Virus record (IMG/VR): IMGVR_UViG_3300037067_017823
Location: 1-64,000 of that record
DNA from: a virus
Taxonomy: Duplodnaviria > Caudoviricetes
Strand: one strand, 5' to 3'
Length of the DNA: 64,000 nucleotides
Part shown: positions 1 through 64,000 of the stretch, in pieces
Numbering within the stretch: the first letter of the stretch is position 1
How the letters are laid out: each line of letters starts with the position of its first letter
Made by a program: the position numbers and the translations under genes
Notes under the pieces: model-generated
Databases searched by the model: none
Told to the model about the DNA's origin: nothing
What the model saw: only the letters and a program-made list of their open reading frames with translations

Positions 1-174
1 AGTTGCAACATCTAGCTGTTCGTCATAGTAATCAAGATCAGTTGCGATATCGTCATAATAACTATTTGGAAACATATATTCCTTAAGTTGATCTTTTGTT
101 TTGATGCTTTTATCAATTGCAATAATAAATGACGATGAACTACTGTTTGATACGAACGATGTTCTTATTTTCAT
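1..174 (-). CDS. Hypothetical phage protein of the 'MKIRxxFVSNSSSSSF' family (runs off window start)
   Basis: Not in the ORF track. ATG at 174 reads MKIRTSFVSNSSSSSFIIAIDKSIKTKDQLKEYMF..., open to base 1, with a purine-rich RBS upstream. Confidence 0.8.
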   Translation of the reverse strand, partial: MKIRTSFVSNSSSSSFIIAIDKSIKTKDQLKEYMFPNSYYDDIATDLDYYDEQLDVAT

Positions 175-221
175 TTATACTCTCTCCTTTTTAGAAACTG
201 TTACACCAAAATTTTGTTTCT

Positions 222-608
222 TCATCTCTTTGATTTTTCTAGCTTTTCAATTTCAAAAGACATTTCTTCATATTCATCTTCCCACTCATGAGAAGGAGCT
301 TTTATGTGAATAAGTGTTTCATCATCAGAACAAAGAAGTGAAATACCTTTTAGTTTTTGAAGATCAGCGCTATTTCTTTCCGCATATTTTGGTACTTTTG
401 CCGACTCAATTTTCACAACTTTTGCGCAAAGAAGAAGTTCTTCAAGTCTCTTCTGATTTTCTACTGTATTCTTTTTCTCAATGCACCTATGACATTCATA
501 GTGATCATTATGAGGTTTTGTATTGGAGCTTTGCTCAATATTACATTCTGGACAGTTCCAAAGATAAACTATTTTTTGAACTTCACGTACTGTAACATCG
601 TATTTCAT
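222..608 (-). CDS. Hypothetical protein with Zn-ribbon (CPEC...CHRC)
   Basis: 128 aa ORF with two CxxC pairs, in a tightly packed minus-strand run. Confidence 0.65.
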   Translation of the reverse strand: MKYDVTVREVQKIVYLWNCPECNIEQSSNTKPHNDHYECHRCIEKKNTVENQKRLEELLLCAKVVKIESAKVPKYAERNSADLQKLKGISLLCSDDETLIHIKAPSHEWEDEYEEMSFEIEKLEKSKR

Positions 609-620
609 TATGCTACTCCC

Positions 621-827
621 TTAGCTCCATATATTTTGTTTATTGTATTCTATTGCGCGTTCTCTTGCTTCCTGTTGCTCTTCTAAATTCATGTCTTTCC
701 AGAGATTACACATAAACTCTTGTATTTTTTTGGCATGCCTTTTATCGTTCGTTTTTGTAAGTTCTTTTTCCATCATCTTATATAATTCGTAAACTGTAGT
801 CTTTCCCGGTATTATATTATTCATCAT
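621..827 (-). CDS. Hypothetical protein
   Basis: 68 aa; start overlaps the stop of the upstream gene. Confidence 0.6.
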   Translation of the reverse strand: MMNNIIPGKTTVYELYKMMEKELTKTNDKRHAKKIQEFMCNLWKDMNLEEQQEARERAIEYNKQNIWS

Positions 828-1015
828 TTTGTTATCTCAACAATTGCGCCAATAAAGAAAACAATAATAGACGCAGGGATTAACATAAAATAGAGTTCTT
901 CATTTTCCGTCAACCACATTAGAAAACCACAAATTATACATCCAATGAGAATACCAAAAAGAACGACTGTCATCACATATTTCTCTTTTCGGCAGTTACG
1001 AATACTGAAGGACAA
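824..1015 (-). CDS. Small membrane protein (two predicted TM helices)
   Basis: VVLFGILIGCIICGFLMWL and LYFMLIPASIIVFFIGAIV hydrophobic stretches; true start probably the internal MTVV. Confidence 0.65.
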   Translation of the reverse strand: MSFSIRNCRKEKYVMTVVLFGILIGCIICGFLMWLTENEELYFMLIPASIIVFFIGAIVEITK

Positions 1016-1692
1016 TTGAGAGTTTTACTTGGATCGCTGTTATCAAATGCATAATCATTTCTTATTTTGTTTTGAAGATTTTGTAGCCATTCACCACTCG
1101 GAACAATAAGACCAGACGGCATGATGTTTCCACCACTAGAAGAACTCTCTTTGAAATCGACATCCGTTAAAATAATGTGCTTTAAAGCATCAAAAGCTTC
1201 AATAGTTGAGAATTGTTGATTGTTATTGTTGAATTCAAGCAGTTTGTTCATACAATGATTGTGAAGACTATACCCGAGATGTTTATCGATTGTATATCCT
1301 TCTCCGACAAATTGTGGATCTTCTTTTGTGAATTCATACTCACATAAACTACATCTTTTTTCGGCATCTCTCTTTTTTCCACAATCAACGACACCCTTAC
1401 AGATCCATATAAGATCACTATCTAAATCTTTTTTCTCATATTCTCTCATTGCTATTCTGCATATTTCTCTTACTGCTTCATCATATTCTCTAAATTTTCC
1501 ATCAAGACACACTGAAGGATACCAATCATTTAAACGACAAGAAAGAAAACCATATATTTTTAGAGCTTCTCTTGGATGAAGACAGTCAGTCACACCGCTT
1601 ACAGATTCATGAAGAGTCGCAGCGCAGTCGACAAGACGAAATTGATATCGATTTATTCGCTCATAAAAAATGTCATATTCAACACTAGGCAT
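973..1692 (-). CDS. Cys/His-rich hypothetical protein with a treble-clef-like module
   Basis: CSLCEY...LHNHC module resembles those in the 958-aa protein; TAATG coupling with the upstream ORF. Confidence 0.65.
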   Translation of the reverse strand: MPSVEYDIFYERINRYQFRLVDCAATLHESVSGVTDCLHPREALKIYGFLSCRLNDWYPSVCLDGKFREYDEAVREICRIAMREYEKKDLDSDLIWICKGVVDCGKKRDAEKRCSLCEYEFTKEDPQFVGEGYTIDKHLGYSLHNHCMNKLLEFNNNNQQFSTIEAFDALKHIILTDVDFKESSSSGGNIMPSGLIVPSGEWLQNLQNKIRNDYAFDNSDPSKTLNCPSVFVTAEKRNM

Positions 1693-1868
1693 TATTTTTC
1701 ATCCCAGTATTCGTTTTCCATATCTGTTCCTACTTCCAACCACCTGCCGAACAGCTCATACCATTTAGGAAAAGACATTCCTTCTTTATAGAAGCTAAGA
1801 TTGTTCATATTAGAAACAAATGCATCAATTGTTGTAGTTATTTCTTTACGGAATTCTTCTACTGTCAT
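1692..1868 (-). CDS. Hypothetical protein (58 aa)
   Basis: Not in track. MTVEEFRKEITTTIDAFVSNMNNLSFYKEGMSFPKWYELFGRWLEVGTDMENEYWDEK fills the gap; its TAA overlaps the next ATG. Confidence 0.7.
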   Translation of the reverse strand: MTVEEFRKEITTTIDAFVSNMNNLSFYKEGMSFPKWYELFGRWLEVGTDMENEYWDEK

Positions 1869-2175
1869 TTAATTTCTTCTTTGTTTGTCTATCTTTGTGA
1901 AATGCCTCGAATGATCTATTCATCCACTTCGGAAGTTTGTCTGCTTCAATGGCAACTGCAGCAACAAAATCAGTTATAGCTTTTCTTTGACTTCGATTTG
2001 ATGCGATTACATCATGCTCTGCCATTCTGTTTGCTATTTCTAAAACCTGACCTATAGAGTTTAACGAAAGAAACAATGATTCAAAATCAAATAAAAACTC
2101 ATTCATTGTTTCGCGATTCTTCTTATTTAACCGAAGAGTCCGTGCCCATTGATCATAAAAAGCCAGAGATTTCAT
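1846..2175 (-). CDS. Hypothetical protein
   Basis: 109 aa; ATGA overlap with the upstream ORF and AGGAAGAGGG RBS. Confidence 0.65.
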   Translation of the reverse strand: MKSLAFYDQWARTLRLNKKNRETMNEFLFDFESLFLSLNSIGQVLEIANRMAEHDVIASNRSQRKAITDFVAAVAIEADKLPKWMNRSFEAFHKDRQTKKKLNDSRRIP

Positions 2176-2345
2176 ATTTCCCTCTTCCTTACAGAAATTG
2201 CTTGTCGAAAATATTCAAGTGCTTTTAATTTTTCACATGAACCATTAATATCGCCATGTAGCTCCTCTATTACAAGAATTTCTTCGGATTTTTTAAGTCC
2301 AAGCTCATCAACTAATATCAAAGCCTCGTCAAGAGAAGTAATCAT
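2172..2345 (-). CDS. Hypothetical protein (57 aa)
   Basis: Not in track. MITSLDEALILVDELGLKKSEEIL...; ATGA overlaps at both ends. Confidence 0.7.
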   Translation of the reverse strand: MITSLDEALILVDELGLKKSEEILVIEELHGDINGSCEKLKALEYFRQAISVRKREI

Positions 2346-5218
2346 GATATTTTCAAATCCCCTGTTCCGAGAAGTTTTATCTCGTTTGTTGGCTTCTTTT
2401 TTTCTGTTTTCCTATCCTTTATTACTATCTCTTTGTTATTTCCCTGTCTTTTTGTCCACTGTTCAAATTCATGCTCAAACTTATAATGTGCCGCAGCAAT
2501 AATAATTCGGCCCTTTTCATAATCATCTTTACCATCACTACCGGCACCAATAGCATTAACGTCGATATATTTTAAATGATTCTCATGAACTCTACAAGCA
2601 ATTTTAAATCCATAAGGTGTTTCGATAATTTTCTTTTCTTTATTACACGCCATATTACAAATTACACAAGAATCTGGATTGTCAACAGCAATACTATTAT
2701 AGAATGAAATAGGATCTTTTCTGTCTTTTGTTCGTTCGAAATAGTCTCCTGTATATTTTTCTTTTTTGATTACAGTGCGAGCACACTTTGTATCGAAATA
2801 TTCTTTCTTTGCCGCCATCAAGATTTCTCGTGCTGTTTTCTCCGTCGATGCCTCGTTTTTCTTTGAAAGTTCCATATCATCTCTAGCCCATTTTATATAT
2901 TCGCCACATTTTGTGTGGCAGTCTGTTTCAAGAAGAATTGATGAGTGGCTGAGGGCAAATCTCATTGGTACCGAATCTGGTAGATTATCATCACATATGG
3001 AACAATGTTTGTTGCCATCTGCGAAATTCATGGCATTTGAAAACACTTTATTTCCACTTGGATCCCTGTATTCCTCAAAACAGTCGTCAAAGTGCTTTTC
3101 TAACCATTTTCTTCTATCATCAAAAGTAATAGAAGCTTCATGATCCTCTGGTTTTGCAAAAATTAGTGACTTCTTTATTTCTTGAATCGCTTTTTCGTTT
3201 GTCCATGTCTTTGGACAACATTCATAGAGTGTCGCACAATAAACACAAAGAGGATATTTCTCGTTATAGATAACCACATCTTTTTCACTCGAACAAACAC
3301 AACATGAATATTCTTGTCTTAAAAAATATTCACGAGCATCATAACGTGGAGTTATCGGATGATTTATAGAATATCTTAATGATTCTTTTAGTTTTTTGTC
3401 TAGACACTCTTCATCAAAGCGCATATATTTTGCAGAGATAAATTGTTTGAGATTTCTACATTCGTCACAATATTGAAGATGCGTACTATGTGTTTCTCGA
3501 TCACAAATCTTGCATTTATTAAGTTTCGGAACTTCGATTCCACAATCTTGACACTTCTTAACAAACATTATCTCATTTTCAAGCATCTGCTCTCTTTGCT
3601 TTTCAAATTGATCATCAGCTTTTCCGAGAACAACTTTTAAGAGAGTATTTCGAATTCTAGCATCAATTTCAAAAGCAATATCTGTTGGCGACAATCCATC
3701 AATACGAGCTATACAGAATGCTTTCCGCGCTTGATAAATAGAAAAATCGTAATCAAAAGTCTTATAATACTTGATGATGTAGTTAACAAAAGAAAGAGAT
3801 TCAGTTAGGTCTTTTGAGACAGTTTCAATGTTTGATCCAATAGGATAATAGGAAATGAGATCGAGACACTCTTGACAAAATCTCTTACCATTTGCGTGCA
3901 AAAGAAAAGTCGGAGATTCGATCTTAAAGTTTTTTACATATTCACTTTGTTTTTCAAACGCAAGCTTTCTTCGCCCGCACTTTGCATCACACTCATCACT
4001 ATAAATCTTGTCCGCTGGTTCTGTTACAAACGAAACTAAATCTTTCATTTTTGTGAATCCATCCTTTGTGAGGATCTTATGATCTCCAGTAAAACACATT
4101 GCATCTTCATGTTTTATTTCTTTTAAAATACAAACCTTCATTTTCACAAAATGTTCCCGCCACTCATATTCAGTAACTACGTTACTCCTAGAAAGAATAA
4201 GCATTCTCCCTGCCCACTCAATAGAACCTTGAAGAGCATCAACAATGTGATTTTCTTCAGTTTTTAGCGGAAAATAACAAGCGAGAGAATGACACTCAGT
4301 ACAAAGATGCATTTTGTTCAAAGTATACTCGATGTAATTGAGACTGAGAGCGTTCTGTCTCTTTATATTGTTTCCACAAATGTCACACTTTGTTTCATCG
4401 TCAATATAGGCAATTGATAAAATGTTATCTGCTGCTCTTGCTTTTTTGAAAGAATCTACTACTTCTTCGTTACTTAATCTTGATGAATGAGCAGATATGC
4501 TGATATTCTCAACAGGGGCACACAAATATTCATTTACAAACAAATTTTTATTCTGTTTCTTTTGCCATTTTTCAATTGCTTCGTCCCGCACTCCTTTTGA
4601 AATAAAATCCCCATTCTTGTTGAGATGTGCCGGGTGCGGTGTAGAAACAAAGAAAGTATCCCCACCAGCGAACTTAAGAGATAGAATCAATTTTTCATCT
4701 TTGGGAATATTAAGTTCATCAAGAATTTGAAGATCACTTATTATCGTTCCATCTTGTCGAATAAGTTCCCAGTGTTCTTTTGGGCGAAGCGTATTTCGAG
4801 ACTCATAAAGAATGTGATGTTTTAATTCAAGAGCGGTTTCATTTCCGATAGCACTGAATGTATATTCTTCACCATTTACAAGAACGACAAGAGTTTTATC
4901 ACACATGAAAGCGACGAATTTTCTAAGATAGTCTATTGTTTTCTGCTGTGTTATGTTTTTCCAGCGCGTATCGTGTGCTTTGTTAATAATTGATAATGCT
5001 GTCTCTCTTGTTTTTGGCGCTTGTTCGAAGAAACTCTTGCCACAATGCGTGACACTATGAATAAAATGCACACAGTTTAAATGGACAAAACATTGATATC
5101 CTTCAAAGAAGTTGTAAAGTTCGTATGTAAGAGTAGGCGAAATATTCTCTTCTTCTGTAAATCTTTCGTCACATATCACACAATGCTCTTTATCACCTAT
5201 CAGATTTGTTTCAGTCAT
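2342..5218 (-). CDS. 958-aa mosaic protein: about 7 CxxC...(C/H)xxC Zn-finger repeats, internal ubiquitin-like domain, intein N-terminal motif
   Basis: Repeated CxxC modules; aa ~107-186 LVVLVNGEEY...EHWELIRQDG...LILSLKFAGG; aa 375-394 CFTGDHKILTKDGFTKMKDL. Confidence 0.75.
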   Translation of the reverse strand: MTETNLIGDKEHCVICDERFTEEENISPTLTYELYNFFEGYQCFVHLNCVHFIHSVTHCGKSFFEQAPKTRETALSIINKAHDTRWKNITQQKTIDYLRKFVAFMCDKTLVVLVNGEEYTFSAIGNETALELKHHILYESRNTLRPKEHWELIRQDGTIISDLQILDELNIPKDEKLILSLKFAGGDTFFVSTPHPAHLNKNGDFISKGVRDEAIEKWQKKQNKNLFVNEYLCAPVENISISAHSSRLSNEEVVDSFKKARAADNILSIAYIDDETKCDICGNNIKRQNALSLNYIEYTLNKMHLCTECHSLACYFPLKTEENHIVDALQGSIEWAGRMLILSRSNVVTEYEWREHFVKMKVCILKEIKHEDAMCFTGDHKILTKDGFTKMKDLVSFVTEPADKIYSDECDAKCGRRKLAFEKQSEYVKNFKIESPTFLLHANGKRFCQECLDLISYYPIGSNIETVSKDLTESLSFVNYIIKYYKTFDYDFSIYQARKAFCIARIDGLSPTDIAFEIDARIRNTLLKVVLGKADDQFEKQREQMLENEIMFVKKCQDCGIEVPKLNKCKICDRETHSTHLQYCDECRNLKQFISAKYMRFDEECLDKKLKESLRYSINHPITPRYDAREYFLRQEYSCCVCSSEKDVVIYNEKYPLCVYCATLYECCPKTWTNEKAIQEIKKSLIFAKPEDHEASITFDDRRKWLEKHFDDCFEEYRDPSGNKVFSNAMNFADGNKHCSICDDNLPDSVPMRFALSHSSILLETDCHTKCGEYIKWARDDMELSKKNEASTEKTAREILMAAKKEYFDTKCARTVIKKEKYTGDYFERTKDRKDPISFYNSIAVDNPDSCVICNMACNKEKKIIETPYGFKIACRVHENHLKYIDVNAIGAGSDGKDDYEKGRIIIAAAHYKFEHEFEQWTKRQGNNKEIVIKDRKTEKKKPTNEIKLLGTGDLKIS

Positions 5219-5228
5219 TTCCCACCAC

Positions 5229-5453
5229 TTATTTTACTTTCTCTGGGTTTTTACAAACCTCATCGATAATATCAAGAAGACTTTGCCCATAAAACTCTTT
5301 CCACATCCGTAGCTGATCGCTCTTGTCAAGGTTTCTTAAGAAAGCATTTTCTGAAAAATCACGTTTTGCCTCATCAATAAAGTGAACAACGCGAGAAGTT
5401 ATGATATTTCCCTCTTCATCGAAGATCCACGAAATCTTTTCGTTATTATCCAT
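5229..5453 (-). CDS. Hypothetical protein
   Basis: Probable start MDNNEK at 5453 after AAGGAGGG RBS (track starts at GTG 5495); TATAAT at 5496-5501. Confidence 0.65.
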   Translation of the reverse strand: MDNNEKISWIFDEEGNIITSRVVHFIDEAKRDFSENAFLRNLDKSDQLRMWKEFYGQSLLDIIDEVCKNPEKVK

Positions 5454-5522
5454 TTTGCTTCCCTCCTTGTCTTCGTTTGAAGAATGATATTGCACATTAT
5501 ATTAGTAGAAAAATAAAGAAAA

Positions 5523-6455
5523 TCAAAAGATCATCATTACTATTTTTTCTAAATTTTTTCCGAAATGTGAAGAATTTATTATGGTTTCTACTTCATACTT
5601 CTTGTACTTAACCAATGTATCGTCTGTAACAAAAACCATTTTTGGGCATTTATATTTTTCTATACAAACATCAATCCATTCGTCACAACTTAGATCTTTA
5701 TCTAAACACTTTCCGTCTGAGTCAAAATTCCACTGTTCTGTTAATCGATATGGTGAACACGTGAACAAAGCTGGTCTGTTTAATTCCATATCTTTAAAAA
5801 TATCTTGAACTTTGACTTTAGCATTCAAATTGAGTTCGTCTATAATTTTTTGACTTTCTTGAATATGCTTAGCATTTAAGTCTTGACCAATATAATATTT
5901 TTCACACGCACACGTAGCAAGTAGCCTCCCACTGGATCCACTAAAAGGATCAAAAATTTCTTTTTCTTCTGAAAGATATTTATCGATGATATATTTACCG
6001 AGCTTAGGCTTAAAATAAGAAACTCTATTTGCTAGATACATTGAATTCATTCCTATCACATAAATAAACATAGGAACTTCACCTCTCCAGAGCATTTTAT
6101 TTTTTTCTTCAGATTCTTTAAAATAATCGCTTCTCATATACCGGTTTTTCAAAAACTTTTTAAACAATTCTGGATCGGTCTGAAGTTTTTTCCACATAGT
6201 TACTGGAGAGTCGCTGTCTTTTTTGTTCGCTTCAACAAGTGACTTATGATAATAAGGAATGATGTTACTACTAGTTCTAGAATTGGGTTTTTGTGTTGTA
6301 TATGTTTTTAGGTTCTTAAATTCATTTTTACACTGTTCGAGTGTTATTGGTTTCTCTTTTTGAGAAGGGAGTTCTTTTTCAGCCTTGACTCTTTCCCATT
6401 CTCTTTCCCAATACTGTTCTACTAACTTGTCTGCTTCTTCTTTTGTACAGTTCAT
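5523..6455 (-). CDS. Putative amino (N4-C/N6-A) DNA methyltransferase
   Basis: SAM-binding-like motif IFDPFSGSSGRLLA, YIGQDLN, and catalytic-like LFTCSPY (SPPY variant). Confidence 0.7.
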   Translation of the reverse strand: MNCTKEEADKLVEQYWEREWERVKAEKELPSQKEKPITLEQCKNEFKNLKTYTTQKPNSRTSSNIIPYYHKSLVEANKKDSDSPVTMWKKLQTDPELFKKFLKNRYMRSDYFKESEEKNKMLWRGEVPMFIYVIGMNSMYLANRVSYFKPKLGKYIIDKYLSEEKEIFDPFSGSSGRLLATCACEKYYIGQDLNAKHIQESQKIIDELNLNAKVKVQDIFKDMELNRPALFTCSPYRLTEQWNFDSDGKCLDKDLSCDEWIDVCIEKYKCPKMVFVTDDTLVKYKKYEVETIINSSHFGKNLEKIVMMIF

Positions 6456-6465
6456 TGTTTGTCTC

Positions 6466-7485
6466 TTAATAGTGAGTCAGGTTGTATTCTCTTTGCTCTT
6501 GAGTTAAATGTGGTCCAAAGAAAACATAATCAGCTGAATCGTGTCCTTTCCATAATTTTTCCCATAATCTTGATTCTAGTTCTCGAGTTAGTTCAACTAA
6601 TCCAATTTTGTTCAAAATCAATCCGTGCATAGCACACTTTCTGCATGTATAACAATTGTGTGTAGGTAACTTTACTCCATATTTTTCTGAATTAATTTTG
6701 TGCCAATAATTGACGAACTTACCAGGCGAAACACAAGAATAATAATGTTCGAGCGCTTTATATTTATTCAACAAATTGAGTCTTTCTGCTTTATCGCCTT
6801 CACATTTTATTTCTTTGAATTGAAGATTTTTAAAAACTGAGTAACATCCGCTTAAAAATGTTTCAAGAGTCTGTTTAGCATCAGTAAGATTCACTCCAAG
6901 CATAACGTTTTTAATATCTAAAGATAAATCATCTCCAAGACTGATTATATTATAGCCTTTTTCTAAACAAAAATCAATCATCAAAGAAATAATGAATTGA
7001 TTCTTTATTGGATTTTCGTGCCAAAATTGTTTATATTGCTCTGTCTTTTTTATCACCTTTGATATTTTTACAAACTCTATAGAAAAATTAAATTTCTCAG
7101 AAAACTCTTTAGCTACTTTGTCAGCTTGATAATTTTCATAAGTATTTATTCCAGAACAATAAAACAAGATCACATTGTATCCTTCTTCTTTAAGTTTAAG
7201 AGCTTGATATGTTGAATCGAGACCTCCAGAATAACCTAATACAACAACTGTGTTATTTTGCTGTTGTAACTCTTTTCTTTCTATAAATGAAGTATTAAAT
7301 GCTATGTAGTTTTGCGAATGGAAATTATATATTGTGTCAAGAAAATTTTTAAAAACTTGATCGAAAACTATTTCTTTGTCGAAATGTTCTTTATTGAAGT
7401 TAGAATAAAGTTTTCCAATCTCTTTAGAAAAATAAAGCGGAAAATCACATTTTACTTTTCCAAAATCAAAATTAGTCGAAATCAT
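6466..7485 (-). CDS. QueC-like PP-loop ATPase with N-terminal extension
   Basis: VVVLGYSGGLDS PP-loop; YYSC...NCYTCRKC Zn site. Start at ATG 7485 after GGAGA (track starts upstream at 7545). Confidence 0.7.
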   Translation of the reverse strand: MISTNFDFGKVKCDFPLYFSKEIGKLYSNFNKEHFDKEIVFDQVFKNFLDTIYNFHSQNYIAFNTSFIERKELQQQNNTVVVLGYSGGLDSTYQALKLKEEGYNVILFYCSGINTYENYQADKVAKEFSEKFNFSIEFVKISKVIKKTEQYKQFWHENPIKNQFIISLMIDFCLEKGYNIISLGDDLSLDIKNVMLGVNLTDAKQTLETFLSGCYSVFKNLQFKEIKCEGDKAERLNLLNKYKALEHYYSCVSPGKFVNYWHKINSEKYGVKLPTHNCYTCRKCAMHGLILNKIGLVELTRELESRLWEKLWKGHDSADYVFFGPHLTQEQREYNLTHY

Positions 7486-8554
7486 TGCAGCTTTCTCCAA
7501 AATATTTTTTAGGATTGAGAGGATACATAGTATCTTTATTTGCAAGTAGTATTGACTTTATTCTATTTTTTATTGTCTTTTTATTCAAATCTAAACCAAT
7601 TGATGTGAGTTCAGAATAATCTGCAAGAATATAACTATATCCATTATCATTGCACCAATTGATAGCAGCTTCTCTTTTGAGAGACGTGTTTTCGTCGAAA
7701 TAACCTTTTGTTTCTATAATTTCTCTCGATAGTGGTAAAATAAAATCTGGATTATATAAAGCCCAATTACTGTTTTCATTTACATAACCTATAGATATTG
7801 TACTTCTTTCATATTGAATATTCATAGCATAACACCATCTCATAAATAAAAATTCCCAAGAACTATCACAGTATTCCCAGTTATTAGAAAACGGATTTTT
7901 TATTTTGCATTTAAAAGTATATTGTAAGTTTGTACCATTTTTACTCTGTTGCTCAGATGCTATAATCGAAATTTTTCTTCTCCACTTTTCATATTTTTCT
8001 GGATTTGTTTCTTTAAGCTTTTCTACAATCTTAGATGGATCATTCGGAAGGTTTATTCCAGATTCCCATCTTTCTTTCAGACGAACAGATCTATTTTGTC
8101 TTTCGCTGTCTGAATCTGATGTTGTCCAAAAATTTTTTGAAGCTCTAATACGCTTAATTGTGTTTTCTTTCGTGTGTATTTGATCTAGTTTTTTTGTAAC
8201 TCCTTCGCGGACTTTTATCTTTAATGGACTTTCACCCACATAAAGTTCTTTAAGTGTATTTCTTATTCTTGTTTTTGTCTCTTGTGTATGTGGCTTTCTT
8301 GGAAAATGATTTTGACAATAGTCTCTAAACCATGGTCCACAAGATAAAGGTTTGAATGAGACACGTCTCCCACAGCCACATTTACAGACAGGATACTTAT
8401 TGTCATAATATAAAGCTACAATATATTGTTTAAAGTCCATATTATAGTTTTTTCTAATATGTTTAATCATTAATCGGTGTGTTTCAAACAAAGAATCATC
8501 TAGTTTGCATGTTCGCGATTCGAGTTCGGAAATAGTAAATGAATTAGAGTCCAT
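7472..8554 (-). mobile_element. Free-standing homing endonuclease-like gene (CxCGCG + NUMOD-like + PD-(D/E)xK/TnsA-N-like nuclease)
   Basis: PVCKCGCG, RKPHTQETKTRI, DSSWE...YNPDFIL...IIETKG. Likely ATG at 8554 (MDSNSF); 3' end overlaps the QueC-like start. Confidence 0.75.
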
Positions 8555-8658
8555 ATTATAAATATAACGGCAATCAAATAATAACACAAAGTTTTTTAAA
8601 AGAAATGAGTTTTATTTTTATGGCTTATGACGAGATACGGCAAACGCGTCTGACCCGA

Positions 8659-9504
8659 TTATCTCGTCATTATTGCTTCCAAAATTTTTGTTCGAATAAA
8701 TTCTTTATCATTCTTTTTGTTTTCCCAAATAACAACAACTTCATATCCTTTTTCTATAGCAAGTTCCTCATATTTTTTATCAATTGCTCGATTTCGATTT
8801 TGCCATGGTTTAAGTTGTTCTTTTGAATAGAGCAAAAGATCACCATGCCAATATGAACCATAACATTCAATGATTATTTTCTTATCTTTAATTCCAATAT
8901 CATACTTATGATTGATTCCCTCAACAAGATATTCAAAGATGATATTTTCAGTTCCTACAATTTCAGATACGATATCTATGACAATTTTTTCAAAGTTATT
9001 TGGACCTTTTTGTCGTCTCCAATGGGCTTGCCCTTCGAGCATTCTTTTCTTCACCTCAGAATTAGCTAGAGCTTCAGTTACAGAAGCTGACATCTTATCA
9101 TGATACTCTTGAGTTGAATAAAAACTTTTATTAGCATTTACATAAGATTTAGCATCTCTAGCTAAAGCGCCTGCTTTTGCATTTCTTATTCTAATTTCTT
9201 TAGGAACTTTTTTCATTGCTTCTTTGGTTGCTAAAGAAATCTTATCTCTCACTTCTTGTGGGAATTTTTTCCCTTTATGATGATGACCTTTTATTGTTTT
9301 ACAAAACTTATTTTTAAGAAAAGATACTTTTTCTCCGCAGCCACAGTCACAAAGAGGCCAAATTCCATTTAGTTCTTTTAATTTTTGTTCGCAAAGCCAG
9401 TTTTGATATTTTATTTTGTGAACAAGCGAAAAATGGCATGAAAGAGAATTTAAATCATAATATTCTTTTGTTGAGTTTTTACAATCTTCATGTGGACATT
9501 TCAT
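8659..9504 (-). mobile_element. Free-standing homing endonuclease-like gene (Zn finger + NUMOD3 + Vsr/DUF559-like nuclease)
   Basis: CPHEDC...HFSLVH, PLCDCGCG, KGKKFPQEVRDKIS, PNNFE...YDIGIKDKKIIIECYGSYWHG...GYEVVVIWE. Confidence 0.8.
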
Positions 9505-9507
9505 AAA

Positions 9508-9516
9508 TTAATTATA
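9508..9516 (-). promoter_or_regulatory. TATAATTAA box (putative -10/late promoter); also at 11327, 13550, 48353, 53655, with ATAATTAA at 14781, 27113, 34353
   Basis: Recurs at gene boundaries directly upstream of genes; I saw no properly spaced TTGACA. Confidence 0.5.
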
Positions 9517-9534
9517 TACAGGTGTCAAATCTTT

Positions 9535-9576
9535 GAAAAATATAGGGAAATGCCCTAAAAAGAACAGAGCATTTTT
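9535..9576 (-). terminator. Possible intrinsic terminator downstream of the major capsid gene
   Basis: Minus strand TAGGG-CATTT-CCCTA followed by TATTTTT; a longer competing stem AAATGCTCT/AGGGCATTT overlaps it. Confidence 0.4.
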
Positions 9577-9603
9577 AATTGGAATGAGAAGAATGAGGAA
9601 GAA

Positions 9604-11232
9604 TTATAGGTCGAGGACTACGATGCGGGCGTAATAATCGGGGCGTACCATATGTTTGCCGTATCTCGTCATGAGTCCTTTACGGGGCGTAAAGTCCTCT
9701 GGAGCGAAGATTGTCGGAGTGATTATTAGTGGCACATACGGGGCATAAACATATCCGCACTCGAGGAAGCTATTTCCCTTGTAACCAAGTAGTATCTGAT
9801 TCTTTAGCATGTAGGGATCTTTGTAAACAGTGAATCGGTTATTGAGTGTGCCAACTTTTTCTGTTCCAACAGAGTATTTCGCTTCACCAGCATCACCAGT
9901 GTAATTCGGTTTGAATTCAGCAGTTGATTCTAGGATTGTGCAAACATCTGGAGAAGCAACCAGCCACGTGGCATTTCCTCTCTTAGTTCTGCTGAAGATT
10001 TCGTTAGAAGCATCGACGATCACCTCAAAGAGGCCGCGATACCATTCAATCGGAGAAGTAGTCGTGAACGAGCCGCCGATTGTAGCGCCGGTTCGTGGAT
10101 TGACATACTTGCCCTTTTGACGTGACCAGAAGCGAGTTATTGCAGCTCTGCTCATTAGGTCACTGATGATTTCACGATCGATTTCTAGAGCAATCTGTTC
10201 TGATAGAATCTGAGTGAGCTCTGCTTCAGCGTCGACGTTGAAGTATGAGTTGAGATCCTGAGCTAGTTCAGGAGTCCAACGAGCTCTGAGTTTCCGTGAC
10301 TGAGCTACGACAGTCGCAGATTCGAGTTTTATGTCGATTTCTGGAATTGTCGGAGTGGGGGAAGCGCCGAGATCTGATTCAAAGGGTTGATAGACGCCTA
10401 CGCCACCAGTTGTGCATGGAGCCGAGATGCAAGAAGCTGTTGAGGCGCAAACGAAGCAAATTGATGCAGATGGACCGAAAGCAGCATCTGTGTAAACATA
10501 GAGAGCAGATCCATTTAGAATCTTGTTGTGTCTACGGTATTGAACTGGAGCTGCAGCCGCCCATGGAGAAGTACCTGAAGAAACAACAACGCTCTTTATG
10601 GCCGATTGGTCGAGCGTGCCGTTGCAAGCAGTTGAAGTGATGCTCGTAAGAGCAAATACGTTTTCGAATACTGTTGAGCCACTGAGATCTGGATCGAATG
10701 ATACAGATGCCCAGGGAGCAGAACCCGAAGTAGCCGGAGCTGAAGCGTATGTTCCACTTACGAGAACCTGAGAATACGCTGAATGGAGATCATATAGACC
10801 ACCAGTTCGAGCAGCGCCTGAAGCGTGGAGGCATGAACCAACGGGATCACCATATACCGAGCCACCTTCAGTGTAACCACATTGGCCAGCGCCATAAGTA
10901 AAGTCTAGATAGAAGATGAGACCTGACGGTTGATTCATCGCTTGTACGGAAACTAGTTCCTGAGCGAGTAAGTTACCGAAGGCTCGTCTTACGATTGGGA
11001 ACGCGTTTGTTTGGAAACCAGCGATATCAGAAGTTTGTGAAGATTCTTTGATTAGTTCTTTCAGTTGGTTCTCTAGAAGAACAGCCATATTCTCTTTCTG
11101 GTTGTCGTCTTTGAGACCATTGAGCAATGGTGTATTTTTTGACCATCTCTCAACAAGCATCGCTCGTTCGGCACCTTGGTTGTAACCGCGAGCGCTCTTA
11201 ATCAGTTCATTGATATTCATTGTTCCGCTCAT
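9604..11232 (-). CDS. gp23: Major capsid protein, T4 gp23 family
   Basis: FPIVRRAFGNLLAQELVSVQAMNQPSGLIFYLD; SRKLRARWTPELAQDL; EIDREII; GYVYAPYVPL; KGLMTRYG. Confidence 0.96.
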   Translation of the reverse strand: MSGTMNINELIKSARGYNQGAERAMLVERWSKNTPLLNGLKDDNQKENMAVLLENQLKELIKESSQTSDIAGFQTNAFPIVRRAFGNLLAQELVSVQAMNQPSGLIFYLDFTYGAGQCGYTEGGSVYGDPVGSCLHASGAARTGGLYDLHSAYSQVLVSGTYASAPATSGSAPWASVSFDPDLSGSTVFENVFALTSITSTACNGTLDQSAIKSVVVSSGTSPWAAAAPVQYRRHNKILNGSALYVYTDAAFGPSASICFVCASTASCISAPCTTGGVGVYQPFESDLGASPTPTIPEIDIKLESATVVAQSRKLRARWTPELAQDLNSYFNVDAEAELTQILSEQIALEIDREIISDLMSRAAITRFWSRQKGKYVNPRTGATIGGSFTTTSPIEWYRGLFEVIVDASNEIFSRTKRGNATWLVASPDVCTILESTAEFKPNYTGDAGEAKYSVGTEKVGTLNNRFTVYKDPYMLKNQILLGYKGNSFLECGYVYAPYVPLIITPTIFAPEDFTPRKGLMTRYGKHMVRPDYYARIVVLDL

Positions 11233-11280
11233 GATGTTTTTAGATTCTCCTATTTCTTTCTAACTATAATAAAGTACATC

Positions 11281-11328
11281 AACTTTTCAATCGCATCTAT
11301 TTTCGATAGATAGAAGTGCGATCAAGTT
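11281..11328 (-). promoter_or_regulatory. 5' leader hairpin of the capsid mRNA, just downstream of a TATAATTAA box (11327-11335)
   Basis: Minus strand AACTT-gATCGCA...TCTAT-cgaaa-ATAGA-TGCGAT...AAGTT imperfect stem. Confidence 0.4.
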
Positions 11329-11385
11329 AATTATACTCGAATTTTGATTTTTACTTTATTTTTTGAGAAATAAGTTGGGAGAGGA

Positions 11386-11784
11386 TTAACTATACTTCCG
11401 AGCAATAGCCAAGAGAACTTGAAGATCTTTTTTTGAAATCGTTTGAGAATCATTCCAATCGAACCCTGGGTCTTTTAAATCCTTTTCAATTTGTTCGGCA
11501 GCTTTTTCATAGATATCGCCAACTTGTTCAACCATATCAAGAGCTTCAAGAATACCAGTTTTCGCAACAAGACAGACGTCCCAAGCTCCAGTAGTATTAA
11601 ATTCGTTTCCTCTCTTTTTTACTTGAGTTCTTAATTTTCTAATGACAAACTCTTGTATATCAGCCATAAAATCAGCGGTCTCGTCAGACTCTTGCCAATG
11701 TTTTATACCCACCATCCCTTCAGAAAGATTTACTTCTTCTTTAATTAGTTTTCTGAGCTCACTAAGTTTTATTCTTTTTATCAT
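11386..11784 (-). CDS. Putative head-internal (cargo) protein
   Basis: Leader MIKRIKLSELRKLIKEEVNLSEG shared with the neighbouring gene. Confidence 0.6.
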   Translation of the reverse strand: MIKRIKLSELRKLIKEEVNLSEGMVGIKHWQESDETADFMADIQEFVIRKLRTQVKKRGNEFNTTGAWDVCLVAKTGILEALDMVEQVGDIYEKAAEQIEKDLKDPGFDWNDSQTISKKDLQVLLAIARKYS

Positions 11785-11818
11785 AGTTTATTCTCCTCGA
11801 TCAGTGCTCCTATATAAA

Positions 11819-12286
11819 TTACAACTGAAGTGTTTTTATAAGTTTTGGAGTCATATCCTTTAATTCTTGCTTATATTCAGCTTTAAGTTCTTTCATAAAA
11901 CGATCTGGATCTTTTTTATATTCTCGAGATAAGTCCCTATTTTTAACCATATTATCTTTAGCTCTCTGAATATAATCTTCCCAAGAACTAACATCGTTTT
12001 CTTGTTGTACCCATTTGATATAATCATCGACAGTAGCACCACTATATAAAGCAACTATAGTATATCCGCCTTGTAGTTCAAAGACGTGTAAAGTTTTTGA
12101 AACAGCTAAAAGTTTTGGAAGATCAAAAACAAAATCCATAACAGCATAATGTCCAGATGAACCTTCATCAGGCGTATGTTCAATTCCAACATTTTTAATT
12201 TTTTGAGTATAACCACTTCCTTCATTAAGATTTACTTCTTCTCGAATCAATCTCTTCAGTTCACTAAGTTTTATTCTTGTTCTCAT
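11819..12286 (-). CDS. Putative head-internal (cargo) protein
   Basis: Leader MRTRIKLSELKRLIREEVNLNEG, then an unrelated body. Confidence 0.6.
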   Translation of the reverse strand: MRTRIKLSELKRLIREEVNLNEGSGYTQKIKNVGIEHTPDEGSSGHYAVMDFVFDLPKLLAVSKTLHVFELQGGYTIVALYSGATVDDYIKWVQQENDVSSWEDYIQRAKDNMVKNRDLSREYKKDPDRFMKELKAEYKQELKDMTPKLIKTLQL

Positions 12287-12303
12287 GTCTCTCTCTTCGG
12301 TTA

Positions 12304-13500
12304 TTATTCGATTCCGGCAAGTTTCTTCATTCGGTCAGCATCAACGATCTTCGAGGGAGGAAGAACGCCTGTTGGCCGAGCGGCCTCGAGAAGAACTTGA
12401 CGATCGACTTTGTCACTAAATTCTTTCTTCTCTTCCGCTTTCTTCGGTTGTTCTTTCTTCATGCTCTCTTGAAGTTTCGTTACTTTCGAAGGAGTTGTGC
12501 TCGAATTCTTGATTACGGCTTTTTTGTCAAGCTGTTCGAGAATCGTACGATAAACAACAACTGATTCTTTGCTGTTTGTCGCTTTATCAAAGGCTTCGAG
12601 AACTCGATATTTTCTATCCTTGTTTAGATCATAGCGAGCAAAGATTCGATTTACGAGAACGAGTTTTTCATTGAGCAGTTTCGTTTCACTTAGAATATTT
12701 TCAACTTTCTTCATTGTCATTCGTTCATTAACGATAATTTTCGAAGCTCTATTGAGAGCTCTCTTGAGAACATTGATTCTATGCTCAAGTTGAAGAGTGC
12801 GACTTTCTCTTCGTGGAAGTTCTTTTCTCATTCTTCTATTCTCCTTAACATCTTCGAGAGGTTCTTCTTCTGAATCATCAACGATATCAACATATTCATC
12901 ATCTTCTGGTAGTGGTGTATCATCAACGATATCAACAAACGTATTATCATCAGCGGCATCAACATTGATACGAACGTCATTATCTTTTATGTCGATATCA
13001 ACTGATTCTTCAAGACCTTCTTCTCCTGAATCATCTTCAATTTCGAGCTCTTCATCATCGCTAACTTCTTTGTCAGACTCGTCTTCTTTTGTTTCTTCGG
13101 CTTCGCCTTCTTCTGTTGGTTCTTCGCCTTTCAGTTCTGCAACGTCTTCTTTCACATCGTCAACCTTCACTTCAACAGCATCGACCTTTTGTTCGAGTTC
13201 TTCAACTTTATCTTCTACGCTTCCACCTTCAGTTCCTTCTTCACCATCTTCTTGTTCAATTTCTTTTGCGAGATCGTCGAGGTCGACTTCAGCTTCAGCA
13301 TCTCCGTCACCTTCTGGAGCATCTTCATCGTCTTCTTGTTCTGATAAAATTTTCTTTGAGGACTCATTTATTTTTTCATCGAAAAGCTTCGTGATCTTCG
13401 GTGAAAGTTCGTTCATGAGCTCAGTTTTTGCATTTTCAATTGCAATTTCTTTTAGAGCCATTGCTGATTCAACTACAGAATCTACTACTTTGTCTGACAT
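12304..13500 (-). CDS. Prohead core/scaffold protein (gp22-like position and composition)
   Basis: Very acidic N-half with many LxE/IxE sites, coiled-coil C-half (LLNEKLVLVNRIF), C-terminal RMKKLAGI; upstream of MCP. Confidence 0.8.
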   Translation of the reverse strand: MSDKVVDSVVESAMALKEIAIENAKTELMNELSPKITKLFDEKINESSKKILSEQEDDEDAPEGDGDAEAEVDLDDLAKEIEQEDGEEGTEGGSVEDKVEELEQKVDAVEVKVDDVKEDVAELKGEEPTEEGEAEETKEDESDKEVSDDEELEIEDDSGEEGLEESVDIDIKDNDVRINVDAADDNTFVDIVDDTPLPEDDEYVDIVDDSEEEPLEDVKENRRMRKELPRRESRTLQLEHRINVLKRALNRASKIIVNERMTMKKVENILSETKLLNEKLVLVNRIFARYDLNKDRKYRVLEAFDKATNSKESVVVYRTILEQLDKKAVIKNSSTTPSKVTKLQESMKKEQPKKAEEKKEFSDKVDRQVLLEAARPTGVLPPSKIVDADRMKKLAGIE

Positions 13501-13590
13501 TTTAATTTTCTCTCCTCTATTCAGCTTGATGTCTGTAAGCTGAACATATTTAATTATAGCTGAACTTGTTATTTTTCTTATTTTTATCTA

Positions 13591-13809
13591 TCAAAAGTCA
13601 ACTATTATTTCAGAACTTATTGCACTGTCTATGTCGTTTCTCAGTTTTTTCTTATCTGCGATATCGATTCCATATCTTGAAAATTGATTGATAATGAAAT
13701 CATATGCATTAATAGAAATTTTTCCACTAATCTTGTTTATTTTATCGATTTTTTGAAACTGTTGCGGAGTGATTTGCTCTTCTTTAAGAATTTCAGAAAA
13801 CTTTATCAT
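13591..13809 (-). CDS. Putative head-internal protein
   Basis: MIKFSEILKEE N-terminus resembles T4 capsid-targeting sequences. Confidence 0.55.
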   Translation of the reverse strand: MIKFSEILKEEQITPQQFQKIDKINKISGKISINAYDFIINQFSRYGIDIADKKKLRNDIDSAISSEIIVDF

Positions 13810-14777
13810 TGAGCGATTAAGCCGTTTTCGTTAAGTGTATTAACCAAGTCTGAAAATACAGAAGCGAGATCTGAAATTTCAACTTCTGGATCTTCTTTTA
13901 TGAGTGCTGTAAGTTCATCGAGAGATTTTATGAGCTTTGAAACGTTATCAATTACAACAGCTTTCTTCGTCTTAAAGACTGGCGATTCTCTTTTTTGTGG
14001 CGAAGGTTCATTTTCAGTATCAGCATCTGTTTTAGTTAGTTCTCTTTGTTCGTCGAGATCTTCACCTCTTCCAACATCATAACCTTTAAGTTCGAGATAA
14101 TCGCGGAGATCTTGTCCTTTTATCTCTTCAACGAAGTAAATTTTTATGTTTCCTGTAATATATGAATCACCTTTTACAACAACAGTTTCCTCTTCATGCT
14201 GTTCAACTTCGCCTTCTGGTGTTAGTGATTGTTTTATGTCAACTTCTACTTCTTCATCTTGTCCGAGGACTTCTTTTTTTGGAACGCTTATTTTTACTTT
14301 TTGAGTTTTAAAAACATCATTTGTAAGACCGAAGTTTTCAAGATCTTTTCTTAAATAGTTATAAAAAACAGTAGTAAGTGCAGCTGTTAAAACATCATTT
14401 GTAACTTTAATACGTCCCATTGTTGTATCAAATTCATGTTTATATTGAGAACCAGCATGCCAATCTGGATCTGACGGTGAACGAGTACTAATAATCGCAT
14501 AGTCAGATCTCTGTTCGGGATTCGGCGACTTGCTTGGCCACATTGTGATAGTGAAAAATTCTGGGTATGTTCTAGAAAATATGGAGTTGGCGTCTTTTAC
14601 TACTTCTCTAACATCTATTCTTTTTTGATACTTTGATTGAAGATTATCGATTGTATCAGAAATTATTTGATCTTTATGTGAACCAGGATTAAGTCCAATT
14701 GATAATTGTCGTCTGTGACCAATATAGTTGCCACGCTGCTCACCAATTAATTGAATAAGAGAATATTTCTTCATCAT
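13806..14777 (-). CDS. Head-region hypothetical protein
   Basis: 323 aa, MMKKYSLIQLIGE start, acidic C-terminal half ending LNENG. Confidence 0.65.
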   Translation of the reverse strand: MMKKYSLIQLIGEQRGNYIGHRRQLSIGLNPGSHKDQIISDTIDNLQSKYQKRIDVREVVKDANSIFSRTYPEFFTITMWPSKSPNPEQRSDYAIISTRSPSDPDWHAGSQYKHEFDTTMGRIKVTNDVLTAALTTVFYNYLRKDLENFGLTNDVFKTQKVKISVPKKEVLGQDEEVEVDIKQSLTPEGEVEQHEEETVVVKGDSYITGNIKIYFVEEIKGQDLRDYLELKGYDVGRGEDLDEQRELTKTDADTENEPSPQKRESPVFKTKKAVVIDNVSKLIKSLDELTALIKEDPEVEISDLASVFSDLVNTLNENGLIAQ

Positions 14778-14807
14778 GTCTTAATTATTATCGCAAAACG
14801 AAATTTT

Positions 14808-15254
14808 TCACTTTTCAATTGCTTCTGTTAATGCTGAAATCTTATTGAAATCTATAAAGCTTTTTTCTGCATCTGAGAAACTAAGTTGCTGTTCAGTTTT
14901 TGCGGCTTCCCTTTGTATAGTTTCCTTCGCCATTTCTTTGAATATAGGATCTTGTATTTTTTCAACGGCGGCTGTTATCTTTGGATTAGTAGGAGCTAGA
15001 ACAACATTCTCATCTTCACCGAGGACGGCTCTTCTCATTTTATTTCTCATCTCTTCGGTAATTTGTTGCTTCTTCGGTTGCCTCATTATTTGCGCTTCAC
15101 TTTGAGAAGTTGTTGTAGCAGACATTCCTGGAATTTGAACGCTTATATTGATTTTATCAGCTATTGATTCATTTATTGTCTTCTTAATGAAGTCTTCTGA
15201 AAGAACTTCTGTGAGGAGCTCTTTCACAAGCTTTTTGAGTTCAGTACGAGTCAT
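14808..15254 (-). CDS. Head-region protein with ELKKL leader
   Basis: MTRTELKKLVKELLTEVLSE...INES. Confidence 0.7.
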   Translation of the reverse strand: MTRTELKKLVKELLTEVLSEDFIKKTINESIADKINISVQIPGMSATTTSQSEAQIMRQPKKQQITEEMRNKMRRAVLGEDENVVLAPTNPKITAAVEKIQDPIFKEMAKETIQREAAKTEQQLSFSDAEKSFIDFNKISALTEAIEK

Positions 15255-15284
15255 ATTTATTTATACCTCCAATGCTATCATAAC

Positions 15285-15623
15285 TCATTCTTCTTCTTTT
15301 GAAATCTTTTCTTTCTCGGCTTCTTTTTCTTCAATTTCTTTAGATGCTTTTTCAACATCACTCATAATATCAGACAGCTTATTCTGTGTAGGAACCTTGA
15401 CACCCTTCAATGCCTCATTAAGGTCATCTTTAAAGTCATCGAGAAGCGTTGGAGCAATTAGTGGACCCGATTTTTCGAGGGCTGCTTCAATGAGCGGAAT
15501 CAGCTTTTGAATGAGCTTCATTAGATCTTTCGCTGCTCCTTCGGGGTCTTGTGGAACGTCGTTTTTGTACTTTGTGAGTTGTTCACTAAGAACTTCATTG
15601 ATGTGTTTCTTTAATGGCTTCAT
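15285..15623 (-). CDS. Head-region hypothetical protein
   Basis: MKPLKKHINEVLSE leader; AAGGAATGAAATG RBS. Confidence 0.65.
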   Translation of the reverse strand: MKPLKKHINEVLSEQLTKYKNDVPQDPEGAAKDLMKLIQKLIPLIEAALEKSGPLIAPTLLDDFKDDLNEALKGVKVPTQNKLSDIMSDVEKASKEIEEKEAEKEKISKEEE

Positions 15624-15644
15624 TTCATTCCTTCTCTCTTCTAA

Positions 15645-15983
15645 TTATTCTGTAGCATTTTCTTTCCAATATTCTGTTGTGAATTCATTAAGAGTCTTGT
15701 GAGCACTATCTAAATCATTAATTACCTTGCGTAAATCCTTAAGCTGTAAATAACATTTCGTATTTTTTGTTTCTTTATATGCTTTTGAAAGTCTATTGAC
15801 AACATCTTTTAAATCAGACATCATATATGGAATTTTTTCTTCACAATCACTAATACGCTCAATTCCAGAGTGTCTCATATAATATTCGATGAGGTCGATT
15901 GCGAACTCGAGGTGCAAGGTGTCGTAATCACTTTGTTCTAACAATTTCAATAGCTTCACTGATAATGGATTAATGGCGCGCAC
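15645..15983 (-). CDS. Head-region hypothetical protein
   Basis: GTG start, MRAINPLSVKLLKLLE; 5' end duplicated at 16290-16333. Confidence 0.6.
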   Translation of the reverse strand: MRAINPLSVKLLKLLEQSDYDTLHLEFAIDLIEYYMRHSGIERISDCEEKIPYMMSDLKDVVNRLSKAYKETKNTKCYLQLKDLRKVINDLDSAHKTLNEFTTEYWKENATE

Positions 15984-15986
15984 GTT

Positions 15987-16214
15987 TTATTCCTTGTCTC
16001 TGTTTTGCGTTTTGTTAAATTCATCACCTAATATATTTACAATTTGTTCAACGATTCTTCCAGTAGCACCTGAAGATATTATTTTATCCATATTTAAATC
16101 TAAGAGCAAATCAATAACATATTTTCGAACTGTGGCCCTTACAATACCAGTATAATTTTCTTCCTTTATTACTTTCTTCAATTCACTCAAAGTTATTCTA
16201 TAAATTTTTGTCAT
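15987..16214 (-). CDS. Putative head-internal protein
   Basis: Leader MTKIYRITLSELKKVIKEE. Confidence 0.65.
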   Translation of the reverse strand: MTKIYRITLSELKKVIKEENYTGIVRATVRKYVIDLLLDLNMDKIISSGATGRIVEQIVNILGDEFNKTQNRDKE

Positions 16215-16265
16215 TTTTTCCTTATCTATCCTTTCTTGAAGAATTGAACTTGGCGCGCGCGCTGT

Positions 16266-16316
16266 TCATTCAACAATATTTCTGATAATCACTGATAATT
16301 GATTAATTGTGTGCAT
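16266..16316 (-). pseudogene. Truncated paralog of the 15645-15983 gene start (MHTINQLSVIIRNIVE*)
   Basis: GAGACAGGGAATAAAAC-ATGCACACAATTAATCAATTATCAGTG vs GAGACAAGGAATAAAAC-GTGCGCGCCATTAATCCATTATCAGTG. Confidence 0.55.
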
Positions 16317-16331
16317 GTTTTATTCCCTGTC

Positions 16332-16553
16332 TCAGTCATCAAGTGAGTAATCGAATGTGATCACTTTGAGTCTTTCGATACACGAGTCGAGAAGCTCTTC
16401 TTCATAGTTGTATCGACTTAATTTTTGGGACTCAGAGATTTTTGACAGATCTTTTATTATCTGTTTAAGAGCTTCCATATCTTTTGAATAATGTGATTGT
16501 TCCTTTATTAATTTTTTAATCTCACTTAAAGTTGTTCTATAAATTTTGGTCAT
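16332..16553 (-). CDS. Putative head-internal protein, paralogous leader
   Basis: Leader MTKIYRTTLSEIKKLIKEQ. Confidence 0.65.
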   Translation of the reverse strand: MTKIYRTTLSEIKKLIKEQSHYSKDMEALKQIIKDLSKISESQKLSRYNYEEELLDSCIERLKVITFDYSLDD

Positions 16554-16568
16554 TTTGTTTCCTTCTCT

Positions 16569-17678
16569 CTATCCCTTATTCTTAAAATACTGAATTTGAC
16601 GCTCTCGCTTCTCAATTCCTTCTCTCGTCTTGCTTCTTCCAAGAACTCTTCTTTTTCCAGTCTTTGGATCTTCCTTTTTACTATAGAGAACATATTCGTT
16701 TCCAACTTTACGAATGACTTCACTAATTCTCGTTGTATATCTTCTGAGGGCGGCTTTCACTTCATCTCCAGAATCAGTCTCACCCTTGATACACTTACCA
16801 GTAGATTTTCCGAGATGATCATATTCTTTATGATAGCCTCGTGGGCAATCGTCATCAACTGGTTCATCTGATTCATTGAGAGAAAGACTATTTGAAAATG
16901 TATGTAGTTCATCAAACTGTGGATCAGACGTTTTCATACCGCATACTGAACAATTAAACTTATATTCTTGTGATGTTGGACCAAAGTAGGAATCACCATA
17001 GTTTGGATCATATATTAAATAGCCATCTTTTTTATGACTCAAAAGACATGTCAGTTCTACATCGAATCCTTCAGCAGCATACTGCTTCGCTTCATTTATA
17101 TCGATCTTCTTTTTATCTTTCTTTCGATCATACTTTGTTTTATCTTTGTGAATACTATGTTTTTGAGGAGGAAGAGGCTTCCGAATTTTCTTCAAGATGT
17201 CGTGTTTTTCGATCTCTTTTTGCTCATTTATGTTTCCCTTCACATCATGAACAAATAAGAATTCTCTTTTTGTCTCTTCGTTTGTTTGATCGTCATCTGA
17301 TAAAGAGAACATTGGAGCCCAACAATTCGAACAAACGATCGTTCCATCATCTTCAATGAGCTCCGCCTGTGAAGGATATTCAGTTGCATTGCAAGTAATC
17401 GATACAGGAATTCCTTCGAGAACCTGTGATATTGATTCTTTTACAACTGATTTCGTTCTTACTTGAACACCATTGAACGATCGCCCGAGACCACCAACTT
17501 GAGTTACAATGAGCGAAGGATCAATTTCTTTCACTTCCTTTTTTATTTGTGGCAAAATCTTGTAAGCGAATGAAGATGGGCAATAGAAAACTACTCTATC
17601 ATCAAATACTTTAACTTTTTCAAGTTGATTTCCGAACGCTGAACGAATTTCTCTCTTTATCTTCGATTGCCAACTCAT
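16569..17678 (-). CDS. Modular head-region protein (probable polyprotein)
   Basis: Short modules separated by VKE/INE/LNE/ISE; final module IRKVGNEYVLYSKK...LGRSKTREGIEKRERQIQYFK. Confidence 0.65.
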   Translation of the reverse strand: MSWQSKIKREIRSAFGNQLEKVKVFDDRVVFYCPSSFAYKILPQIKKEVKEIDPSLIVTQVGGLGRSFNGVQVRTKSVVKESISQVLEGIPVSITCNATEYPSQAELIEDDGTIVCSNCWAPMFSLSDDDQTNEETKREFLFVHDVKGNINEQKEIEKHDILKKIRKPLPPQKHSIHKDKTKYDRKKDKKKIDINEAKQYAAEGFDVELTCLLSHKKDGYLIYDPNYGDSYFGPTSQEYKFNCSVCGMKTSDPQFDELHTFSNSLSLNESDEPVDDDCPRGYHKEYDHLGKSTGKCIKGETDSGDEVKAALRRYTTRISEVIRKVGNEYVLYSKKEDPKTGKRRVLGRSKTREGIEKRERQIQYFKNKG

Positions 17679-17690
17679 ATTATTATGACC

Positions 17691-18377
17691 TCACTTAAAA
17701 CGCGCTATAATTTTACCGTTATCATCTTTAACGATGTAAACAATTTTGTCCATCATTTTATCGAGTTTATTGTGATAAAAACTAATAGAGTATACCGCTT
17801 CTTTGTTTTTTGAAAATCTTTCGAACGAAGCGCGATAAATTTCTATATATTTTGAACCAATTGCTTTTTCTATATCTTGCTCTGAAAGCTTATCAATGCG
17901 TTTGTTATTGTCGTTGATATCATCAAACGGATTTGCATATTCTTGATCACCATACTTAACAACAGGATGATAGAACTCTTTAAGAGTTCTTCTTATTTCT
18001 TTTCTGAGGTTTAACTTAGAAAAATGTTTTTGTTGTACGTCGATAGCCGAATCAATTAATTGTCTAAATGATTTCTCGTCAATAAACTCACCAGAAAATA
18101 TTACTTCGTGTGGATGATATTCTTCACTATGTGCAAACTTAGGATCATCAAAAAGAATTCTTATTTTTCCTTTAACTGATATCTCAAGAGTATAAGCCCA
18201 ACCCCAAGAAGTTCCTGTTGGATCTTTTTTAAACAGATACTCTCTGTAATACGAATTGTTGCCATTGGGACTCTTTATGAGTTTATCGTTTTGAGATAAA
18301 ATTGTATCTATCTGCTTTGTTGTAAGAACGTCTATTCGAGGTTTTCGAAATTCTGTTAATTTCATGTAAATCACCAT
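17691..18377 (-). CDS. Two-module head-region protein
   Basis: MKLTEF start; internal LNLRKEIRRTLKEF leader copy. Confidence 0.65.
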   Translation of the reverse strand: MVIYMKLTEFRKPRIDVLTTKQIDTILSQNDKLIKSPNGNNSYYREYLFKKDPTGTSWGWAYTLEISVKGKIRILFDDPKFAHSEEYHPHEVIFSGEFIDEKSFRQLIDSAIDVQQKHFSKLNLRKEIRRTLKEFYHPVVKYGDQEYANPFDDINDNNKRIDKLSEQDIEKAIGSKYIEIYRASFERFSKNKEAVYSISFYHNKLDKMMDKIVYIVKDDNGKIIARFK

Positions 18378-18793
18378 TTATCGATTACAAAATCATAAAC
18401 ACTCTTAATATCTTCGTAAAGTTGTTCAATTTCTTCTCTGTTTTCTTTTTTATTAGGCTTATTTTTAAGCTTGTTTAAAATCAGATCAACTCTTTGTTTA
18501 ATGTTTTCGATGCCACCTACGACGTCAATATCATCATCAATTGTAAATTGCTCTCTTAATATTTTCTTTATTTCAAGTCTCAAATTATTATAACGATACC
18601 TTTGATTTTTAATAAATTCAATAGCGTCTTTTACACTTATTATTACAGTGTTTGAATTGTCATCAAACGTTACTACAACAATCTCTGATCCTGTGCTGCT
18701 CCCTCGCATTATTCGTGGTGTCCAGTCTATTTCACCATCTAAAGATAACCAAAAGTCGTGTAATAATTTGAATATTTTATTTGTTGAATTCAT
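18371..18793 (-). CDS. Two-module head-region protein
   Basis: Internal NNLRLEIKKILREQ leader copy. Confidence 0.6.
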   Translation of the reverse strand: MNSTNKIFKLLHDFWLSLDGEIDWTPRIMRGSSTGSEIVVVTFDDNSNTVIISVKDAIEFIKNQRYRYNNLRLEIKKILREQFTIDDDIDVVGGIENIKQRVDLILNKLKNKPNKKENREEIEQLYEDIKSVYDFVIDKW

Positions 18794-18802
18794 TTTAATT
18801 CC

Positions 18803-19063
18803 TCACTTTATCGATATGATTGCTGCATCAATTGGATTTGTTATTTCTTCTTTCTCGAGAATTCTTTCAATGAGTGCCTGTTTTATCTCTTGTTCAGTCA
18901 GCCCTTTATGAGAATGTTCACCATAAAAATAAGTTGCTCGACTATCAACGAGACCGACGAGTTGCTTCGATAAGTTTTTTATCTTCGGATCACTCTTTAT
19001 GTCATCAATGAGTTCGTTCACAATTTGTTGAAGGAGAGTATCATCGTCTCTAAATTTTTCCAT
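18803..19063 (-). CDS. Hypothetical protein
   Basis: Probable start MEKFRDDD at 19063 after GAAAGG (track starts upstream at 19165). Confidence 0.55.
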   Translation of the reverse strand: MEKFRDDDTLLQQIVNELIDDIKSDPKIKNLSKQLVGLVDSRATYFYGEHSHKGLTEQEIKQALIERILEKEEITNPIDAAIISIK

Positions 19064-19451
19064 AAAGAACGCCTTTCGTATATTCGTTGAGTTCATCTCT
19101 AAAGTGATATGGATGTTCAACAATGTCACTAACGATATAGACAAGAGAGTTGTTCGTTTGTTCAACTTGTAACATCATATCTTCAAAGACGAAGTTAACG
19201 AATGAATCGTTTTCACTATTCGGAATGATCTTATTGAGGTCTCTCTTTATCGAATCGATCTTCATTTGAGCAAGTTGTTGAGCGACATCGAGAGCGATAC
19301 TCTTCATCTTATCTCTTATTTCTTCGATAAGAGCGTCATAATCGTCATTCCGAAGTTGCTCATCATCGAGGAGGCGCCATGTCTTTATTTTTTCTTCGAG
19401 GTCCTTAAATTCATAAAGAGATTCTCGAATGACTTGTCTTATTTTATTCAT
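19050..19451 (-). CDS. Putative head-internal protein
   Basis: Leader MNKIRQVIRESLYE. Confidence 0.65.
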   Translation of the reverse strand: MNKIRQVIRESLYEFKDLEEKIKTWRLLDDEQLRNDDYDALIEEIRDKMKSIALDVAQQLAQMKIDSIKRDLNKIIPNSENDSFVNFVFEDMMLQVEQTNNSLVYIVSDIVEHPYHFRDELNEYTKGVLYGKI

Positions 19452-19519
19452 CTCTATTCACCCTTATATTTTTCTTTGATTTCGCCTTAATTCTTTCAAC
19501 TTCATCAATCATATCATCT

Positions 19520-21130
19520 TTACGGAATCTTCACTTGACCACTCTCACTTTGCGAAGTGAGTGAACGAGTAGTCTCACTGTCTATGTCGAGTTGAGAGAG
19601 TGTATCTTCAAGTTCGATATATGAGAGCTCTTCTGCGAAGAACTCGCCAGTATCTTCATTCATGATTTCATATAAACGTCCATTGAAACGAATAACGAGC
19701 CTGTCTCTATTTATTGGTAATTTCATCATTTCGACATCAGCATAAGGAAACGTCGCACCTTTAGAAAACTTGTTTGGGTGTTTATAGCGTGGTGAAACTT
19801 GCTCTTTGATTACATAACCAACTTGTTCTATATGATCATAATAAGCTGATAGTTGTTTACCGAGAACTTTTTTATTTGCTCGAAAAACTAATGTTTTCGA
19901 ACTATCTGTTGTTAATACAAGCCTTATACCAACTCCGTATATTCCTCTTACAGAGTCTTTCCAATCTTGATATGAGTGAATTAAATCTTTGGATTTTTGT
20001 TCCCACAAATTAATGTCTGCTTCAATGAGATTGAGTTTCAGACGTTGAGGGGATAACTTATAAAGTTGATCTGAAACTTTATGCACATCAACCTTTAAAC
20101 CGAGGCGATGAAGAACTTCAGAGAATCCTCTAAAAGATAACATATCACCAGATCGCTCACTCGGATCTTCGGTGTCGAAGAAGTAAGTTCCATCATTATG
20201 GATTCCGACGAAAGATGAATCGAGATGTACTTTCAGAAGAGGAATATCTGCCCAACCACCTTCGCCATCCATATACCAGCCGACAGTGTCGCTTTCGACC
20301 TTTTGCTCTTTCAGAGTTTTCTCGCAACACTTTAGGAATTCTTGATACTTATCGCTTCCTTTTATATAATCCTTCGCTTGCTTCATTAGTTGCTCACTTG
20401 AAAATTCATAATCAGCAAGTTCATTATAGTTTCCAGAAGCGAAGTATTCAATGCATGACCATATTTTTTCTTTCTTCTTCGCTTCTTCTTTCCATCTGCG
20501 TTGTTCGTTGATATTCTTCTGAAGTATCTTTCTTGTTGCACTTGGACCCGGCATATTAAATAACGTTCCATCTTTAGTTCTTACAACAAGTGCCTTTGAA
20601 ACTTTGCCTGTCTTATTATCGATCGATGTAGCTCTGCTCGATACTTCTACTGTTCCTCTACTTGTTCCTTTCGGATACGTTTTGAAAGAAATAAAATCAC
20701 CAGGACGAATCCTTTTACCATTTATGTCAATACATACTTCATAATCTTCTTCATCTTGGATTTCTTTTATAATCTCTCTTATCGTCTTCTTTATTTCTCC
20801 GAAGGTCGTTTCATTTAAATCATTTCTTTCAATTTCGTTAGCAATATCTTCTGCATATGATTTTGATTCTTCCCATATCGCGTATCTACCAAGAGATACT
20901 GAATCTATTTTAGTGCTTAAGCGTGTAACAGGCTTTGTTGGAGTTCCGTCTCTATCCCAATTATGAAAAATTTCGATATATTTTTCGCCATCGCTTATCA
21001 CAATTTTTCTTTGATAATCTTTTGTAATGAATTTTGATAATTTGAAGTTCGCATTAAGAAGAGTATTTATATGAGCAACAAATTCCAACCAATAACTTCT
21101 TTTATCAGCATAAACTTTTCTTAAGTTCAT
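19520..21130 (-). CDS. Modular head-region polyprotein-like protein
   Basis: At least five segments separated by LNE/IKE/INE/LKE/LIE; internal FGEIKKTIREIIKE leader. Confidence 0.65.
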   Translation of the reverse strand: MNLRKVYADKRSYWLEFVAHINTLLNANFKLSKFITKDYQRKIVISDGEKYIEIFHNWDRDGTPTKPVTRLSTKIDSVSLGRYAIWEESKSYAEDIANEIERNDLNETTFGEIKKTIREIIKEIQDEEDYEVCIDINGKRIRPGDFISFKTYPKGTSRGTVEVSSRATSIDNKTGKVSKALVVRTKDGTLFNMPGPSATRKILQKNINEQRRWKEEAKKKEKIWSCIEYFASGNYNELADYEFSSEQLMKQAKDYIKGSDKYQEFLKCCEKTLKEQKVESDTVGWYMDGEGGWADIPLLKVHLDSSFVGIHNDGTYFFDTEDPSERSGDMLSFRGFSEVLHRLGLKVDVHKVSDQLYKLSPQRLKLNLIEADINLWEQKSKDLIHSYQDWKDSVRGIYGVGIRLVLTTDSSKTLVFRANKKVLGKQLSAYYDHIEQVGYVIKEQVSPRYKHPNKFSKGATFPYADVEMMKLPINRDRLVIRFNGRLYEIMNEDTGEFFAEELSYIELEDTLSQLDIDSETTRSLTSQSESGQVKIP

Positions 21131-21200
21131 TTTATTTCTCCTCTCCTCTTATGTTTATTTCTTCTCTTAAGTTCATTTTATTTCTCCTCTCTCCTCTTAT
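21120..21200. repeat. Tandem duplication of RBS plus first codons (MNLR), creating mini-ORF MNLREEINIRGEEK* (21132-21176)
   Basis: cttaagttcattttatttctcctct(ct)cctcttat at 21120-21152 and 21166-21200. Confidence 0.85.
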
Positions 21201-21826
21201 ATCAAACAGTGATCTTCGCAATTGCAAATGAGTTTATTTAGGATCCGATTTATGCGATACTCTTTCGAAAAGAGATTTTCATGATTGCCAGATTCAGTTA
21301 TGAACTTTGTGTCGAGAGGATTAAATGATTCATTTAGCTTCTTCAGATATGCGCCTTGGCAACTTGCCTCTGAGACAAGATCCCAGCAGATCCAAGTTGC
21401 GTCATCTTGTACAATCGAACCTTCAGAACTCTCTTTGAGAGAGCCAACTGCTCTTGAAGAAATTCCAATCTTGATATTGCTATTCACAAGTTCTTGCGCA
21501 ATTTTTCCCTTTGGAGTATTCAAAAGCTCGAGTGTGCCAAATAACTCTGATCCTTGCCAATGAATTTCTGTAATAAGGTGAGAGACATCACTAAGTTCGA
21601 TAATTGAAGCTTCGGGATGATCGAGTTGTCCCAGAGATCTACGTTCTTTTATGAGCACTTCGTAGTTCTTCATTTCGCGCTCAAGAAGACTCTTTGGATA
21701 AATTCTCCCGTTAAAATTTTTAGAATCTGCGCGACTAAGCAGACCCGTAAGGAATATATGATCATTTCTTTTTTCGGCTTTATATTCGAACAAGTTATTT
21801 TCTACAAGCAGCAGCTTATCTGACAT
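21197..21826 (-). CDS. gp21: Prohead core protease, T4 gp21 family
   Basis: ADSKNFNGRIYP, SLGQLDHP (His), IGISSRAVGS (Ser), WDLVSEAS. Confidence 0.92.
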   Translation of the reverse strand: MSDKLLLVENNLFEYKAEKRNDHIFLTGLLSRADSKNFNGRIYPKSLLEREMKNYEVLIKERRSLGQLDHPEASIIELSDVSHLITEIHWQGSELFGTLELLNTPKGKIAQELVNSNIKIGISSRAVGSLKESSEGSIVQDDATWICWDLVSEASCQGAYLKKLNESFNPLDTKFITESGNHENLFSKEYRINRILNKLICNCEDHCLI

Positions 21827-23171
21827 TTTGTTTCCAATCCTCTCTTTTGTATGATGTTACAAAATCATCATATTTAGACTTCCAATGCTCATTATACATA
21901 ATATGTTCTTGCATTAGATATTTGAAAGTCATATCGTTGTTTGTACAAAACTTAGAAATTGCATCAAGTTTCAACCAAGTGTTTATAGACAGTTCAGCGC
22001 CTTTTATTTCTTCAACTTCGATATGTAGATCGACATAAATAACGAATAGATCTGGAATACAATTTGAAGAAGAGAAAGAATCTGTTTCAATATTATACTT
22101 TTGATATTCTATCATTTGAGATCTATTTTTATGCCAATAAAAAACATTTGAATCTTCGTCGAGTTGAAGGAAACGAACATATTCATAAGAAGAATCAAAA
22201 TGTTCCCAAGCTCCCGTCTTAGTCGATTTATACCAACCTTTTTTGTATTTTGATTTTCGATTTATATAATTTTCGTTTGAAAGTGTCTTTTCTTTTATTA
22301 CCGGATTTTGCATTGCATTACGATAACCGGTTTTCGCTTCGCGCTCATCATCGATCATTTTGTGGACTTCAGGATTAGCAAATGCACATTTATAACCAGT
22401 TTTGCTCTTATATGTTACTTGTCCTTTTTCAATAATCACCATGCGGCCGCCCGATTGCTTATCTATAGTCTCATTTATTTGTTCTCGTATTATTGGGTTG
22501 CTTAATGGATTTCGATAGCCAGTTTTTTGTTCTCGTTCATTTTCAAAAGCTGTTCTTACTTCTGGATTAGCAAGCGGACTGTTATAACCCGTTTTTTCTT
22601 TGTAAGACTCGCGAGCACATTCTCTACTATGCTCATCCCAATCATGATGCCATTCTGGATTCTTAAAAGGATTATCATAACCATAGCGCTCGAGATATGT
22701 TTCTCTTCTCCGTTCTTCAGATTCTTTTGTATGACATTTTGCACAAACTTCCGGAATTTTCATTTGGTGATCGACGCCATATTTTTCGAAACAAGTTGCT
22801 TTTTTCTTTGCATCAATGAATTTGAGATAGCATTCTCTATTTCCACAAGTTGGATTTTTTCCTATTCGCTGTGCTTTTAGCGTTCGATAATATTCCTTTC
22901 CACAAATTGGACATGTCGTCCACTCATTCGTTCGAAAGTGTTCAGCATACCATTCCTTCGTTATTTCAGGATGAGCATGACGAAAATGTCCTTTAAGAGC
23001 TCTTTCTGTTTCAAATGTTCTTCCACATCCGGGCATTTGACACTTTACATTTACAACAAATCGTTGGACAGCTTTTCCTGTATGATTAAGAGTAAAGTGA
23101 ATCTTTAGATCGTGCTCAGAAGCAAACTCTCTTTCGCTTCCTTCACAATCTAGATGTTCACACTTGAGCAT
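21816..23171 (-). mobile_element. Free-standing homing endonuclease-like gene (2 C2H2 fingers, KTGYxxxxxNP repeats, TnsA-N-like nuclease)
   Basis: CEHLDC...HFTLNH, CQMPGC...HFRHAH; four KTGY..NP repeats; FDSSYE...IPDLFV...EEIKG; overlaps the protease start. Confidence 0.8.
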
Positions 23172-23183
23172 ATGAGTAATCTC

Positions 23184-23402
23184 TCACAAACTATTGCTCG
23201 CCATGTTTTTGAGAAGTTGTCTGAATATTTTTAACGTTTCATCAAAAGTAAGTTGATCTCGAACCAACGGATGTCCATCTTCTTCAAGTTTAAAATAGCC
23301 TCCGCTTCCAGCATCATCGGGAATAAATTCGATCTTTACATTTACTTCTTGCTTGATTCGAACTTCTTTGAGAGTTCTTCTTATCTCTTTTCTTAGGTTC
23401 AT
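23184..23402 (-). CDS. Putative head-internal protein
   Basis: Probable start MNLRKEIRRTLKEV at 23402. Confidence 0.6.
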   Translation of the reverse strand: MNLRKEIRRTLKEVRIKQEVNVKIEFIPDDAGSGGYFKLEEDGHPLVRDQLTFDETLKIFRQLLKNMASNSL

Positions 23403-23403
23403 T

Positions 23404-23631
23404 TTATTCTCCATCATCTTCATCTTCAAGTTCAGCGAGCTTACTTTCTATCGTATTGTCCACATCATCGAGAAGTTCTATCGCGATGGAAAAATCATTC
23501 TTTATTGACTCCCAAAAATCGGCCCCGGCCCCTTTGTGTTTAAAAACAAGAAGTTCTTTCATTTCTTTGTGCGCTTCTTCAATATTCTTTATTGTTTCGA
23601 CTGCCTCATCAATCATTTCTTGGAATCTCAT
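23404..23631 (-). CDS. Acidic helical head-region protein
   Basis: MRFQEMIDEAVE; GGAGGAGG RBS. Confidence 0.65.
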   Translation of the reverse strand: MRFQEMIDEAVETIKNIEEAHKEMKELLVFKHKGAGADFWESIKNDFSIAIELLDDVDNTIESKLAELEDEDDGE

Positions 23632-23633
23632 TT

Positions 23634-23972
23634 TTAATACTCCTCCTCCTTCTCCGTCAATCCGTTATACAATGACTTGATTGAACCCATTTGACTTCGA
23701 TCATCTTTGAAAGCCCTTAAGTGTCCAAGGATGTAAAGACGAGCTTCTTCAGAAAGACGGATGTCGAATTTCTTCGTTATATTAATGAATTCTTCAACAT
23801 TCTCAATTGCTTCTCTAAGATGATCTTCAATAGATTCGAGAAGTTCTTCTGCTTCTATGCGGATCACACCTTCATCATTTGCTTCTTTCTTTTGGGCTTC
23901 GTCTTCTTTTTCGTCAGAATATTCGTCATTCTCTTGTTCGAAGAGTTTCTTCACTTGTTCTCTAATGTTCAT
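23634..23972 (-). CDS. Putative head-internal protein
   Basis: Leader MNIREQVKKLFEQ, then ANDE/LLE. Confidence 0.65.
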   Translation of the reverse strand: MNIREQVKKLFEQENDEYSDEKEDEAQKKEANDEGVIRIEAEELLESIEDHLREAIENVEEFINITKKFDIRLSEEARLYILGHLRAFKDDRSQMGSIKSLYNGLTEKEEEY

Positions 23973-23991
23973 TGTTTACGCCTTTCTATAA

Positions 23992-24243
23992 TTATTTTTT
24001 ACAAATTCTTTGTGCACAGAAATCCATTTGTCTCTTAATAAAAAGTCTTTCTATTGTGTCTGATAAACATGAATCAAAAAGTTTTATTATTTCACTAATA
24101 GTTTTTCTCTCATATAGTCTTCGCAAAATGTCACTCGAAAGATTGTTTTTTACCCACTCACACTCTTCTGTTATGTGTTTTTTCGACAAATGTTGATTGA
24201 CACATTTTACAGGCTTATTACAAAATTTACAAATCTTAATCAT
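23992..24243 (-). pseudogene. Probable truncated homing endonuclease remnant (C2H2 finger + HTH, no nuclease)
   Basis: CKFC...HLSKKH followed by LYERKTISEIIKLF...TIERLF, then a stop. Confidence 0.5.
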
Positions 24244-25437
24244 TTAACTTCGATCTATTTCCGCCAAAATAAAATCGAATAATTTCGCGTGCATCACTTC
24301 TGACTTCCTCGGAATTTCGTAACCGTAAAGAGACCGAAGCGAGACATTCGATTCAATCATTTTTTCAATGACATCAGCACATTCTCCGGCAAATGTCCAC
24401 ACGACTTCTTGCTTCTCTTGAGGAGAAAGTTCAGCAACAGCAAAGTCGCCTCTTTGTGGAATGTTCACTTCAACATCTTCTTTGAACAGTTTCTTCACTT
24501 GCTCTTTGAGCTTCTTATTTTCATCCATCTTCTCATCTTCCTCTTTATCAATATCGTCATGATACTCATCTCGATGTTTCTCGTCATCTTCGAGTTTCTC
24601 TCGTTCCTCTCTCGAATCGAGTTCATCGATATCATGTTCACCTTCATCGTTCGCTTCGTCGAGAGGAACAGTACCACCATATTCAATAAAAAGTTTCTTA
24701 GCTAGTTCTTTTATCTTCATTGGAACGCGGCCATTTGTGAGAACCGGGAGATCATCGTGGAGTTGATCGATAACGCTATCAAAAGTTCCATCGTCTTGAA
24801 CTGTTCGCTCAATGATATCACAAACAAGTTCGTATTCATCCATCAAAATATCGTTTTGTTTCATGAAGTCGTCTATTTCTTTATCTCCAGTTAATATCAT
24901 TTTACGACGTTGGAGAGGTACTGTTTTATCATTATCTTCTTTTATCGGAGCTCCCGCAAACGTTGTCCATTCGAAAGAAAGAGGAATTCCTCGAAACTTA
25001 TGTGATAACCATGAGAGAATAATTGAATCATCTCTTCCCTGATCAATGAACTCCTTAAATGTATCTTCTGGAATCTTTGATGTACGAGGACCGAGAACAC
25101 CACCTCTTCGCCACTTGATATTCGTCACACGTGGAGCTTTTGGATCTCTTCGTGCTTCATTGAGGCCTTCTTCATCGAGATCCTCACATTTTTCTCCACA
25201 AGCATTATATTTTTCCATGCAACTGTCTTCGCACGAAGTGTCACCTTCACAAGAAGCATCGCATTTCTCATAAGAGTCATCGCAAGCTTTTTGACATTTA
25301 TCGAAAGCATCGTCTGACTCTTCTGTTGAATCGCCATCAAGCAGAAGTTCGAGATCATCATCAACTTTATTCTTATTCTTGTCTTCTTCTGACGAATCTT
25401 CGAACAGCTTTATGATTTGTTTTTTAAGTGTCGACAT
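24244..25437 (-). CDS. Modular acidic head-region protein with an 8-Cys CX3C array
   Basis: Probable start MSTLKKQIIKLFED at 25437; internal leader KKLKEQVKKLFKE; LNE/ANDE junctions. Confidence 0.65.
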   Translation of the reverse strand: MSTLKKQIIKLFEDSSEEDKNKNKVDDDLELLLDGDSTEESDDAFDKCQKACDDSYEKCDASCEGDTSCEDSCMEKYNACGEKCEDLDEEGLNEARRDPKAPRVTNIKWRRGGVLGPRTSKIPEDTFKEFIDQGRDDSIILSWLSHKFRGIPLSFEWTTFAGAPIKEDNDKTVPLQRRKMILTGDKEIDDFMKQNDILMDEYELVCDIIERTVQDDGTFDSVIDQLHDDLPVLTNGRVPMKIKELAKKLFIEYGGTVPLDEANDEGEHDIDELDSREEREKLEDDEKHRDEYHDDIDKEEDEKMDENKKLKEQVKKLFKEDVEVNIPQRGDFAVAELSPQEKQEVVWTFAGECADVIEKMIESNVSLRSLYGYEIPRKSEVMHAKLFDFILAEIDRS

Positions 25438-25441
25438 ATTT

Positions 25442-25696
25442 TTAATCCTTTTCAACTATTTCATTTAGTTCGATTGACATGAGCTTCATTTTTCCAAGAA
25501 AACGCTCAACAACTTTCCAATCAGCATCTGGATCGAACGTTGAATCTTTTCCAATGTTATAAGGAAGAAGACCGACGAAGCGATCGAGATTCGCCTTTAT
25601 CATATCGACTCGATCTTTAAAATCAATCCAAACTCTTGTGGGTTTCGTTTCTTCTCTAATCATTCTCTTGAGTTCACTCAACTTTATTTTTTTCAT
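25442..25696 (-). CDS. Putative head-internal protein
   Basis: Leader MKKIKLSELKRMIREE. Confidence 0.65.
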   Translation of the reverse strand: MKKIKLSELKRMIREETKPTRVWIDFKDRVDMIKANLDRFVGLLPYNIGKDSTFDPDADWKVVERFLGKMKLMSIELNEIVEKD

Positions 25697-25710
25697 GTTT
25701 AACTCCTCAT

Positions 25711-25986
25711 TTATTGAGCTTTATACAATTCGTCTCTTAAATTCTTGATAGCATAGTAAATATCTTCAAGTTTAACAAGAGCCTCAACAGAATAATAAGT
25801 ACACTCTGTTCCATAATTTTTATCTGTTAGAACAAAATATGAATGCATTCTCTTTATTTTTTTACTTACATTGTCAAAAAAAACATTAGTAATATTTCTA
25901 ATTTCGTCTATTTCTTCAGTTGCATCTATAGAGTCCATTTCAACTTGCTCTCGAATTGTCTCTTTTATTTCTTTTCTGAGATTCAT
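25711..25986 (-). CDS. Putative head-internal protein
   Basis: Leader MNLRKEIKETIREQVE. Confidence 0.65.
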   Translation of the reverse strand: MNLRKEIKETIREQVEMDSIDATEEIDEIRNITNVFFDNVSKKIKRMHSYFVLTDKNYGTECTYYSVEALVKLEDIYYAIKNLRDELYKAQ

Positions 25987-26004
25987 TTTCTGTTTCTCCC
26001 TCTC

Positions 26005-26271
26005 TTATAGCTCACCAAGAGCAAGCAGTGATTCTTTTTGTTTAAAGACAAACTTTGTGTTGATATTAAGACCGATAGCTGTGTATTTCAGTGTTCCTGT
26101 AACAATATCTTTCACTGAATCGATCTTTTCTACTTTTATGCTATTCGATTCGAGATCAAATTGAGCGAACGTTGCTTTGAAGGATTCTTCAATTTTTCCT
26201 TCAATGATTCCTTTTTCTTCTTGTTCACTGAAGAGCTCTCTCACTTGTTCAATGAGTTTTATATTGTTCAT
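26005..26271 (-). CDS. Putative head-internal protein
   Basis: Leader MNNIKLIEQVRELFSEQ. Confidence 0.6.
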   Translation of the reverse strand: MNNIKLIEQVRELFSEQEEKGIIEGKIEESFKATFAQFDLESNSIKVEKIDSVKDIVTGTLKYTAIGLNINTKFVFKQKESLLALGEL

Positions 26272-27080
26272 TTATTTCCTCTTATTTCATCAAAGAGCTC
26301 TACATATTCGAGAGCAATTCTCAATTTTTGATCTTCTTCGAGATGATCATCAGATAGACAATTCTCAAATTTTTTCTTTGCAACAATTAGTTTCTTTGAG
26401 ATCTCTTCATTAAGTGTCTTGAAACCAAAGTTGTTCTTATTTTCATTGAGAATGTCTCCGAAGAACTTCTTTGTACTAGATGTCGATATTGAGTCGAGAT
26501 AACGAAGCATTAGAGACTTCTGCGACTCGTTAAGTGACTTCATTGATTCTGTGATATTATCAATTGCTGATATGAATAAGAAGTTATCGACTTTCGTCTT
26601 TGAGCACTTTTTATCTTCTTTGAGGTTTTCTGCTAGGATCTTTATTACTTCGTTTTCAAAGTTCACATTGTCAATTGATTCTTTCAAAGTTCCCTTTTGT
26701 GCGGAATTGATAAACATTTGAATGGAAGCATATAACCTATAATTGTCTATTTTGTAATCAAAAACTTTATCTGACAACTTTTCTTTTATTTCTTTTATGA
26801 GATCTGTCTTTAATTTTAGAGATCTGTCCCTATTTATTTTTTGAGCGAACTTTGCTATTTCCTTTAAAGACTTCTTGACAACAACTTCTTCTTTTCCCTT
26901 CAGTGACGAAATTGCTTTGAATATCTCGAGCTCTTCTTTTAAAACGCTATTCTTAAAATATTTTTCAATAACATCAAAAACAGATTTAGTTTCTTTGTTT
27001 TTCAACATTCTCGAAGCGACTTCATGAGACAAAAACTCATAAATAAGACCAATGTTTGTTTTTTTATTGTGGTGATTCAT
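26268..27080 (-). CDS. Conserved portal-adjacent head protein
   Basis: HNKKTNIGLIYEFL N-terminus and NYRLYASI motif, as in proteins that follow the portal in this phage type. Confidence 0.7.
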   Translation of the reverse strand: MNHHNKKTNIGLIYEFLSHEVASRMLKNKETKSVFDVIEKYFKNSVLKEELEIFKAISSLKGKEEVVVKKSLKEIAKFAQKINRDRSLKLKTDLIKEIKEKLSDKVFDYKIDNYRLYASIQMFINSAQKGTLKESIDNVNFENEVIKILAENLKEDKKCSKTKVDNFLFISAIDNITESMKSLNESQKSLMLRYLDSISTSSTKKFFGDILNENKNNFGFKTLNEEISKKLIVAKKKFENCLSDDHLEEDQKLRIALEYVELFDEIRGNK

Positions 27081-27119
27081 TGAATCTCCCTAAAAAGATA
27101 GTTTTCTACTATTTAATTA

Positions 27120-29102
27120 TTATTCTGAAGTGATTTTATCGTCATTTTCAATAGAAACATCGAGCTCTTCTTTGTCTTCAAATTTCACTTTATTTATTCC
27201 ACTAGTGATGATTTCTGTTAGAAGTCTATTTTTCCCACCGAGATTTAGTGAAACCATTTCAGATTCGATGCCGTGAGCAAGGCGAGAAAATGTCTTTTTT
27301 CCATATGGATCATGCATTGTATCATCGTCATCATGTGTAACATCATTGCTTAAATCAACAAGACCACTTTGATTTCTGTTCTTCGACTGCCTTCTTTTTC
27401 TTTCATAATCTGTTTCTTTTTTCTTTGCCCTTGCTTTATCAAATGCATCATTTGCAGCAGTCACGAGTTCACCTTCACCGCCACCAACTTCAGCTTCTGC
27501 TCCACCTTCTTCAGCACCACCAAGCTCTGCTTCTTCTCCACCGAGTTCCTCACCACCGAGTTCTTCTCCTTCAACAGGAGGTTCAGCACCTCCACCACCC
27601 ATCATTCCTCCACCACCGCCTCCACCCATCATCTCACCCCCACCTTCAGCAGAACCTTGTTCACCAGCCTTTTGTTCAACGAATGCAATTTGCCCATCAA
27701 CATAAGCATCTTTCATTCTTCCAATATTTATTTGCTTAATGTCATCATCTTTGAGATTGAAGAAGCGTTTTAGAACATAGGAACGATCGAATAACTTTTC
27801 ATTATTGAGACCAGAGACAACCTGAACTCTTCTTTCGAGAAGGTCAAGTTTCTGCATTGAAGCGAGGTTCGATGGATTCGTTAGCTTCAAATCGAAACCA
27901 AGAAGATCTTTTCCTGAATATCCTTGAGAAATCAAGTGGACCATAGCAATCTTTGTGAGTTCAGAAACTATAGCTCTCTGTATTCTTTCTATTGTTCTTG
28001 AAAAACGAATATCGAGAGATGCGAGAGTTGATTTATTTGCAAGATCTTCTTCATACGTCAAATATGCTCTCGGTATTCCAAGAGCAGCAATCAGTTTCTT
28101 GAGAAGATATTCTACGTCTTCAATATCATTGACATGTTGACCACCTGGAAGTGATTCAATTCTATTTGTTTTGTCACCTCTTTGAGGAATAAAGTAGTCT
28201 TCAGAAACATCGAGTGGGTCGAATCTTTGATCAACTTTACCATAAAGCTTGTTCACAACGTTTGCATTTCTAAGTTTCGCCTTAATTTTTTGCATGAACT
28301 CTTCAACGTTTTGTGGTTGAACACCTGAAACGTCGATATAAAAAACTCTTCTTTCTGGAGCTCGAAGAACACGATAAACAAGCATTGCGTCTTCCATGAG
28401 AACGAGTTTCCGCCAGAAAGATCGAGCTCCCTCAATGAACGATGTTCCATATGGAAGAAATTTATCTTGACCGAGAAGACGGAAGTGAGCAACCTGCCAG
28501 TTTTCTAGTAAGCGGTTTGTTGTTAACCACTTGAATCTTATTTCTTGAGGATCTTCCTTTGAACCTTCGAGTCGTTCAAAGTCATTAACTGGAATTGTTA
28601 TGAGACGTTCAATGCCATTTTTTGGATGAACGTCGATATACTGAGTGAAGTCGCCATATTTACAGAGTGTTCTCGCCCACCCCCAAATATAAAAATCAAT
28701 GTCAAGAATATCGAAGAATAACGATTCAAGAATTTGCTTTATTGACTCATTCTCAGATTCTACGAATAAAACTTTTCCATCTTCAGAACGCGAAGTAGCT
28801 TCATCAGCTACGAGGTTAAGAGCGCTGGCTATTTCTGGTACGGACTCCATAAGGCAAAACTCAGTGTACCTTGCAAGCCTATTCGTATCATAGTTTGCAT
28901 TTGACCCATCACCAAACCATTGTGACGCTCCAAGATTGCTTCTTTGAAGTCCAAAATCTCGCATGAAAGAAGTGACTTCTTCTTTCGTATCGAGAGACGG
29001 CTTTATTCTTGACGAAACGAGCGAACCGCGCTTCATCAAACGCCAAAGATTACGAAACGTACTTACGTTTCCGAACTTCGGTCCATCGTTTTTATTATCC
29101 AT
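27120..29102 (-). CDS. gp20: Portal protein, T4 gp20 family, with Gly/Glu-rich tail
   Basis: WRKLVLMEDAMLVYRVLRAPERRVFYIDV; EDYFIPQRG; IESLPGG; ALGIPRAYL. Confidence 0.95.
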   Translation of the reverse strand: MDNKNDGPKFGNVSTFRNLWRLMKRGSLVSSRIKPSLDTKEEVTSFMRDFGLQRSNLGASQWFGDGSNANYDTNRLARYTEFCLMESVPEIASALNLVADEATSRSEDGKVLFVESENESIKQILESLFFDILDIDFYIWGWARTLCKYGDFTQYIDVHPKNGIERLITIPVNDFERLEGSKEDPQEIRFKWLTTNRLLENWQVAHFRLLGQDKFLPYGTSFIEGARSFWRKLVLMEDAMLVYRVLRAPERRVFYIDVSGVQPQNVEEFMQKIKAKLRNANVVNKLYGKVDQRFDPLDVSEDYFIPQRGDKTNRIESLPGGQHVNDIEDVEYLLKKLIAALGIPRAYLTYEEDLANKSTLASLDIRFSRTIERIQRAIVSELTKIAMVHLISQGYSGKDLLGFDLKLTNPSNLASMQKLDLLERRVQVVSGLNNEKLFDRSYVLKRFFNLKDDDIKQINIGRMKDAYVDGQIAFVEQKAGEQGSAEGGGEMMGGGGGGGMMGGGGAEPPVEGEELGGEELGGEEAELGGAEEGGAEAEVGGGEGELVTAANDAFDKARAKKKETDYERKRRQSKNRNQSGLVDLSNDVTHDDDDTMHDPYGKKTFSRLAHGIESEMVSLNLGGKNRLLTEIITSGINKVKFEDKEELDVSIENDDKITSE

Positions 29103-30270
29103 TTTCTTGTTTCCTTAATTTGCTGAAAAATAAATCAAGTTGCGAACTGTTACCACAAACAAAATACGGCTCTTCGTCATAATCACTATATCGAATAAAG
29201 TTTATGTTATTGTCCTGAAAATATTTATTCACTTCTACATCTTTAAAATGCGTTTCATATATTTTGTGATCTCTTTTGTTCTTTGATTCTTTTAACTCTT
29301 CTACAGTCTTGTTTAGACCGTGCCAATAAGAAGAGTCTTGCATTATAAAAAATCTTTGTTCATTTACAGAAACAACAAAATCAATTATTGAAAGTCTTTT
29401 TTTGTTGTTTGAATCAATAAATTCAACGTTATGTTGTCTTTCGACGTCGTTAAAAAAACAACACAGTGATTTGTATTTTTCTTCTTCTGGTTTCGATTTT
29501 CCATACGAACAATTCAATTTCATAGTATTACTTGCTTTTTTAGCATTCTCTACGAAAAAACTTGGATTTTCTTTCTTTAGTCTGTCGATAACTTGTTTAT
29601 GAGTCGTATCGTTATTTATTCTTGATAGTCTCACTTTTTCTTTTGACTTTGCTGTTATTACTCCAGCGCTATTTCCATTAGCTTTCATTGTGGCTTGAGT
29701 TTTAGCTGCATTTTTGTGATAAAAATCTGGATCTTTTTTTCTTATTCTTTCGACTACCTCATTATATGTAGTATGATTCTCTTTTCTCGTTTCTTTAGCT
29801 TTTATCTGACCAGTCGAAAAAGAATTTTCTTTTCTTCTTGTTTCAACCATTTTTTTAATTGTTTGATCAAATTTTCCAGACTCTTTTAATTTTCTTACTC
29901 TTTCTCTTTGGCTCTGTTTTAGTTTTTCACTATTTGTTAGGCTCATTTTAAGTTTATTTATCATTTGCTCATAAGAACCATCACTCTTCATTCTTGCTAT
30001 TCTTTTATCACTATATTCTTTTGCTTTTCCGCTGATGCCGTTTTCTATGTTTCGGCAACTCGTTGCGCAACCTTTACAGCAAAAATTTCGTTCTTTTTGT
30101 GCACAAAATCGTTTATAGAAATATTTTTTACAATTATGACATTCTATCCATTCATCTGTTAGAAAGCGCTCTGAATAGTTTTTGATTGTTATTTTATGAG
30201 AAGAAAAAATGTGCTGTTTTAGTCTTTTTCTATTTTCGCATTTCTTATTACATATTTTACAGAAAAACAT
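29095..30270 (-). mobile_element. Free-standing homing endonuclease-like gene (C2H2 + Vsr/DUF559-like variant)
   Basis: CKICNK...HIFSSH; YGKSKPEE; DFVV...MQDSSYWHGL; 3' end overlaps the portal start. Confidence 0.8.
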
Positions 30271-30295
30271 TTTTCAATCCTATTTTATCACAAAA

Positions 30296-33232
30296 CTAAA
30301 TCTTTGCTATCAATAGTGCAAGGTGTTCAGCTTCATTATTGTTATTAGGTTTTTTTCCTATATCAAATGCTTCTCTCGATGAAATGAAGCCTGAAACAAG
30401 AGTATCTATTTTTTGTATCGTTTTTTCAATTTCTTTGAAGTGTCTATCTTTTATAACTGCACAAATTGCGAGAGACATTATAATATCGTCAGTACTCCCT
30501 CTTGTTGCTTCTGGTCTCTGTCCCTTCCAAATGAATGTTGTAAATTCATCATAACATCTCTTTGAGCGAATAGTAATAGCTCCAAGTCGAAGGAGCTCCT
30601 CAAGTTTCTGAAGCATACTTGGTCTTGATGTAGACGTTGTATGAAGACCAGCTTTCGCTGATTTGTTTCCAGTTGATTCCCAACAAGTGAGAACACCAAA
30701 TGGCATTCCACCAAGCGACCTCGTAGAAAAATAAAGATCTTCATATTCGAGTTCAAGAATTTTTTGAATTACAGCATCACCATAAGAGTTCGATTCTGGA
30801 ATTATTAATGCATTATTATATTCTCGTCCAATGTTCACAAGAAACTCTGAAAAATCATTTGTTTTGATCTTACCTCTATATTCAGCAACAACTTCTCCTG
30901 TAGCAACATTCATGACACAAAACGCAGAAAAATCACCACCATCTCCTCTTGCGACATCAGCTCCAATCAAGTATCTTTGATCAAATTCAGAACTCTTCCA
31001 AATCCAAAGATCTCCTCTTTTTTGAATTGGTTCGCAAATTGTTTCATTGATTTTTTCAAAGATATTAGTGTCAAGAAATGTATTACCAGATTCGAGGAAC
31101 TTACATTCATATTCTTGCGCAATTTCTCTTGTTGTTTTTCCTATTCTCTCTTTTTCAAACCATTCCCTCGAGAATCTTCTGCTCCATGGATATTCTTTTA
31201 CTTTAAATTCGTTTTCTCCGTTTTGAGCACCAGTAACTATTTCCCAAAACTTGTTTCCAACACCTCTCGGCGTGGAAGCCATGACGCATCTTCCGCCTGT
31301 ATTACTACCTATTATTCCGTTCTGTAGGAATGAATGTGTCTTTGGTACTGTAAAGTCATAAGTGATATTCTCAGAATCTTTTATATCAACGATCTCGTCC
31401 CAAAAACATCTATGTTCAATCAGATCGTTAAATAGTCTATCTTGACTTTCAGTTATTTTTATATTTTGCTCTCTTATTATATTTACAAACTTACAGATCC
31501 AATTGAAAGTTATTTTCTTATACTTATCAACATATAAAAGATCTGTTCTAACTTTATTTCTTCTAAAGAAACTTTTGGACTTACCTGAATTCTTGATTAT
31601 GTCTTTGAACTGTTCAACGACAACATGTTTTGGAATTGTTTCGCGTTTCCAAATCTGAATTCGTTCTTTTGATTGTTTTCTAAGTCTGTCGTTTTTACGT
31701 TTTATTCTGAATCCAATATTTTGTTTAAAGACAGTTAAATAGCTTCTTGAAATAGATAGCTTCCAACAATTATGTGCACTCTTTGGTAACTTACCTCTAG
31801 GTAATACGCATCCCTTATCTAAAAGTTTTTGTAAGTCATCATCATGCATCAATCGTATATAAGAAACGATTCCAAAATTTAACAATAATAACTGAGTTTG
31901 TATTAATAACTTGTGACTCGAACTTACTAAAACAATGTCTCCTTTTTCTCCTATACAACCATCACCATCGAACAGCCCTGACAAAAAAGAACCAATGATT
32001 TCTTTTGAGCATTCAAATATTTTTTCTGGAATGTGTTTTGTATGACTTTTATTAACCCTGTTTATGCCAATAGCTTTAAAAAGTCTAACCATCTCTTTCG
32101 AACAGCAAATAAGTTTTCCTTTACTTCCTTCGTAGTCTGGCTTTTGACTATGAAACTCTTTTATAACTTTATTTTTTAAGAACACTTTTCTAAATTCATC
32201 GTCTTCGTTACTAATTAAAACTCCATTTCCTATATCGTTAATATCTTTAGAACCAGTTATCCAACCTTCAGCAACATATCCACCTAAAATATATGCGAAA
32301 TTTTTTGTGAGATATTTGAGCTGTTTATGACCAACGAAGTTATTATTTCCCCATACATTCATATCAACATCAACGCGGAGACAGTCTCCAATCTTGAGAT
32401 TTTCCATTGCAGTCATTTCAGATCCGTTTTCAGTGAGCTTCAATAATGGATGTATAAGAGTTGTTTCAAGTTGGAGACCATGTCTAGTTGTTATTATCTT
32501 CGTCTTACTTTTTGGAGAAACATATGCATGAGAAACTTCTTCGATACCTTTTCTTCCATATATTTTTAAACCATTGACTTTATTACTATATTCTCCTTCA
32601 TTAATGTCTTTACAGATGTCATCAATTCTTTTGAAACCACTCTCTGTGAGTATCATTGTGTTGCCAGTTACACAAGAAATAGTCGGGAAGAGCCCTACCC
32701 AATGTTCTCTCAGTTTCTCAATAAGAGCAGCTTCGTCAATAAAGAACAGAGATGCTGCTTCACCAACACCGGCGTCCATAGAAGTAGCTTGACTCTTTAC
32801 CCATGATCCATTTGATAACTCAAAGCGCATCGAATTGTTCTTAACAACAGAATATAATCTAAGCCATTGTGGACATTCAGTAACAAAGGTTTTTACCATC
32901 TCAAAAGAGATTCCAGCTTTTTCTCTCTTTGTTGCCATAATGAAAACGTGACGAGCTTTTCGAAAGAGAATATACCAAGCAATGAAGCCAGCAATTATCG
33001 TTGAAACACCGAGCTGTCTTGATTTTAGAACTGCGAGGTAGCGATTTTCTTGAAGTTCTTGTAATATTTCTCTTTGGTAGTCAAAGAGCTCAAATCTTTT
33101 TATGCCAAATTCTTCTGTTCTTATATAGCCATATTGATCGAGGAAGTACTCTACACTATCAGCACATTTCAAAAATTCAGACTTTATAAACTCTTTTGTG
33201 AGACCAGACGAATCGTGTTTTGGATCAGCCAT
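30296..33232 (-). CDS. terL: Terminase large subunit, T4 gp17 family, intein-containing
   Basis: Walker A KSRQLGVST, Walker B FFIDEAA, STPRGVGN, QEYEC, nuclease GADVARGDGGD and DDIIMS. Confidence 0.95.
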   Translation of the reverse strand: MADPKHDSSGLTKEFIKSEFLKCADSVEYFLDQYGYIRTEEFGIKRFELFDYQREILQELQENRYLAVLKSRQLGVSTIIAGFIAWYILFRKARHVFIMATKREKAGISFEMVKTFVTECPQWLRLYSVVKNNSMRFELSNGSWVKSQATSMDAGVGEAASLFFIDEAALIEKLREHWVGLFPTISCVTGNTMILTESGFKRIDDICKDINEGEYSNKVNGLKIYGRKGIEEVSHAYVSPKSKTKIITTRHGLQLETTLIHPLLKLTENGSEMTAMENLKIGDCLRVDVDMNVWGNNNFVGHKQLKYLTKNFAYILGGYVAEGWITGSKDINDIGNGVLISNEDDEFRKVFLKNKVIKEFHSQKPDYEGSKGKLICCSKEMVRLFKAIGINRVNKSHTKHIPEKIFECSKEIIGSFLSGLFDGDGCIGEKGDIVLVSSSHKLLIQTQLLLLNFGIVSYIRLMHDDDLQKLLDKGCVLPRGKLPKSAHNCWKLSISRSYLTVFKQNIGFRIKRKNDRLRKQSKERIQIWKRETIPKHVVVEQFKDIIKNSGKSKSFFRRNKVRTDLLYVDKYKKITFNWICKFVNIIREQNIKITESQDRLFNDLIEHRCFWDEIVDIKDSENITYDFTVPKTHSFLQNGIIGSNTGGRCVMASTPRGVGNKFWEIVTGAQNGENEFKVKEYPWSRRFSREWFEKERIGKTTREIAQEYECKFLESGNTFLDTNIFEKINETICEPIQKRGDLWIWKSSEFDQRYLIGADVARGDGGDFSAFCVMNVATGEVVAEYRGKIKTNDFSEFLVNIGREYNNALIIPESNSYGDAVIQKILELEYEDLYFSTRSLGGMPFGVLTCWESTGNKSAKAGLHTTSTSRPSMLQKLEELLRLGAITIRSKRCYDEFTTFIWKGQRPEATRGSTDDIIMSLAICAVIKDRHFKEIEKTIQKIDTLVSGFISSREAFDIGKKPNNNNEAEHLALLIAKI
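31301..32674 (-). mobile_element. Intein with LAGLIDADG endonuclease (458 aa) in TerL
   Basis: Begins CVTGNTMILT; YILGGYVAEG and FLSGLFDGDG; ends TYDFTV...SFLQNGIIGSN followed by T; removal restores PTIS-TGG. Confidence 0.93.
33186..33232. repeat. 47-nt direct repeat copy 1 (first 16 codons of terL)
   Basis: 44/47 identical to 34303-34349; both encode MADPKHDSSGLTKEFI. Confidence 0.95.
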
Positions 33233-34349
33233 AAAACTTTCTCCAAAATGAATCTAATTGATTTGATTCGCCATTACAATAATATGGTAACATTTTCTCA
33301 GTTTTGTTTTTAAGAAAATTAGTAATAGAAACATCAGAAAATTTTACTACGTTTATACACATATTCTTGCTAGAAATATAGTCTTCAAGATATCTATCTC
33401 TATAATATGTTTCAAATATCGTTTTGTCTGTCTTTGTTCTTAAATTTGCTATTTCAACTATTGGTCTATCAAGACCGTGATAATAGATACCATCAATACA
33501 TATAAAAATAATTCGACCATCTTCTACAACAGCAAAATCAAAAGTGAAAGATTTTTTGTAATCTTCTAGTCTTAAGCCAAACAGTTTTATAAATTCATTT
33601 GAGTTTATACTTATTTGATTATGAACGCAATTAAATTTTGAACTCAAAAATGACCCAAACTTGCTTTCTGGATTTGATTTGTTATACGTCCCATTTTTCT
33701 TTCTTGTTTCAGAAATTTTCAAAGAAACAAGTCTATTAAAAATAGCTCCTTTTGATTTTCTTGTATTTACTCCCTTAATAGCTGACTCACTTCTTTTAAC
33801 GAGAAATTTTTCAGTGTAATAACCGTTTTGTCTCTTTTTTAAAAGAGTTTTTTTACCTATAACAGATAAAAGACCTTTTTTTCTTAAATTCTCTGCTCTC
33901 TTCAAAGCGCAAATATGATAAATGTTTTTACTTTTTAACGTCTTTTTTGAATTTTCAATAACTTTTTTTTGTATATGAGGAGTCACAAAAGAATTTTTAA
34001 ATCCATATTTTTTTAAAAAACTTTTTTCAATAGACATTTTTCTAAATTGATTCATGCATTTTTTGTTATTACAAGTATTTTTAAGACGTAACCTAATGTA
34101 ACCATAACTTCTAAAATAATTTTTGTTACAGACAGCGCAATTACATATTTCATCAGTATGATGCTTCCAAGCGTATTCAATTCTAGAGATATTATGTTGA
34201 GCTAATAGATGACCAGAAAAACCTTGTGAACCTATATATGTATTACAACATCTACATAAAATACTAAACTTGCTGTCTAATATTTTGATATCTTTACAGT
34301 CAATAAACTCTTTTGTGAGACCAGAAGAGTCATGTTTTGGATCAGCCAT
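33225..34349 (-). mobile_element. Free-standing homing endonuclease-like gene starting with terL's first 16 residues
   Basis: MADPKHDSSGLTKEFI, then CRCC...HLLAQH, YNKSNPE, DFAVV...CIDGIYYHGLDRP; overlaps the terL ATG. Confidence 0.85.
34303..34349. repeat. 47-nt direct repeat copy 2
   Basis: Differs from copy 1 at three synonymous positions. Confidence 0.95.
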
Positions 34350-34385
34350 ACATTAATTATGATTTTGTGGAACTTTTAGTAGGTC

Positions 34386-34670
34386 TTAATATATTTTTAG
34401 TCTTGGACTAGTAGCTTTATCTTCAGACGGAATCGATATTTTTACATTTAGTTTTATTTCTATTTTCTTAAGTTGTTCAAGAAATTTTTTCTTATCACTG
34501 GGACTGTCGAGAGCATCGAGTTCAGCCTGAATGGCTAGAGGAAGATCATGTTCTAAGATTGTGTTTATTTTTTGAAATTTATTGGAACGAAGTCTTTCAA
34601 GCTCAGTCTTCTCACTATCGCTATCTCTCTATTCTCTAATAACCTTTCTTATTTCTTTTCTTAGGTTCAT
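34386..34670 (-). pseudogene. Leader-bearing ORF interrupted by an in-frame TAG at codon 14
   Basis: Not in track. MNLRKEIRKVIRE*RDSDSEKTELERLRSNKFQKINTILEHDLPLAIQAELDALDSPSDKKKFLEQ...LKIY*; ATGA overlap with the upstream gene. Confidence 0.65.
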
Positions 34671-34990
34671 CTTCTCTCGTATCCTTTAATTCCGAGTTCT
34701 TCTCCTATATCGCCTTCTGTTTCATTTGTTATACTATTAAGATTCATAAATGCTTCTTCAAAATTATCCCAAGCGTCTTTTACATTTCTAGGAAGTTTAT
34801 TGTACGAAGAATTTGAAAATTTTATAGAAGCCCAAAGGCCACTGCCACTGCCCCCAGGACTGCGCCGACCTATTGTTTTTTCTAGTTCACGTAGTGCTTC
34901 AAATTGTTCTTCTTTAGAATAATCTTTTCCAAATCCAGGAATCTCTTCGTCTTTTGACATAACTTCTCTGATCGTCTTTCTTAAGTTCAT
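34667..34990 (-). CDS. Putative head-internal protein
   Basis: Probable start MNLRKTIREVM at 34990 after GAAGGAA RBS. Confidence 0.6.
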   Translation of the reverse strand: MNLRKTIREVMSKDEEIPGFGKDYSKEEQFEALRELEKTIGRRSPGGSGSGLWASIKFSNSSYNKLPRNVKDAWDNFEEAFMNLNSITNETEGDIGEELGIKGYERR

Positions 34991-34991
34991 G

Positions 34992-35387
34992 TTATTCCTT
35001 CCCTTCTTTCTGATCCATTTCATAGAGCTTTTTAAATGTGAGCTTAAAGCGTCCATTGAGTGATATACATTCAACGTCTGAACTCTCAGCAACAATTTTT
35101 GCCTTGAGTGTCTCATCAAAGTCTTTCTTCAGATTTTCCTTCAGTTTCTTGAGAAGACCATCAACATTCGCCGATGCTTCTTTGAGAGCATTGTTTTTTC
35201 TATCTGGATCTTGAAGATGATTTTCATATGACGAACAATAGATACAAAATTGTTTATCTTCATTAAACTTTATTCCGAAACCGATAGATGGAGAAGTCTT
35301 TTCTATACTGTTGAAAGATCGAGAGATTTTGTCCCATATATTTAGAACGTTTTCGAGATGATTTGATTCTTCTTTTTTTTCTGACAT
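34992..35387 (-). CDS. Hypothetical protein upstream of terminase
   Basis: 131 aa in the coupled operon; typical composition. Confidence 0.65.
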   Translation of the reverse strand: MSEKKEESNHLENVLNIWDKISRSFNSIEKTSPSIGFGIKFNEDKQFCIYCSSYENHLQDPDRKNNALKEASANVDGLLKKLKENLKKDFDETLKAKIVAESSDVECISLNGRFKLTFKKLYEMDQKEGKE

Positions 35388-35417
35388 TATTGTTATTCCC
35401 TTATAATAAATATATCA

Positions 35418-35672
35418 TCACTTATAGATTTGAAAGCCTTTTCCTTCATTTTCTTTACGAATCTCTTCGAATGCACAAAGAACCTTCTTTTTATATTCTT
35501 CACTGAGTTCTGGAGCTCCAGATGCAACTATATGAGTTTCGAGATCAGAAGCACAATCGAGGCATATACCAAGACGTTCCCACATGAATACATCAAATGG
35601 ACGGAGAATCTTTCCACATTTCTCACCATTTTTAAGATTTGGACAGAAATACGGTACTTTATCGAGGGCCAT
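35418..35672 (-). CDS. Small Zn-binding protein (CPN...CGK...CLDC)
   Basis: Four Cys; position upstream of terL. Confidence 0.65.
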   Translation of the reverse strand: MALDKVPYFCPNLKNGEKCGKILRPFDVFMWERLGICLDCASDLETHIVASGAPELSEEYKKKVLCAFEEIRKENEGKGFQIYK

Positions 35673-35688
35673 TATTTTTCCTTCCTTC

Positions 35689-36657
35689 TTACAAATTGCC
35701 GATTAGCGTTAAGCCATAATAGGCGTGGTCATTATAGTTTTCAATTGTTCCGTCGAATGCCATATCATAATAGAAAGCACCAAGTAAATTTAAGTGGTCT
35801 GTGATTTTGTAACCGAGCATTCCGCTTGCTAACATTCCGCCTCCACCAGCAGCAATGCCGCCACCAAGTTGGAGCTTCTGCCACCATTTTTGTTCAAATG
35901 GCTCAATTGTGATTTCTGATCTTATTCTTGAAATATCAATATTTGGTGAGTTAGAATCTATCAGCGTTGTCCAAGTACCAGATTCGTCTTGCGCAAGAAC
36001 GATACTTAAAAGGATGTCTTGAAGCCATTTTAATTCTAAATGATACGTTCCCAATTCGTTTACACTAATACCACTCTCAGTAAATCCGGTTATTGTCAAC
36101 AAAGGATCGCTATGATCTTCGAATGGTACCCGAACAATATTTGTTGCAAGACATTCATTACAAACATTTATATTTTCGGTCGAAGGTTGATCGTTGCTAT
36201 GAACAGAGCAATTGTCACCACTAGCGTTATTGTTGACACTACCATTATTTCCTGTCTCCCTTACTATTATTGTCGTCGTAGACGGTTGAGTCGTTGTTGC
36301 TGGCCTTGGAATTATTGCTGTTGCTCCAGACTGACCTTCGAGAATCTTTTTTATTGATGCCTGAATTTGAATTTGAGCACCATAAACTTGAGAAAGATCA
36401 TATTTGTCAAGAATCTCTTTCAGTTTCTTTGTGAGAAGATCTTCAGACAACTGACTATTTTGTATAGTCTTGATTCCATAAATTGTATCATCGAGTTTTT
36501 TTGTTTGATAGTTACTATCTTCGAGTAATTGACTAAGAAGTTGATTATTGTTTTCTCGCAAAGAGTCTATAGAGCATTTATGCCATATTGATCCTGCAGC
36601 TATAACGAGAATTAAAAGTGCTATGATATAGAACCAACCAGATTTCCAAAATTGCAT
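35689..36657 (-). CDS. N-terminally membrane-anchored coiled-coil protein with C-terminal Gly/aromatic beta region (spanin-like?)
   Basis: WFYIIALLILVIAAGSIW TM; SLRENNNQLLSQL coil; KWWQKLQLGGGIAAGGGG...YYGLTLIGNL. Confidence 0.55.
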   Translation of the reverse strand: MQFWKSGWFYIIALLILVIAAGSIWHKCSIDSLRENNNQLLSQLLEDSNYQTKKLDDTIYGIKTIQNSQLSEDLLTKKLKEILDKYDLSQVYGAQIQIQASIKKILEGQSGATAIIPRPATTTQPSTTTIIVRETGNNGSVNNNASGDNCSVHSNDQPSTENINVCNECLATNIVRVPFEDHSDPLLTITGFTESGISVNELGTYHLELKWLQDILLSIVLAQDESGTWTTLIDSNSPNIDISRIRSEITIEPFEQKWWQKLQLGGGIAAGGGGMLASGMLGYKITDHLNLLGAFYYDMAFDGTIENYNDHAYYGLTLIGNL

Positions 36658-36684
36658 TTTACATCTCCATCAATAATTATTGAT

Positions 36685-39600
36685 TCACACAAATATTTTT
36701 GACTCTTTATCTGTGCGCTGTATTTCTATTCTTGAATCAACGATGTCCTTAATTGCTGAAATATGTGTTATTACTATTACGTTTTTGAAGTATTTTCTTA
36801 TATAGTCGAAAATTGATGTGAACTTTGGAAGAAGTTTTGAGTCAAAAGCACCAAAAGCTTCATCAATAATGAAACCACTCATCTTTGGAAGCGTACAAAT
36901 GTTTATGAGAGCGAGTCTTATTGCCATAGATGAAATAGCTTCTTCAGCACCAGATTCTAGTTCTAAGTGTACTTTCTGATCACCATCTTTTATAAAAAGT
37001 TCAATACCAGACTTTTCTTCATTTTCTTCTAAGAGAACATCAAACGAAAAACCATTTTCAACTAGGACGTTATGAATCTCTGTGTTTATTATTTCTAGGT
37101 TTTCAACTATAGCTTCAAGTTGAATTCCAGTTCTCGATGTTAGTTCAAGATATTTTTCATATGCATCATATTTCTTCTTCGTTTCAAAGAACTTGAATTT
37201 GCTGTCAGTTGACTGTTGCAGCTTCGCTTTGGCAGCTCCTATTGATTGTACAATAAGATTGTGTTTTTTCTCTACTTGCACCACACTGTTTTCAATTTCT
37301 TTTTGTTCACTTGTTATAGTGCTGATTTCTGTGTTTATTCTATTATTTTGTTCTATCAGCTCTTTATTTTTATTTACTTTGTCTATTTTTTCTTGTATTG
37401 TCTTCAGTGTGTTTAAGATATTATTTAGTTGTTGTTGAACTGAATTTATGTTTGAGTTGCTCTTATTTACTTTACTATTTAATGACGATATTTCTTTCTG
37501 AATACTTTCTTTTTTAGCTTTATTTATTTTGTATTTATTGTATTCGTTTTCTATCTCTATTTTTCTTTCACTTGAACTTTTCAGTTCATTTGTTAGGTTC
37601 TCAATTTCATTATCGACTTTTAATAATTCGGTTTTCTTTTCTATTGCATCCTTTATAAAAATACAATCGGCTCTATCACAATTTACCTTATCAAGAATCG
37701 ATGTAGCTTTTACTATATTCTCTTTTTGTTTGCTTACTATAATAAGTGCGTTTTCTATTTTATCGATTATCTTTTGATTGAGAGAATAGCTCTGTTCAAT
37801 AGAAGAATCAACATTTATTTGTGAACAAGCTTCAGATAAGAAAAATATTTTTCCGAGATATTCTCCTACATTTTTGTTTTCTTCATCGAGAGAAATATTA
37901 CAGTTGTTTACTTTAACATCGAGTTCGTTTTTCTTTTCGGTTAGCAAATCTATAGATTCTTTAACATCTATTCCATTATTCAATGAGCTTTTTAGTTCAA
38001 ATATTTTAGAAACAACATTACTAAGTTTCTCTTTTTTATTTTCAAGCTCTCTACTAATAACGTCATATTGTGTTTCTTGAATCGCAACTTCACTTGTTGC
38101 TTCAAAAATTTGCTTATCGAAATCAACGTCTTTATATGCTTTTATTGCCGATTTTAAGTCGTCAGATTCTTCTTTTGCAATCTTGTATTTTGCTTTGTAT
38201 ACATCAAGACCAAGGAACGTTGAAAGAACATTAAGTCGTTCAGATTCAATATTTTTCACAAAGTTGTTCATCATTCCAGACGGAGCAAGAGATGTCATAA
38301 TAAAAGAATCAAAAGTACCAAATATCTGTCTTATGTTTCTATCAGTTTCGTTTCTATCTATTCCATTAAGAGATATTTCAATTCCGCCTGATATTTTTTT
38401 GAAATCTACAGATGTTGATGCACTATCTTTTTTTCTTGTTATTTTTCTCTCAATAACATACTCATCTCCTGTATTCGTAGAGATAAGCATTTTGCTGATA
38501 GCATCTTTTTTTCCATGGTGAATTATCCAACTTGATTTCTTACTCTTTTTAGAGGTCTCATTAAATAGTGTCCAAAGAATGATATCAATGAGAGACGATT
38601 TTCCCATTCTGTTTTCAGCAATAACACCAGTAACTCCATTTAGTTTTGTGAAATCGATTTTATTATCTTCACCATAAGCTAGAATATTAGACCAAGAAAG
38701 TTCTTTGATTTCCCAAATAAGACCTCTATTTGCAAATAAACCAACATCTATTTTTGTTTCTATGTCTCTATCAAGTGCAACAATCTGTTCTTTTAGATCT
38801 ATGTTTTTGTTTTCAAGATATTTCTCAAGAGAAAAAGATATTTTGCTGTTTTGTTTTTGAGAATTTATACTGATGTTATTGTTCTTTATTGGAGTAACTT
38901 CATTCGCATCATACTTCGTATATAGAGAGCTTACAAATTCATGGAGTTTCTTTTTGTCAATCGACGCTGGATAATATACTTTTATATTGCTATTATTGAG
39001 CAGTTTCGTTGATTCAGTGATGTTGAAGTTCTCATCAATAGTCAGAGAGCAATATAGACCTTTCGGATAAATAAATTCTTTCTTTACACTAAACTTATTC
39101 TTGTCCTCGATATCCCAAACCAAAAAGCCTTTATCGAGAGACTCGCCAGCGTTTTGCTGAATGAATGAACCAGCATAACGAAAGCGCCCTTCTTTGTCAA
39201 GAGACTGTCCTTTATGTATATCACCGAACATCCCAATATCACATCCATCGAAGTAATCAAGTTTATAGTTTGATGATAAAGAAAAATCAAGATCAGTAAT
39301 AGCAGAATCAACTATATCATGAAACAGAGCAATCGTAACTTTGTCTGAATTGTCGACAACTGGTTTTTCGTCATCAAGAATTGAATAAACAACATAGCGA
39401 AACTTATCATTTATATCATAAATTCCAGATTTTTTAAATAGAGTTAGGTTTTCTATGTTTGTCCTTTTTATAAGGGACACAATTGGTGAAATAGCATTTT
39501 GCCGATTACGATTTTTAAGGTTACAGTCGTGGTTTCCTACAACTAGATCAAGACGTTTTGTGAGACGAGAAACATTAATTAAAAATTCAGAACATAAGTC

Positions 39601-39771
39601 TACGAATTCTGGAGAAAGCTCTGTCTTATTATGTGCTAGATCCCCAACAATAACAACTGCATCTGGTTTAATAACTTCGAGTCTTTTGTAAAACTCAGAA
39701 AAAACTTCTCTATATTGTTCGTGACGAATTGCATTGTGAATATGCACATCAGCAAGGTGTACTATAATCAT
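36685..39771 (-). CDS. Fused SbcD-SbcC (T4 gp47/gp46, Mre11-Rad50-like) recombination nuclease/ATPase
   Basis: HLADVH, GDLAH, GNHD, GDIHK phosphoesterase motifs; AENRMGKS Walker A, coiled coil, LESGAE signature, IIDEAFGAFD, VITH. Confidence 0.9.
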   Translation of the reverse strand: MIIVHLADVHIHNAIRHEQYREVFSEFYKRLEVIKPDAVVIVGDLAHNKTELSPEFVDLCSEFLINVSRLTKRLDLVVGNHDCNLKNRNRQNAISPIVSLIKRTNIENLTLFKKSGIYDINDKFRYVVYSILDDEKPVVDNSDKVTIALFHDIVDSAITDLDFSLSSNYKLDYFDGCDIGMFGDIHKGQSLDKEGRFRYAGSFIQQNAGESLDKGFLVWDIEDKNKFSVKKEFIYPKGLYCSLTIDENFNITESTKLLNNSNIKVYYPASIDKKKLHEFVSSLYTKYDANEVTPIKNNNISINSQKQNSKISFSLEKYLENKNIDLKEQIVALDRDIETKIDVGLFANRGLIWEIKELSWSNILAYGEDNKIDFTKLNGVTGVIAENRMGKSSLIDIILWTLFNETSKKSKKSSWIIHHGKKDAISKMLISTNTGDEYVIERKITRKKDSASTSVDFKKISGGIEISLNGIDRNETDRNIRQIFGTFDSFIMTSLAPSGMMNNFVKNIESERLNVLSTFLGLDVYKAKYKIAKEESDDLKSAIKAYKDVDFDKQIFEATSEVAIQETQYDVISRELENKKEKLSNVVSKIFELKSSLNNGIDVKESIDLLTEKKNELDVKVNNCNISLDEENKNVGEYLGKIFFLSEACSQINVDSSIEQSYSLNQKIIDKIENALIIVSKQKENIVKATSILDKVNCDRADCIFIKDAIEKKTELLKVDNEIENLTNELKSSSERKIEIENEYNKYKINKAKKESIQKEISSLNSKVNKSNSNINSVQQQLNNILNTLKTIQEKIDKVNKNKELIEQNNRINTEISTITSEQKEIENSVVQVEKKHNLIVQSIGAAKAKLQQSTDSKFKFFETKKKYDAYEKYLELTSRTGIQLEAIVENLEIINTEIHNVLVENGFSFDVLLEENEEKSGIELFIKDGDQKVHLELESGAEEAISSMAIRLALINICTLPKMSGFIIDEAFGAFDSKLLPKFTSIFDYIRKYFKNVIVITHISAIKDIVDSRIEIQRTDKESKIFV

Positions 39772-40699
39772 TCATCTCTCCCATTTTTATATTGAATAAG
39801 AACCGATCATCAACAGTCATTGCACTACTTCTTCTTGAAATAAATTCGTCTTTCGACATTTCTCCAACATCTTTATATGGTCTTACATCTATGAACTTAA
39901 CTGTAAGATCATATTGTAATAGCTTCTTACAAATTCTAACTAGTTTCGAATTGTTATCTTCAAATTTGTATGTATCAGGATCGAGAACAAGAAATATTTC
40001 TGGACATTTTTGTTTCACGCACTTTTCTATTAAGTTTTCATATACAGAAGATCCAAGAAGAGGAATAGAGTTTCTTCCACAAACAAACGAATCAAAGATT
40101 CCTTCACAAATTGTAATCGGCTTCGAGAAATCTATATTTTGTTCATTAAAGATTATGTTCTGTCTTTCAGCTGTAGGGTTTTTATGTTTTTGTCGGCTTT
40201 CTGAACTCAAGAATAATCGTGTTACAAAGTAGTTTAGTTTCCCATTAGAATCGAATGATGGAAATATTATTCTGCCCCTATATTCGCCAGATTCACAATA
40301 ACCGATTTTGTTTCTTAGAATCTGTAAGTCTTCTACGTTTCTACTCCTAAGATATGCTAGAGCTTGATTGTAAAAAATTGATTTTTGTTTGTAACAAAGC
40401 GGAAGAAATTCGTCTGGAAGTTTTACGATCTGAGCTTGTTGTTTGTTTTCCTCGAAGATTTCCTCGACATGATAATGAGTGTTTTTTAGAAGCGACGTAT
40501 CGAACTTAAGTTTTTTGAAAAGAGAGTGAATAGAACGCGCAGATAGATCACAAATCCAACAGTGACACTTTTGCGTGATTAAGTTGATACAGAGCTTTCT
40601 TTTATGATGGTCATGCTTAGGACAGAAAAACGCAATTTCATCACCCTTAATGTAACCTTCTTCGTTGAACGCTCTTCTTAAAATATCTACGAGATCCAC
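39749..40699 (-). CDS. DNA primase (Zn-binding + TOPRIM)
   Basis: CPKHDHHKRKLCIN...CHCWIC; YLRSRN; RIIFPSFD; ICEGIFDS; LDPD. Confidence 0.9.
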   Translation of the reverse strand: MDLVDILRRAFNEEGYIKGDEIAFFCPKHDHHKRKLCINLITQKCHCWICDLSARSIHSLFKKLKFDTSLLKNTHYHVEEIFEENKQQAQIVKLPDEFLPLCYKQKSIFYNQALAYLRSRNVEDLQILRNKIGYCESGEYRGRIIFPSFDSNGKLNYFVTRLFLSSESRQKHKNPTAERQNIIFNEQNIDFSKPITICEGIFDSFVCGRNSIPLLGSSVYENLIEKCVKQKCPEIFLVLDPDTYKFEDNNSKLVRICKKLLQYDLTVKFIDVRPYKDVGEMSKDEFISRRSSAMTVDDRFLFNIKMGEMNDYSTPC

Positions 40700-40713
40700 A
40701 GGGTTATTATATG

Positions 40714-41235
40714 TTATGAGGTTTGTTTTGTTTTTTTAACAATAGCGAGATTAATAGCTATCGCATCTGAAACGTCCCAATTTCTTTTATCGATGTTATC
40801 GTTTCTATTGAGAAGAACAAATAGATTATTACTTTTGTCAATAAAATCAAATATTTGCTGCTTTTTATCAACACTAGAATTTTTATCAATTTTTATTCCG
40901 ATTATTTTTCTAACAGATGAAGCGTTTATATATTCTGGATATAGTTTATACTTCTCAAATAGAAAGAACGAAAATGAAGCATTCATCTTTGCTAAAGTTA
41001 TTATTGTATTAATAGAAGATAAACCATAAGAGAAACTTTTGAGACTTTCTTCTATTACAACTTTATCTACATTTTGCGGGAATTCAAAAATATCTTTGAA
41101 TGCAACAATCTTATTTAGTAAAAACTCTGAATCTATTTTTGATATATCGACGAATCCATATCGAGTAATGTTTCCATTATCAGTTAGACAATAACCTATA
41201 CAAGAACTGCTAACGTCGAATGTTAGGATAATCAC
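40714..41235 (-). CDS. RuvC-like Holliday junction resolvase
   Basis: ILTFDVSSSCIGY, VVIEE, DVSDAIAI acidic RNase H-fold motifs. Confidence 0.8.
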   Translation of the reverse strand: MIILTFDVSSSCIGYCLTDNGNITRYGFVDISKIDSEFLLNKIVAFKDIFEFPQNVDKVVIEESLKSFSYGLSSINTIITLAKMNASFSFFLFEKYKLYPEYINASSVRKIIGIKIDKNSSVDKKQQIFDFIDKSNNLFVLLNRNDNIDKRNWDVSDAIAINLAIVKKTKQTS

Positions 41236-42905
41236 AGATCTATTCTCAATTTAAAGAGCAGTTTGTCGTTTGGAAGCTTTCTAATTGGAGAAGCAAATTT
41301 TGTAGCACCAACAAGTTTATATTCTTTGTCATATAAACCAATACCAGTTATCCATGTCTTATCTTCAGAACCTGTATATATTTTTATCTTCTCATTATTT
41401 TCTGCAAGAGTATAAGCCGACTCATTATTTGAAAAATTAGCTTCATGATCTTTGATGTGACAAAAAACGTTTTGAACGTATATGTTGTTTGATCCCGTAA
41501 ATGAAATTTCATATGTTATATCAGAAGATGTTATTGGCCACGATCCAGTAAATAGTGAATTTGTTAAAAATGCAATACCTTCAGAATAGAAAATATTTCC
41601 TATTTTCGAATCACAGTTTGCAGTTAGACAGTTATGCAAGCATGTTGGTGGTGGATAACCTATTACAGAAGACGTAGTAGCTCCAATCACAGTATCATAT
41701 GTTGAACCTATTTCTTCATGAACGGTTGGTCCTGCAAAAATTTCATCAAGCCACCAATGTTTAACAAGCGACTCTGTGCTTACAATTGTTCCACTGTAAT
41801 CATCAGTGATTTCACCTGCAGTCCAAGAACGAGAATAAATTCTCATATCATATAGACAACCAGGAAATGGATGTAAAATTGATGGTGTGTCGTTGTAAAC
41901 ACCTATAAACATGTTTCCAGCATCGATTGACATAGAACCAACTGTTCTCGTTCCGTGATTTGCACCGTCTACGTAATATGTAACTTCGTTCGATGAAGAA
42001 TTATAAATCATTACAGTTCGATACCATGTTCCTATCGAAACTTCTTTTGTTGATAATGGAGTTACAGTTGAGTTGCCACCACCAAAATACAAGATTGGTT
42101 CAACCATTTCTGGCGGTTCAGTAAACCATTGTGGTCCCCAACCTTTTTCCCAAGTTGGCCAATATGGCGACATATATATTTGAGAAGGCCAGTCAGGAAC
42201 CCATTGTTCTTCGTGTGGCGGCCAACCGAGAACGTCTGCATTTCCAAAAGAACCGCTTTCGGCAAAAACACCAAAAACAACAGTATCAAACCCAGTATTA
42301 TACCCGCCACCAGCAAGAGCAATATGAGAATATCCTATTCCATTTATTCCAGTTAGTTTCAACCAACAAGCAATTGTAAATGAACTTGTTACAACCGGAG
42401 CTGTTGAGACTACTCTATCATCGATGCCATCAAAACAGGTAACGTTTAAGCTACTAGAATTAAAATAACAATTTGAATAAAGAGAACCATAGCCATCGTC
42501 CCATACATATCTTTTTTGTCCAGAACTAGAAATTTCTGTTACTCGAAACTTGCTTCTTACGATTTCTTTTCCGAAGAATGCTTTTGGAATATCAGCAACG
42601 CTCATACTTCCAGTATATTGAGCCAGAGATTCATAATCTGCCCAATAACCTCCGAAATAATTTTGTAACTGATTTACTGTCCGACCTCTACTCGAAGCTA
42701 TATCTACGTCATTATAAATATTTAGAGAAGATGTTGTTCTTCTTAAAGGTTCATCAGTTGTTATGTAGTAATATGAATGACTATCGTTGTAATAGTCTCT
42801 AAATGATAGATATTGAGAACTTGTATTTGTTATTCTGTATTCTGGAAATGCCTCAATTTGAGTTACAAAGGTGTCTCTATTCTTATTGAGGCGATAGTAT
42901 GTCAT
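41232..42905 (-). CDS. Virion (tail/baseplate) protein with a LamG/concanavalin-like domain
   Basis: FTIACWLK...WYRTVMIY...YYVDG...GCLYDMRIYSR; C-terminal ITGIGLYD...LVGATKFASPIRK...FKLRIDL. Confidence 0.75.
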   Translation of the reverse strand: MTYYRLNKNRDTFVTQIEAFPEYRITNTSSQYLSFRDYYNDSHSYYYITTDEPLRRTTSSLNIYNDVDIASSRGRTVNQLQNYFGGYWADYESLAQYTGSMSVADIPKAFFGKEIVRSKFRVTEISSSGQKRYVWDDGYGSLYSNCYFNSSSLNVTCFDGIDDRVVSTAPVVTSSFTIACWLKLTGINGIGYSHIALAGGGYNTGFDTVVFGVFAESGSFGNADVLGWPPHEEQWVPDWPSQIYMSPYWPTWEKGWGPQWFTEPPEMVEPILYFGGGNSTVTPLSTKEVSIGTWYRTVMIYNSSSNEVTYYVDGANHGTRTVGSMSIDAGNMFIGVYNDTPSILHPFPGCLYDMRIYSRSWTAGEITDDYSGTIVSTESLVKHWWLDEIFAGPTVHEEIGSTYDTVIGATTSSVIGYPPPTCLHNCLTANCDSKIGNIFYSEGIAFLTNSLFTGSWPITSSDITYEISFTGSNNIYVQNVFCHIKDHEANFSNNESAYTLAENNEKIKIYTGSEDKTWITGIGLYDKEYKLVGATKFASPIRKLPNDKLLFKLRIDL

Positions 42906-42923
42906 TTCTCAACATCGAACTTC

Positions 42924-43103
42924 TTATTCAAAGAGTTTTTCTATTGTCTTTATTAATTCTTTTTTGTCACCTATTATTTTGATCGCCCCACCGAAATCGT
43001 CTTTAATCTCTAACCACAAAGACTCTTCATCTCTGAACAAAGAAAAAATAGGACAGCAAGAACCCGGTCGGCAATAGCTCAGTTCTTTTATTTTCTCTTT
43101 CAT
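42924..43103 (-). CDS. Small Cys-containing hypothetical protein (59 aa)
   Basis: Not in track. MKEKIKELSYCRPGSCCP...EIKDDFGGAIKI...; AAGGAA RBS. Confidence 0.7.
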   Translation of the reverse strand: MKEKIKELSYCRPGSCCPIFSLFRDEESLWLEIKDDFGGAIKIIGDKKELIKTIEKLFE

Positions 43104-43118
43104 ATATTTATTCCTTTC

Positions 43119-44579
43119 TTAAAATAAGTCATAATCAATATTGTTTAGCTTATTAATTATTTCTGAGTTCAATTTATCGTCACAGCAACTAAAGAAACTG
43201 TTGAGGAGTTGTTTATTTTTAGTGCAACATTTAATGTCTATGTCACTGAATCTAAGCACATGTTGGCCATTGTTTAAAACCCATTCGTTAAACGATCTAT
43301 CTTTTAGTAACGTCTTATAAATAGTTCTATCTCTCGGTGTCTTAAATTGTTTAATTTCTTCTTCATCTCTACCAAGACCATGCCAGTATGAATCAACGAG
43401 AATGATTACTTCTTCATTTTTGTCAGTCTTCACAAGAAAATCAACACAGAGATTTTGATCCTCTCCAAACGGTACATTTTGTTGACGAAGAATAGTCCAG
43501 TCAAGAGGAAACTTTCTACACATAAGTTGATAGAGAAAATCTTCAGAAGCACTCTTTCCATATGTTCCATTTCGTTTCATTGTCTGATGTCTTATAATTG
43601 CCGCTTTTTTATAAGAACCTCTTTCTAACATATGCAATTTTCTTTTTGCTTGAGCTTCAGGAGAGTTGCATTTATCTCGAACTTTTTCAGTCTTTAATAT
43701 ATTATCAACACCATAGTTTTTAATAAACGTTTCTTTTATTTTTTCTTTTACATCTTCTCTTTGACCATGACATTCAACACCATATTCTAATAAACAATCT
43801 TGTTGTATCTGTTTTTTAACTTCAGGATTTTGCATCGCATTCTTATAACCAGTTTTTTCAAAATAAGTATCTTCCATTTTCTTTACAACATCTTCTGAAC
43901 AAGCTGGAGCATTTCCACCATATCTATCATTATTTGTTTCTATACGCTGTGGCATTCCTTTTGCAATTCGTTCCTTCGCTCTATCTGAATCATAAAATCC
44001 GTTTTCCCACTTTTTTTCTTCTGCTTTTCTTATCGCTTCGTCTCTTTTTTGTGATGGCGTTTTTCTAAACAAAACACCAGCATCGCTCCAAGTTTTTACA
44101 ATATTTTTAAATTGCTCTGACTCAAAATATCCATTGTCTTTTTTTGTTTCTATCGATTTTTTAGCTCTCTCTTTTGATTTGACGCTGTCGTAAAAACCAT
44201 CTTGTCTCTTTTTTTCAGCAATTTCAAAACGAACACTGGGATTGTCTTCGTGCCACTTTTTAGTTCCTTCTGAAATGCTCTTCGCAAAATCTTTATTTCC
44301 TTTTAATCGATTATAATGACCATTTTCTCTATTTGTTTTTCCAATTTTCTTTCCGCGATCTTGAAACGATTTTTTAACACATTCTTTGTTATAACAAATT
44401 TTCCTAGTTTTTCGTGATGATAATTTACGATAAAATTCTTTATTACAATATTTACAAACAACTATTTCGTCTGTATGAAACATGAAAGCATACTGTTCTC
44501 TTGTTAATTTGTGCTCTTTTTCTAAATGAGCATTAAAATGAGCAACTTCTTTATTGCAAATCTGACAGATTGTTTTCAT
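43119..44579 (-). mobile_element. Free-standing homing endonuclease-like gene (C2H2, repeats, Vsr/DUF559-like variant)
   Basis: CQICNK...HLEKEH; xxGFYDS repeats; YGVDNILK; YGKSASE; DFLV...LVDSYWHGL. Confidence 0.8.
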
Positions 44580-44598
44580 CTGATTGTTTTAAAAATGA

Positions 44599-45606
44599 TT
44601 AAAAATCGATTCGAACCGTAAAAATCAAACTCACTTCTGGAGTTTTAAGTATGGGAATCGATGTTTTTGCAACTGCAAGAAGATTCGATAAGTCGTCGAA
44701 TAAGCCTATCGTAGTTAAGTATGTCCTACTCTGAACATTTGTGAGAGCAAGAGAACCACTCATTACTCGAATTAGTCCATTATTATCTGTAAATGTTGGG
44801 TTGCTCGAATAGTTGAAATCTTTATCTAGTAATATACATTTATAAGCAGTCGAATGAATTCTTGTTGCTGGATGAATATTCATAAGCTGAACGTGATTCT
44901 TTGCTCCATCTGTAACATGATCTATCGTGCTTCCTGTAAGTAGATCATTCATATGCCACGAACCAGAGAAATATGGTCCATACATCGAGGCAGTAGTAAG
45001 AGCTATAACACCAGCATTATAAAACGCAAGACCTACAACAGCACCATTTGAGCACGAGTAAATTGGTCCATAATTTCCAGCATATTCTTCTGCAATTGTT
45101 GTTCCACATGTATCAGAGGCGGTTAATGTTGAAACTGGTCCTTCTGTTGAAGCGGATATCCACATTGTTACATATCTGTCGCGAATATAATCTTTAAAGA
45201 CGTTTCTCTTGAGAGTGATAAAGAATAAATCAGTATATGTAGTTCCTGCCCATGAAAACTGTTTTGTTGTTGAACCGAGCAGAGTTGAAGCCATAATCTT
45301 ATAGATATTTGCTTTTTCATCTCTTTGAACAACTGTTGACGCATACCAAGTTGATCCGGTTGACATTCCGTAAGTGATGTCACAAAGAGCATTTGTTGAA
45401 GCAAGAGTTATCGGAGTTTGGTCGTATATGGTTTGAAAATAACCGAGATACCCAGTTAGTGAATTTGACAAATGATAATATGAACTGTTGTTGTATTTTC
45501 TGCAGTAGTTATCATCAGTGAACGAATTTGAATAAATGTAAACATTTTCAAAGAGCGTGTTTTCTCTTTGCCCAATATCATTTTTAAGATCGAAAGATTT
45601 AAACAT
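44599..45606 (-). CDS. Virion (tail/baseplate) structural protein
   Basis: FNYSSNPTF...YLTTIGLFDD...LLAVAKTSIP...VRIDF C-terminus, paralogous to that of 41232-42905. Confidence 0.75.
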   Translation of the reverse strand: MFKSFDLKNDIGQRENTLFENVYIYSNSFTDDNYCRKYNNSSYYHLSNSLTGYLGYFQTIYDQTPITLASTNALCDITYGMSTGSTWYASTVVQRDEKANIYKIMASTLLGSTTKQFSWAGTTYTDLFFITLKRNVFKDYIRDRYVTMWISASTEGPVSTLTASDTCGTTIAEEYAGNYGPIYSCSNGAVVGLAFYNAGVIALTTASMYGPYFSGSWHMNDLLTGSTIDHVTDGAKNHVQLMNIHPATRIHSTAYKCILLDKDFNYSSNPTFTDNNGLIRVMSGSLALTNVQSRTYLTTIGLFDDLSNLLAVAKTSIPILKTPEVSLIFTVRIDF

Positions 45607-46656
45607 CTAAAATGCTCCTATTTTTCTTAGATTATGACTTTTGAAATAAGTATTCAGTTTATCAAAAAGAAAGTCTATGTCATCACTTTTTCCACAAACA
45701 AAATGCGGAATTAAATTTTCTTTACCATTTATAAAAGACTCAAAATTAATATCATTAAAACGGATTAAGTTTATATTATTTTTCATACAGTGTTTTTCAA
45801 ATAAAATATCGCGCTCGATAGTTTTTATTATAGTTTTCTTTTGTGGAGTATTGTTGATATCTTTAAGATTTTTTTTCAAGCCATGATAATATAAACCATC
45901 GAACGGGACAATGTAAATTTTATTTTCGAGTTTTAATATTATGTCGCTTGTAAATGAACTGTCTAATTTTTCGTTTAAGAAAACTTTTCCTTCTTCAGAA
46001 TTCATCTTTACTTGTTGAAATATATTTTTGTCACTAAAAATTAAATGAGCAAGCCAAGAAAAAGCAAGTTCAGCATTTGAAACACATCGATATGTCCCAT
46101 TTCTTTTTCTAGTATCATGAACTTTTTGAACCCAAGAGTTAACATTTTCTTTAGATCTGTTTTTCCACATCTTTTTATTTTTTCTTGAAAAGAAACCGGG
46201 ATCGCGCTCTTTTCTATTTTCAGTCCACTTTTTAGCAGCACCAAAATACTTCTCTGGATTTTTTGCGTGATCGATTCTGATTTTTTCAGCAAATATGATA
46301 TCAGAACCATTCTTCAACATTGTATTTCTTCGTTTTTTCGATCTCTCTTCTATAGTTCCGTTTTTTCTCATAGTACTGAACTGTTTTTGTCTAGCTTTAT
46401 CATATGAGCCATCTAAATTCATTTGTTTAACTTTATATTCATGTCGACACTTCTTACAAGCTTTATATTTTAGATTTTTCCACCACTTTTTCGCTATAAA
46501 AAACCCATCACCACAAACAGGACAAATAAACCATTCTTCAGTTTTATAGGTTTCAGCATATTTCTCTTTTGTTAGCTTATGCGTCCATCTAATGTGACTA
46601 GCAAGAGACCATACAGAGTCACATTCTTTTCCACAAGCTTGACAAAAGAAATTCAT
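45607..46656 (-). mobile_element. Free-standing homing endonuclease-like gene (C2H2 + Vsr/DUF559-like variant)
   Basis: CQACGK...HIRWTH; VSNAE; DIIL...PFDGLYYHGL; TAG stop abuts the next ATG. Confidence 0.8.
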
Positions 46657-46660
46657 ATTT

Positions 46661-47377
46661 TTAAGAACTGCTTTCAGTTAGTGTTATAGCAATAGTTGTG
46701 TGAAGACCACTTGTTGTTCCTGTAAATTTAGCAAGAGTTGTAATTTGTCTATTAGGAGCAACCGTTCCAGAATTTGCATATGATGACCACTGTTCTGATG
46801 TTACTTCTCTGCTTCTAAAATAAACATTGCAGCTATTTACGTTTGTAATCTGTGTTGAATTTGTTGGTGCAATATAACTACCGATGTTATATGCGGAAAT
46901 ATTAACGAGATCAACTTTATCACAGATAAGTAAATCGTCATCAACTTGAACGATGAATGACGGATCCCATATTTGAGACGGAATTGACGCGACATCATTT
47001 GTAATCATTTTTTGTGAAACAGTAACAACGAATGAGTTTTTTATTGCATCTCTATAATACTTTGTTACAGTTGTAGGTTCTGTAACTATTTTGGGAAGAT
47101 ATTTAAGATTTGGAATATCGCAAGACATAGCAGGATATTTTAATGCAAACGATTCGTTAATGAAACCCTCAAAAACAGGAGAGACGAGAATAGCCGCATC
47201 TTCAGCTCCTGGGTTTGCTGGATTCCAAAGGTTGTAATCAATCTCATCATCTGAAGCAGTCCAACGTGTAATTGCAAACGAGCCATCACCTCTCGAAATA
47301 AATTGACGGCCCAGGTCAGTAAGAACGGCATCAATTATTACAGTCGATGTCGGAAAATCACTGTTAAGAAAGCCCAT
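46661..47377 (-). CDS. Virion structural protein (tail/baseplate region)
   Basis: MGFLN...IDAVLTDLGRQFISRGDGSF...DDEIDYNLW motif. Confidence 0.75.
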   Translation of the reverse strand: MGFLNSDFPTSTVIIDAVLTDLGRQFISRGDGSFAITRWTASDDEIDYNLWNPANPGAEDAAILVSPVFEGFINESFALKYPAMSCDIPNLKYLPKIVTEPTTVTKYYRDAIKNSFVVTVSQKMITNDVASIPSQIWDPSFIVQVDDDLLICDKVDLVNISAYNIGSYIAPTNSTQITNVNSCNVYFRSREVTSEQWSSYANSGTVAPNRQITTLAKFTGTTSGLHTTIAITLTESSS

Positions 47378-48350
47378 AGTTCTTCTCCTTTAGCGAATTT
47401 AAAAATCTATCTATATCATTGCTTTTTCCGCAGACATAGTACGGAATCAGTTTTTCTTTTTTTGATAAAAACATTTTAAAGTTGATATCATTGAATCTTA
47501 ATAAGTTGATATCATTTTTTTGACAAAAGTCTTCCAAATTTCTGTCTCTATAATAAGTATCAAATATAGTTTTGTCTGTGAGTGTTCTACATTTTGCTAT
47601 TTCAGTAATCGGCCGATCAAGACCATGATAATAAATTCCATCAAAACATACGAAATACATATCGTCTACAACAAAGTCAAAATTGTGATAACCTTTCATG
47701 AACTTAAATAAGCCTTCTTTTTTCTCATTCAGTGTTGAAACTTGTCTATTCACTTTAGTAAATTTGTCTTTCAATAAATTATAGAAAAAGTCTTCAGCCT
47801 TGCTTTTACCGTATGATTTATTGTTTTTTAAAGTCTGGTGTCTTTTTAAAATCATTCGATCATAGGTGCCATCACTTCTACATCTATCGTAGACACCCTT
47901 ATTAACTCTTGTTAGGTGGGCTTTAACGCCAGATTTTTTAAAAGAATCAATGTCATTTTTCTTTCTTGTCATAGCAGTTTTGAGAGCCGAGTTTATACCT
48001 CTTGCTTTTCTAGTTTTAGCAGACTTTGTAGCTATTTCATTTCTAATCTTTAATTCGTCGAGCCGCTTATTTAATAAAGCGCCCGATCTTAAAAATGAAC
48101 CATTTTCTATCATTTTTTTTACTGAATTCTTTTTGGAACACTCTCTGCACATCTGCTGTTTTCTTTTTCGCTGTTGAGCCATTGACCTATAAAAAGCTTT
48201 CCCACAGCTACACTCAATTAATTCTTCGGTTTTATATTTTTCAGCGTATGTTTTTTTATCAATGTCTTTATGTTTCTGCCCTATGTGAGTATTCAAAGAA
48301 ACAATATTTTTGAAGCTTTTGTTACAAATTTTACAATCACAAATCATCAT
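47364..48350 (-). mobile_element. Free-standing homing endonuclease-like gene (C2H2 + Vsr/DUF559-like variant)
   Basis: CKICNK...HIGQKH; YGKSKAE; FDFVV...CFDGIYYHGLDRP; 3' end overlaps the next gene start. Confidence 0.8.
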
Positions 48351-48385
48351 GGTTAATTATAAACACAATATATTTTTTTGATACG

Positions 48386-49876
48386 TTAAAATCTACCTGT
48401 CCCACGTCTTATTGAAGACAAAATATCTGATGTCTTATTTGCAACTCCATAAACAACATCATGAACAGTTAGTTTATTGTGTTGTATTGTTAAGTTGATT
48501 GTAAATATTTTTCCAGTATTCAAATCTTTTATTGTCAAAAGTAACGTGTTGTCTCTATTCTTAAATGGTTCCTTTATTCCTATATGAGTTCCAACAAATA
48601 GATTGATTTGATCTTTGTTAAGTATTATTTTATTGTTAAGTGAGTATTTTTTATTTAATTGATTTCCACATTCACCTGAAATGAAAACTGGATCTATTTC
48701 TCTTTCTTTACAACCATAATTTTTATTTAGTTTCACCAATATTGTTTTTGATGTTTTTGAAACGAGATCATGAAAATCAACAGCTCGAACGGCAAATGCT
48801 AAACCTTCATCTTTTGATTCTTGTAGTAAATCATCAGTAACATAAAAATTATATTTCGGAATTCTAGTTTTTGTAATAAGAGAAAACTCTCCATCTTTGA
48901 ATCTAAAAAATTCAAACTCTTTAACATCGTTTTGAATTGAACCATCTGAGCTATATGTAGATGGCCAATACCATGTGAAGAACATCGTTCTATTTAAAGT
49001 GTTTACTATACACGATAGATTTGTTGGACAACCTGGAGCAACAACATCCATGATCGGCATTGCTTCAACAAATTCAGTAAATTCACTATGAAATAACTCT
49101 TCGAAGTTTCCACCAAAAATTGCAGGAGCAGCTTCTGATTCAAATGATGGAACACTTTCGAGAGTGCGTCTTGGTCTGTCAGCTAATGATACGCCACCAC
49201 TACTTATTATTACTGGTGCCGGTGGAGGAGTTGGTACTGGAACACCTATGAGCCACTCATCAATAAATTGTACTTCTAATCCTGCTGGTCTTGGAAGCGA
49301 AAAACTTAATGACTGATCGTGCGCAACAGCTCCAGCAGCAAATGTTGGAAGCGCACCATAAAGAGTACCATTAATTGTTACTGATACTAAACCAGAAGTA
49401 GAATCATACTCCATCAGAATATCAAGTGTCGTTCCAGGTACTGGTGTTAAGTCGACACCAGTTGCAATGTCGCCAAGCCCAAAAATATCTAGCTCTCTTT
49501 GAATATTCCATAAACTAAATCCACGATCCCAATATAAAGCAAGAGCATTTCCAAGGCCAGAATCAGGAGACCCACCATTGAAAGTAAAAATACGATTAGA
49601 TGCAACAGAAACGTCTGGGACAAATTTTATTTGCGTTTTCCAACTACCTGTTCCAATACTACCAGCAGTTATGACAGGATATATTTGAGTAAACGCTACG
49701 CCATCGTGAATTTCTATTCGTTTGTTTGTAACATCTCGTAGATAATTTACACCCCACGCACCTACTGGGAATGCACTCCAATCAACTCCTTCTGTAGCAG
49801 CATCAAACCATCCAGATATATCGAGACCTTCTGTGAAAGCTAAAATTGACCACAGTGGTGAAGTCGGAATTGCCAT
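48386..49876 (-). CDS. Virion protein: lectin-like beta domain, Pro linker, FN3-like domain
   Basis: Beta-rich N-half, PVPTPPPAP linker, APGCPTNL...FTWYWP...FAVRAVD. Confidence 0.6.
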   Translation of the reverse strand: MAIPTSPLWSILAFTEGLDISGWFDAATEGVDWSAFPVGAWGVNYLRDVTNKRIEIHDGVAFTQIYPVITAGSIGTGSWKTQIKFVPDVSVASNRIFTFNGGSPDSGLGNALALYWDRGFSLWNIQRELDIFGLGDIATGVDLTPVPGTTLDILMEYDSTSGLVSVTINGTLYGALPTFAAGAVAHDQSLSFSLPRPAGLEVQFIDEWLIGVPVPTPPPAPVIISSGGVSLADRPRRTLESVPSFESEAAPAIFGGNFEELFHSEFTEFVEAMPIMDVVAPGCPTNLSCIVNTLNRTMFFTWYWPSTYSSDGSIQNDVKEFEFFRFKDGEFSLITKTRIPKYNFYVTDDLLQESKDEGLAFAVRAVDFHDLVSKTSKTILVKLNKNYGCKEREIDPVFISGECGNQLNKKYSLNNKIILNKDQINLFVGTHIGIKEPFKNRDNTLLLTIKDLNTGKIFTINLTIQHNKLTVHDVVYGVANKTSDILSSIRRGTGRF

Positions 49877-51811
49877 TTATAACCTTCTTCTCCTCAATGA
49901 AGCGGGCGTACTTAGAGTATCAATTATTCTTCTTGAAACTATTTCAGTTGTTGATTCTAGTGTGTCTATACTTTCAGTTCTTGTTGCTTCATCTTCTCTT
50001 GCAGCTTCACCACTTAGAATGTCTATGCGTGACTGAAAAGCTGTAGCAGAACCCATAACTTTGAGACCAGTTTCTCTAACAGTTGAAGTATATATTGGTT
50101 CACTTGTTACACTGCCCATTATAGCAGGATCAATTGTTTGAATCTCTTCTTCTGATAAATCAGTTGATAATATTGTTGATTCCGAACTTACTTCTGGCAT
50201 AAATGTATCAGAATATGTCGCCGAACTATAAAATGATTCAACTTCAATAAGTGACGTACTGTATATCCACTTTATTAGAGATGACATTTTGTATCGATAT
50301 CGTCTATTATACAAAATATTAAAATCATAGTAGCAAGAAGTGTGACAATCGTCAAGCATTACAACTTCTTTTAGTTTCCACTTGTTTTCGTACCATTCGT
50401 ATTTGTGAATTAGATAACCAACATATTGTAATCTTGGTGGTGCATCGCTACGTTTTCTAAGTAGATTATGATCTGTAATGAATATCATATTATCAACAAT
50501 GTCTTTTGTTTCTCTATTGTTAAATTCATGCACGATTTTGTTCCAAAAAGAAGAGTTTGCAAATTTGTTGATTGAAGAACTACAAATTGTTATATAGGTA
50601 TCCCTCGGCATCGCTGTGAACGTTGAGGGTGTCATTGAACTAGGAGTAGTTGATATACTAGTCATCAATGTTCCACCAGATGAAGCAAAAGACGGAGATG
50701 ATGTAGATGTTGAAAATGTTCCGGGAGAAGAAACAAAAGTTGGCATTGATGATACGCTTGGAGATACTGATGAAATGACGTTTGAATCTTTTCTAAACAC
50801 TTGAGAAAAATAATATTCATTAAGAACTTGTATTTCTGAAACGTTTGATATGTTGCCACTAATTGGCACGATTACAGTATCTATACCAGAACCACCCTGA
50901 ATTGGATTCCAAGTTAATTTTATATATCGTGGCATACATTTAAATGCTGCAGCCGCATCATAATAGTTTGAAGAATTTACAGCCGCATCACCCTCACCAC
51001 GAGTTGATTCATCTGAAGTGTAAAAATTATAAAAGGACGTTGTTCTCAAATTTGTAACTTTCTTAAGACCGTTTAGAACTCCATATGAAGATAAGTTTTT
51101 TGTTGTAAACTGAAAGTCATCTATAATTTCTTCCGCTTTAAATACGAGTTCTTCATCATCACTATTGAATGGATCTGACCCTAGTGAAAGAGCATAAATA
51201 TAGTTGAGAGAATTTACATCGCTGTTCTTGCTTGAAAGAAATAAATATATATCGTCAACTTCGTCGAAGGTGTCATATGTTGTCAGCAATGTACATATTC
51301 GTTCATAATGATTGTTTATTAATTGATCAAGTTGATCAGCATATAACATTCTTTGCGTTGTGTATGAACCAAACCACGCTGTAGAATAATTGAGATACTC
51401 CATCGATGATATAAAAACATAAAAATCATTGAAGTCTGCAATCAGATCAATTTTTGTGTAAGTCCCTCTCTTTTTTAAGAAACAATGTTTTGCGATTATG
51501 AATAATATTTGTGAATCAATGTATGCTTGAGTGTTGCCACCAGCCACTAAATCAAGAAGGTTCATCTCAATATCGATGTTAAAATAAGATGGACGGCCAG
51601 ATGTTCCAATAGCTATATACAAATCATTAACAAGTAGATTATACATTCGATCTGATAATACTCCACGTAATCCTTCATTTGTATAATTGCTAGGAATTTG
51701 AGGTTCTTTCTTCCACAAGTCAACGTGCAAAGAAACAATTTTTTCAGCAAACGGAGCAGAAATAAATTCTGGAATTGTAGAAATTACTGAATCTGGCATT
51801 ATTGTTGGCAT
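49877..51811 (-). CDS. Virion-region protein with Ser/Thr-rich segments
   Basis: PRYIKLTW...YVGYLIHKYE...YYDFNILYNRRYRY FN3-like elements flanking S/T tracts. Confidence 0.6.
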   Translation of the reverse strand: MPTIMPDSVISTIPEFISAPFAEKIVSLHVDLWKKEPQIPSNYTNEGLRGVLSDRMYNLLVNDLYIAIGTSGRPSYFNIDIEMNLLDLVAGGNTQAYIDSQILFIIAKHCFLKKRGTYTKIDLIADFNDFYVFISSMEYLNYSTAWFGSYTTQRMLYADQLDQLINNHYERICTLLTTYDTFDEVDDIYLFLSSKNSDVNSLNYIYALSLGSDPFNSDDEELVFKAEEIIDDFQFTTKNLSSYGVLNGLKKVTNLRTTSFYNFYTSDESTRGEGDAAVNSSNYYDAAAAFKCMPRYIKLTWNPIQGGSGIDTVIVPISGNISNVSEIQVLNEYYFSQVFRKDSNVISSVSPSVSSMPTFVSSPGTFSTSTSSPSFASSGGTLMTSISTTPSSMTPSTFTAMPRDTYITICSSSINKFANSSFWNKIVHEFNNRETKDIVDNMIFITDHNLLRKRSDAPPRLQYVGYLIHKYEWYENKWKLKEVVMLDDCHTSCYYDFNILYNRRYRYKMSSLIKWIYSTSLIEVESFYSSATYSDTFMPEVSSESTILSTDLSEEEIQTIDPAIMGSVTSEPIYTSTVRETGLKVMGSATAFQSRIDILSGEAAREDEATRTESIDTLESTTEIVSRRIIDTLSTPASLRRRRL

Positions 51812-51812
51812 A

Positions 51813-53645
51813 TCATGTTCCTACAGGAGAAAATCTCGTTCCAGAACTTGTTGATGTTGTTAAAGTACCGCCAGAAGACACTCTAGCCCCAATTCCAGAA
51901 GCTCCACTTGATGTCGATATGGGACCGGTTGATGTTGTTGGGACAGAACCAATCGAAGTCGTAATTGTCGCACCAGATGAAGTACTGCTTGCAGCAACGG
52001 TAGATGAAGACGTAGAAATAGGTCCTGTTGCTGACACCATATCAGATCCATATATTTTATGAACGAATATCGTATCATCTTGAATATTTGGATTATAGTT
52101 ATAATCGAATGCACCAATTTCAAGAAGTTTTTTAGCTTTTATGCAATCTTCATCTGTACCAAATATTGAATAGTTCAAATCTACGTTTATACCGTATTTT
52201 TTAATAGTATCTTTGTTTCTTGTAACAGCTTCTTTAGCTTGATTTCTTGTAAAAGACAATATATCGTTTGGTGATTCAGTTCTCGGCATAGAACTAACAA
52301 AATCTGAAACTAAGAAAGTATTTGCTGTTTCTATTGTTGAGTATCCATTATAGAAAACTTTACGATCATAAAATGTATCGAATATTTTAATGAGAAAGTT
52401 ATTAAAATCAGATAGACGAAAAACTATTATTACTTTTCCTCTTTCATCTTTAATCATAGCAATTATTTCACATTCTGGAAACGTAGAACCAAGCTGATCA
52501 AAAGAGCTTAATAGCTCTTGTGAGTAACTTCTTAAGTCTTTATTTGGTGTATCAAGATTATATGAATCAGAACCTATAGCAAACGAACCAGAGAATAATA
52601 CCGGATCAGAAAAAGACGAAACAACTTCTTTTTCTTCTGAACGGATATCTGTTTTTGTTTCTCGATCTAAAAGTGTAGATGTTACAGTTTTAGTTTGCGT
52701 CTTCGCTGTTTCATCTTTTTTAATAACAGAATCTATTACTGGAGTTGGACGAGCGACTGGTGTGAAGTCCTTGTTTTGTACTCTTGTTCGAATGACTAAG
52801 TTGTCAGTTTGTTTAAAATTTGTTTTTGCTGCAACTCTTTCTCTGATGCTTTTTAACTCTTTGTCACCAATGCCTTTACTAGAAGATGGTAATAAACCTA
52901 GAGTTTTATTTGTTGTTGATAGAGCATCTTTTAGATCGTTATTAACAGTTTTTTTATCTGTATCTCTTGTAGCTAACGTTGATTTTGAATCAGAAGTTTC
53001 AACATCAATGACTCGAAATGTTAAATCAATAGATTTGGAATGTAAATCATCAGAATCAGAAGAACCAACTGGTCGAGTCATTGATGTGCTTTTACTGCTT
53101 GTTCCAACAACATCTGTCGCTCTATCTCTTGATGTAAGCGAAAAACCATCTGAGCTACTACCGTCACTTGTTCCAAATACGTCTGTTGATTTGTCTCTTG
53201 AGGTAATAGAGAATTTTCCGTCTTCTGTTCCACCACTTGGCACAGTTGGCACAGAAATGGTTATTCCTCCCCCACCAGAACTTTGTGTAGCAATTGATGC
53301 TTGTGTCTTCGATGCGACTGCAACTGTTGCAACAGTAATATCTTTCAGTATCTTATTTGCTTCAGCTGAAGACTGCAAATCAGCCGATTTTGAACTAGAA
53401 ACAGAAACGGTTGTTGTGGTAGAACTTCTTGCTCTTGCCGTGGTGGCGACAGAACTAATAACTTGCGTAGTAGTTAAACTTGATGTCACTCTTGTTTGAT
53501 CATCTCTTGCCGAACTTGCTTGTATCTGTTGAGCTGAAGTTTGTGTTGCTCTTTCAACTGCAGAAAGAGCCGCCGATGTGTTTATTGTTGCAGTACCAGA
53601 CCGAAGAACTGTTGATGAAAGCTGACTTGTTCTTAATGTTGCCAT
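51813..53645 (-). CDS. Ser/Thr-rich low-complexity virion-region protein
   Basis: Long S/T tracts at both termini around a short globular core. Confidence 0.65.
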   Translation of the reverse strand: MATLRTSQLSSTVLRSGTATINTSAALSAVERATQTSAQQIQASSARDDQTRVTSSLTTTQVISSVATTARARSSTTTTVSVSSSKSADLQSSAEANKILKDITVATVAVASKTQASIATQSSGGGGITISVPTVPSGGTEDGKFSITSRDKSTDVFGTSDGSSSDGFSLTSRDRATDVVGTSSKSTSMTRPVGSSDSDDLHSKSIDLTFRVIDVETSDSKSTLATRDTDKKTVNNDLKDALSTTNKTLGLLPSSSKGIGDKELKSIRERVAAKTNFKQTDNLVIRTRVQNKDFTPVARPTPVIDSVIKKDETAKTQTKTVTSTLLDRETKTDIRSEEKEVVSSFSDPVLFSGSFAIGSDSYNLDTPNKDLRSYSQELLSSFDQLGSTFPECEIIAMIKDERGKVIIVFRLSDFNNFLIKIFDTFYDRKVFYNGYSTIETANTFLVSDFVSSMPRTESPNDILSFTRNQAKEAVTRNKDTIKKYGINVDLNYSIFGTDEDCIKAKKLLEIGAFDYNYNPNIQDDTIFVHKIYGSDMVSATGPISTSSSTVAASSTSSGATITTSIGSVPTTSTGPISTSSGASGIGARVSSGGTLTTSTSSGTRFSPVGT

Positions 53646-53764
53646 TTCTACTTCTTAATTATATTTTTGCTCAATTTATGTTTAACAAAAGAAACAATCT
53701 AAAAATAAATATGATAAAATGAGCTGTCCGTCAGGACAAATATATATAGCTATAGTAGTACTTA

Positions 53765-55450
53765 TCAAGTGCAGACAGCTATGAACGAATATTTACCAGT
53801 GTTTCCATTAAAGTCAGCTGCTTGTATACGATAAATATATTTGTTGTTTCTTTGTATGGTTGTGTCTATAAATTGTGTATTAAAGTAGCTTTTACCTACT
53901 CTAGTCCAAATTTTATTTTCATCTATTCTATCTATTATGAACGTATCAAGCGTTTTTTCGTTTTCATCTATTTTCCAAGTTATCACACACTTCATCGGTT
54001 CAAATACATCATTGAAGTATGCCTCGACGTCAGTCACTGGATTCGGTGGAACTGTAAGATCTATAAGCAATTCTGCGCTTTTATTTGATATCTGATTTGT
54101 CTCAGCATCATATGTTGATACATAGTAATAATATTTTGTATCTCTCATTGGCGGTGTTGGTTGATAATATGGATATTCTGAATCGAGAACAACACCGTCG
54201 TTGCTGCACATATCTATGAAAAAGCTTTCTGATTGTTCTGGAAATGATTGATAATTTAATTCATCATACTTTCTTCTGAAAACTTTGAAATAATACAGAT
54301 TGCTTTTCGGAAACAGCTCGCTTGATCCACTTACAACATCACTTAGCTTTTGATTTAAGTTATCGTCGCTCCAAACAATTTTTACGCCTGTTGGATATTC
54401 ATTTAAGATTTCACCGTCAATATTAATAGGTGTTGCAGGCATTTCGCTCGATAACAAACCACAATAAACAATATTTGACTGTCGTTCATCAGTTCTGTTT
54501 GAGAATTTATCTATTCCATATACAGAATATTGATAAAACATATCGTCTCTAACAATAGGATCGAGAAACTCAATTTCTTGCTTACCATTATTTTTTATTA
54601 ATGAACCAGATTGCCATTGTTCAACTTCTTCAAACTTTGTTCTTTTTTCTGAAATATCTTTTCTCTCTATTCTATACCATAAACAGCGTGGATCAATGTT
54701 TGATATTTTTAGTTTAGTATATTTTTCTCTAGAAGATTCTTTCGCAAACTGTGCAAATGGTATTGGATCAAACAATGTGTTTGTTTTCGACTTAGCATAG
54801 TTTTTATTCCATACAAAAACGTCAATCTTGATAATGTTCTGAGAAAAATGCCCGAACAAATCGTATGAAATAAACCTGTATTCATAAAAATGACCGAGAG
54901 ATATGTTTTTGTCTACATACAACTGATCTCCATATTTCAGAACTGCTATTCTTTCAAAAACGTCGTCATCAAAGTGTTTTTTGAATACAAAGATGTTTGT
55001 CGTAAACTTGCTTTTATTACAACTAATGTCAAAATAAATAGCTCCATTCCTCATTGAAAATGTTATCTGTTTTGGTGGTTCTATTTCATAAATTTCTCTC
55101 GGATCAAATTTTTCAATTTCAGATGCTTTAGATGATACATCTGTATATGCAATAATTTGATATGAATACGTTTTGAAATAATTTACATTCGAAACAATTT
55201 CCAAATTTTTATGAACATAAGAAAATACGCTTGGGCTAAACTCAATTGTTTTCTTAATTTTACCATCTTGAGAACTAGTATCATTTTCGAATAACACGAG
55301 ATCAAACGATATTATTTTTTCACTTGATGGATTCTTTGTTACTTCCCACTCTATTTTATTCTGCATTTTTTGAGAATCAAACTTTATTCTCGTAATAGAG
55401 ACTTCAATATCGGTTTTGATTATCTTTCGAGCGCTCTTTATTAATGTCAT
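53765..55450 (-). CDS. FN3-repeat virion protein
   Basis: Repeated YxY-type strands (YSYQIIAY, YEYRFISYD, YQYSVYGID, YYYYVSTYD, YIYRIQAAD) with PxxP starts. Confidence 0.75.
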   Translation of the reverse strand: MTLIKSARKIIKTDIEVSITRIKFDSQKMQNKIEWEVTKNPSSEKIISFDLVLFENDTSSQDGKIKKTIEFSPSVFSYVHKNLEIVSNVNYFKTYSYQIIAYTDVSSKASEIEKFDPREIYEIEPPKQITFSMRNGAIYFDISCNKSKFTTNIFVFKKHFDDDVFERIAVLKYGDQLYVDKNISLGHFYEYRFISYDLFGHFSQNIIKIDVFVWNKNYAKSKTNTLFDPIPFAQFAKESSREKYTKLKISNIDPRCLWYRIERKDISEKRTKFEEVEQWQSGSLIKNNGKQEIEFLDPIVRDDMFYQYSVYGIDKFSNRTDERQSNIVYCGLLSSEMPATPINIDGEILNEYPTGVKIVWSDDNLNQKLSDVVSGSSELFPKSNLYYFKVFRRKYDELNYQSFPEQSESFFIDMCSNDGVVLDSEYPYYQPTPPMRDTKYYYYVSTYDAETNQISNKSAELLIDLTVPPNPVTDVEAYFNDVFEPMKCVITWKIDENEKTLDTFIIDRIDENKIWTRVGKSYFNTQFIDTTIQRNNKYIYRIQAADFNGNTGKYSFIAVCT

Positions 55451-56061
55451 AGTATTTTCACTATTTCATATAATGTGTTAGCTTCATTTATCTCACTTGA
55501 TTGACTCATAAGACTATTATTATCTTCAGAAAGATAAAATGAAGAACCAGAACTGAATAACTTAGTTTTCTGATCAGACGATGATATTTCTAATTGAATT
55601 AAATACAACGGATCTTTATTTGTCCAACTTCTATTAAATGATATACTCGAAGAAAAATCTACTACTGCTCTTCTATTCTTTAGTGATTCTATTCTTGAAA
55701 CTGTACTTTCTAGATTGTCACTTCCAATTGCAAGCGAAAGAATTGAATCTGTATCAAATGTATCATCAGTAGATCTCTTTATAGAACATGAAGATATATT
55801 ATTTACTATTGAAACATTAGCATAATTCGAGATAAAAATTTCACCATCAAATATTTGATTTTCATAAACGTCAGCATCAGATATTGCTTCTAAGACTGGT
55901 AAAGACTCAATGCTGAAGTCATTTGAAGACGATAAATATAAAGAATCGTTGTCTATTAGTTTAAAATAATCAAACGAAATGATACCTTTAGACAACAGTT
56001 CTCTTCCATAACTTGTTAGAGCCAAATCAATTATATTCTGTTTTTTGTTTATAAAACCCAT
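55447..56061 (-). CDS. Virion structural protein, paralog of 46661-47377
   Basis: MGFINKKQNIIDLALTSYGRELLSKG...LPVLEA. Confidence 0.7.
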   Translation of the reverse strand: MGFINKKQNIIDLALTSYGRELLSKGIISFDYFKLIDNDSLYLSSSNDFSIESLPVLEAISDADVYENQIFDGEIFISNYANVSIVNNISSCSIKRSTDDTFDTDSILSLAIGSDNLESTVSRIESLKNRRAVVDFSSSISFNRSWTNKDPLYLIQLEISSSDQKTKLFSSGSSFYLSEDNNSLMSQSSEINEANTLYEIVKIL

Positions 56062-56073
56062 AAATTCACCATT

Positions 56074-58131
56074 TTATGGAACAAAATAAGGAAATAGTTC
56101 TGATTGAAAAAACCAGATCTTGTTGAGATTATTTTCAATCATTCGTGAACATTTTTCAACGTTGTATAAAGTTGGTCTTTCGAATAAATTCGACATTGCA
56201 TAATCACTTCCACTTAATATTGAAATAGCATCCTTTTGTGCAGTGCCACTTATTTTCTTTCTTAGTTGACCATTATAGAAGTTACATTTTAAATTTCTAT
56301 TTACTACTTTTGAAGCATAATAACTTATACTGCGCGACTCGTCAGAAATATCTATTGAAACAGCATTATTAATAAATTTGTTACAAAATCTTGCATCTCG
56401 TATCATATATACTTCGTGTTCTTCATATTCGTCACAATAAATGTTTGCAAAAAATAGTTGACTAAGACTGATAACAGCAAAATATTGTCTTATATTTTGT
56501 ATAACAACTTGTGGCGATATTGTTGCAAAGAAAACATAATAATATTTAATCAAGTAGTAATATTCAAAAGCAATAAGTGCTTCATTTATATCGAAGTAAC
56601 CAATAAACTTATCATTTATCATTACCTCAATACTGAATTTTCGATTATTTTTTTCATCGAGAGTGTTCAGAAATAACGAAACTTTATATAACTCATTATT
56701 TTCCCATCTAGCACCAGTGTTTTTGAAATAAGGTTTGAGATATTGATCGCTCGTTATTATTTTTACATTACCATCGGGAGAAAAATTAATTATTGGAAAC
56801 ATAAAGTTGTAATTTACGTTGAAACTAGGATCACCTTCTTCCCACGATTTTCCCTGTTCCCATTCACTAATTGCAGCATTAACACCAAATGTGAGACCTT
56901 GCACTTTTTGAATATCCTTATCTAACACAAGAGTCTCATCGATAATAGGATAAATCGTTGAAAAAATAAATTCAAAAAATGCTACTTGACTACTCGCAGA
57001 TCCAAAACTTTCCATTGAGTTAAAAATCATACTGCTCGTGAGTTCAAAACACGATGTATTAGCTGGTTCTCTCCAAATTGGGAAGTTCGATGCTGTAACA
57101 TATGTACCGCTACTCATTCCAGTATATGATCCTGTTGAATAATATGATTTTAGTATCGCTATATTTGGAATAACACTTTCACCATATACTGATAGGTTAT
57201 TTTGAACGAGAGTTAATGTACCAGACACACCACCAACCCACCATAACTCTCTATTCTTATAATATTCATCTCCAAGTAGTGTTCCAGAACATGGATGTTT
57301 AATTGATTCTCCAACACCATATTCGATAAAATCTGGCCATACAACTCCAAATGTTGGTTTTCCGAAATATCCCCAACAACCAGATGGAATTGACCAGTTT
57401 TCATTGAACATTAAGTTTCTATTAGCATCTTTTCCAGTAAATGGATAGTCACTTATTAATGAATCATAAGCGTCGCCATATAAAGCATTATGTGAAATTG
57501 TTGTAGATGTACCACTTAAGATTGATCTTTTTGCACTTAAGTAATAATCTGACGTAAACGCTGTTAATGGATTCGATGCTGATACTGTTCCTGAACAATA
57601 ATTGTAGAAAGCGTTTTGATATTCACCAATGTTTTCTGAAAAGAATCTATTTGATTTATGCTCTCTGTTTGTTTGATAACGTTCACTTCCAGAATATCCG
57701 TACCTTGATGTGTAGTAAGTTGAATCTTTGTGTTGTTGTATTGATGCAGAAGCCCAATTGTCATCAGAATAATCTTGCGGCGAATTCCTATATACTCTCG
57801 AATACCCTCTTTGATTTTTTTGCTCATATCGAAAAGCTAGATTTCCTCTTGGTGAATATTTATAAAGCTTATCACATCCATCAACAAATGGAGTTTCCCT
57901 TGAAGATGTTGTATATTGAGACCATGGAATCTCATTATAATGATAGTGTGCATCTTTTGTTGCATCTTCACCAATAATCGCATTGATGTCAGTTGGTGTG
58001 AGTGACGCTAAGTTATCATCAACTTTGTGACATAATATCGAAAACAATCCATTGCCATATTTTGTTACACGTGCGTTTTTTCTTGCATCCCAAGATGTTT
58101 CAAAAGAAGAACTGTTTGTTGCTAAAGTCAC
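56074..58131 (-). CDS. Baseplate-region structural protein
   Basis: 685 aa between baseplate genes; Ser/Tyr/Gly-rich middle. Confidence 0.6.
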   Translation of the reverse strand: MTLATNSSSFETSWDARKNARVTKYGNGLFSILCHKVDDNLASLTPTDINAIIGEDATKDAHYHYNEIPWSQYTTSSRETPFVDGCDKLYKYSPRGNLAFRYEQKNQRGYSRVYRNSPQDYSDDNWASASIQQHKDSTYYTSRYGYSGSERYQTNREHKSNRFFSENIGEYQNAFYNYCSGTVSASNPLTAFTSDYYLSAKRSILSGTSTTISHNALYGDAYDSLISDYPFTGKDANRNLMFNENWSIPSGCWGYFGKPTFGVVWPDFIEYGVGESIKHPCSGTLLGDEYYKNRELWWVGGVSGTLTLVQNNLSVYGESVIPNIAILKSYYSTGSYTGMSSGTYVTASNFPIWREPANTSCFELTSSMIFNSMESFGSASSQVAFFEFIFSTIYPIIDETLVLDKDIQKVQGLTFGVNAAISEWEQGKSWEEGDPSFNVNYNFMFPIINFSPDGNVKIITSDQYLKPYFKNTGARWENNELYKVSLFLNTLDEKNNRKFSIEVMINDKFIGYFDINEALIAFEYYYLIKYYYVFFATISPQVVIQNIRQYFAVISLSQLFFANIYCDEYEEHEVYMIRDARFCNKFINNAVSIDISDESRSISYYASKVVNRNLKCNFYNGQLRKKISGTAQKDAISILSGSDYAMSNLFERPTLYNVEKCSRMIENNLNKIWFFQSELFPYFVP

Positions 58132-58133
58132 TA

Positions 58134-61127
58134 CTATGTTCTCCCAATTCCAGAACTTAGACCAGTAAAGCAGGTTGTTTCCTTTGCGATTTGTCCAAGC
58201 ACTTTTGATCTTTCAAGTAGATGCGACTCAATAACTTTTTCTTCACCAATGAAGTAAAGTCTTGCTGGAATAAGTTTTTCAATTATGTTAAAGTAAAACT
58301 TGTCTATCCACGACAAATTTTTAAAATAATTTAGGAACGATATGCTCTTACTAAGTCTTGTTGCATACAATTCTTTCATATATCTTTCGAGATCATACGA
58401 ACTTTTATTTTTCATTATAGGAATACCAATTAAGTTACTAAACTTATTCATATCAGAAAACATTTTAATAATATCTTCGTTTAGAGAGTCGACAGCATTA
58501 AATTCGACACTAAAAATACTGATTCTGTCTTTGTCTATGTAATCTTGTGGAGCTGAAATATATTGTACTTTATTCGTGTTCCATTTTAAAGAAATATCTG
58601 GGCATAAATAGTTGTATGGTAACAGCTCATATGCAAAGTTTGATTCACTTGATGTCAAAAATAAAGATCCCGTAGCATCAAGTTGTTCTTTATAGTAAGA
58701 GTAATTTGTGACGGGTAAAATTGTACCAGCTGTATCGCTGACAATACCGTCATCGAAAATCCAGTGGCCAACGAGTTTTACATATCTGCTTTCTGGATCA
58801 GCTATACCAATAGAAGAAAAATTCATACAATGTTCGTTTAATTCAGATGAAGATATAAATGTGTTCCATAACCTCGTTTCAGTTTGTCTTGTTTCTGTGT
58901 CTACATTCTGATATATATGATTTCCAGTGAATGCTCCAAATATTAGTTTTTGTCCTAGAGCATTTGATTCTGTGATAAATGAACAGTATCCTGAATATAT
59001 ATTTTCTATGTAATCACTTTCTAGCTTCTTTATATCGAGATAGTGAGACGTTGACATTATTGAAGTTGGACCAACAATAATTGGAACACCATCAGTGTCT
59101 CGTCGATATGAAATGTTATAATAGTTTCCATCAAATATTGGAACGTTAACTGCACTTAATCTCGTTGTTACTTCTTCATAGTTTCCACTCGTAATCAAAT
59201 AGACATTACCATAAGAAGATGTTGCTTCTCTAGTATAAAAGAGACCAATTTCTCCAGATCCAGTGATTGGATCGTTACTATGATTTATTCCCCAAATAGA
59301 ACCCGTCGTCACATAAGGTTGACTTGTTACTATGGTTTCATAAAATGTGCCTGATTCATAAGAAGTATATGGTTTGAAACTACAAAGAGTTTCTATAGTT
59401 ATCGAGCCGGTTAAAGAATAAGGGAGTTGCGAGGAAGATACGAGCACATAAGATCCAGTGTTTGTTTGTGACATAAAATCAAGAACTTTTTGGTACTTAT
59501 ACTTGTTAACATACGACTGAGAAATCGGATAAGAATACTGTGAACTATAATCTTTAATTGAGATTACGTTTTCATCAATTCCAAGACAGTGGAAGAAACT
59601 CTTTATTGATTCTTTAGTCCCTTTTGTTTTGTATATGTAAATGATGTTTGCTAATAGGTTTCTCCAAAATAATTCATTAACTTCTTTTATCGCTAAAATG
59701 TTTGTTTCGTTTATGTTATAGTTTTTTGAAAACGAATCGATAGTTGCTAATGGGAAACTGTCAAAACTTGAAAAACCGAATAGCTCAATTGCTTCTTTTA
59801 ACAAGTTATATGGAATAACGTTATAATCATCATAGCTTCTTTTCCAGAAACTCTTTAGTCCATTAATATGTATTTTCATCTCATCAAGCTGACGAGCAAA
59901 TACATAAAGCATATTTATTAAATTGTATGTCCCGTTTATCGTTTCTTCTTCTATGTAACTATAGGGAACGAGATCTGTTATTATGTTCCGATTGCTTTTA
60001 TCATATTCAGATGCTGTATTCCAAATAGTCTGAATAAAGTATGTAACATCACTGTGATCTTCAAAAATCATCGGATCGTAATAGTCGTCAGTTATGATGT
60101 TTGAACCTGTTGAATCTAAGAGAACCCCTGGTTGTTTACTTGACGAAAAATAATTTATTATCTGACAATCTATAGGTCTCTTAGAATAATCGAGCACTTT
60201 ATCATAAAAAGCTCCATTACTCATTGTGTAGTGAGGTTCATTAAATTTCAAATAGAATATAAGCTCAGGTTCAGAACGTAAGTGCCTATCATAATATTCG
60301 TATATCTGTTCAGAATTTCTATAAGAGTTCCAAACTCTTAATTCGTCAACAGATCCAGTCAAATAATAATTTTTAGGTGGACCCGGTGGTGGTTGACTAG
60401 ATGAACAACCTATATACACAGAGCCAGTTTCAAGAACTAGTGAGTCGAACGATAAAGCGCTTTGTGAATTAACAAAAACTCCATCTAAGTAAATGTCAGT
60501 TTGAGCACTTGACGAAGACCAACAGAAGGCGAAGTGATGACCAGCTCCACAATAAGAATTTGAAAACTCACACGAAGCAGAAAATATAGTAGCGCCTGAC
60601 TGAACTCTAAAAACCATTTCGTTAGATGATGAAAGAAAAACTTCATAGTATTTATCAGCTTCTCCTCTTTGTATTATGTATTGATTTGCGTTAGAACCGG
60701 TGTTCGCTGAAGCTGAAAGTGAGCAACAAAACTCAATTGACAAAGCTCTATCTGACGATGTGAGAGACATTTTGTTTTCATAATCTTTTCCTTCTATATA
60801 AGTGTTTGCATCACTACCAGTGTTCTGAAAGTATCCTCTATAAGAAGGAAATTGTTGTAAACAATATTTCTCATATGGAGACAGATCGTCATACCATTCG
60901 TGATATTTTTCCCAAGAAAATGTTCTATCATAAAAGTTGTATAACTTATACAAAAAGATAGAGTATTTATTATATGCAGAATTGAAAAAGACGTGATTAG
61001 AAAAGTCAGAATAATCTATTTTCTCACCTGGATCAGAATCTCTTAGATAACTACTAACAATTGCTGAAGCTTCATATGAAGATGAAAGATCAGAAAGAGT
61101 CTTTGGAAACTGAAATGATCTTGCCAT
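58134..61127 (-). CDS. Baseplate wedge/tail protein with a LamG domain (gp7/P2 gpI-like segment)
   Basis: GSVDELRVWN LamG; RNLLANIIYIYKTKGTKESIKSFFHCLGI. Confidence 0.75.
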   Translation of the reverse strand: MARSFQFPKTLSDLSSSYEASAIVSSYLRDSDPGEKIDYSDFSNHVFFNSAYNKYSIFLYKLYNFYDRTFSWEKYHEWYDDLSPYEKYCLQQFPSYRGYFQNTGSDANTYIEGKDYENKMSLTSSDRALSIEFCCSLSASANTGSNANQYIIQRGEADKYYEVFLSSSNEMVFRVQSGATIFSASCEFSNSYCGAGHHFAFCWSSSSAQTDIYLDGVFVNSQSALSFDSLVLETGSVYIGCSSSQPPPGPPKNYYLTGSVDELRVWNSYRNSEQIYEYYDRHLRSEPELIFYLKFNEPHYTMSNGAFYDKVLDYSKRPIDCQIINYFSSSKQPGVLLDSTGSNIITDDYYDPMIFEDHSDVTYFIQTIWNTASEYDKSNRNIITDLVPYSYIEEETINGTYNLINMLYVFARQLDEMKIHINGLKSFWKRSYDDYNVIPYNLLKEAIELFGFSSFDSFPLATIDSFSKNYNINETNILAIKEVNELFWRNLLANIIYIYKTKGTKESIKSFFHCLGIDENVISIKDYSSQYSYPISQSYVNKYKYQKVLDFMSQTNTGSYVLVSSSQLPYSLTGSITIETLCSFKPYTSYESGTFYETIVTSQPYVTTGSIWGINHSNDPITGSGEIGLFYTREATSSYGNVYLITSGNYEEVTTRLSAVNVPIFDGNYYNISYRRDTDGVPIIVGPTSIMSTSHYLDIKKLESDYIENIYSGYCSFITESNALGQKLIFGAFTGNHIYQNVDTETRQTETRLWNTFISSSELNEHCMNFSSIGIADPESRYVKLVGHWIFDDGIVSDTAGTILPVTNYSYYKEQLDATGSLFLTSSESNFAYELLPYNYLCPDISLKWNTNKVQYISAPQDYIDKDRISIFSVEFNAVDSLNEDIIKMFSDMNKFSNLIGIPIMKNKSSYDLERYMKELYATRLSKSISFLNYFKNLSWIDKFYFNIIEKLIPARLYFIGEEKVIESHLLERSKVLGQIAKETTCFTGLSSGIGRT

Positions 61128-61130
61128 TTT

Positions 61131-62486
61131 TTATTGTATAACCTTGAACTTCCAAGAATCTCTTAATGTTTCATATGTGTTGTTTCTTCTAACCTTCAAA
61201 GTTATTTCATAAAAACAATCTTCGACAAAGTTACTAAACGGTATATTAAAATACATTCCTTCATTATCATAACTGCACTTTGTATATTCTGATGCTGTAA
61301 TATGTGTATATTGGTTTACATAATCTACAATTTCATAGCGCACATCATCATATATTAAAGTTGGTAAATTTGTAACATTATTGTAGTATTGATTTAAGTT
61401 CCATCTTTTATTTCTTATGAAGAAGTTTAAGCGAGCATTATCACTTCTCTTATATTGCTCTTCTAAGTTTTCAAAATATGCAAAAATTTGTGGAGCTTTA
61501 AAGTTTTGAGCAGGAATAGAACTTGTAACGTTTATTGTTCCAGTCATAAATTGATCAGAACCAGAACTCCAAACATCGTATAAGACAGAACCTGTATATG
61601 ATGTTGGAATATAAATATCTGTCACATATATACCAGTAGAAACATATGAGGATGTAAATGATGAAGAAAACGACATAGAACTAGACACAACCGAGTTATA
61701 CACATCAACATTAATTGAAGACGAACCAGCTGTTAAGTCTTCAAACTGACCATCTACTATATTATACAAATAAATAGAACTAGAATGTCCAAGAACAACA
61801 GAACCTCTTTTGTCTCTTGTGAAATCGTTTACTTTTATTTCAATAAACGGCAAATATACTTTTTCATCAGTGTGTCTTGAATAAAACAACTTATTGTAAT
61901 AATCTGTATCGTTTGTTTCTTCAGTATCAGATAGTTTTAAGAGAACACCAAAGTTTCCGCTAGCTAACCAGTAGTTGAACGTATCTGTAATATCAACATC
62001 TATATTTTCAGTTCCACGATCGAAGTGAACAGAAGAATATATCGAATTAATATAATCAGAGCCTGTTGATGACCAAGAATTTACTGATGTTGCACTAAGC
62101 CAAGAACAAAACCCCGCGTCTTTGAAATAATCAGAATCTATTCCGGTACCTTCATCCCAACTTTTAGAAACTGGATAAATATATATGTCAAATGAAGTTG
62201 GAACGGTTTCTTGATGAGGACAATTAAACATTTTAAGTGAACAATTAATTGACGACGATGCAAGATTATAGTAGTTCATCGTCTCATGATATTGACTGAG
62301 ATCGAAATATAGTAATGATCTTCCGAAACTATCACTTAATAACGAAGCACTTGTATGGTCTTTTCTAGCATAAACTTGAAGATATGGTGATGCTCCTAGG
62401 TTTGCATCTTCTGAGCGAGATCTGAAATTGTTTGCATAATCGCTTACGATTGTAGAATCTTTACTTGGATATGTTTTGATTATCAT
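61131..62486 (-). CDS. Baseplate-region structural protein
   Basis: YPSKDSTI...NLGASPYL...RSLLYFD...SWDEGTG...NFGVLLK (DNRLRE-like pattern). Confidence 0.65.
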   Translation of the reverse strand: MIIKTYPSKDSTIVSDYANNFRSRSEDANLGASPYLQVYARKDHTSASLLSDSFGRSLLYFDLSQYHETMNYYNLASSSINCSLKMFNCPHQETVPTSFDIYIYPVSKSWDEGTGIDSDYFKDAGFCSWLSATSVNSWSSTGSDYINSIYSSVHFDRGTENIDVDITDTFNYWLASGNFGVLLKLSDTEETNDTDYYNKLFYSRHTDEKVYLPFIEIKVNDFTRDKRGSVVLGHSSSIYLYNIVDGQFEDLTAGSSSINVDVYNSVVSSSMSFSSSFTSSYVSTGIYVTDIYIPTSYTGSVLYDVWSSGSDQFMTGTINVTSSIPAQNFKAPQIFAYFENLEEQYKRSDNARLNFFIRNKRWNLNQYYNNVTNLPTLIYDDVRYEIVDYVNQYTHITASEYTKCSYDNEGMYFNIPFSNFVEDCFYEITLKVRRNNTYETLRDSWKFKVIQ

Positions 62487-64000
62487 ATAACCATACCTTT
62501 GACGTCAGTTGCAAAGTTGTCAACCTCGAAAATAGAATCGTCATTTGGTACATAAAAAATTCCATTTTGCTCACTTATTGAAGAGTTCGTAAATGAAAAA
62601 TTCAAAGAAGAAACTGAGTAAACACCATTTATATTTTGCAGAACTCTAATGACGTCAGACTTAATTATTGGCTGATTTATTGACATCTTGTCTTTATTAA
62701 AGTATGCTATCAGAGCATTTGTGCACAAAGCAAGAACAGTGTTTCTGTTTGCATTCTCATTGCATATAATAACATATTCTATTGTAAAATTAACAACATT
62801 TGCTGGTCTTATAAAAATATTATCGGTTAGTAGCGCATATTTTTGTAGATATGTTTTGGCGTTTTTTATTAGAGTGTCTGTTGGATCGCAATAATTTCCA
62901 TTTTCATCATAGCACAAAACAACAACTTCGATCGTATTTGAAGCCAAGCAGTCTTTTTTAACATTCACTTTACAGAATGAACCGAAAATGGTTGGCATAC
63001 TAAGAAGTCGAATTTGATAATCCTCTCTCGTAACACATCTTGATTGAGAAGCAAAAAATGCTTTTACTCTCTGTTTTGTTTCAAATGTTGTTTCTTCATC
63101 TCTACCACCAACAGAAGGCTGTAAGTTAGTTGTAGCTAGAGAGTTTATAACTTGATTTTGTATTGCAGAAGATAATCCTGTATGTTTCCATTCATATAAA
63201 GCTTTATCTATCTTCGAAATATCTCCCGATTTAACAACAGAGTTTGATCCACCGCCAGCTCTATAATAAACATCGAGAACAACTCCATAAGGAGATAAAC
63301 CAAGCGTTTTGGTGTTCAAGAAATTTTGTGGATCAATTGAAAAATCTGAAAAATATTCTTTACCATATAGAGGAATAGAAACTTCAGAGATATTTGGTAT
63401 TAAAACATTATCATCAGTATCTTCTCTTCCAGAACCAAAAACCATATTGATATAGTTTGTATTATAATCGAATTCAGTGATAAATCTTCTTGGAACTTTC
63501 TTTAGCTTCATTACATATGGAACGAGAGTGTTGTCGTAGTTTGTATTCACAGAAGATTCGAAAACAGTATCTTGTGTTAAGTAGTCAACTTCATACCAAC
63601 GATTTCCGTTGTTGTCTATAACATCAAATATATCAACTGATTCAGTATCATCTATAACAAGTTTTCTATAGCGCACAAAGTCAGTTAAAGAAAATGATTT
63701 CAGCTTTGTTTGAGCAGACATTGCAAGAGAAGTTCCTTTTAGAGAAAACCATTCAACTCGTGATGTAGAACTGTTTATTTGAGATGGAGCATACATATCT
63801 GAACCAGTAGAATGTGAAAAATCTATATTATAAAGCGACTCATAAAATACTCCGTTTTGAGCTAAGAAACTTGATCCTCTTTTGAAAATAAAAGCATAAC
63901 GATAATCAGGAAGAGCAATACCAGTATCATATGTTGCTGGAACTTGTACGTAAACAGACTGCTCAACAAGAGAACAAGCTCTCTTCTTCGGTTTATAGCC
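62483..64000 (-). CDS. gp6: Baseplate wedge subunit, T4 gp6-like (5' end outside window)
   Basis: Frame stays open from 63797 to 64000 (GYKPKKRA...); VYYRAGGG, AVGGRD-like SVGGRDEE, QSRCVTREDY. Confidence 0.85.
   Translation of the reverse strand, partial: GYKPKKRACSLVEQSVYVQVPATYDTGIALPDYRYAFIFKRGSSFLAQNGVFYESLYNIDFSHSTGSDMYAPSQINSSTSRVEWFSLKGTSLAMSAQTKLKSFSLTDFVRYRKLVIDDTESVDIFDVIDNNGNRWYEVDYLTQDTVFESSVNTNYDNTLVPYVMKLKKVPRRFITEFDYNTNYINMVFGSGREDTDDNVLIPNISEVSIPLYGKEYFSDFSIDPQNFLNTKTLGLSPYGVVLDVYYRAGGGSNSVVKSGDISKIDKALYEWKHTGLSSAIQNQVINSLATTNLQPSVGGRDEETTFETKQRVKAFFASQSRCVTREDYQIRLLSMPTIFGSFCKVNVKKDCLASNTIEVVVLCYDENGNYCDPTDTLIKNAKTYLQKYALLTDNIFIRPANVVNFTIEYVIICNENANRNTVLALCTNALIAYFNKDKMSINQPIIKSDVIRVLQNINGVYSVSSLNFSFTNSSISEQNGIFYVPNDDSIFEVDNFATDVKGMVI

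What the first reader, a model, noticed from the sequence alone, without database searches (positions are those of the whole stretch)
4661..4900. Bacterial ubiquitin-like (DUF2604/Bil-type) domain ending in GG embedded in a phage protein
Seen: aa ~107-186 of the 958-aa ORF read LVVLVNGEEYTF...LKHHILYES...PKEHWELIRQDGTIISDLQILDELNI...LILSLKFAGG and continue in frame. Established: this pattern (V-NG, P-E-WEL, DG, LxLSLKxGxG) is what I recall for DUF2604-like prokaryotic Ubls, and bacterial Ubl/E1/E2/JAB operons such as Bil conjugate Ubl to phage virion proteins. Inference: the phage may carry a Ubl decoy that sequesters or jams host E1/E2/JAB enzymes, or uses a host peptidase to cut after GG and release the Zn-finger part. 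No E1/E2 gene is visible in the window.
Basis: partly seen in the sequence, partly recalled or inferred. Interest (0 to 1): 0.78.

Follow-up and report, generated by a model that had tools for sequence, protein, structure and literature searches.

The report
BilA-type ubiquitin-like domain inside phage protein
A large, modular zinc-finger protein of an uncultured T4-like phage carries, as an internal domain, a genuine copy of BilA, the ubiquitin-like tag that bacteria use in the Bil anti-phage system; it may interfere with that defence, but this is untested.

Summary
The ORF at 2342-5218 (minus strand, 958 aa) has at aa 107-186 (nt 4661-4900) a domain that passes Pfam DUF2604 above its curated cut-off. 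It folds as a beta-grasp, and its best structural matches in the PDB are the two Ensifer aridi BilA entries, ahead of ubiquitin and ISG15. I show here that DUF2604 is the Ubl of Type II BilABCD operons, from rhizobial plasmid operons and a profile hit to BilA at E 1e-23.

The domain is kept in all four full-length homologues, all from T4-like metagenomic phages, and in a sister protein.

The functional reading is only partly supported:
- GG is present in 3 of 5 homologues; the others have EG, and the sister protein has GC.
- The tail is one residue shorter than in BilA.
- About 770 residues follow in frame.
- No E1, E2 or JAB gene is in the 89-kb record, which is about 44% complete.

My best guess (about 0.4) is a BilA mimic that engages host Bil enzymes late in infection. 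A plain interaction domain is nearly as likely.

The scan has already noted orphan BilA-like genes in at least 8 other phage genomes. The new point here is the internal, fused position. No paper in the held library describes a phage BilA.

The parts
2342..5218 (-). 958-aa ORF (P0001): a modular protein rich in Cys/His fingers that carries the Ubl. ATG at 5218, preceded by GGTGG.
   Evidence: four full-length homologues P0002-P0005; identical in independent runs
4901..5218 (-). N-terminal part, aa 1-106: a CxxC...HxxC finger (C13, C16 and H46 invariant) plus a conserved helical stretch that leads into the Ubl
   Evidence: alignment A1; AF2 helices 71-85 and 91-105 at low to middling confidence
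4661..4900 (-). BilA-type (DUF2604) ubiquitin-like beta-grasp domain, aa 107-186, ending LSLKFAGG
4661..4666 (-). Gly185-Gly186. G186 is invariant in the five homologues; G185 is Glu in P0003 and P0004.
4433..4660 (-). Conserved region after GG, aa 187-262 (FFVSTPHPAHLNKNGDF ... NEY.C.PV ... LSNEE..S..KAR). aa 184-206 are modelled with pLDDT below 50 (flexible or unmodelled linker).
   Evidence: its first residues resemble the next-repeat start of polyubiquitin
4097..4396 (-). Extra CxxC...CxxC plus helix module, about aa 275-374, present only in this homologue (an insertion relative to P0002-P0005)
3998..4096 (-). Hint/intein block-A-like motif, aa 375-407 (CFTGDHKILTKDGF...). The first Cys is not conserved among homologues.
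   Evidence: TIGR01445 E 0.0038, 18.2 bits, below the 24.5-bit cut-off; alignment; a 313-aa relative, P0029, begins at this motif
3629..4006 (-). Zn-ribbon plus helical-bundle module, aa 405-530. Confidently modelled, with no match to a solved fold. Its copy number varies between homologues.
   Evidence: pLDDT 91.8, pTM 0.83; Foldseek best E 0.85; VIA wide best Z 5.3
2345..2743 (-). Conserved C-terminal region, aa 826-958 (DYFERTKxRKDPISFY, NPDxCxIC finger, helix, tail TNEIKLLGTGDL). This is the best-conserved part of the family.
1846..2175 (-). Downstream 109-aa gene. Weakly similar to a gene in the same position in the homologue loci L005/L006.
973..1692 (-). Downstream 239-aa gene. Its first 94 aa are 67% identical to the second gene after the homologue in L005/L006, and it contains a similar CxxC...HxxC finger.

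Best explanation
Shown: the ORF is a real, conserved gene of T4-like phages, and its aa 107-186 are a captured Type II BilA-type ubiquitin-like beta-grasp domain. BilA is the tag that BilABCD systems attach to proteins through an E1 (BilD), an E2 (BilB/CEHH) and a JAB peptidase (BilC). In the phage the domain sits between an N-terminal finger/helical part and about 770 residues of variable Zn-ribbon modules. The gene lies in the late/structural gene region.

Inferred, and the mechanism I commit to: the domain works as a BilA mimic. While virion proteins are being made, it binds the host's Bil enzymes (E1/E2 and/or the BilC peptidase) in place of the host's own BilA. This lowers tagging of phage structural proteins. 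In the homologues that keep LSLKFAGG, BilC could also clip after G186. That would release an 'N-domain plus Ubl' product of the kind known for natural BilA proteins, which would then compete as a decoy substrate. In the homologues with EG, the domain would act only as a non-activatable binder.
For: - Identity of the domain: Pfam DUF2604 is above its cut-off.
- DUF2604 is BilA: a DUF2604 profile hits PDB Ubl(BilA) 8tyx/8tyz at E 1.2e-23. In rhizobial plasmids the DUF2604 gene heads the operon DUF2604 - 'putative metal-binding protein' - Mov34/JAB - 'E2 ligase fold family C protein'. This is the Ubl-CEHH/E2-DUB-E1 order that Chambers et al. describe for Type II BilABCD.
- Fold: the AF2 model of aa 108-181 has BilA as its best two PDB matches, TM 0.87 and 0.84.
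- Conservation: the domain is present in all five homologues (80, 64 and 43% identity to the window's domain for P0002, P0004 and P0005). These five plus P0006 form one well-supported clade, 99/95.
- Cleavability is plausible: BilC cuts a BilA-GFP fusion after the conserved Gly, so a long C-terminal extension is tolerated. aa 184-206 are modelled as low-confidence.
- Natural BilA/BubA proteins often have an N-terminal domain before a single beta-grasp. P0023-P0025 are such DUF2604 proteins, some with Cys-rich N-domains, and they end in GG.
- Gene position: the gene sits among structural genes in this phage (downstream of the gp23 major capsid gene) and in the L005 phage (gp19-like tail tube and T4 baseplate genes nearby). 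Bil acts on virion proteins.
Against: - There is no experimental or co-folding evidence of binding to any Bil enzyme.
- GG is replaced by EG in P0003 and P0004 and by GC in P0006, and P0003 has an 8-residue insertion in the tail.
- The tail from LSLK to the last Gly is 4 residues, against 5 in BilA and other DUF2604 proteins. This may prevent activation by the E1.
- The single-sequence match to BilA is weak (E 0.066); identity to stand-alone DUF2604 proteins is 31-42%.
- Type II Bil operons are reported mostly from Rhizobiaceae. This phage has 30-42% G+C, comes from landfill and groundwater, and its capsid protein is closest (38%) to Flavobacterium phages. The host and its Bil status are unknown.
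- P0029, a 313-aa relative, lacks the Ubl altogether.
Confidence: 0.4

Rival explanations
1. A static ubiquitin-like domain. The beta-grasp is a stable internal module that is never cleaved or activated and has no dealings with Bil enzymes. It would serve as a protein-protein interaction, folding or assembly module of a Zn-finger scaffold protein, as UBL domains do in many eukaryotic multidomain proteins.
For: The di-Gly is not conserved across the clade (FAGG, LFEG, an inserted ...SEG, VAGC). The tail is one residue shorter than in BilA. A strongly conserved sequence follows directly in frame. There are no Bil enzymes in the record.
Against: The body of the domain keeps the DUF2604 signature positions (VNG, NTxRP, WEL, DG, LxLSLK), and BilA is its nearest structure. 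Three of the five homologues keep LSLKFAGG. The residues after GG are modelled as a low-confidence linker, not packed onto the domain.
Confidence: 0.3
2. A ubiquitin-fusion-type precursor. The protein is a polyprotein cut after GG186 by a peptidase, either of the host or encoded in the missing ~56% of the phage genome. Cutting would release the C-terminal Zn-finger protein and the N-terminal finger-Ubl as two separate functional products, as with eukaryotic ubiquitin-ribosomal-protein fusions. The Ubl would act mainly as a removable leader or chaperone.
For: The junction LSLKFAGG|DTFFVST aligns with polyubiquitin junctions LRLRGG|MQIFVKT. BilC tolerates large C-terminal fusions. A linker is predicted after GG. 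P0029 shows that the C-terminal core can exist as a separate 313-aa protein.
Against: No peptidase gene was found in the record. P0003 and P0004 lack GG. P0029 starts at the Hint-like motif (aa ~380), not after GG. The Ubl is not at the N-terminus; 106 residues precede it.
Confidence: 0.15
3. An evolutionary relic. The Ubl is a passenger fragment in a fast-shuffling mosaic gene, in a genome rich in homing endonucleases and inteins, and has no function of its own.
For: Module number varies strongly between homologues (637-1132 aa). An orphan Hint-like motif lies in the same protein. Many endonuclease genes are nearby.
Against: The Ubl is present and in frame in all five homologues. It is among the better-conserved parts (43-80% identity), and the family-defining positions are intact.
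Confidence: 0.08

Closest known systems
Type II BilA, the Ubl of CEHH/6C (Type II BilABCD) operons; Pfam PF10790 DUF2604; Ensifer aridi BilA, PDB 8TYX/8TYY/8TYZ/8TZ0 (Chambers et al., bioRxiv 10.1101/2023.09.26.559546)
   Same: The sequence family matches (Pfam above cut-off). The fold is the same single beta-grasp, and BilA is the best PDB match. The signature VNG / NTxRP.E.WEL / DG / LxLSLK is kept, followed by a Gly-containing tail.
   Different: The domain is internal to a 958-aa phage protein. About 770 residues follow the Gly, against at most 9 in natural BilA. The tail is one residue shorter, and GG is not conserved across the phage clade. No bilB, bilC or bilD lies nearby or anywhere in the 89-kb record.
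BilA/BubA 'Ubl1' proteins with diverse N-terminal domains (Gong et al., bioRxiv 10.1101/2024.11.21.623966)
   Same: An N-terminal non-Ubl domain is followed by one beta-grasp. The metagenomic DUF2604 proteins P0023-P0025 have Cys-rich or other N-domains of this kind.
   Different: Those proteins end at or just after the Gly-Gly. No sequence similarity was found between their N-domains and the phage N-terminal part.
Eukaryotic ubiquitin precursors (polyubiquitin; ubiquitin fused to ribosomal proteins eL40 and the Zn-ribbon protein eS31)
   Same: A Ubl ending in GG continues in frame into another protein. The junction aligns with polyubiquitin junctions.
   Different: The match to ubiquitin itself is weak per repeat (about 6 bits each). 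The Ubl is preceded by 106 residues. No processing enzyme is known here, and GG is not universal in the family.
Polyvalent proteins of phages and conjugative elements (Iyer, Burroughs, Anand, de Souza and Aravind 2017; cited from my own knowledge, not checked here)
   Same: A large, modular phage protein with variable domain content between relatives, Zn-ribbon modules and a Hint-like piece.
   Different: No recognised enzymatic or anti-restriction domain was found. There is no evidence that it is packaged or injected.

Membership tests
DUF2604 / Type II BilA ubiquitin-like proteins | Sequence match to Pfam PF10790 above the gathering threshold | tested here: met
   30.5 bits for the whole protein and 36.3 bits for the excised domain, against a cut-off of 25; 35.5 bits in the six-frame genome search
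DUF2604 / Type II BilA ubiquitin-like proteins | Ubiquitin-like beta-grasp fold close to solved BilA | tested here: met
   AF2 model of aa 108-181, pLDDT 79-90. Top Foldseek PDB matches are 8tyx_A (TM 0.87, rmsd 2.8 over 80 columns) and 8tyz_B (TM 0.84).
DUF2604 / Type II BilA ubiquitin-like proteins | A conserved reactive Gly at or within about 9 residues of the C-terminus, five residues after the LxLK strand | tested here: not met
   772 residues follow G186. The Gly lies four residues after LSLK, not five. The penultimate Gly is Glu in P0003 and P0004.
DUF2604 / Type II BilA ubiquitin-like proteins | Encoded in an operon with E2 (CEHH/BilB), JAB peptidase (BilC) and E1 (BilD) | tested here: not met
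   No ThiF, Prok-JAB, JAB, Prok-E2_C or Metal_CEHH match at E<=1 in the 89-kb record. The record is only ~44% complete, so a distant copy is not excluded. The neighbouring genes are unrelated.
DUF2604 / Type II BilA ubiquitin-like proteins | Activated by E1 and conjugated to lysines; processed by BilC | not testable with these tools
   Needs biochemistry or co-folding with Bil enzymes
Ubiquitin family (PF00240) | Match above the Pfam threshold | tested here: not met
   15 bits, E 0.021, against a cut-off of 25.4. Summed matches to polyubiquitin are significant, but each repeat scores only about 6 bits.
Inteins / Hint domains (for aa 375-407) | N-terminal splicing block with a nucleophilic Cys/Ser, a TxxH block and a C-terminal HN block | tested here: not met
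   Only block A is seen: TIGR01445 18.2 bits, below the 24.5 cut-off. The first residue is C/H/A/A/C in the five homologues. There is no Pfam Hint or intein hit at E<=10.

The most novel reading that the evidence does not exclude
Phages have captured the host's own ubiquitin-like tag (BilA) and built it into a large late protein as a counter-defence. This would be a non-transferable or decoy Ubl that occupies the Bil E1/E2/peptidase, so that virion proteins escape tagging. It would be the first anti-Bil mechanism, and a prokaryotic parallel to viral interference with ISG15 and ubiquitin.
Probability: 0.3. Interest if true: 0.8.

Novelty: new variant of a known kind. Interest (0 to 1): 0.6.

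Why it matters
Bil and related bacterial ubiquitination systems were characterised only in 2023-2024, and the searches I could run found no paper describing a phage countermeasure or a phage-encoded BilA. A BilA-type domain conserved inside a phage protein gives a concrete, clonable candidate for testing how phages deal with Ubl-based immunity. It could also show whether bacterial JAB peptidases process long Ubl fusions in nature, as eukaryotic deubiquitinases do. If instead it is a plain interaction domain, it still shows that ubiquitin-like domains are used as internal modules of multidomain proteins outside eukaryotes.

Tried and rejected
- **Literature.** 'DUF2604' gives 0 papers. Searches for phage-encoded Ubl or anti-Bil found nothing relevant.
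- **Cultured-phage collection.** No tblastn match for the whole protein, for the Ubl even at E<=1, or for the stand-alone DUF2604 protein P0007. No megablast match for nt 1-12000.
- **IMG/VR scans.** A scan with the family alignment and one with a DUF2604 alignment returned no confirmed relative. These scans depend on short back-translated patterns, so this is weak evidence.
- **Genome contigs.** The single counted scan gave one locus, L002, which proved a false lead: the 2Fe-2S ferredoxin subunit of a xanthine-dehydrogenase-type operon.
- **A link between the Ubl and the upstream PP-loop ATPase and methylase-like genes.** I considered this by analogy with Ubl/PP-loop sulfur relays and rejected it. 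Those genes are not neighbours of the homologue in L005/L006.
- **A second Ubl after GG.** There is no second DUF2604 stretch, and no fold is modelled for aa 187-275.
- **Fold of the aa 405-530 module.** No convincing PDB match. The ESM Atlas gave no usable hit.
- **T4 late-promoter motif TATAAATA.** Not enriched: 7 found against 6.4 expected.
- **RNA.** No RNA holder was listed for the gene.
Full report
**What is there**

The window is the first 64 kb of an 89,144-base IMG/VR virus record, estimated about 44% complete. Almost all genes lie on the minus strand. G+C in 2-kb windows is mostly 30-36%, with a single peak of 42%.

It is a distant T4-like phage:
- a Gp23-type major capsid protein at 9604-11232 (PF07068, E 8.5e-77);
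- a portal protein at 27120-29102;
- a large terminase with an inserted endonuclease-like segment at 30296-33232.

The capsid protein is at best 38-39% identical to known phages, namely Flavobacterium phages and uncultured jumbo phages. The host is unknown.

The frame then continues.

**Is it a DUF2604/Bil-type Ubl?**

Yes.
- **Profile.** Pfam DUF2604 scores 30.5 bits on the whole protein and 36.3 bits on the excised domain, against a cut-off of 25. The ubiquitin family is only a weak second.
- **Sequence search.** A phmmer search of 1.84 billion representatives with the 92-aa piece finds the four phage homologues. It then finds stand-alone 84-118-aa proteins ending LSLKVGAGG, with or without a short cap, tandem two-Ubl proteins, and eukaryotic polyubiquitins.
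- **Structure.** AlphaFold2 on the full protein gives a poor overall model (mean pLDDT 57), but aa 108-181 form a clear beta-grasp with pLDDT 79-90. Foldseek against the PDB puts the two BilA entries first (8tyx_A TM 0.87, 8tyz_B TM 0.84), ahead of ISG15 and many ubiquitin chains.

**Is DUF2604 really BilA?**

I tested this rather than assuming it.
- A profile of DUF2604 proteins hits PDB 'Ubl(BilA)' 8tyx/8tyz at E 1.2e-23. It hits the C-terminal domain of three-domain BilA proteins at about 1e-14.
- In twelve rhizobial plasmids the DUF2604 gene is annotated. In the two plasmids I opened it heads the operon DUF2604 - 'putative metal-binding protein' - Mov34/JAB - 'E2 ligase fold family C protein'.
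- This is the Ubl-CEHH/E2-DUB-E1 order that Chambers et al. renamed Type II BilABCD, found mostly in Rhizobiaceae.
- Their work shows that BilC cuts after the conserved Gly, even in a BilA-GFP fusion. It also shows that natural BilA proteins carry at most nine residues after that Gly.

**The rest of the protein and its relatives**

Only four full-length homologues exist among 5.8 billion clustered proteins: P0002-P0005, 637-1132 aa.

All of them keep these parts:
- the N-terminal finger;
- a conserved helical stretch;
- the Ubl;
- a conserved region after the Gly;
- a Hint-block-A-like motif whose first residue is not a conserved nucleophile;
- at least one Zn-ribbon module;
- a strongly conserved C-terminal region ending TNEIKLLGTGDL.

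The number of Zn-ribbon/helical modules differs between homologues.

One such module (aa 405-530) is modelled with pLDDT 92 but matches no solved fold.

A 313-aa relative, P0029, starts at the Hint-like motif and lacks the Ubl.

Two metagenomic loci with the P0005-type gene are also T4-like (gp19-like tail tube and T4 baseplate genes). They share the two small downstream genes with the window, but not the upstream PP-loop ATPase and methylase-like genes.

The gene is found letter for letter in landfill and groundwater runs of separate studies. A ~92% relative with in-frame indels occurs in wastewater.

**The tail**

Aligned with 16 other DUF2604 domains, the family tail is LSLK-(V/A)G(A/V/I)(G/A)G. 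The rhizobial BilA proteins end ...AGAAG and ...AGVAG-A.

| Protein | Sequence after LSLK |
|---|---|
| P0001, P0002, P0005 (phage clade) | FAGG, one residue shorter than the family tail |
| P0004 | LFEG |
| P0003 | an 8-residue insertion, then SEG |
| P0006 (sister; N-terminal Ubl fused to a different Cys/His-rich part) | VAGC |

In a maximum-likelihood tree the five phage domains plus P0006 form one clade (support 99/95), separate from the rhizobial BilA proteins. This points to a single capture, followed by relaxed constraint on the di-Gly.

The residues after GG (DTFFVST) align with the start of the next repeat in polyubiquitin. However, no second Ubl is detectable.

**Bil enzymes**

ThiF, Prok-JAB, JAB, Prok-E2_C and Metal_CEHH are all absent at E<=1 from the 89-kb record. 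More than half of the genome is missing, so this is not proof of absence.

**Interpretation**

*Shown:*
- a bona fide BilA-type beta-grasp;
- conserved as an internal domain of a modular phage protein;
- located in the structural gene region.

*Inferred:* its role. I rank the readings as follows.

1. **BilA mimic that engages host Bil enzymes late in infection (about 0.4).** Supporting points: the body of the domain keeps the family signature; BilA is its nearest structure; Bil acts on virion proteins; BilC tolerates long fusions; and 'N-domain plus Ubl' is a natural BilA architecture.
2. **Plain internal interaction domain (about 0.3).** The loss of GG in part of the clade, the shorter tail and the unknown host keep this reading almost as likely.
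3. **Ubiquitin-fusion-type precursor (about 0.15).**
4. **Relic (about 0.08).**

**Novelty**

I found no paper on a phage-encoded BilA or an anti-Bil factor. Earlier notes of this scan report orphan or C-terminal BilA-like genes in at least eight other phage genomes. I did not re-test those. They mean that phage-borne BilA as such is not unique to this window.

What is particular here is the internal position, with hundreds of residues after the Gly, in a repeat-module Zn-finger protein. I class it as a new variant of a known kind.

Noticed in passing
window 3629-4006 (-), aa 405-530 of P0001: A Zn-ribbon plus helical-bundle module is modelled with very high confidence (pLDDT 91.8) but has no convincing match in the PDB (Foldseek best E 0.85; VIA wide best Z 5.3). 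Its copy number varies between the five homologues.
   Followed up: partly
window 3998-4096 (-), aa 375-407: An orphan Hint/intein block-A-like motif (TIGR01445 E 0.0038, below cut-off). The first residue is C/H/A/A/C in the homologues, so it is not a conserved nucleophile. The 313-aa relative P0029 begins exactly at this motif and lacks everything upstream, including the Ubl.
   Followed up: partly
window 4640-4666 (-): The junction LSLKFAGG|DTFFVST aligns with polyubiquitin repeat junctions (LRLRGG|MQIFVKT) and resembles the junction of tandem DUF2604 proteins (P0019). It may be a vestige of a second Ubl, but none is detectable by profile or model.
   Followed up: partly
P0006 (metagenomic protein, 287 aa): The closest outgroup of the phage Ubl clade is another fusion. 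The Ubl is at the N-terminus, the tail reads VAGC instead of GG, and a different Cys/His-rich and helical C-terminal part follows. Its context could not be read.
   Followed up: no
window 30296-33232 (-): The large terminase is 978 aa. Its terminase matches are split (aa 14-179 and 639-940) around a ~460-aa insert with endonuclease-like matches, an intein-like arrangement.
   Followed up: no
window 5523-7545 (-): Adjacent methylase-like (310 aa) and PP-loop/QueC-like ATPase (359 aa) genes lie upstream of the Ubl protein. They are not neighbours of the homologous gene in loci L005/L006, so they are probably unrelated to it.
   Followed up: partly
window 973-1692 (-): The 239-aa downstream protein has a CxxC...HxxC finger of the same style as the N-terminal finger of the Ubl protein. 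Its first 94 aa are conserved (67%) in the same relative position in L005/L006.
   Followed up: partly
window 7472-9504 (-): Two HNH/endonuclease-like genes sit between the major capsid gene and the PP-loop gene (PHROG endonuclease matches). This adds to the many homing-endonuclease-type genes of this genome.
   Followed up: no
L002 (Atribacterota MAG contig): The only genome contigs 'relative' of a stand-alone DUF2604 protein was a false lead. The match lies in the 2Fe-2S ferredoxin subunit of a xanthine-dehydrogenase-type operon.
   Followed up: yes

What the first reader, a model, noticed from the sequence alone, without database searches (positions are those of the whole stretch)
11386..34990. 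Array of about 25 unrelated small genes sharing a capsid-targeting-like leader and gp21 cleavage motif: a phage cargo-loading system
Seen: genes between capsid, protease, portal and terminase begin with near-identical amphipathic leaders (MIKRIKLSELRKLIKEEVNLSEG, MRTRIKLSELKRLIREEVNLNEG, MKKIKLSELKRMIREE, MTKIYRITLSELKKVIKEE, MNLRKEIRRTLKE, MNLRKEIKETIRE, MNKIRQVIRE, MNIREQVKKLFE, MIKFSEILKE), then diverge completely. Established: T4 internal proteins carry a short N-terminal capsid-targeting sequence removed by gp21 at (L/I)-X-E, and IPI* is an injected anti-restriction protein. The MCP here has IKE at residues 61-63, close to the gp23 site at E65. Inference: the leader is a packaging tag for a large, variable set of proteins ejected with the DNA, possibly anti-defence or host-takeover factors.
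Basis: partly seen in the sequence, partly recalled or inferred. Interest (0 to 1): 0.82.

Follow-up and report, generated by a model that had tools for sequence, protein, structure and literature searches.

The report
Shared cleavable leader on phage head genes
An uncultured T4-like phage puts the same short N-terminal helix, ending in the cut site of its capsid protein, on about 16 otherwise unrelated small proteins, which most likely tags them for loading into the phage head as in T4, but on a much larger scale.

Summary
The contig is a distant T4-like myophage. Its capsid protein, head protease and portal all match the T4 families (Gp23, Peptidase_S77 and Portal_T4).

- **Count:** 12-13 small genes carry a statistically robust basic amphipathic leader, 3-4 carry a looser version, and about 4 are doubtful.
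- **Location:** all lie between portal and capsid gene or just upstream of the terminase gene. None lies elsewhere in the 89 kb.
- **Link to the capsid cut site:** the leader core (hydrophobic-K/R-x-hydrophobic-I-K/R-E) has its best non-seed match in the genome at the predicted capsid propeptide cut site (LKELIKE|S). That site is conserved in 22 related capsid proteins.
- **Cargo:** the parts after the leader are unrelated, acidic and match no known family.
- **Global spread:** a leader profile searched against 1.84 billion proteins found 52 hits. Forty-nine start at residue 1-3 of small proteins, on about 40 unrelated bodies.

This is a T4-style capsid-targeting and gp21-cleavage system, greatly expanded in an uncultured clade. 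Packaging, cleavage, ejection and any anti-defence role remain untested. I rate it a new variant of a known kind. Earlier notes of this scan cover this same genome only.

The parts
9604..11232 (-). Major capsid protein, gp23 family (542 aa)
   Evidence: Pfam Gp23 259.5 bits; phrog_138; T4 gp23 structures E about 1e-29
11041..11064 (-). Predicted capsid propeptide cleavage site, residues 57-64 LKELIKE|S
   Evidence: Highest non-seed score of the leader matrix in the whole genome, 14.7 bits; ENQxxx[LI][LIV][KRS]E conserved in 22 related capsid variants
11386..11784 (-). Leader gene, KLSEL-type, 132 aa; inserted between scaffold and capsid gene
   Evidence: only 2 homologues in 5.8 billion proteins, both keep the leader and a second LSE|G site; absent at this position in relative L064
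11819..12286 (-). Leader gene, KLSEL-type, 155 aa
   Evidence: no family or Atlas neighbour
12304..13500 (-). Scaffold (gp22-like), 398 aa, net charge -52
   Evidence: Position and alignment with the scaffold-position proteins of relatives; charge; no PHROG or Pfam hit
13591..13809 (-). Leader gene (looser), 72 aa, MIKFSEILKE|E
   Evidence: Matrix 8.3 bits
13806..14777 (-). Possible leader gene, 323 aa, N-terminus ends LIGE|Q
   Evidence: Matrix 9.8 bits, borderline
14808..15254 (-). Leader gene, 148 aa; weak tblastn match (28-30% identity, E 5e-4 to 8e-4, two loci) to the conserved ~130-aa leader protein that follows the protease in relatives, and an N-terminus similar to L077:461-955 by inspection
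15285..15623 (-). Leader gene, 112 aa
   Evidence: Matrix 16.5 bits; a similar body, judged by eye, in L077 carries a different N-terminus
15645..15983 (-). Leader-like gene (weak), 112 aa, GTG start, ends LLE|Q
   Evidence: Seen by eye and in the 26-column HMM; 8-column matrix only 2.5 bits
15987..16214 (-). Leader gene, MTKIYR-type, 75 aa
   Evidence: matches relatives over the leader only
16332..16553 (-). Leader gene, MTKIYR-type, 73 aa
   Evidence: 89% identity to L001 proteins over the first 19 residues only
17691..18365 (-). 224-aa protein with an internal leader copy at residues 122-134
   Evidence: 33 of 39 nt identical to the 5' end of gene 23184-23402, with TTA in place of ATG and the other differences synonymous
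18371..18793 (-). 140-aa protein with an internal leader-like motif at residues 75-82
   Evidence: Matrix 12.3 bits
19050..19451 (-). Leader gene, 133 aa, MNKIRQVIRE|S
   Evidence: Matrix 14.5 bits
19520..21130 (-). 536-aa protein: first 5 residues of the MNLRK leader only, plus an internal motif at residues 113-124
21132..21176 (-). Leader-only mini-ORF (14 codons) made by a tandem duplication of ribosome-binding site plus ATGAACTTAAGA
21197..21826 (-). Prohead protease, gp21 family
   Evidence: Pfam Peptidase_S77 71.8 bits against a cut-off of 27; phrog_207; T4 gp21 structure 5JBL E 1.4e-11
23184..23402 (-). Leader gene, MNLRK-type, 72 aa
23404..23631 (-). 75-aa acidic protein whose N-terminus MRFQEMIDE|A resembles the T4 capsid-targeting sequence
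   Evidence: Only match of a (post hoc) T4-CTS-like pattern among 9,938 candidate ORFs; T4 sequence from PMC8442874
23634..23972 (-). Leader-like gene, LFE-type, 112 aa
   Evidence: N-terminal pair scores 34-38 with 25437 and 26271
24244..25437 (-). 397-aa very acidic protein with an LFE-type leader and a second, internal copy at about residues 307-320, ahead of a conserved C-terminal domain
25442..25696 (-). Leader gene, KLSEL-type, 84 aa
   Evidence: Matrix 18.6 bits
25711..25986 (-). Leader gene, MNLRK-type, 91 aa
   Evidence: Matrix 16.0 bits; 2 homologues only
26005..26271 (-). Leader-like gene, 88 aa; homologue in L001
26268..27080 (-). Conserved 270-aa protein between portal and protease (prohead core candidate) with an internal motif
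   Evidence: Homologues in 47 related loci; motif
27120..29102 (-). Portal, gp20 family
   Evidence: Pfam Portal_T4 232 bits
34667..34990 (-). Leader gene, MNLRK-type, 107 aa, upstream of the terminase gene
   Evidence: Matrix 17.7 bits; a body in L077 sharing the short EEIPGFGKDYS motif (seen by eye) carries an MKIYR-type leader
34386..34670 (-). Broken leader gene: 13-residue MNLRK leader, in-frame TAG at 34629-34631, then 80 codons open in the same frame

Best explanation
The leaders are capsid-targeting propeptides of the T4 kind. Each is a 9-22-residue basic amphipathic helix that ends in hydrophobic-x-Glu. It most likely docks its protein onto the very acidic scaffold core while the prohead assembles (inferred). 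The gp21-family protease encoded in the middle of the array then cuts after the Glu. This is the same extended motif (L-K-x-L-I-K-E) that ends the capsid protein's own propeptide (inferred from motif identity). The freed bodies, 55-380 residues and mostly acidic, stay in the head and are probably ejected with the DNA (inferred from T4, where any protein fused to the tag is retained). The tag is modular. Recombination within or next to the leader coding sequence moves it between genes, which produces arrays that differ between close relatives. Internal copies of the motif in larger head proteins are probably additional cleavage sites.
For: The phage has the T4 head machinery: Gp23, Peptidase_S77 and Portal_T4. 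The leader family is significant and confined to the head module. The best non-seed match of the leader core in the genome is the capsid site LKELIKE|S, and that site is conserved in 22 capsid variants. Upstream DNA is not conserved, and 36 of 81 differing leader codons are synonymous, so selection acts on the peptide. In six related contigs, 21 leader proteins fall into 18 unrelated body clusters. A leader profile against 1.84 billion proteins gave 52 hits; 49 start at residue 1-3 of 39-228-aa proteins, with about 40 body clusters. The Glu at P1 is 90% or more conserved, P3 stays hydrophobic and P2 varies, which fits the T4 rule L/I-X-E (PMC9026906). Leader lengths fit T4's 10-19 residues. 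Bodies that look related by eye carry different leader subtypes. Relatives have 0-3 such genes in a 4.4-6.5 kb portal-to-capsid interval, against 15.9 kb here. Leaders are more amphipathic than other N-termini (0.65 against 0.47, p = 3e-5). Leaders are basic (+1 to +4 in 14 of the 16 scored), whereas the scaffold has net charge -52.
Against: There are no proteomic or biochemical data: packaging, cleavage and ejection are all inferred. The main leader family shows no sequence homology to the T4 tag MKTYQEFIAE. The bodies are acidic, unlike T4's basic internal proteins. The bare [LI]xE motif is common in this Lys/Glu/Ile/Leu-rich proteome. Several proposed members are weak. The contig is incomplete (89 kb), so early genes are only partly sampled. 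In relative L064, two leader genes lie 8 kb beyond the capsid gene, among genes that do not look structural. The AlphaFold model of one member is of low confidence.
Confidence: 0.65

Rival explanations
1. The leader proteins are accessory components of the scaffolding core only. They are targeted to the prohead and cut, but are then degraded or expelled before or during DNA packaging, like T4 gp22, gp67 and gp68, and so are not delivered to the host.
For: The bodies are acidic like the scaffold. Some, such as the 14808-15254 family, are conserved next to the protease in most relatives. Several larger members carry internal motif copies, as expected for proteins cut into fragments. T4 core proteins are cut at many sites and leave the head (PMC9026906).
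Against: Most small bodies have no further high-scoring site. About 40 unrelated, fast-turning-over bodies are hard to reconcile with a structural assembly role. In T4, folded foreign proteins fused to the tag remain in the head (PMC8442874).
Confidence: 0.2
2. The N-terminal helix is a functional part of the mature proteins and is not removed. It might be an oligomerisation, membrane-binding or nucleic-acid-binding helix shared by a set of late proteins.
For: It is a basic amphipathic helix. No cleavage data exist.
Against: This does not explain why the helix ends in the capsid protein's conserved propeptide motif. It does not explain the invariant Glu with a free P2. It also does not explain why the genes cluster around the protease, scaffold and capsid genes.
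Confidence: 0.08
3. The shared 5' segment is a DNA- or RNA-level element, such as a translation-initiation enhancer or a recombination cassette, and the peptide is incidental.
For: Recombination scars sit at the leader: a tandem duplication of ribosome-binding site plus the first four codons, a leader-only mini-ORF, and an internal copy with ATG changed to TTA.
Against: Upstream regions are not conserved. Copies differ by many synonymous and conservative changes, while hydrophobic periodicity and the terminal Glu are kept. Similarity stops exactly at the predicted cut site.
Confidence: 0.04
4. The resemblance is a by-product of Lys/Glu/Ile/Leu-rich composition in an AT-rich genome.
For: [LI]xE occurs 1.63 times per 100 residues, and 22% of other genes have one near the N-terminus.
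Against: Shuffle controls give 26 pairs observed against 1.8 expected. There are no matches on the opposite strand in 940 kb of related loci. The global hits are strictly N-terminal.
Confidence: 0.01

Closest known systems
T4 internal proteins IPI, IPII, IPIII and Alt with their capsid-targeting sequence (CTS), processed by the gp21 prohead protease
   Same: Both have a short N-terminal propeptide (10-19 aa in T4, 9-22 here) ending in L/I-x-Glu and sitting on unrelated proteins. Both occur in a phage with gp20, gp21, gp22-like and gp23 head genes. In both, the tag's end resembles the capsid protein's own cut site. The cargo sets are non-conserved and vary between relatives (PMC9026906, PMC3012670, PMC8442874).
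   Different: The main leader family has no sequence similarity to MKTYQEFIAE, and its conserved core is longer (P7-P1). About 16 tagged genes occur per genome instead of 3-4. They are clustered inside the portal-to-capsid module rather than scattered. The predicted mature proteins are acidic rather than basic. Nothing has been shown experimentally.
Inner-body and ejection proteins of giant phages (phiKZ, 201phi2-1, SPN3US), cut by diverged gp21-like proteases
   Same: Many different head-internal proteins are processed after Glu at a short motif by a gp21 homologue. Some have several sites, and a large protein cargo is ejected (PMC9026906, PMC10052503).
   Different: As I recall, the giant-phage substrates are larger and have longer, non-uniform propeptides. 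No single shared leader is known there. The capsid and protease here are much closer to T4.
Encapsulin cargo-loading peptides
   Same: A short modular peptide directs unrelated proteins into an HK97-fold shell (from my own knowledge).
   Different: Encapsulin tags are usually C-terminal, bind the shell directly and are not removed by a protease, and no DNA is packaged.

Membership tests
T4-type CTS / internal-protein system | Phage encodes a gp21-family (Peptidase_S77) prohead protease | tested here: met
   Pfam PF03420 71.8 bits against a cut-off of 27; aligns to T4 gp21 5JBL. The query has His and Ser where that chain has Ala; I believe the chain is a catalytic mutant, from memory.
T4-type CTS / internal-protein system | gp23-family capsid protein with an N-terminal propeptide ending in L/I-x-Glu | tested here: met
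   Pfam Gp23 259.5 bits. I61-K62-E63 lies between the conserved LLENQ helix and the conserved N-arm block, and is conserved in 22 variants. Cleavage itself is not shown. The site would leave an N-arm 16 residues shorter than in T4.
T4-type CTS / internal-protein system | Short (10-19 aa) N-terminal propeptide ending in L/I-x-Glu on otherwise unrelated proteins | tested here: met
   Predicted leaders are 9-22 aa. P1 Glu is 90% or more conserved, P3 is I/L/V/F and P2 is free. Bodies are unrelated.
T4-type CTS / internal-protein system | Sequence similarity of the tag to the T4 CTS MKTYQEFIAE | tested here: not met
   The main families (KLSEL, MTKIYR, MNLRK types) do not resemble it. Only 23404-23631 (MRFQEMIDE|A) does, by a post hoc pattern.
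T4-type CTS / internal-protein system | Mature proteins are small and highly basic | tested here: not met
   Bodies are small but acidic: pI 4.4-5.4 for 15 of the 16 scored (the other 6.4), net charge 0 to -49.
T4-type CTS / internal-protein system | [quoted passage not shown] | not testable with these tools
   The phage is uncultured and no proteome exists.
T4-type CTS / internal-protein system | Proteins are ejected into the host and act there (for example IPI* against a restriction enzyme) | not testable with these tools
   No body matches any Pfam or PHROG family or any Atlas cluster.

The most novel reading that the evidence does not exclude
An uncultured clade of T4-like phages has turned the prohead-targeting propeptide into a general cargo-loading platform shuffled by recombination. 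One leader family is attached to at least 40 unrelated, mostly acidic proteins of unknown family, with about 16 per genome. These are packed into the head and injected as a rapidly exchanged arsenal against host defences or for host takeover. The protease recognises an extended 7-residue motif shared with the capsid propeptide.
Probability: 0.3. Interest if true: 0.75.

Novelty: new variant of a known kind. Interest (0 to 1): 0.55.

Why it matters
If the tag works as in T4, sequence alone identifies a catalogue of dozens of candidate virion-packaged, host-injected proteins from uncultured phages. Such proteins are normally invisible without proteomics. Injected proteins act before any phage gene is expressed, so they are prime candidates for inhibitors of restriction and other immediate defences. 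The extended match between the tag and the capsid cut site also makes a testable prediction about the substrate recognition of gp21-family proteases. The tag could serve as a packaging signal for engineering non-coli T4-like phages.

Tried and rejected
- **First leader HMM:** a 26-column model that included post-leader residues detected relatives poorly (best 8.4 bits). I replaced it with an 8-column core matrix and later with a 30-column profile of 21 class-A leaders.
- **Family searches:** PHROG and Pfam scans of 30 head-module proteins and of 10 leader proteins from relatives gave nothing significant for any cargo body.
- **ESM Atlas:** searches with 11819-12286 and 24244-25437 gave no usable neighbour.
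- **AlphaFold2:** the model of 11386-11784 (3-sequence alignment) had mean pLDDT 54.6, too poor for a fold search. It shows only a helix at residues 7-15, then coil.
- The context of database homologues and the sample origin could therefore not be examined.
- **Alignment to T4 gp23:** phmmer does not align the N-terminal 76 residues. 'Close to E65' therefore holds by topology, not by alignment.
- **Homologue searches:** searches with 11386-11784 and 25711-25986 found only 2 close homologues each.
- one DNA pattern had too few specified bases, one regular expression returned nothing, and one Fisher line used ad hoc numbers and is not cited.
- **Recoding of TAG:** I considered this to explain the broken leader gene and rejected it. 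TAG ends 12 of 86 genes, and no tRNA gene is present in the window.
Full report
**What the window is.** The window is the first 64 kb of an 89,144-bp contig with about 33% G+C and late genes on the minus strand. The head module is unmistakably T4-like.
- The capsid protein (9604-11232) matches Pfam Gp23 at 259.5 bits.
- The protease (21197-21826) matches Peptidase_S77 at 71.8 bits and aligns to the T4 gp21 structure 5JBL.
- The portal (27120-29102) matches Portal_T4 at 232 bits.
- The terminase gene (30296-33232) carries a LAGLIDADG intein.
- The nearest cultured relatives are distant: Flavobacterium phage immuto at 38% capsid identity, and Vibrio phage KVP40 gp21 at 35% protease identity.

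**Checking the observation.** I compared the first 22 residues of all 103 genes with one another without supervision.
- 26 pairs scored 35 or more, against 1.8 expected from shuffled N-termini.
- Only two families emerged: this leader, confined to 11386-27080 plus 34667-34990, and the zinc-finger N-terminus of the endonuclease-like genes.
- An 8-column matrix of the leader core (P7 to P1') finds 11 N-terminal matches at 12 bits or more. All are in the head module, with none on the other strand or elsewhere in the 89 kb.
- A matrix built only from the MNLRK-type genes scores all five KLSEL/MTKIYR-type genes at 9.2-14.9 bits, above the maximum of 7.8 in 76 other genes. The reverse test also works, but more weakly: the class-A-only matrix gives the other class 2.4-11.4 bits against a maximum of 10.7 outside the module.

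The subfamilies therefore share one core: hydrophobic-[KR]-[KR]-x-[ILV]-[KR]-Glu. The leaders are basic (+1 to +4 in 14 of the 16 scored) and more amphipathic than other N-termini (p = 3e-5). Bodies with the leader removed show no BLASTP similarity to one another. They also match no PHROG or Pfam family.

My count is 12-13 robust members, 3-4 looser ones and about 4 doubtful ones, so about 16 rather than 25. The bare tripeptide [LI]xE is frequent in this proteome. It ends within roughly the first two dozen residues in 20 of 27 head-module genes but also in 17 of 76 others. By itself it proves little; the extended motif carries the signal.

**The link to the protease.** The strongest non-seed match of the leader matrix anywhere in the genome is capsid residues 57-64, LKELIKE|S, at 14.7 bits.
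- This site lies between the conserved LLENQ helix of the propeptide and the conserved N-arm block that aligns with mature T4 gp23.
- That is where a gp23-type maturation site should be, although it would leave an N-arm 16 residues shorter than in T4.
- The pattern ENQ-x-x-x-[LI]-[LIV]-[KRS]-E is kept in all 22 distinct related capsid sequences I collected, while the next residue varies.
- T4 gp21 cuts after L/I-X-E, and the T4 internal proteins carry 10-19-residue N-terminal capsid-targeting propeptides (PMC9026906). The T4 tag is MKTYQEFIAE (PMC8442874).
- The leaders here are 9-22 residues long.
- In an alignment of 21 leaders, the P1 Glu is 90% or more conserved, P3 is I/L/V/F and P2 varies freely (K, R, G, N, S). 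This is the T4 rule.

**Peptide, not DNA.** Sequence upstream of the start codons is not conserved beyond a ribosome-binding site. The similarity starts at the ATG and stops at the predicted cut. Among the five class-A leaders, 36 of 81 differing codons are synonymous, and most of the rest are K/R or L/I/V/M exchanges.

**Modularity across phages.**
- Typical relatives (40-47% protease identity, 63 loci) have a portal-to-capsid interval of 4.4-6.5 kb. They carry 0-3 leader genes, and these genes recur at the same positions in many relatives: one conserved ~130-aa protein just after the protease, and one ~107-aa protein upstream of the terminase gene. Here the interval is 15.9 kb.
- Across 940 kb of related loci the matrix finds 21 N-terminal matches on the coding strand and none on the opposite strand.
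- A degenerate DNA pattern for the MTKIYR-type leader found a closer clade of five viral contigs. One of them (IMGVR 3300029288_000850) carries at least nine such genes around its protease.
- In these contigs plus the window, 21 distinct leader proteins fall into 18 unrelated body clusters.
- Genes 15987-16214 and 16332-16553 match proteins of relative L001 at 59% (first 29 residues) and 89% (first 19 residues) identity respectively, and over the leader only.
- Conversely, bodies that look related by eye carry different leader subtypes. Gene 34667-34990 and L077:5441-5836 share only a short EEIPGFGKDYS motif, and the other examples are 15645-15983, 15285-15623 and 14808-15254 with their L077 counterparts. 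I did not test these pairs with an alignment.
- In relative L064 (72% capsid identity) the scaffold gene abuts the capsid gene. The two leader genes 11386-12286 are therefore an insertion here.
- A profile of the first 30 residues of the 21 leaders, searched against 1.84 billion representative proteins, gave 52 hits at E of 0.001 or less. Forty-nine begin at residue 1-3 of proteins of 39-228 aa, and their bodies fall into about 40 BLASTP clusters.

**Traces of how the tag moves.**
- Residues 122-134 of the 17691-18365 protein repeat the N-terminal leader of 23184-23402. They share 33 of 39 nucleotides, with TTA where the ATG would be and only synonymous changes otherwise.
- Upstream of 19520-21130, a tandem duplication of the ribosome-binding site plus ATGAACTTAAGA creates a 14-codon leader-only ORF. 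The 536-aa gene itself keeps only MNLRK.
- Downstream of 34667-34990 lies another MNLRK leader, followed by an in-frame TAG and 80 further open codons.
- Internal motif copies also occur in 18371-18793, 19520-21130, 24244-25437 (ahead of its conserved C-terminal domain) and 26268-27080. I read these as additional cleavage sites or fossil fusions.

**Mechanism.**
- *Shown:* the T4-type head genes; a significant, strictly N-terminal, modular leader; and its identity with the conserved capsid propeptide motif.
- *Inferred:* the basic helix docks on the acidic scaffold core (net charge -52); the protease removes it; and the bodies remain in the head and are ejected. In T4, any protein fused to the tag is retained.
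- *Untested:* any role in the host. The acidic nature of the bodies (pI 4.4-5.4) differs from T4's basic internal proteins. It leaves open the rival that many are expendable core components.

**Comparison and novelty.** Reviews of T4 already state that T-even internal proteins are a diverse set sharing only a conserved targeting sequence (PMC3012670). They also suggest that the tag may be an evolutionary device for loading varied proteins (PMC9026906). Giant phages pack many protease-processed proteins (PMC10052503). The principle is therefore known. Four things are new here:
- a different and longer leader consensus in a distant, uncultured lineage;
- its near-identity with the capsid cut site over seven residues;
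- the scale, with about 16 genes in one head module and about 40 body families worldwide;
- the acidic cargo.

I rate this a new variant of a known kind, with moderate interest.

**Limits.** The contig is incomplete. The one structure model is of low confidence.

Noticed in passing
window 34386-34670 (-): A further MNLRK-type leader gene is interrupted by an in-frame TAG (34629-34631) directly after the 13-residue leader, and 80 more codons stay open in the same frame. It is probably a fresh pseudogene. TAG is a normal stop here (12 of 86 genes) and no tRNA gene is in the window.
   Followed up: partly
window 21132-21176 (-): A tandem duplication of ribosome-binding site plus ATGAACTTAAGA between the protease gene and 19520-21130 creates a 14-codon leader-only mini-ORF.
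   Followed up: partly
window 23404-23631 (-): The N-terminus MRFQEMIDE|A of this 75-aa, very acidic protein resembles the T4 capsid-targeting sequence MKTYQEFIAE at the positions reported as important in T4. It was the only match of a post hoc pattern among 9,938 candidate ORFs.
   Followed up: partly
window 30296-33232 and 33225-34349 (-): The large terminase carries an intein with a LAGLIDADG domain. The 374-aa zinc-finger ORF upstream begins with the same 16 residues as the terminase, as if an inserted endonuclease gene had duplicated the terminase 5' end.
   Followed up: partly
window 8659-9504, 21816-23171, 23992-24243, 29095-30270, 33225-34349, 43119-44579, 45607-46656, 47364-48350 (-); also 68922 and 71055 (+) beyond the window: A family of ORFs with a shared C2H2-like zinc-finger N-terminus, probably homing endonucleases, is interleaved with essential late genes. 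23992-24243 looks like a truncated copy. One member hits Pfam DUF7487.
   Followed up: no
window 11819-12286 and 23184-23402 (-): Two otherwise unrelated cargo bodies share a short motif, IE[HF]xPD[DE]xxSGxY, shortly after their different leaders.
   Followed up: no
L037:12309-12599 and the same position in many related loci: The more distant marine relatives encode what looks, by inspection of its sequence and from my own knowledge, like a small basic ribosomal protein bS21 homologue between protease and capsid genes. I found none in this window's head module.
   Followed up: no
window 36685-39771 (-): A 1,028-aa protein combines a calcineurin-like phosphoesterase domain with an AAA_23/SMC_N ATPase domain. 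It looks like a fused Mre11/Rad50-type (T4 gp47/gp46-like) recombination nuclease.
   Followed up: no
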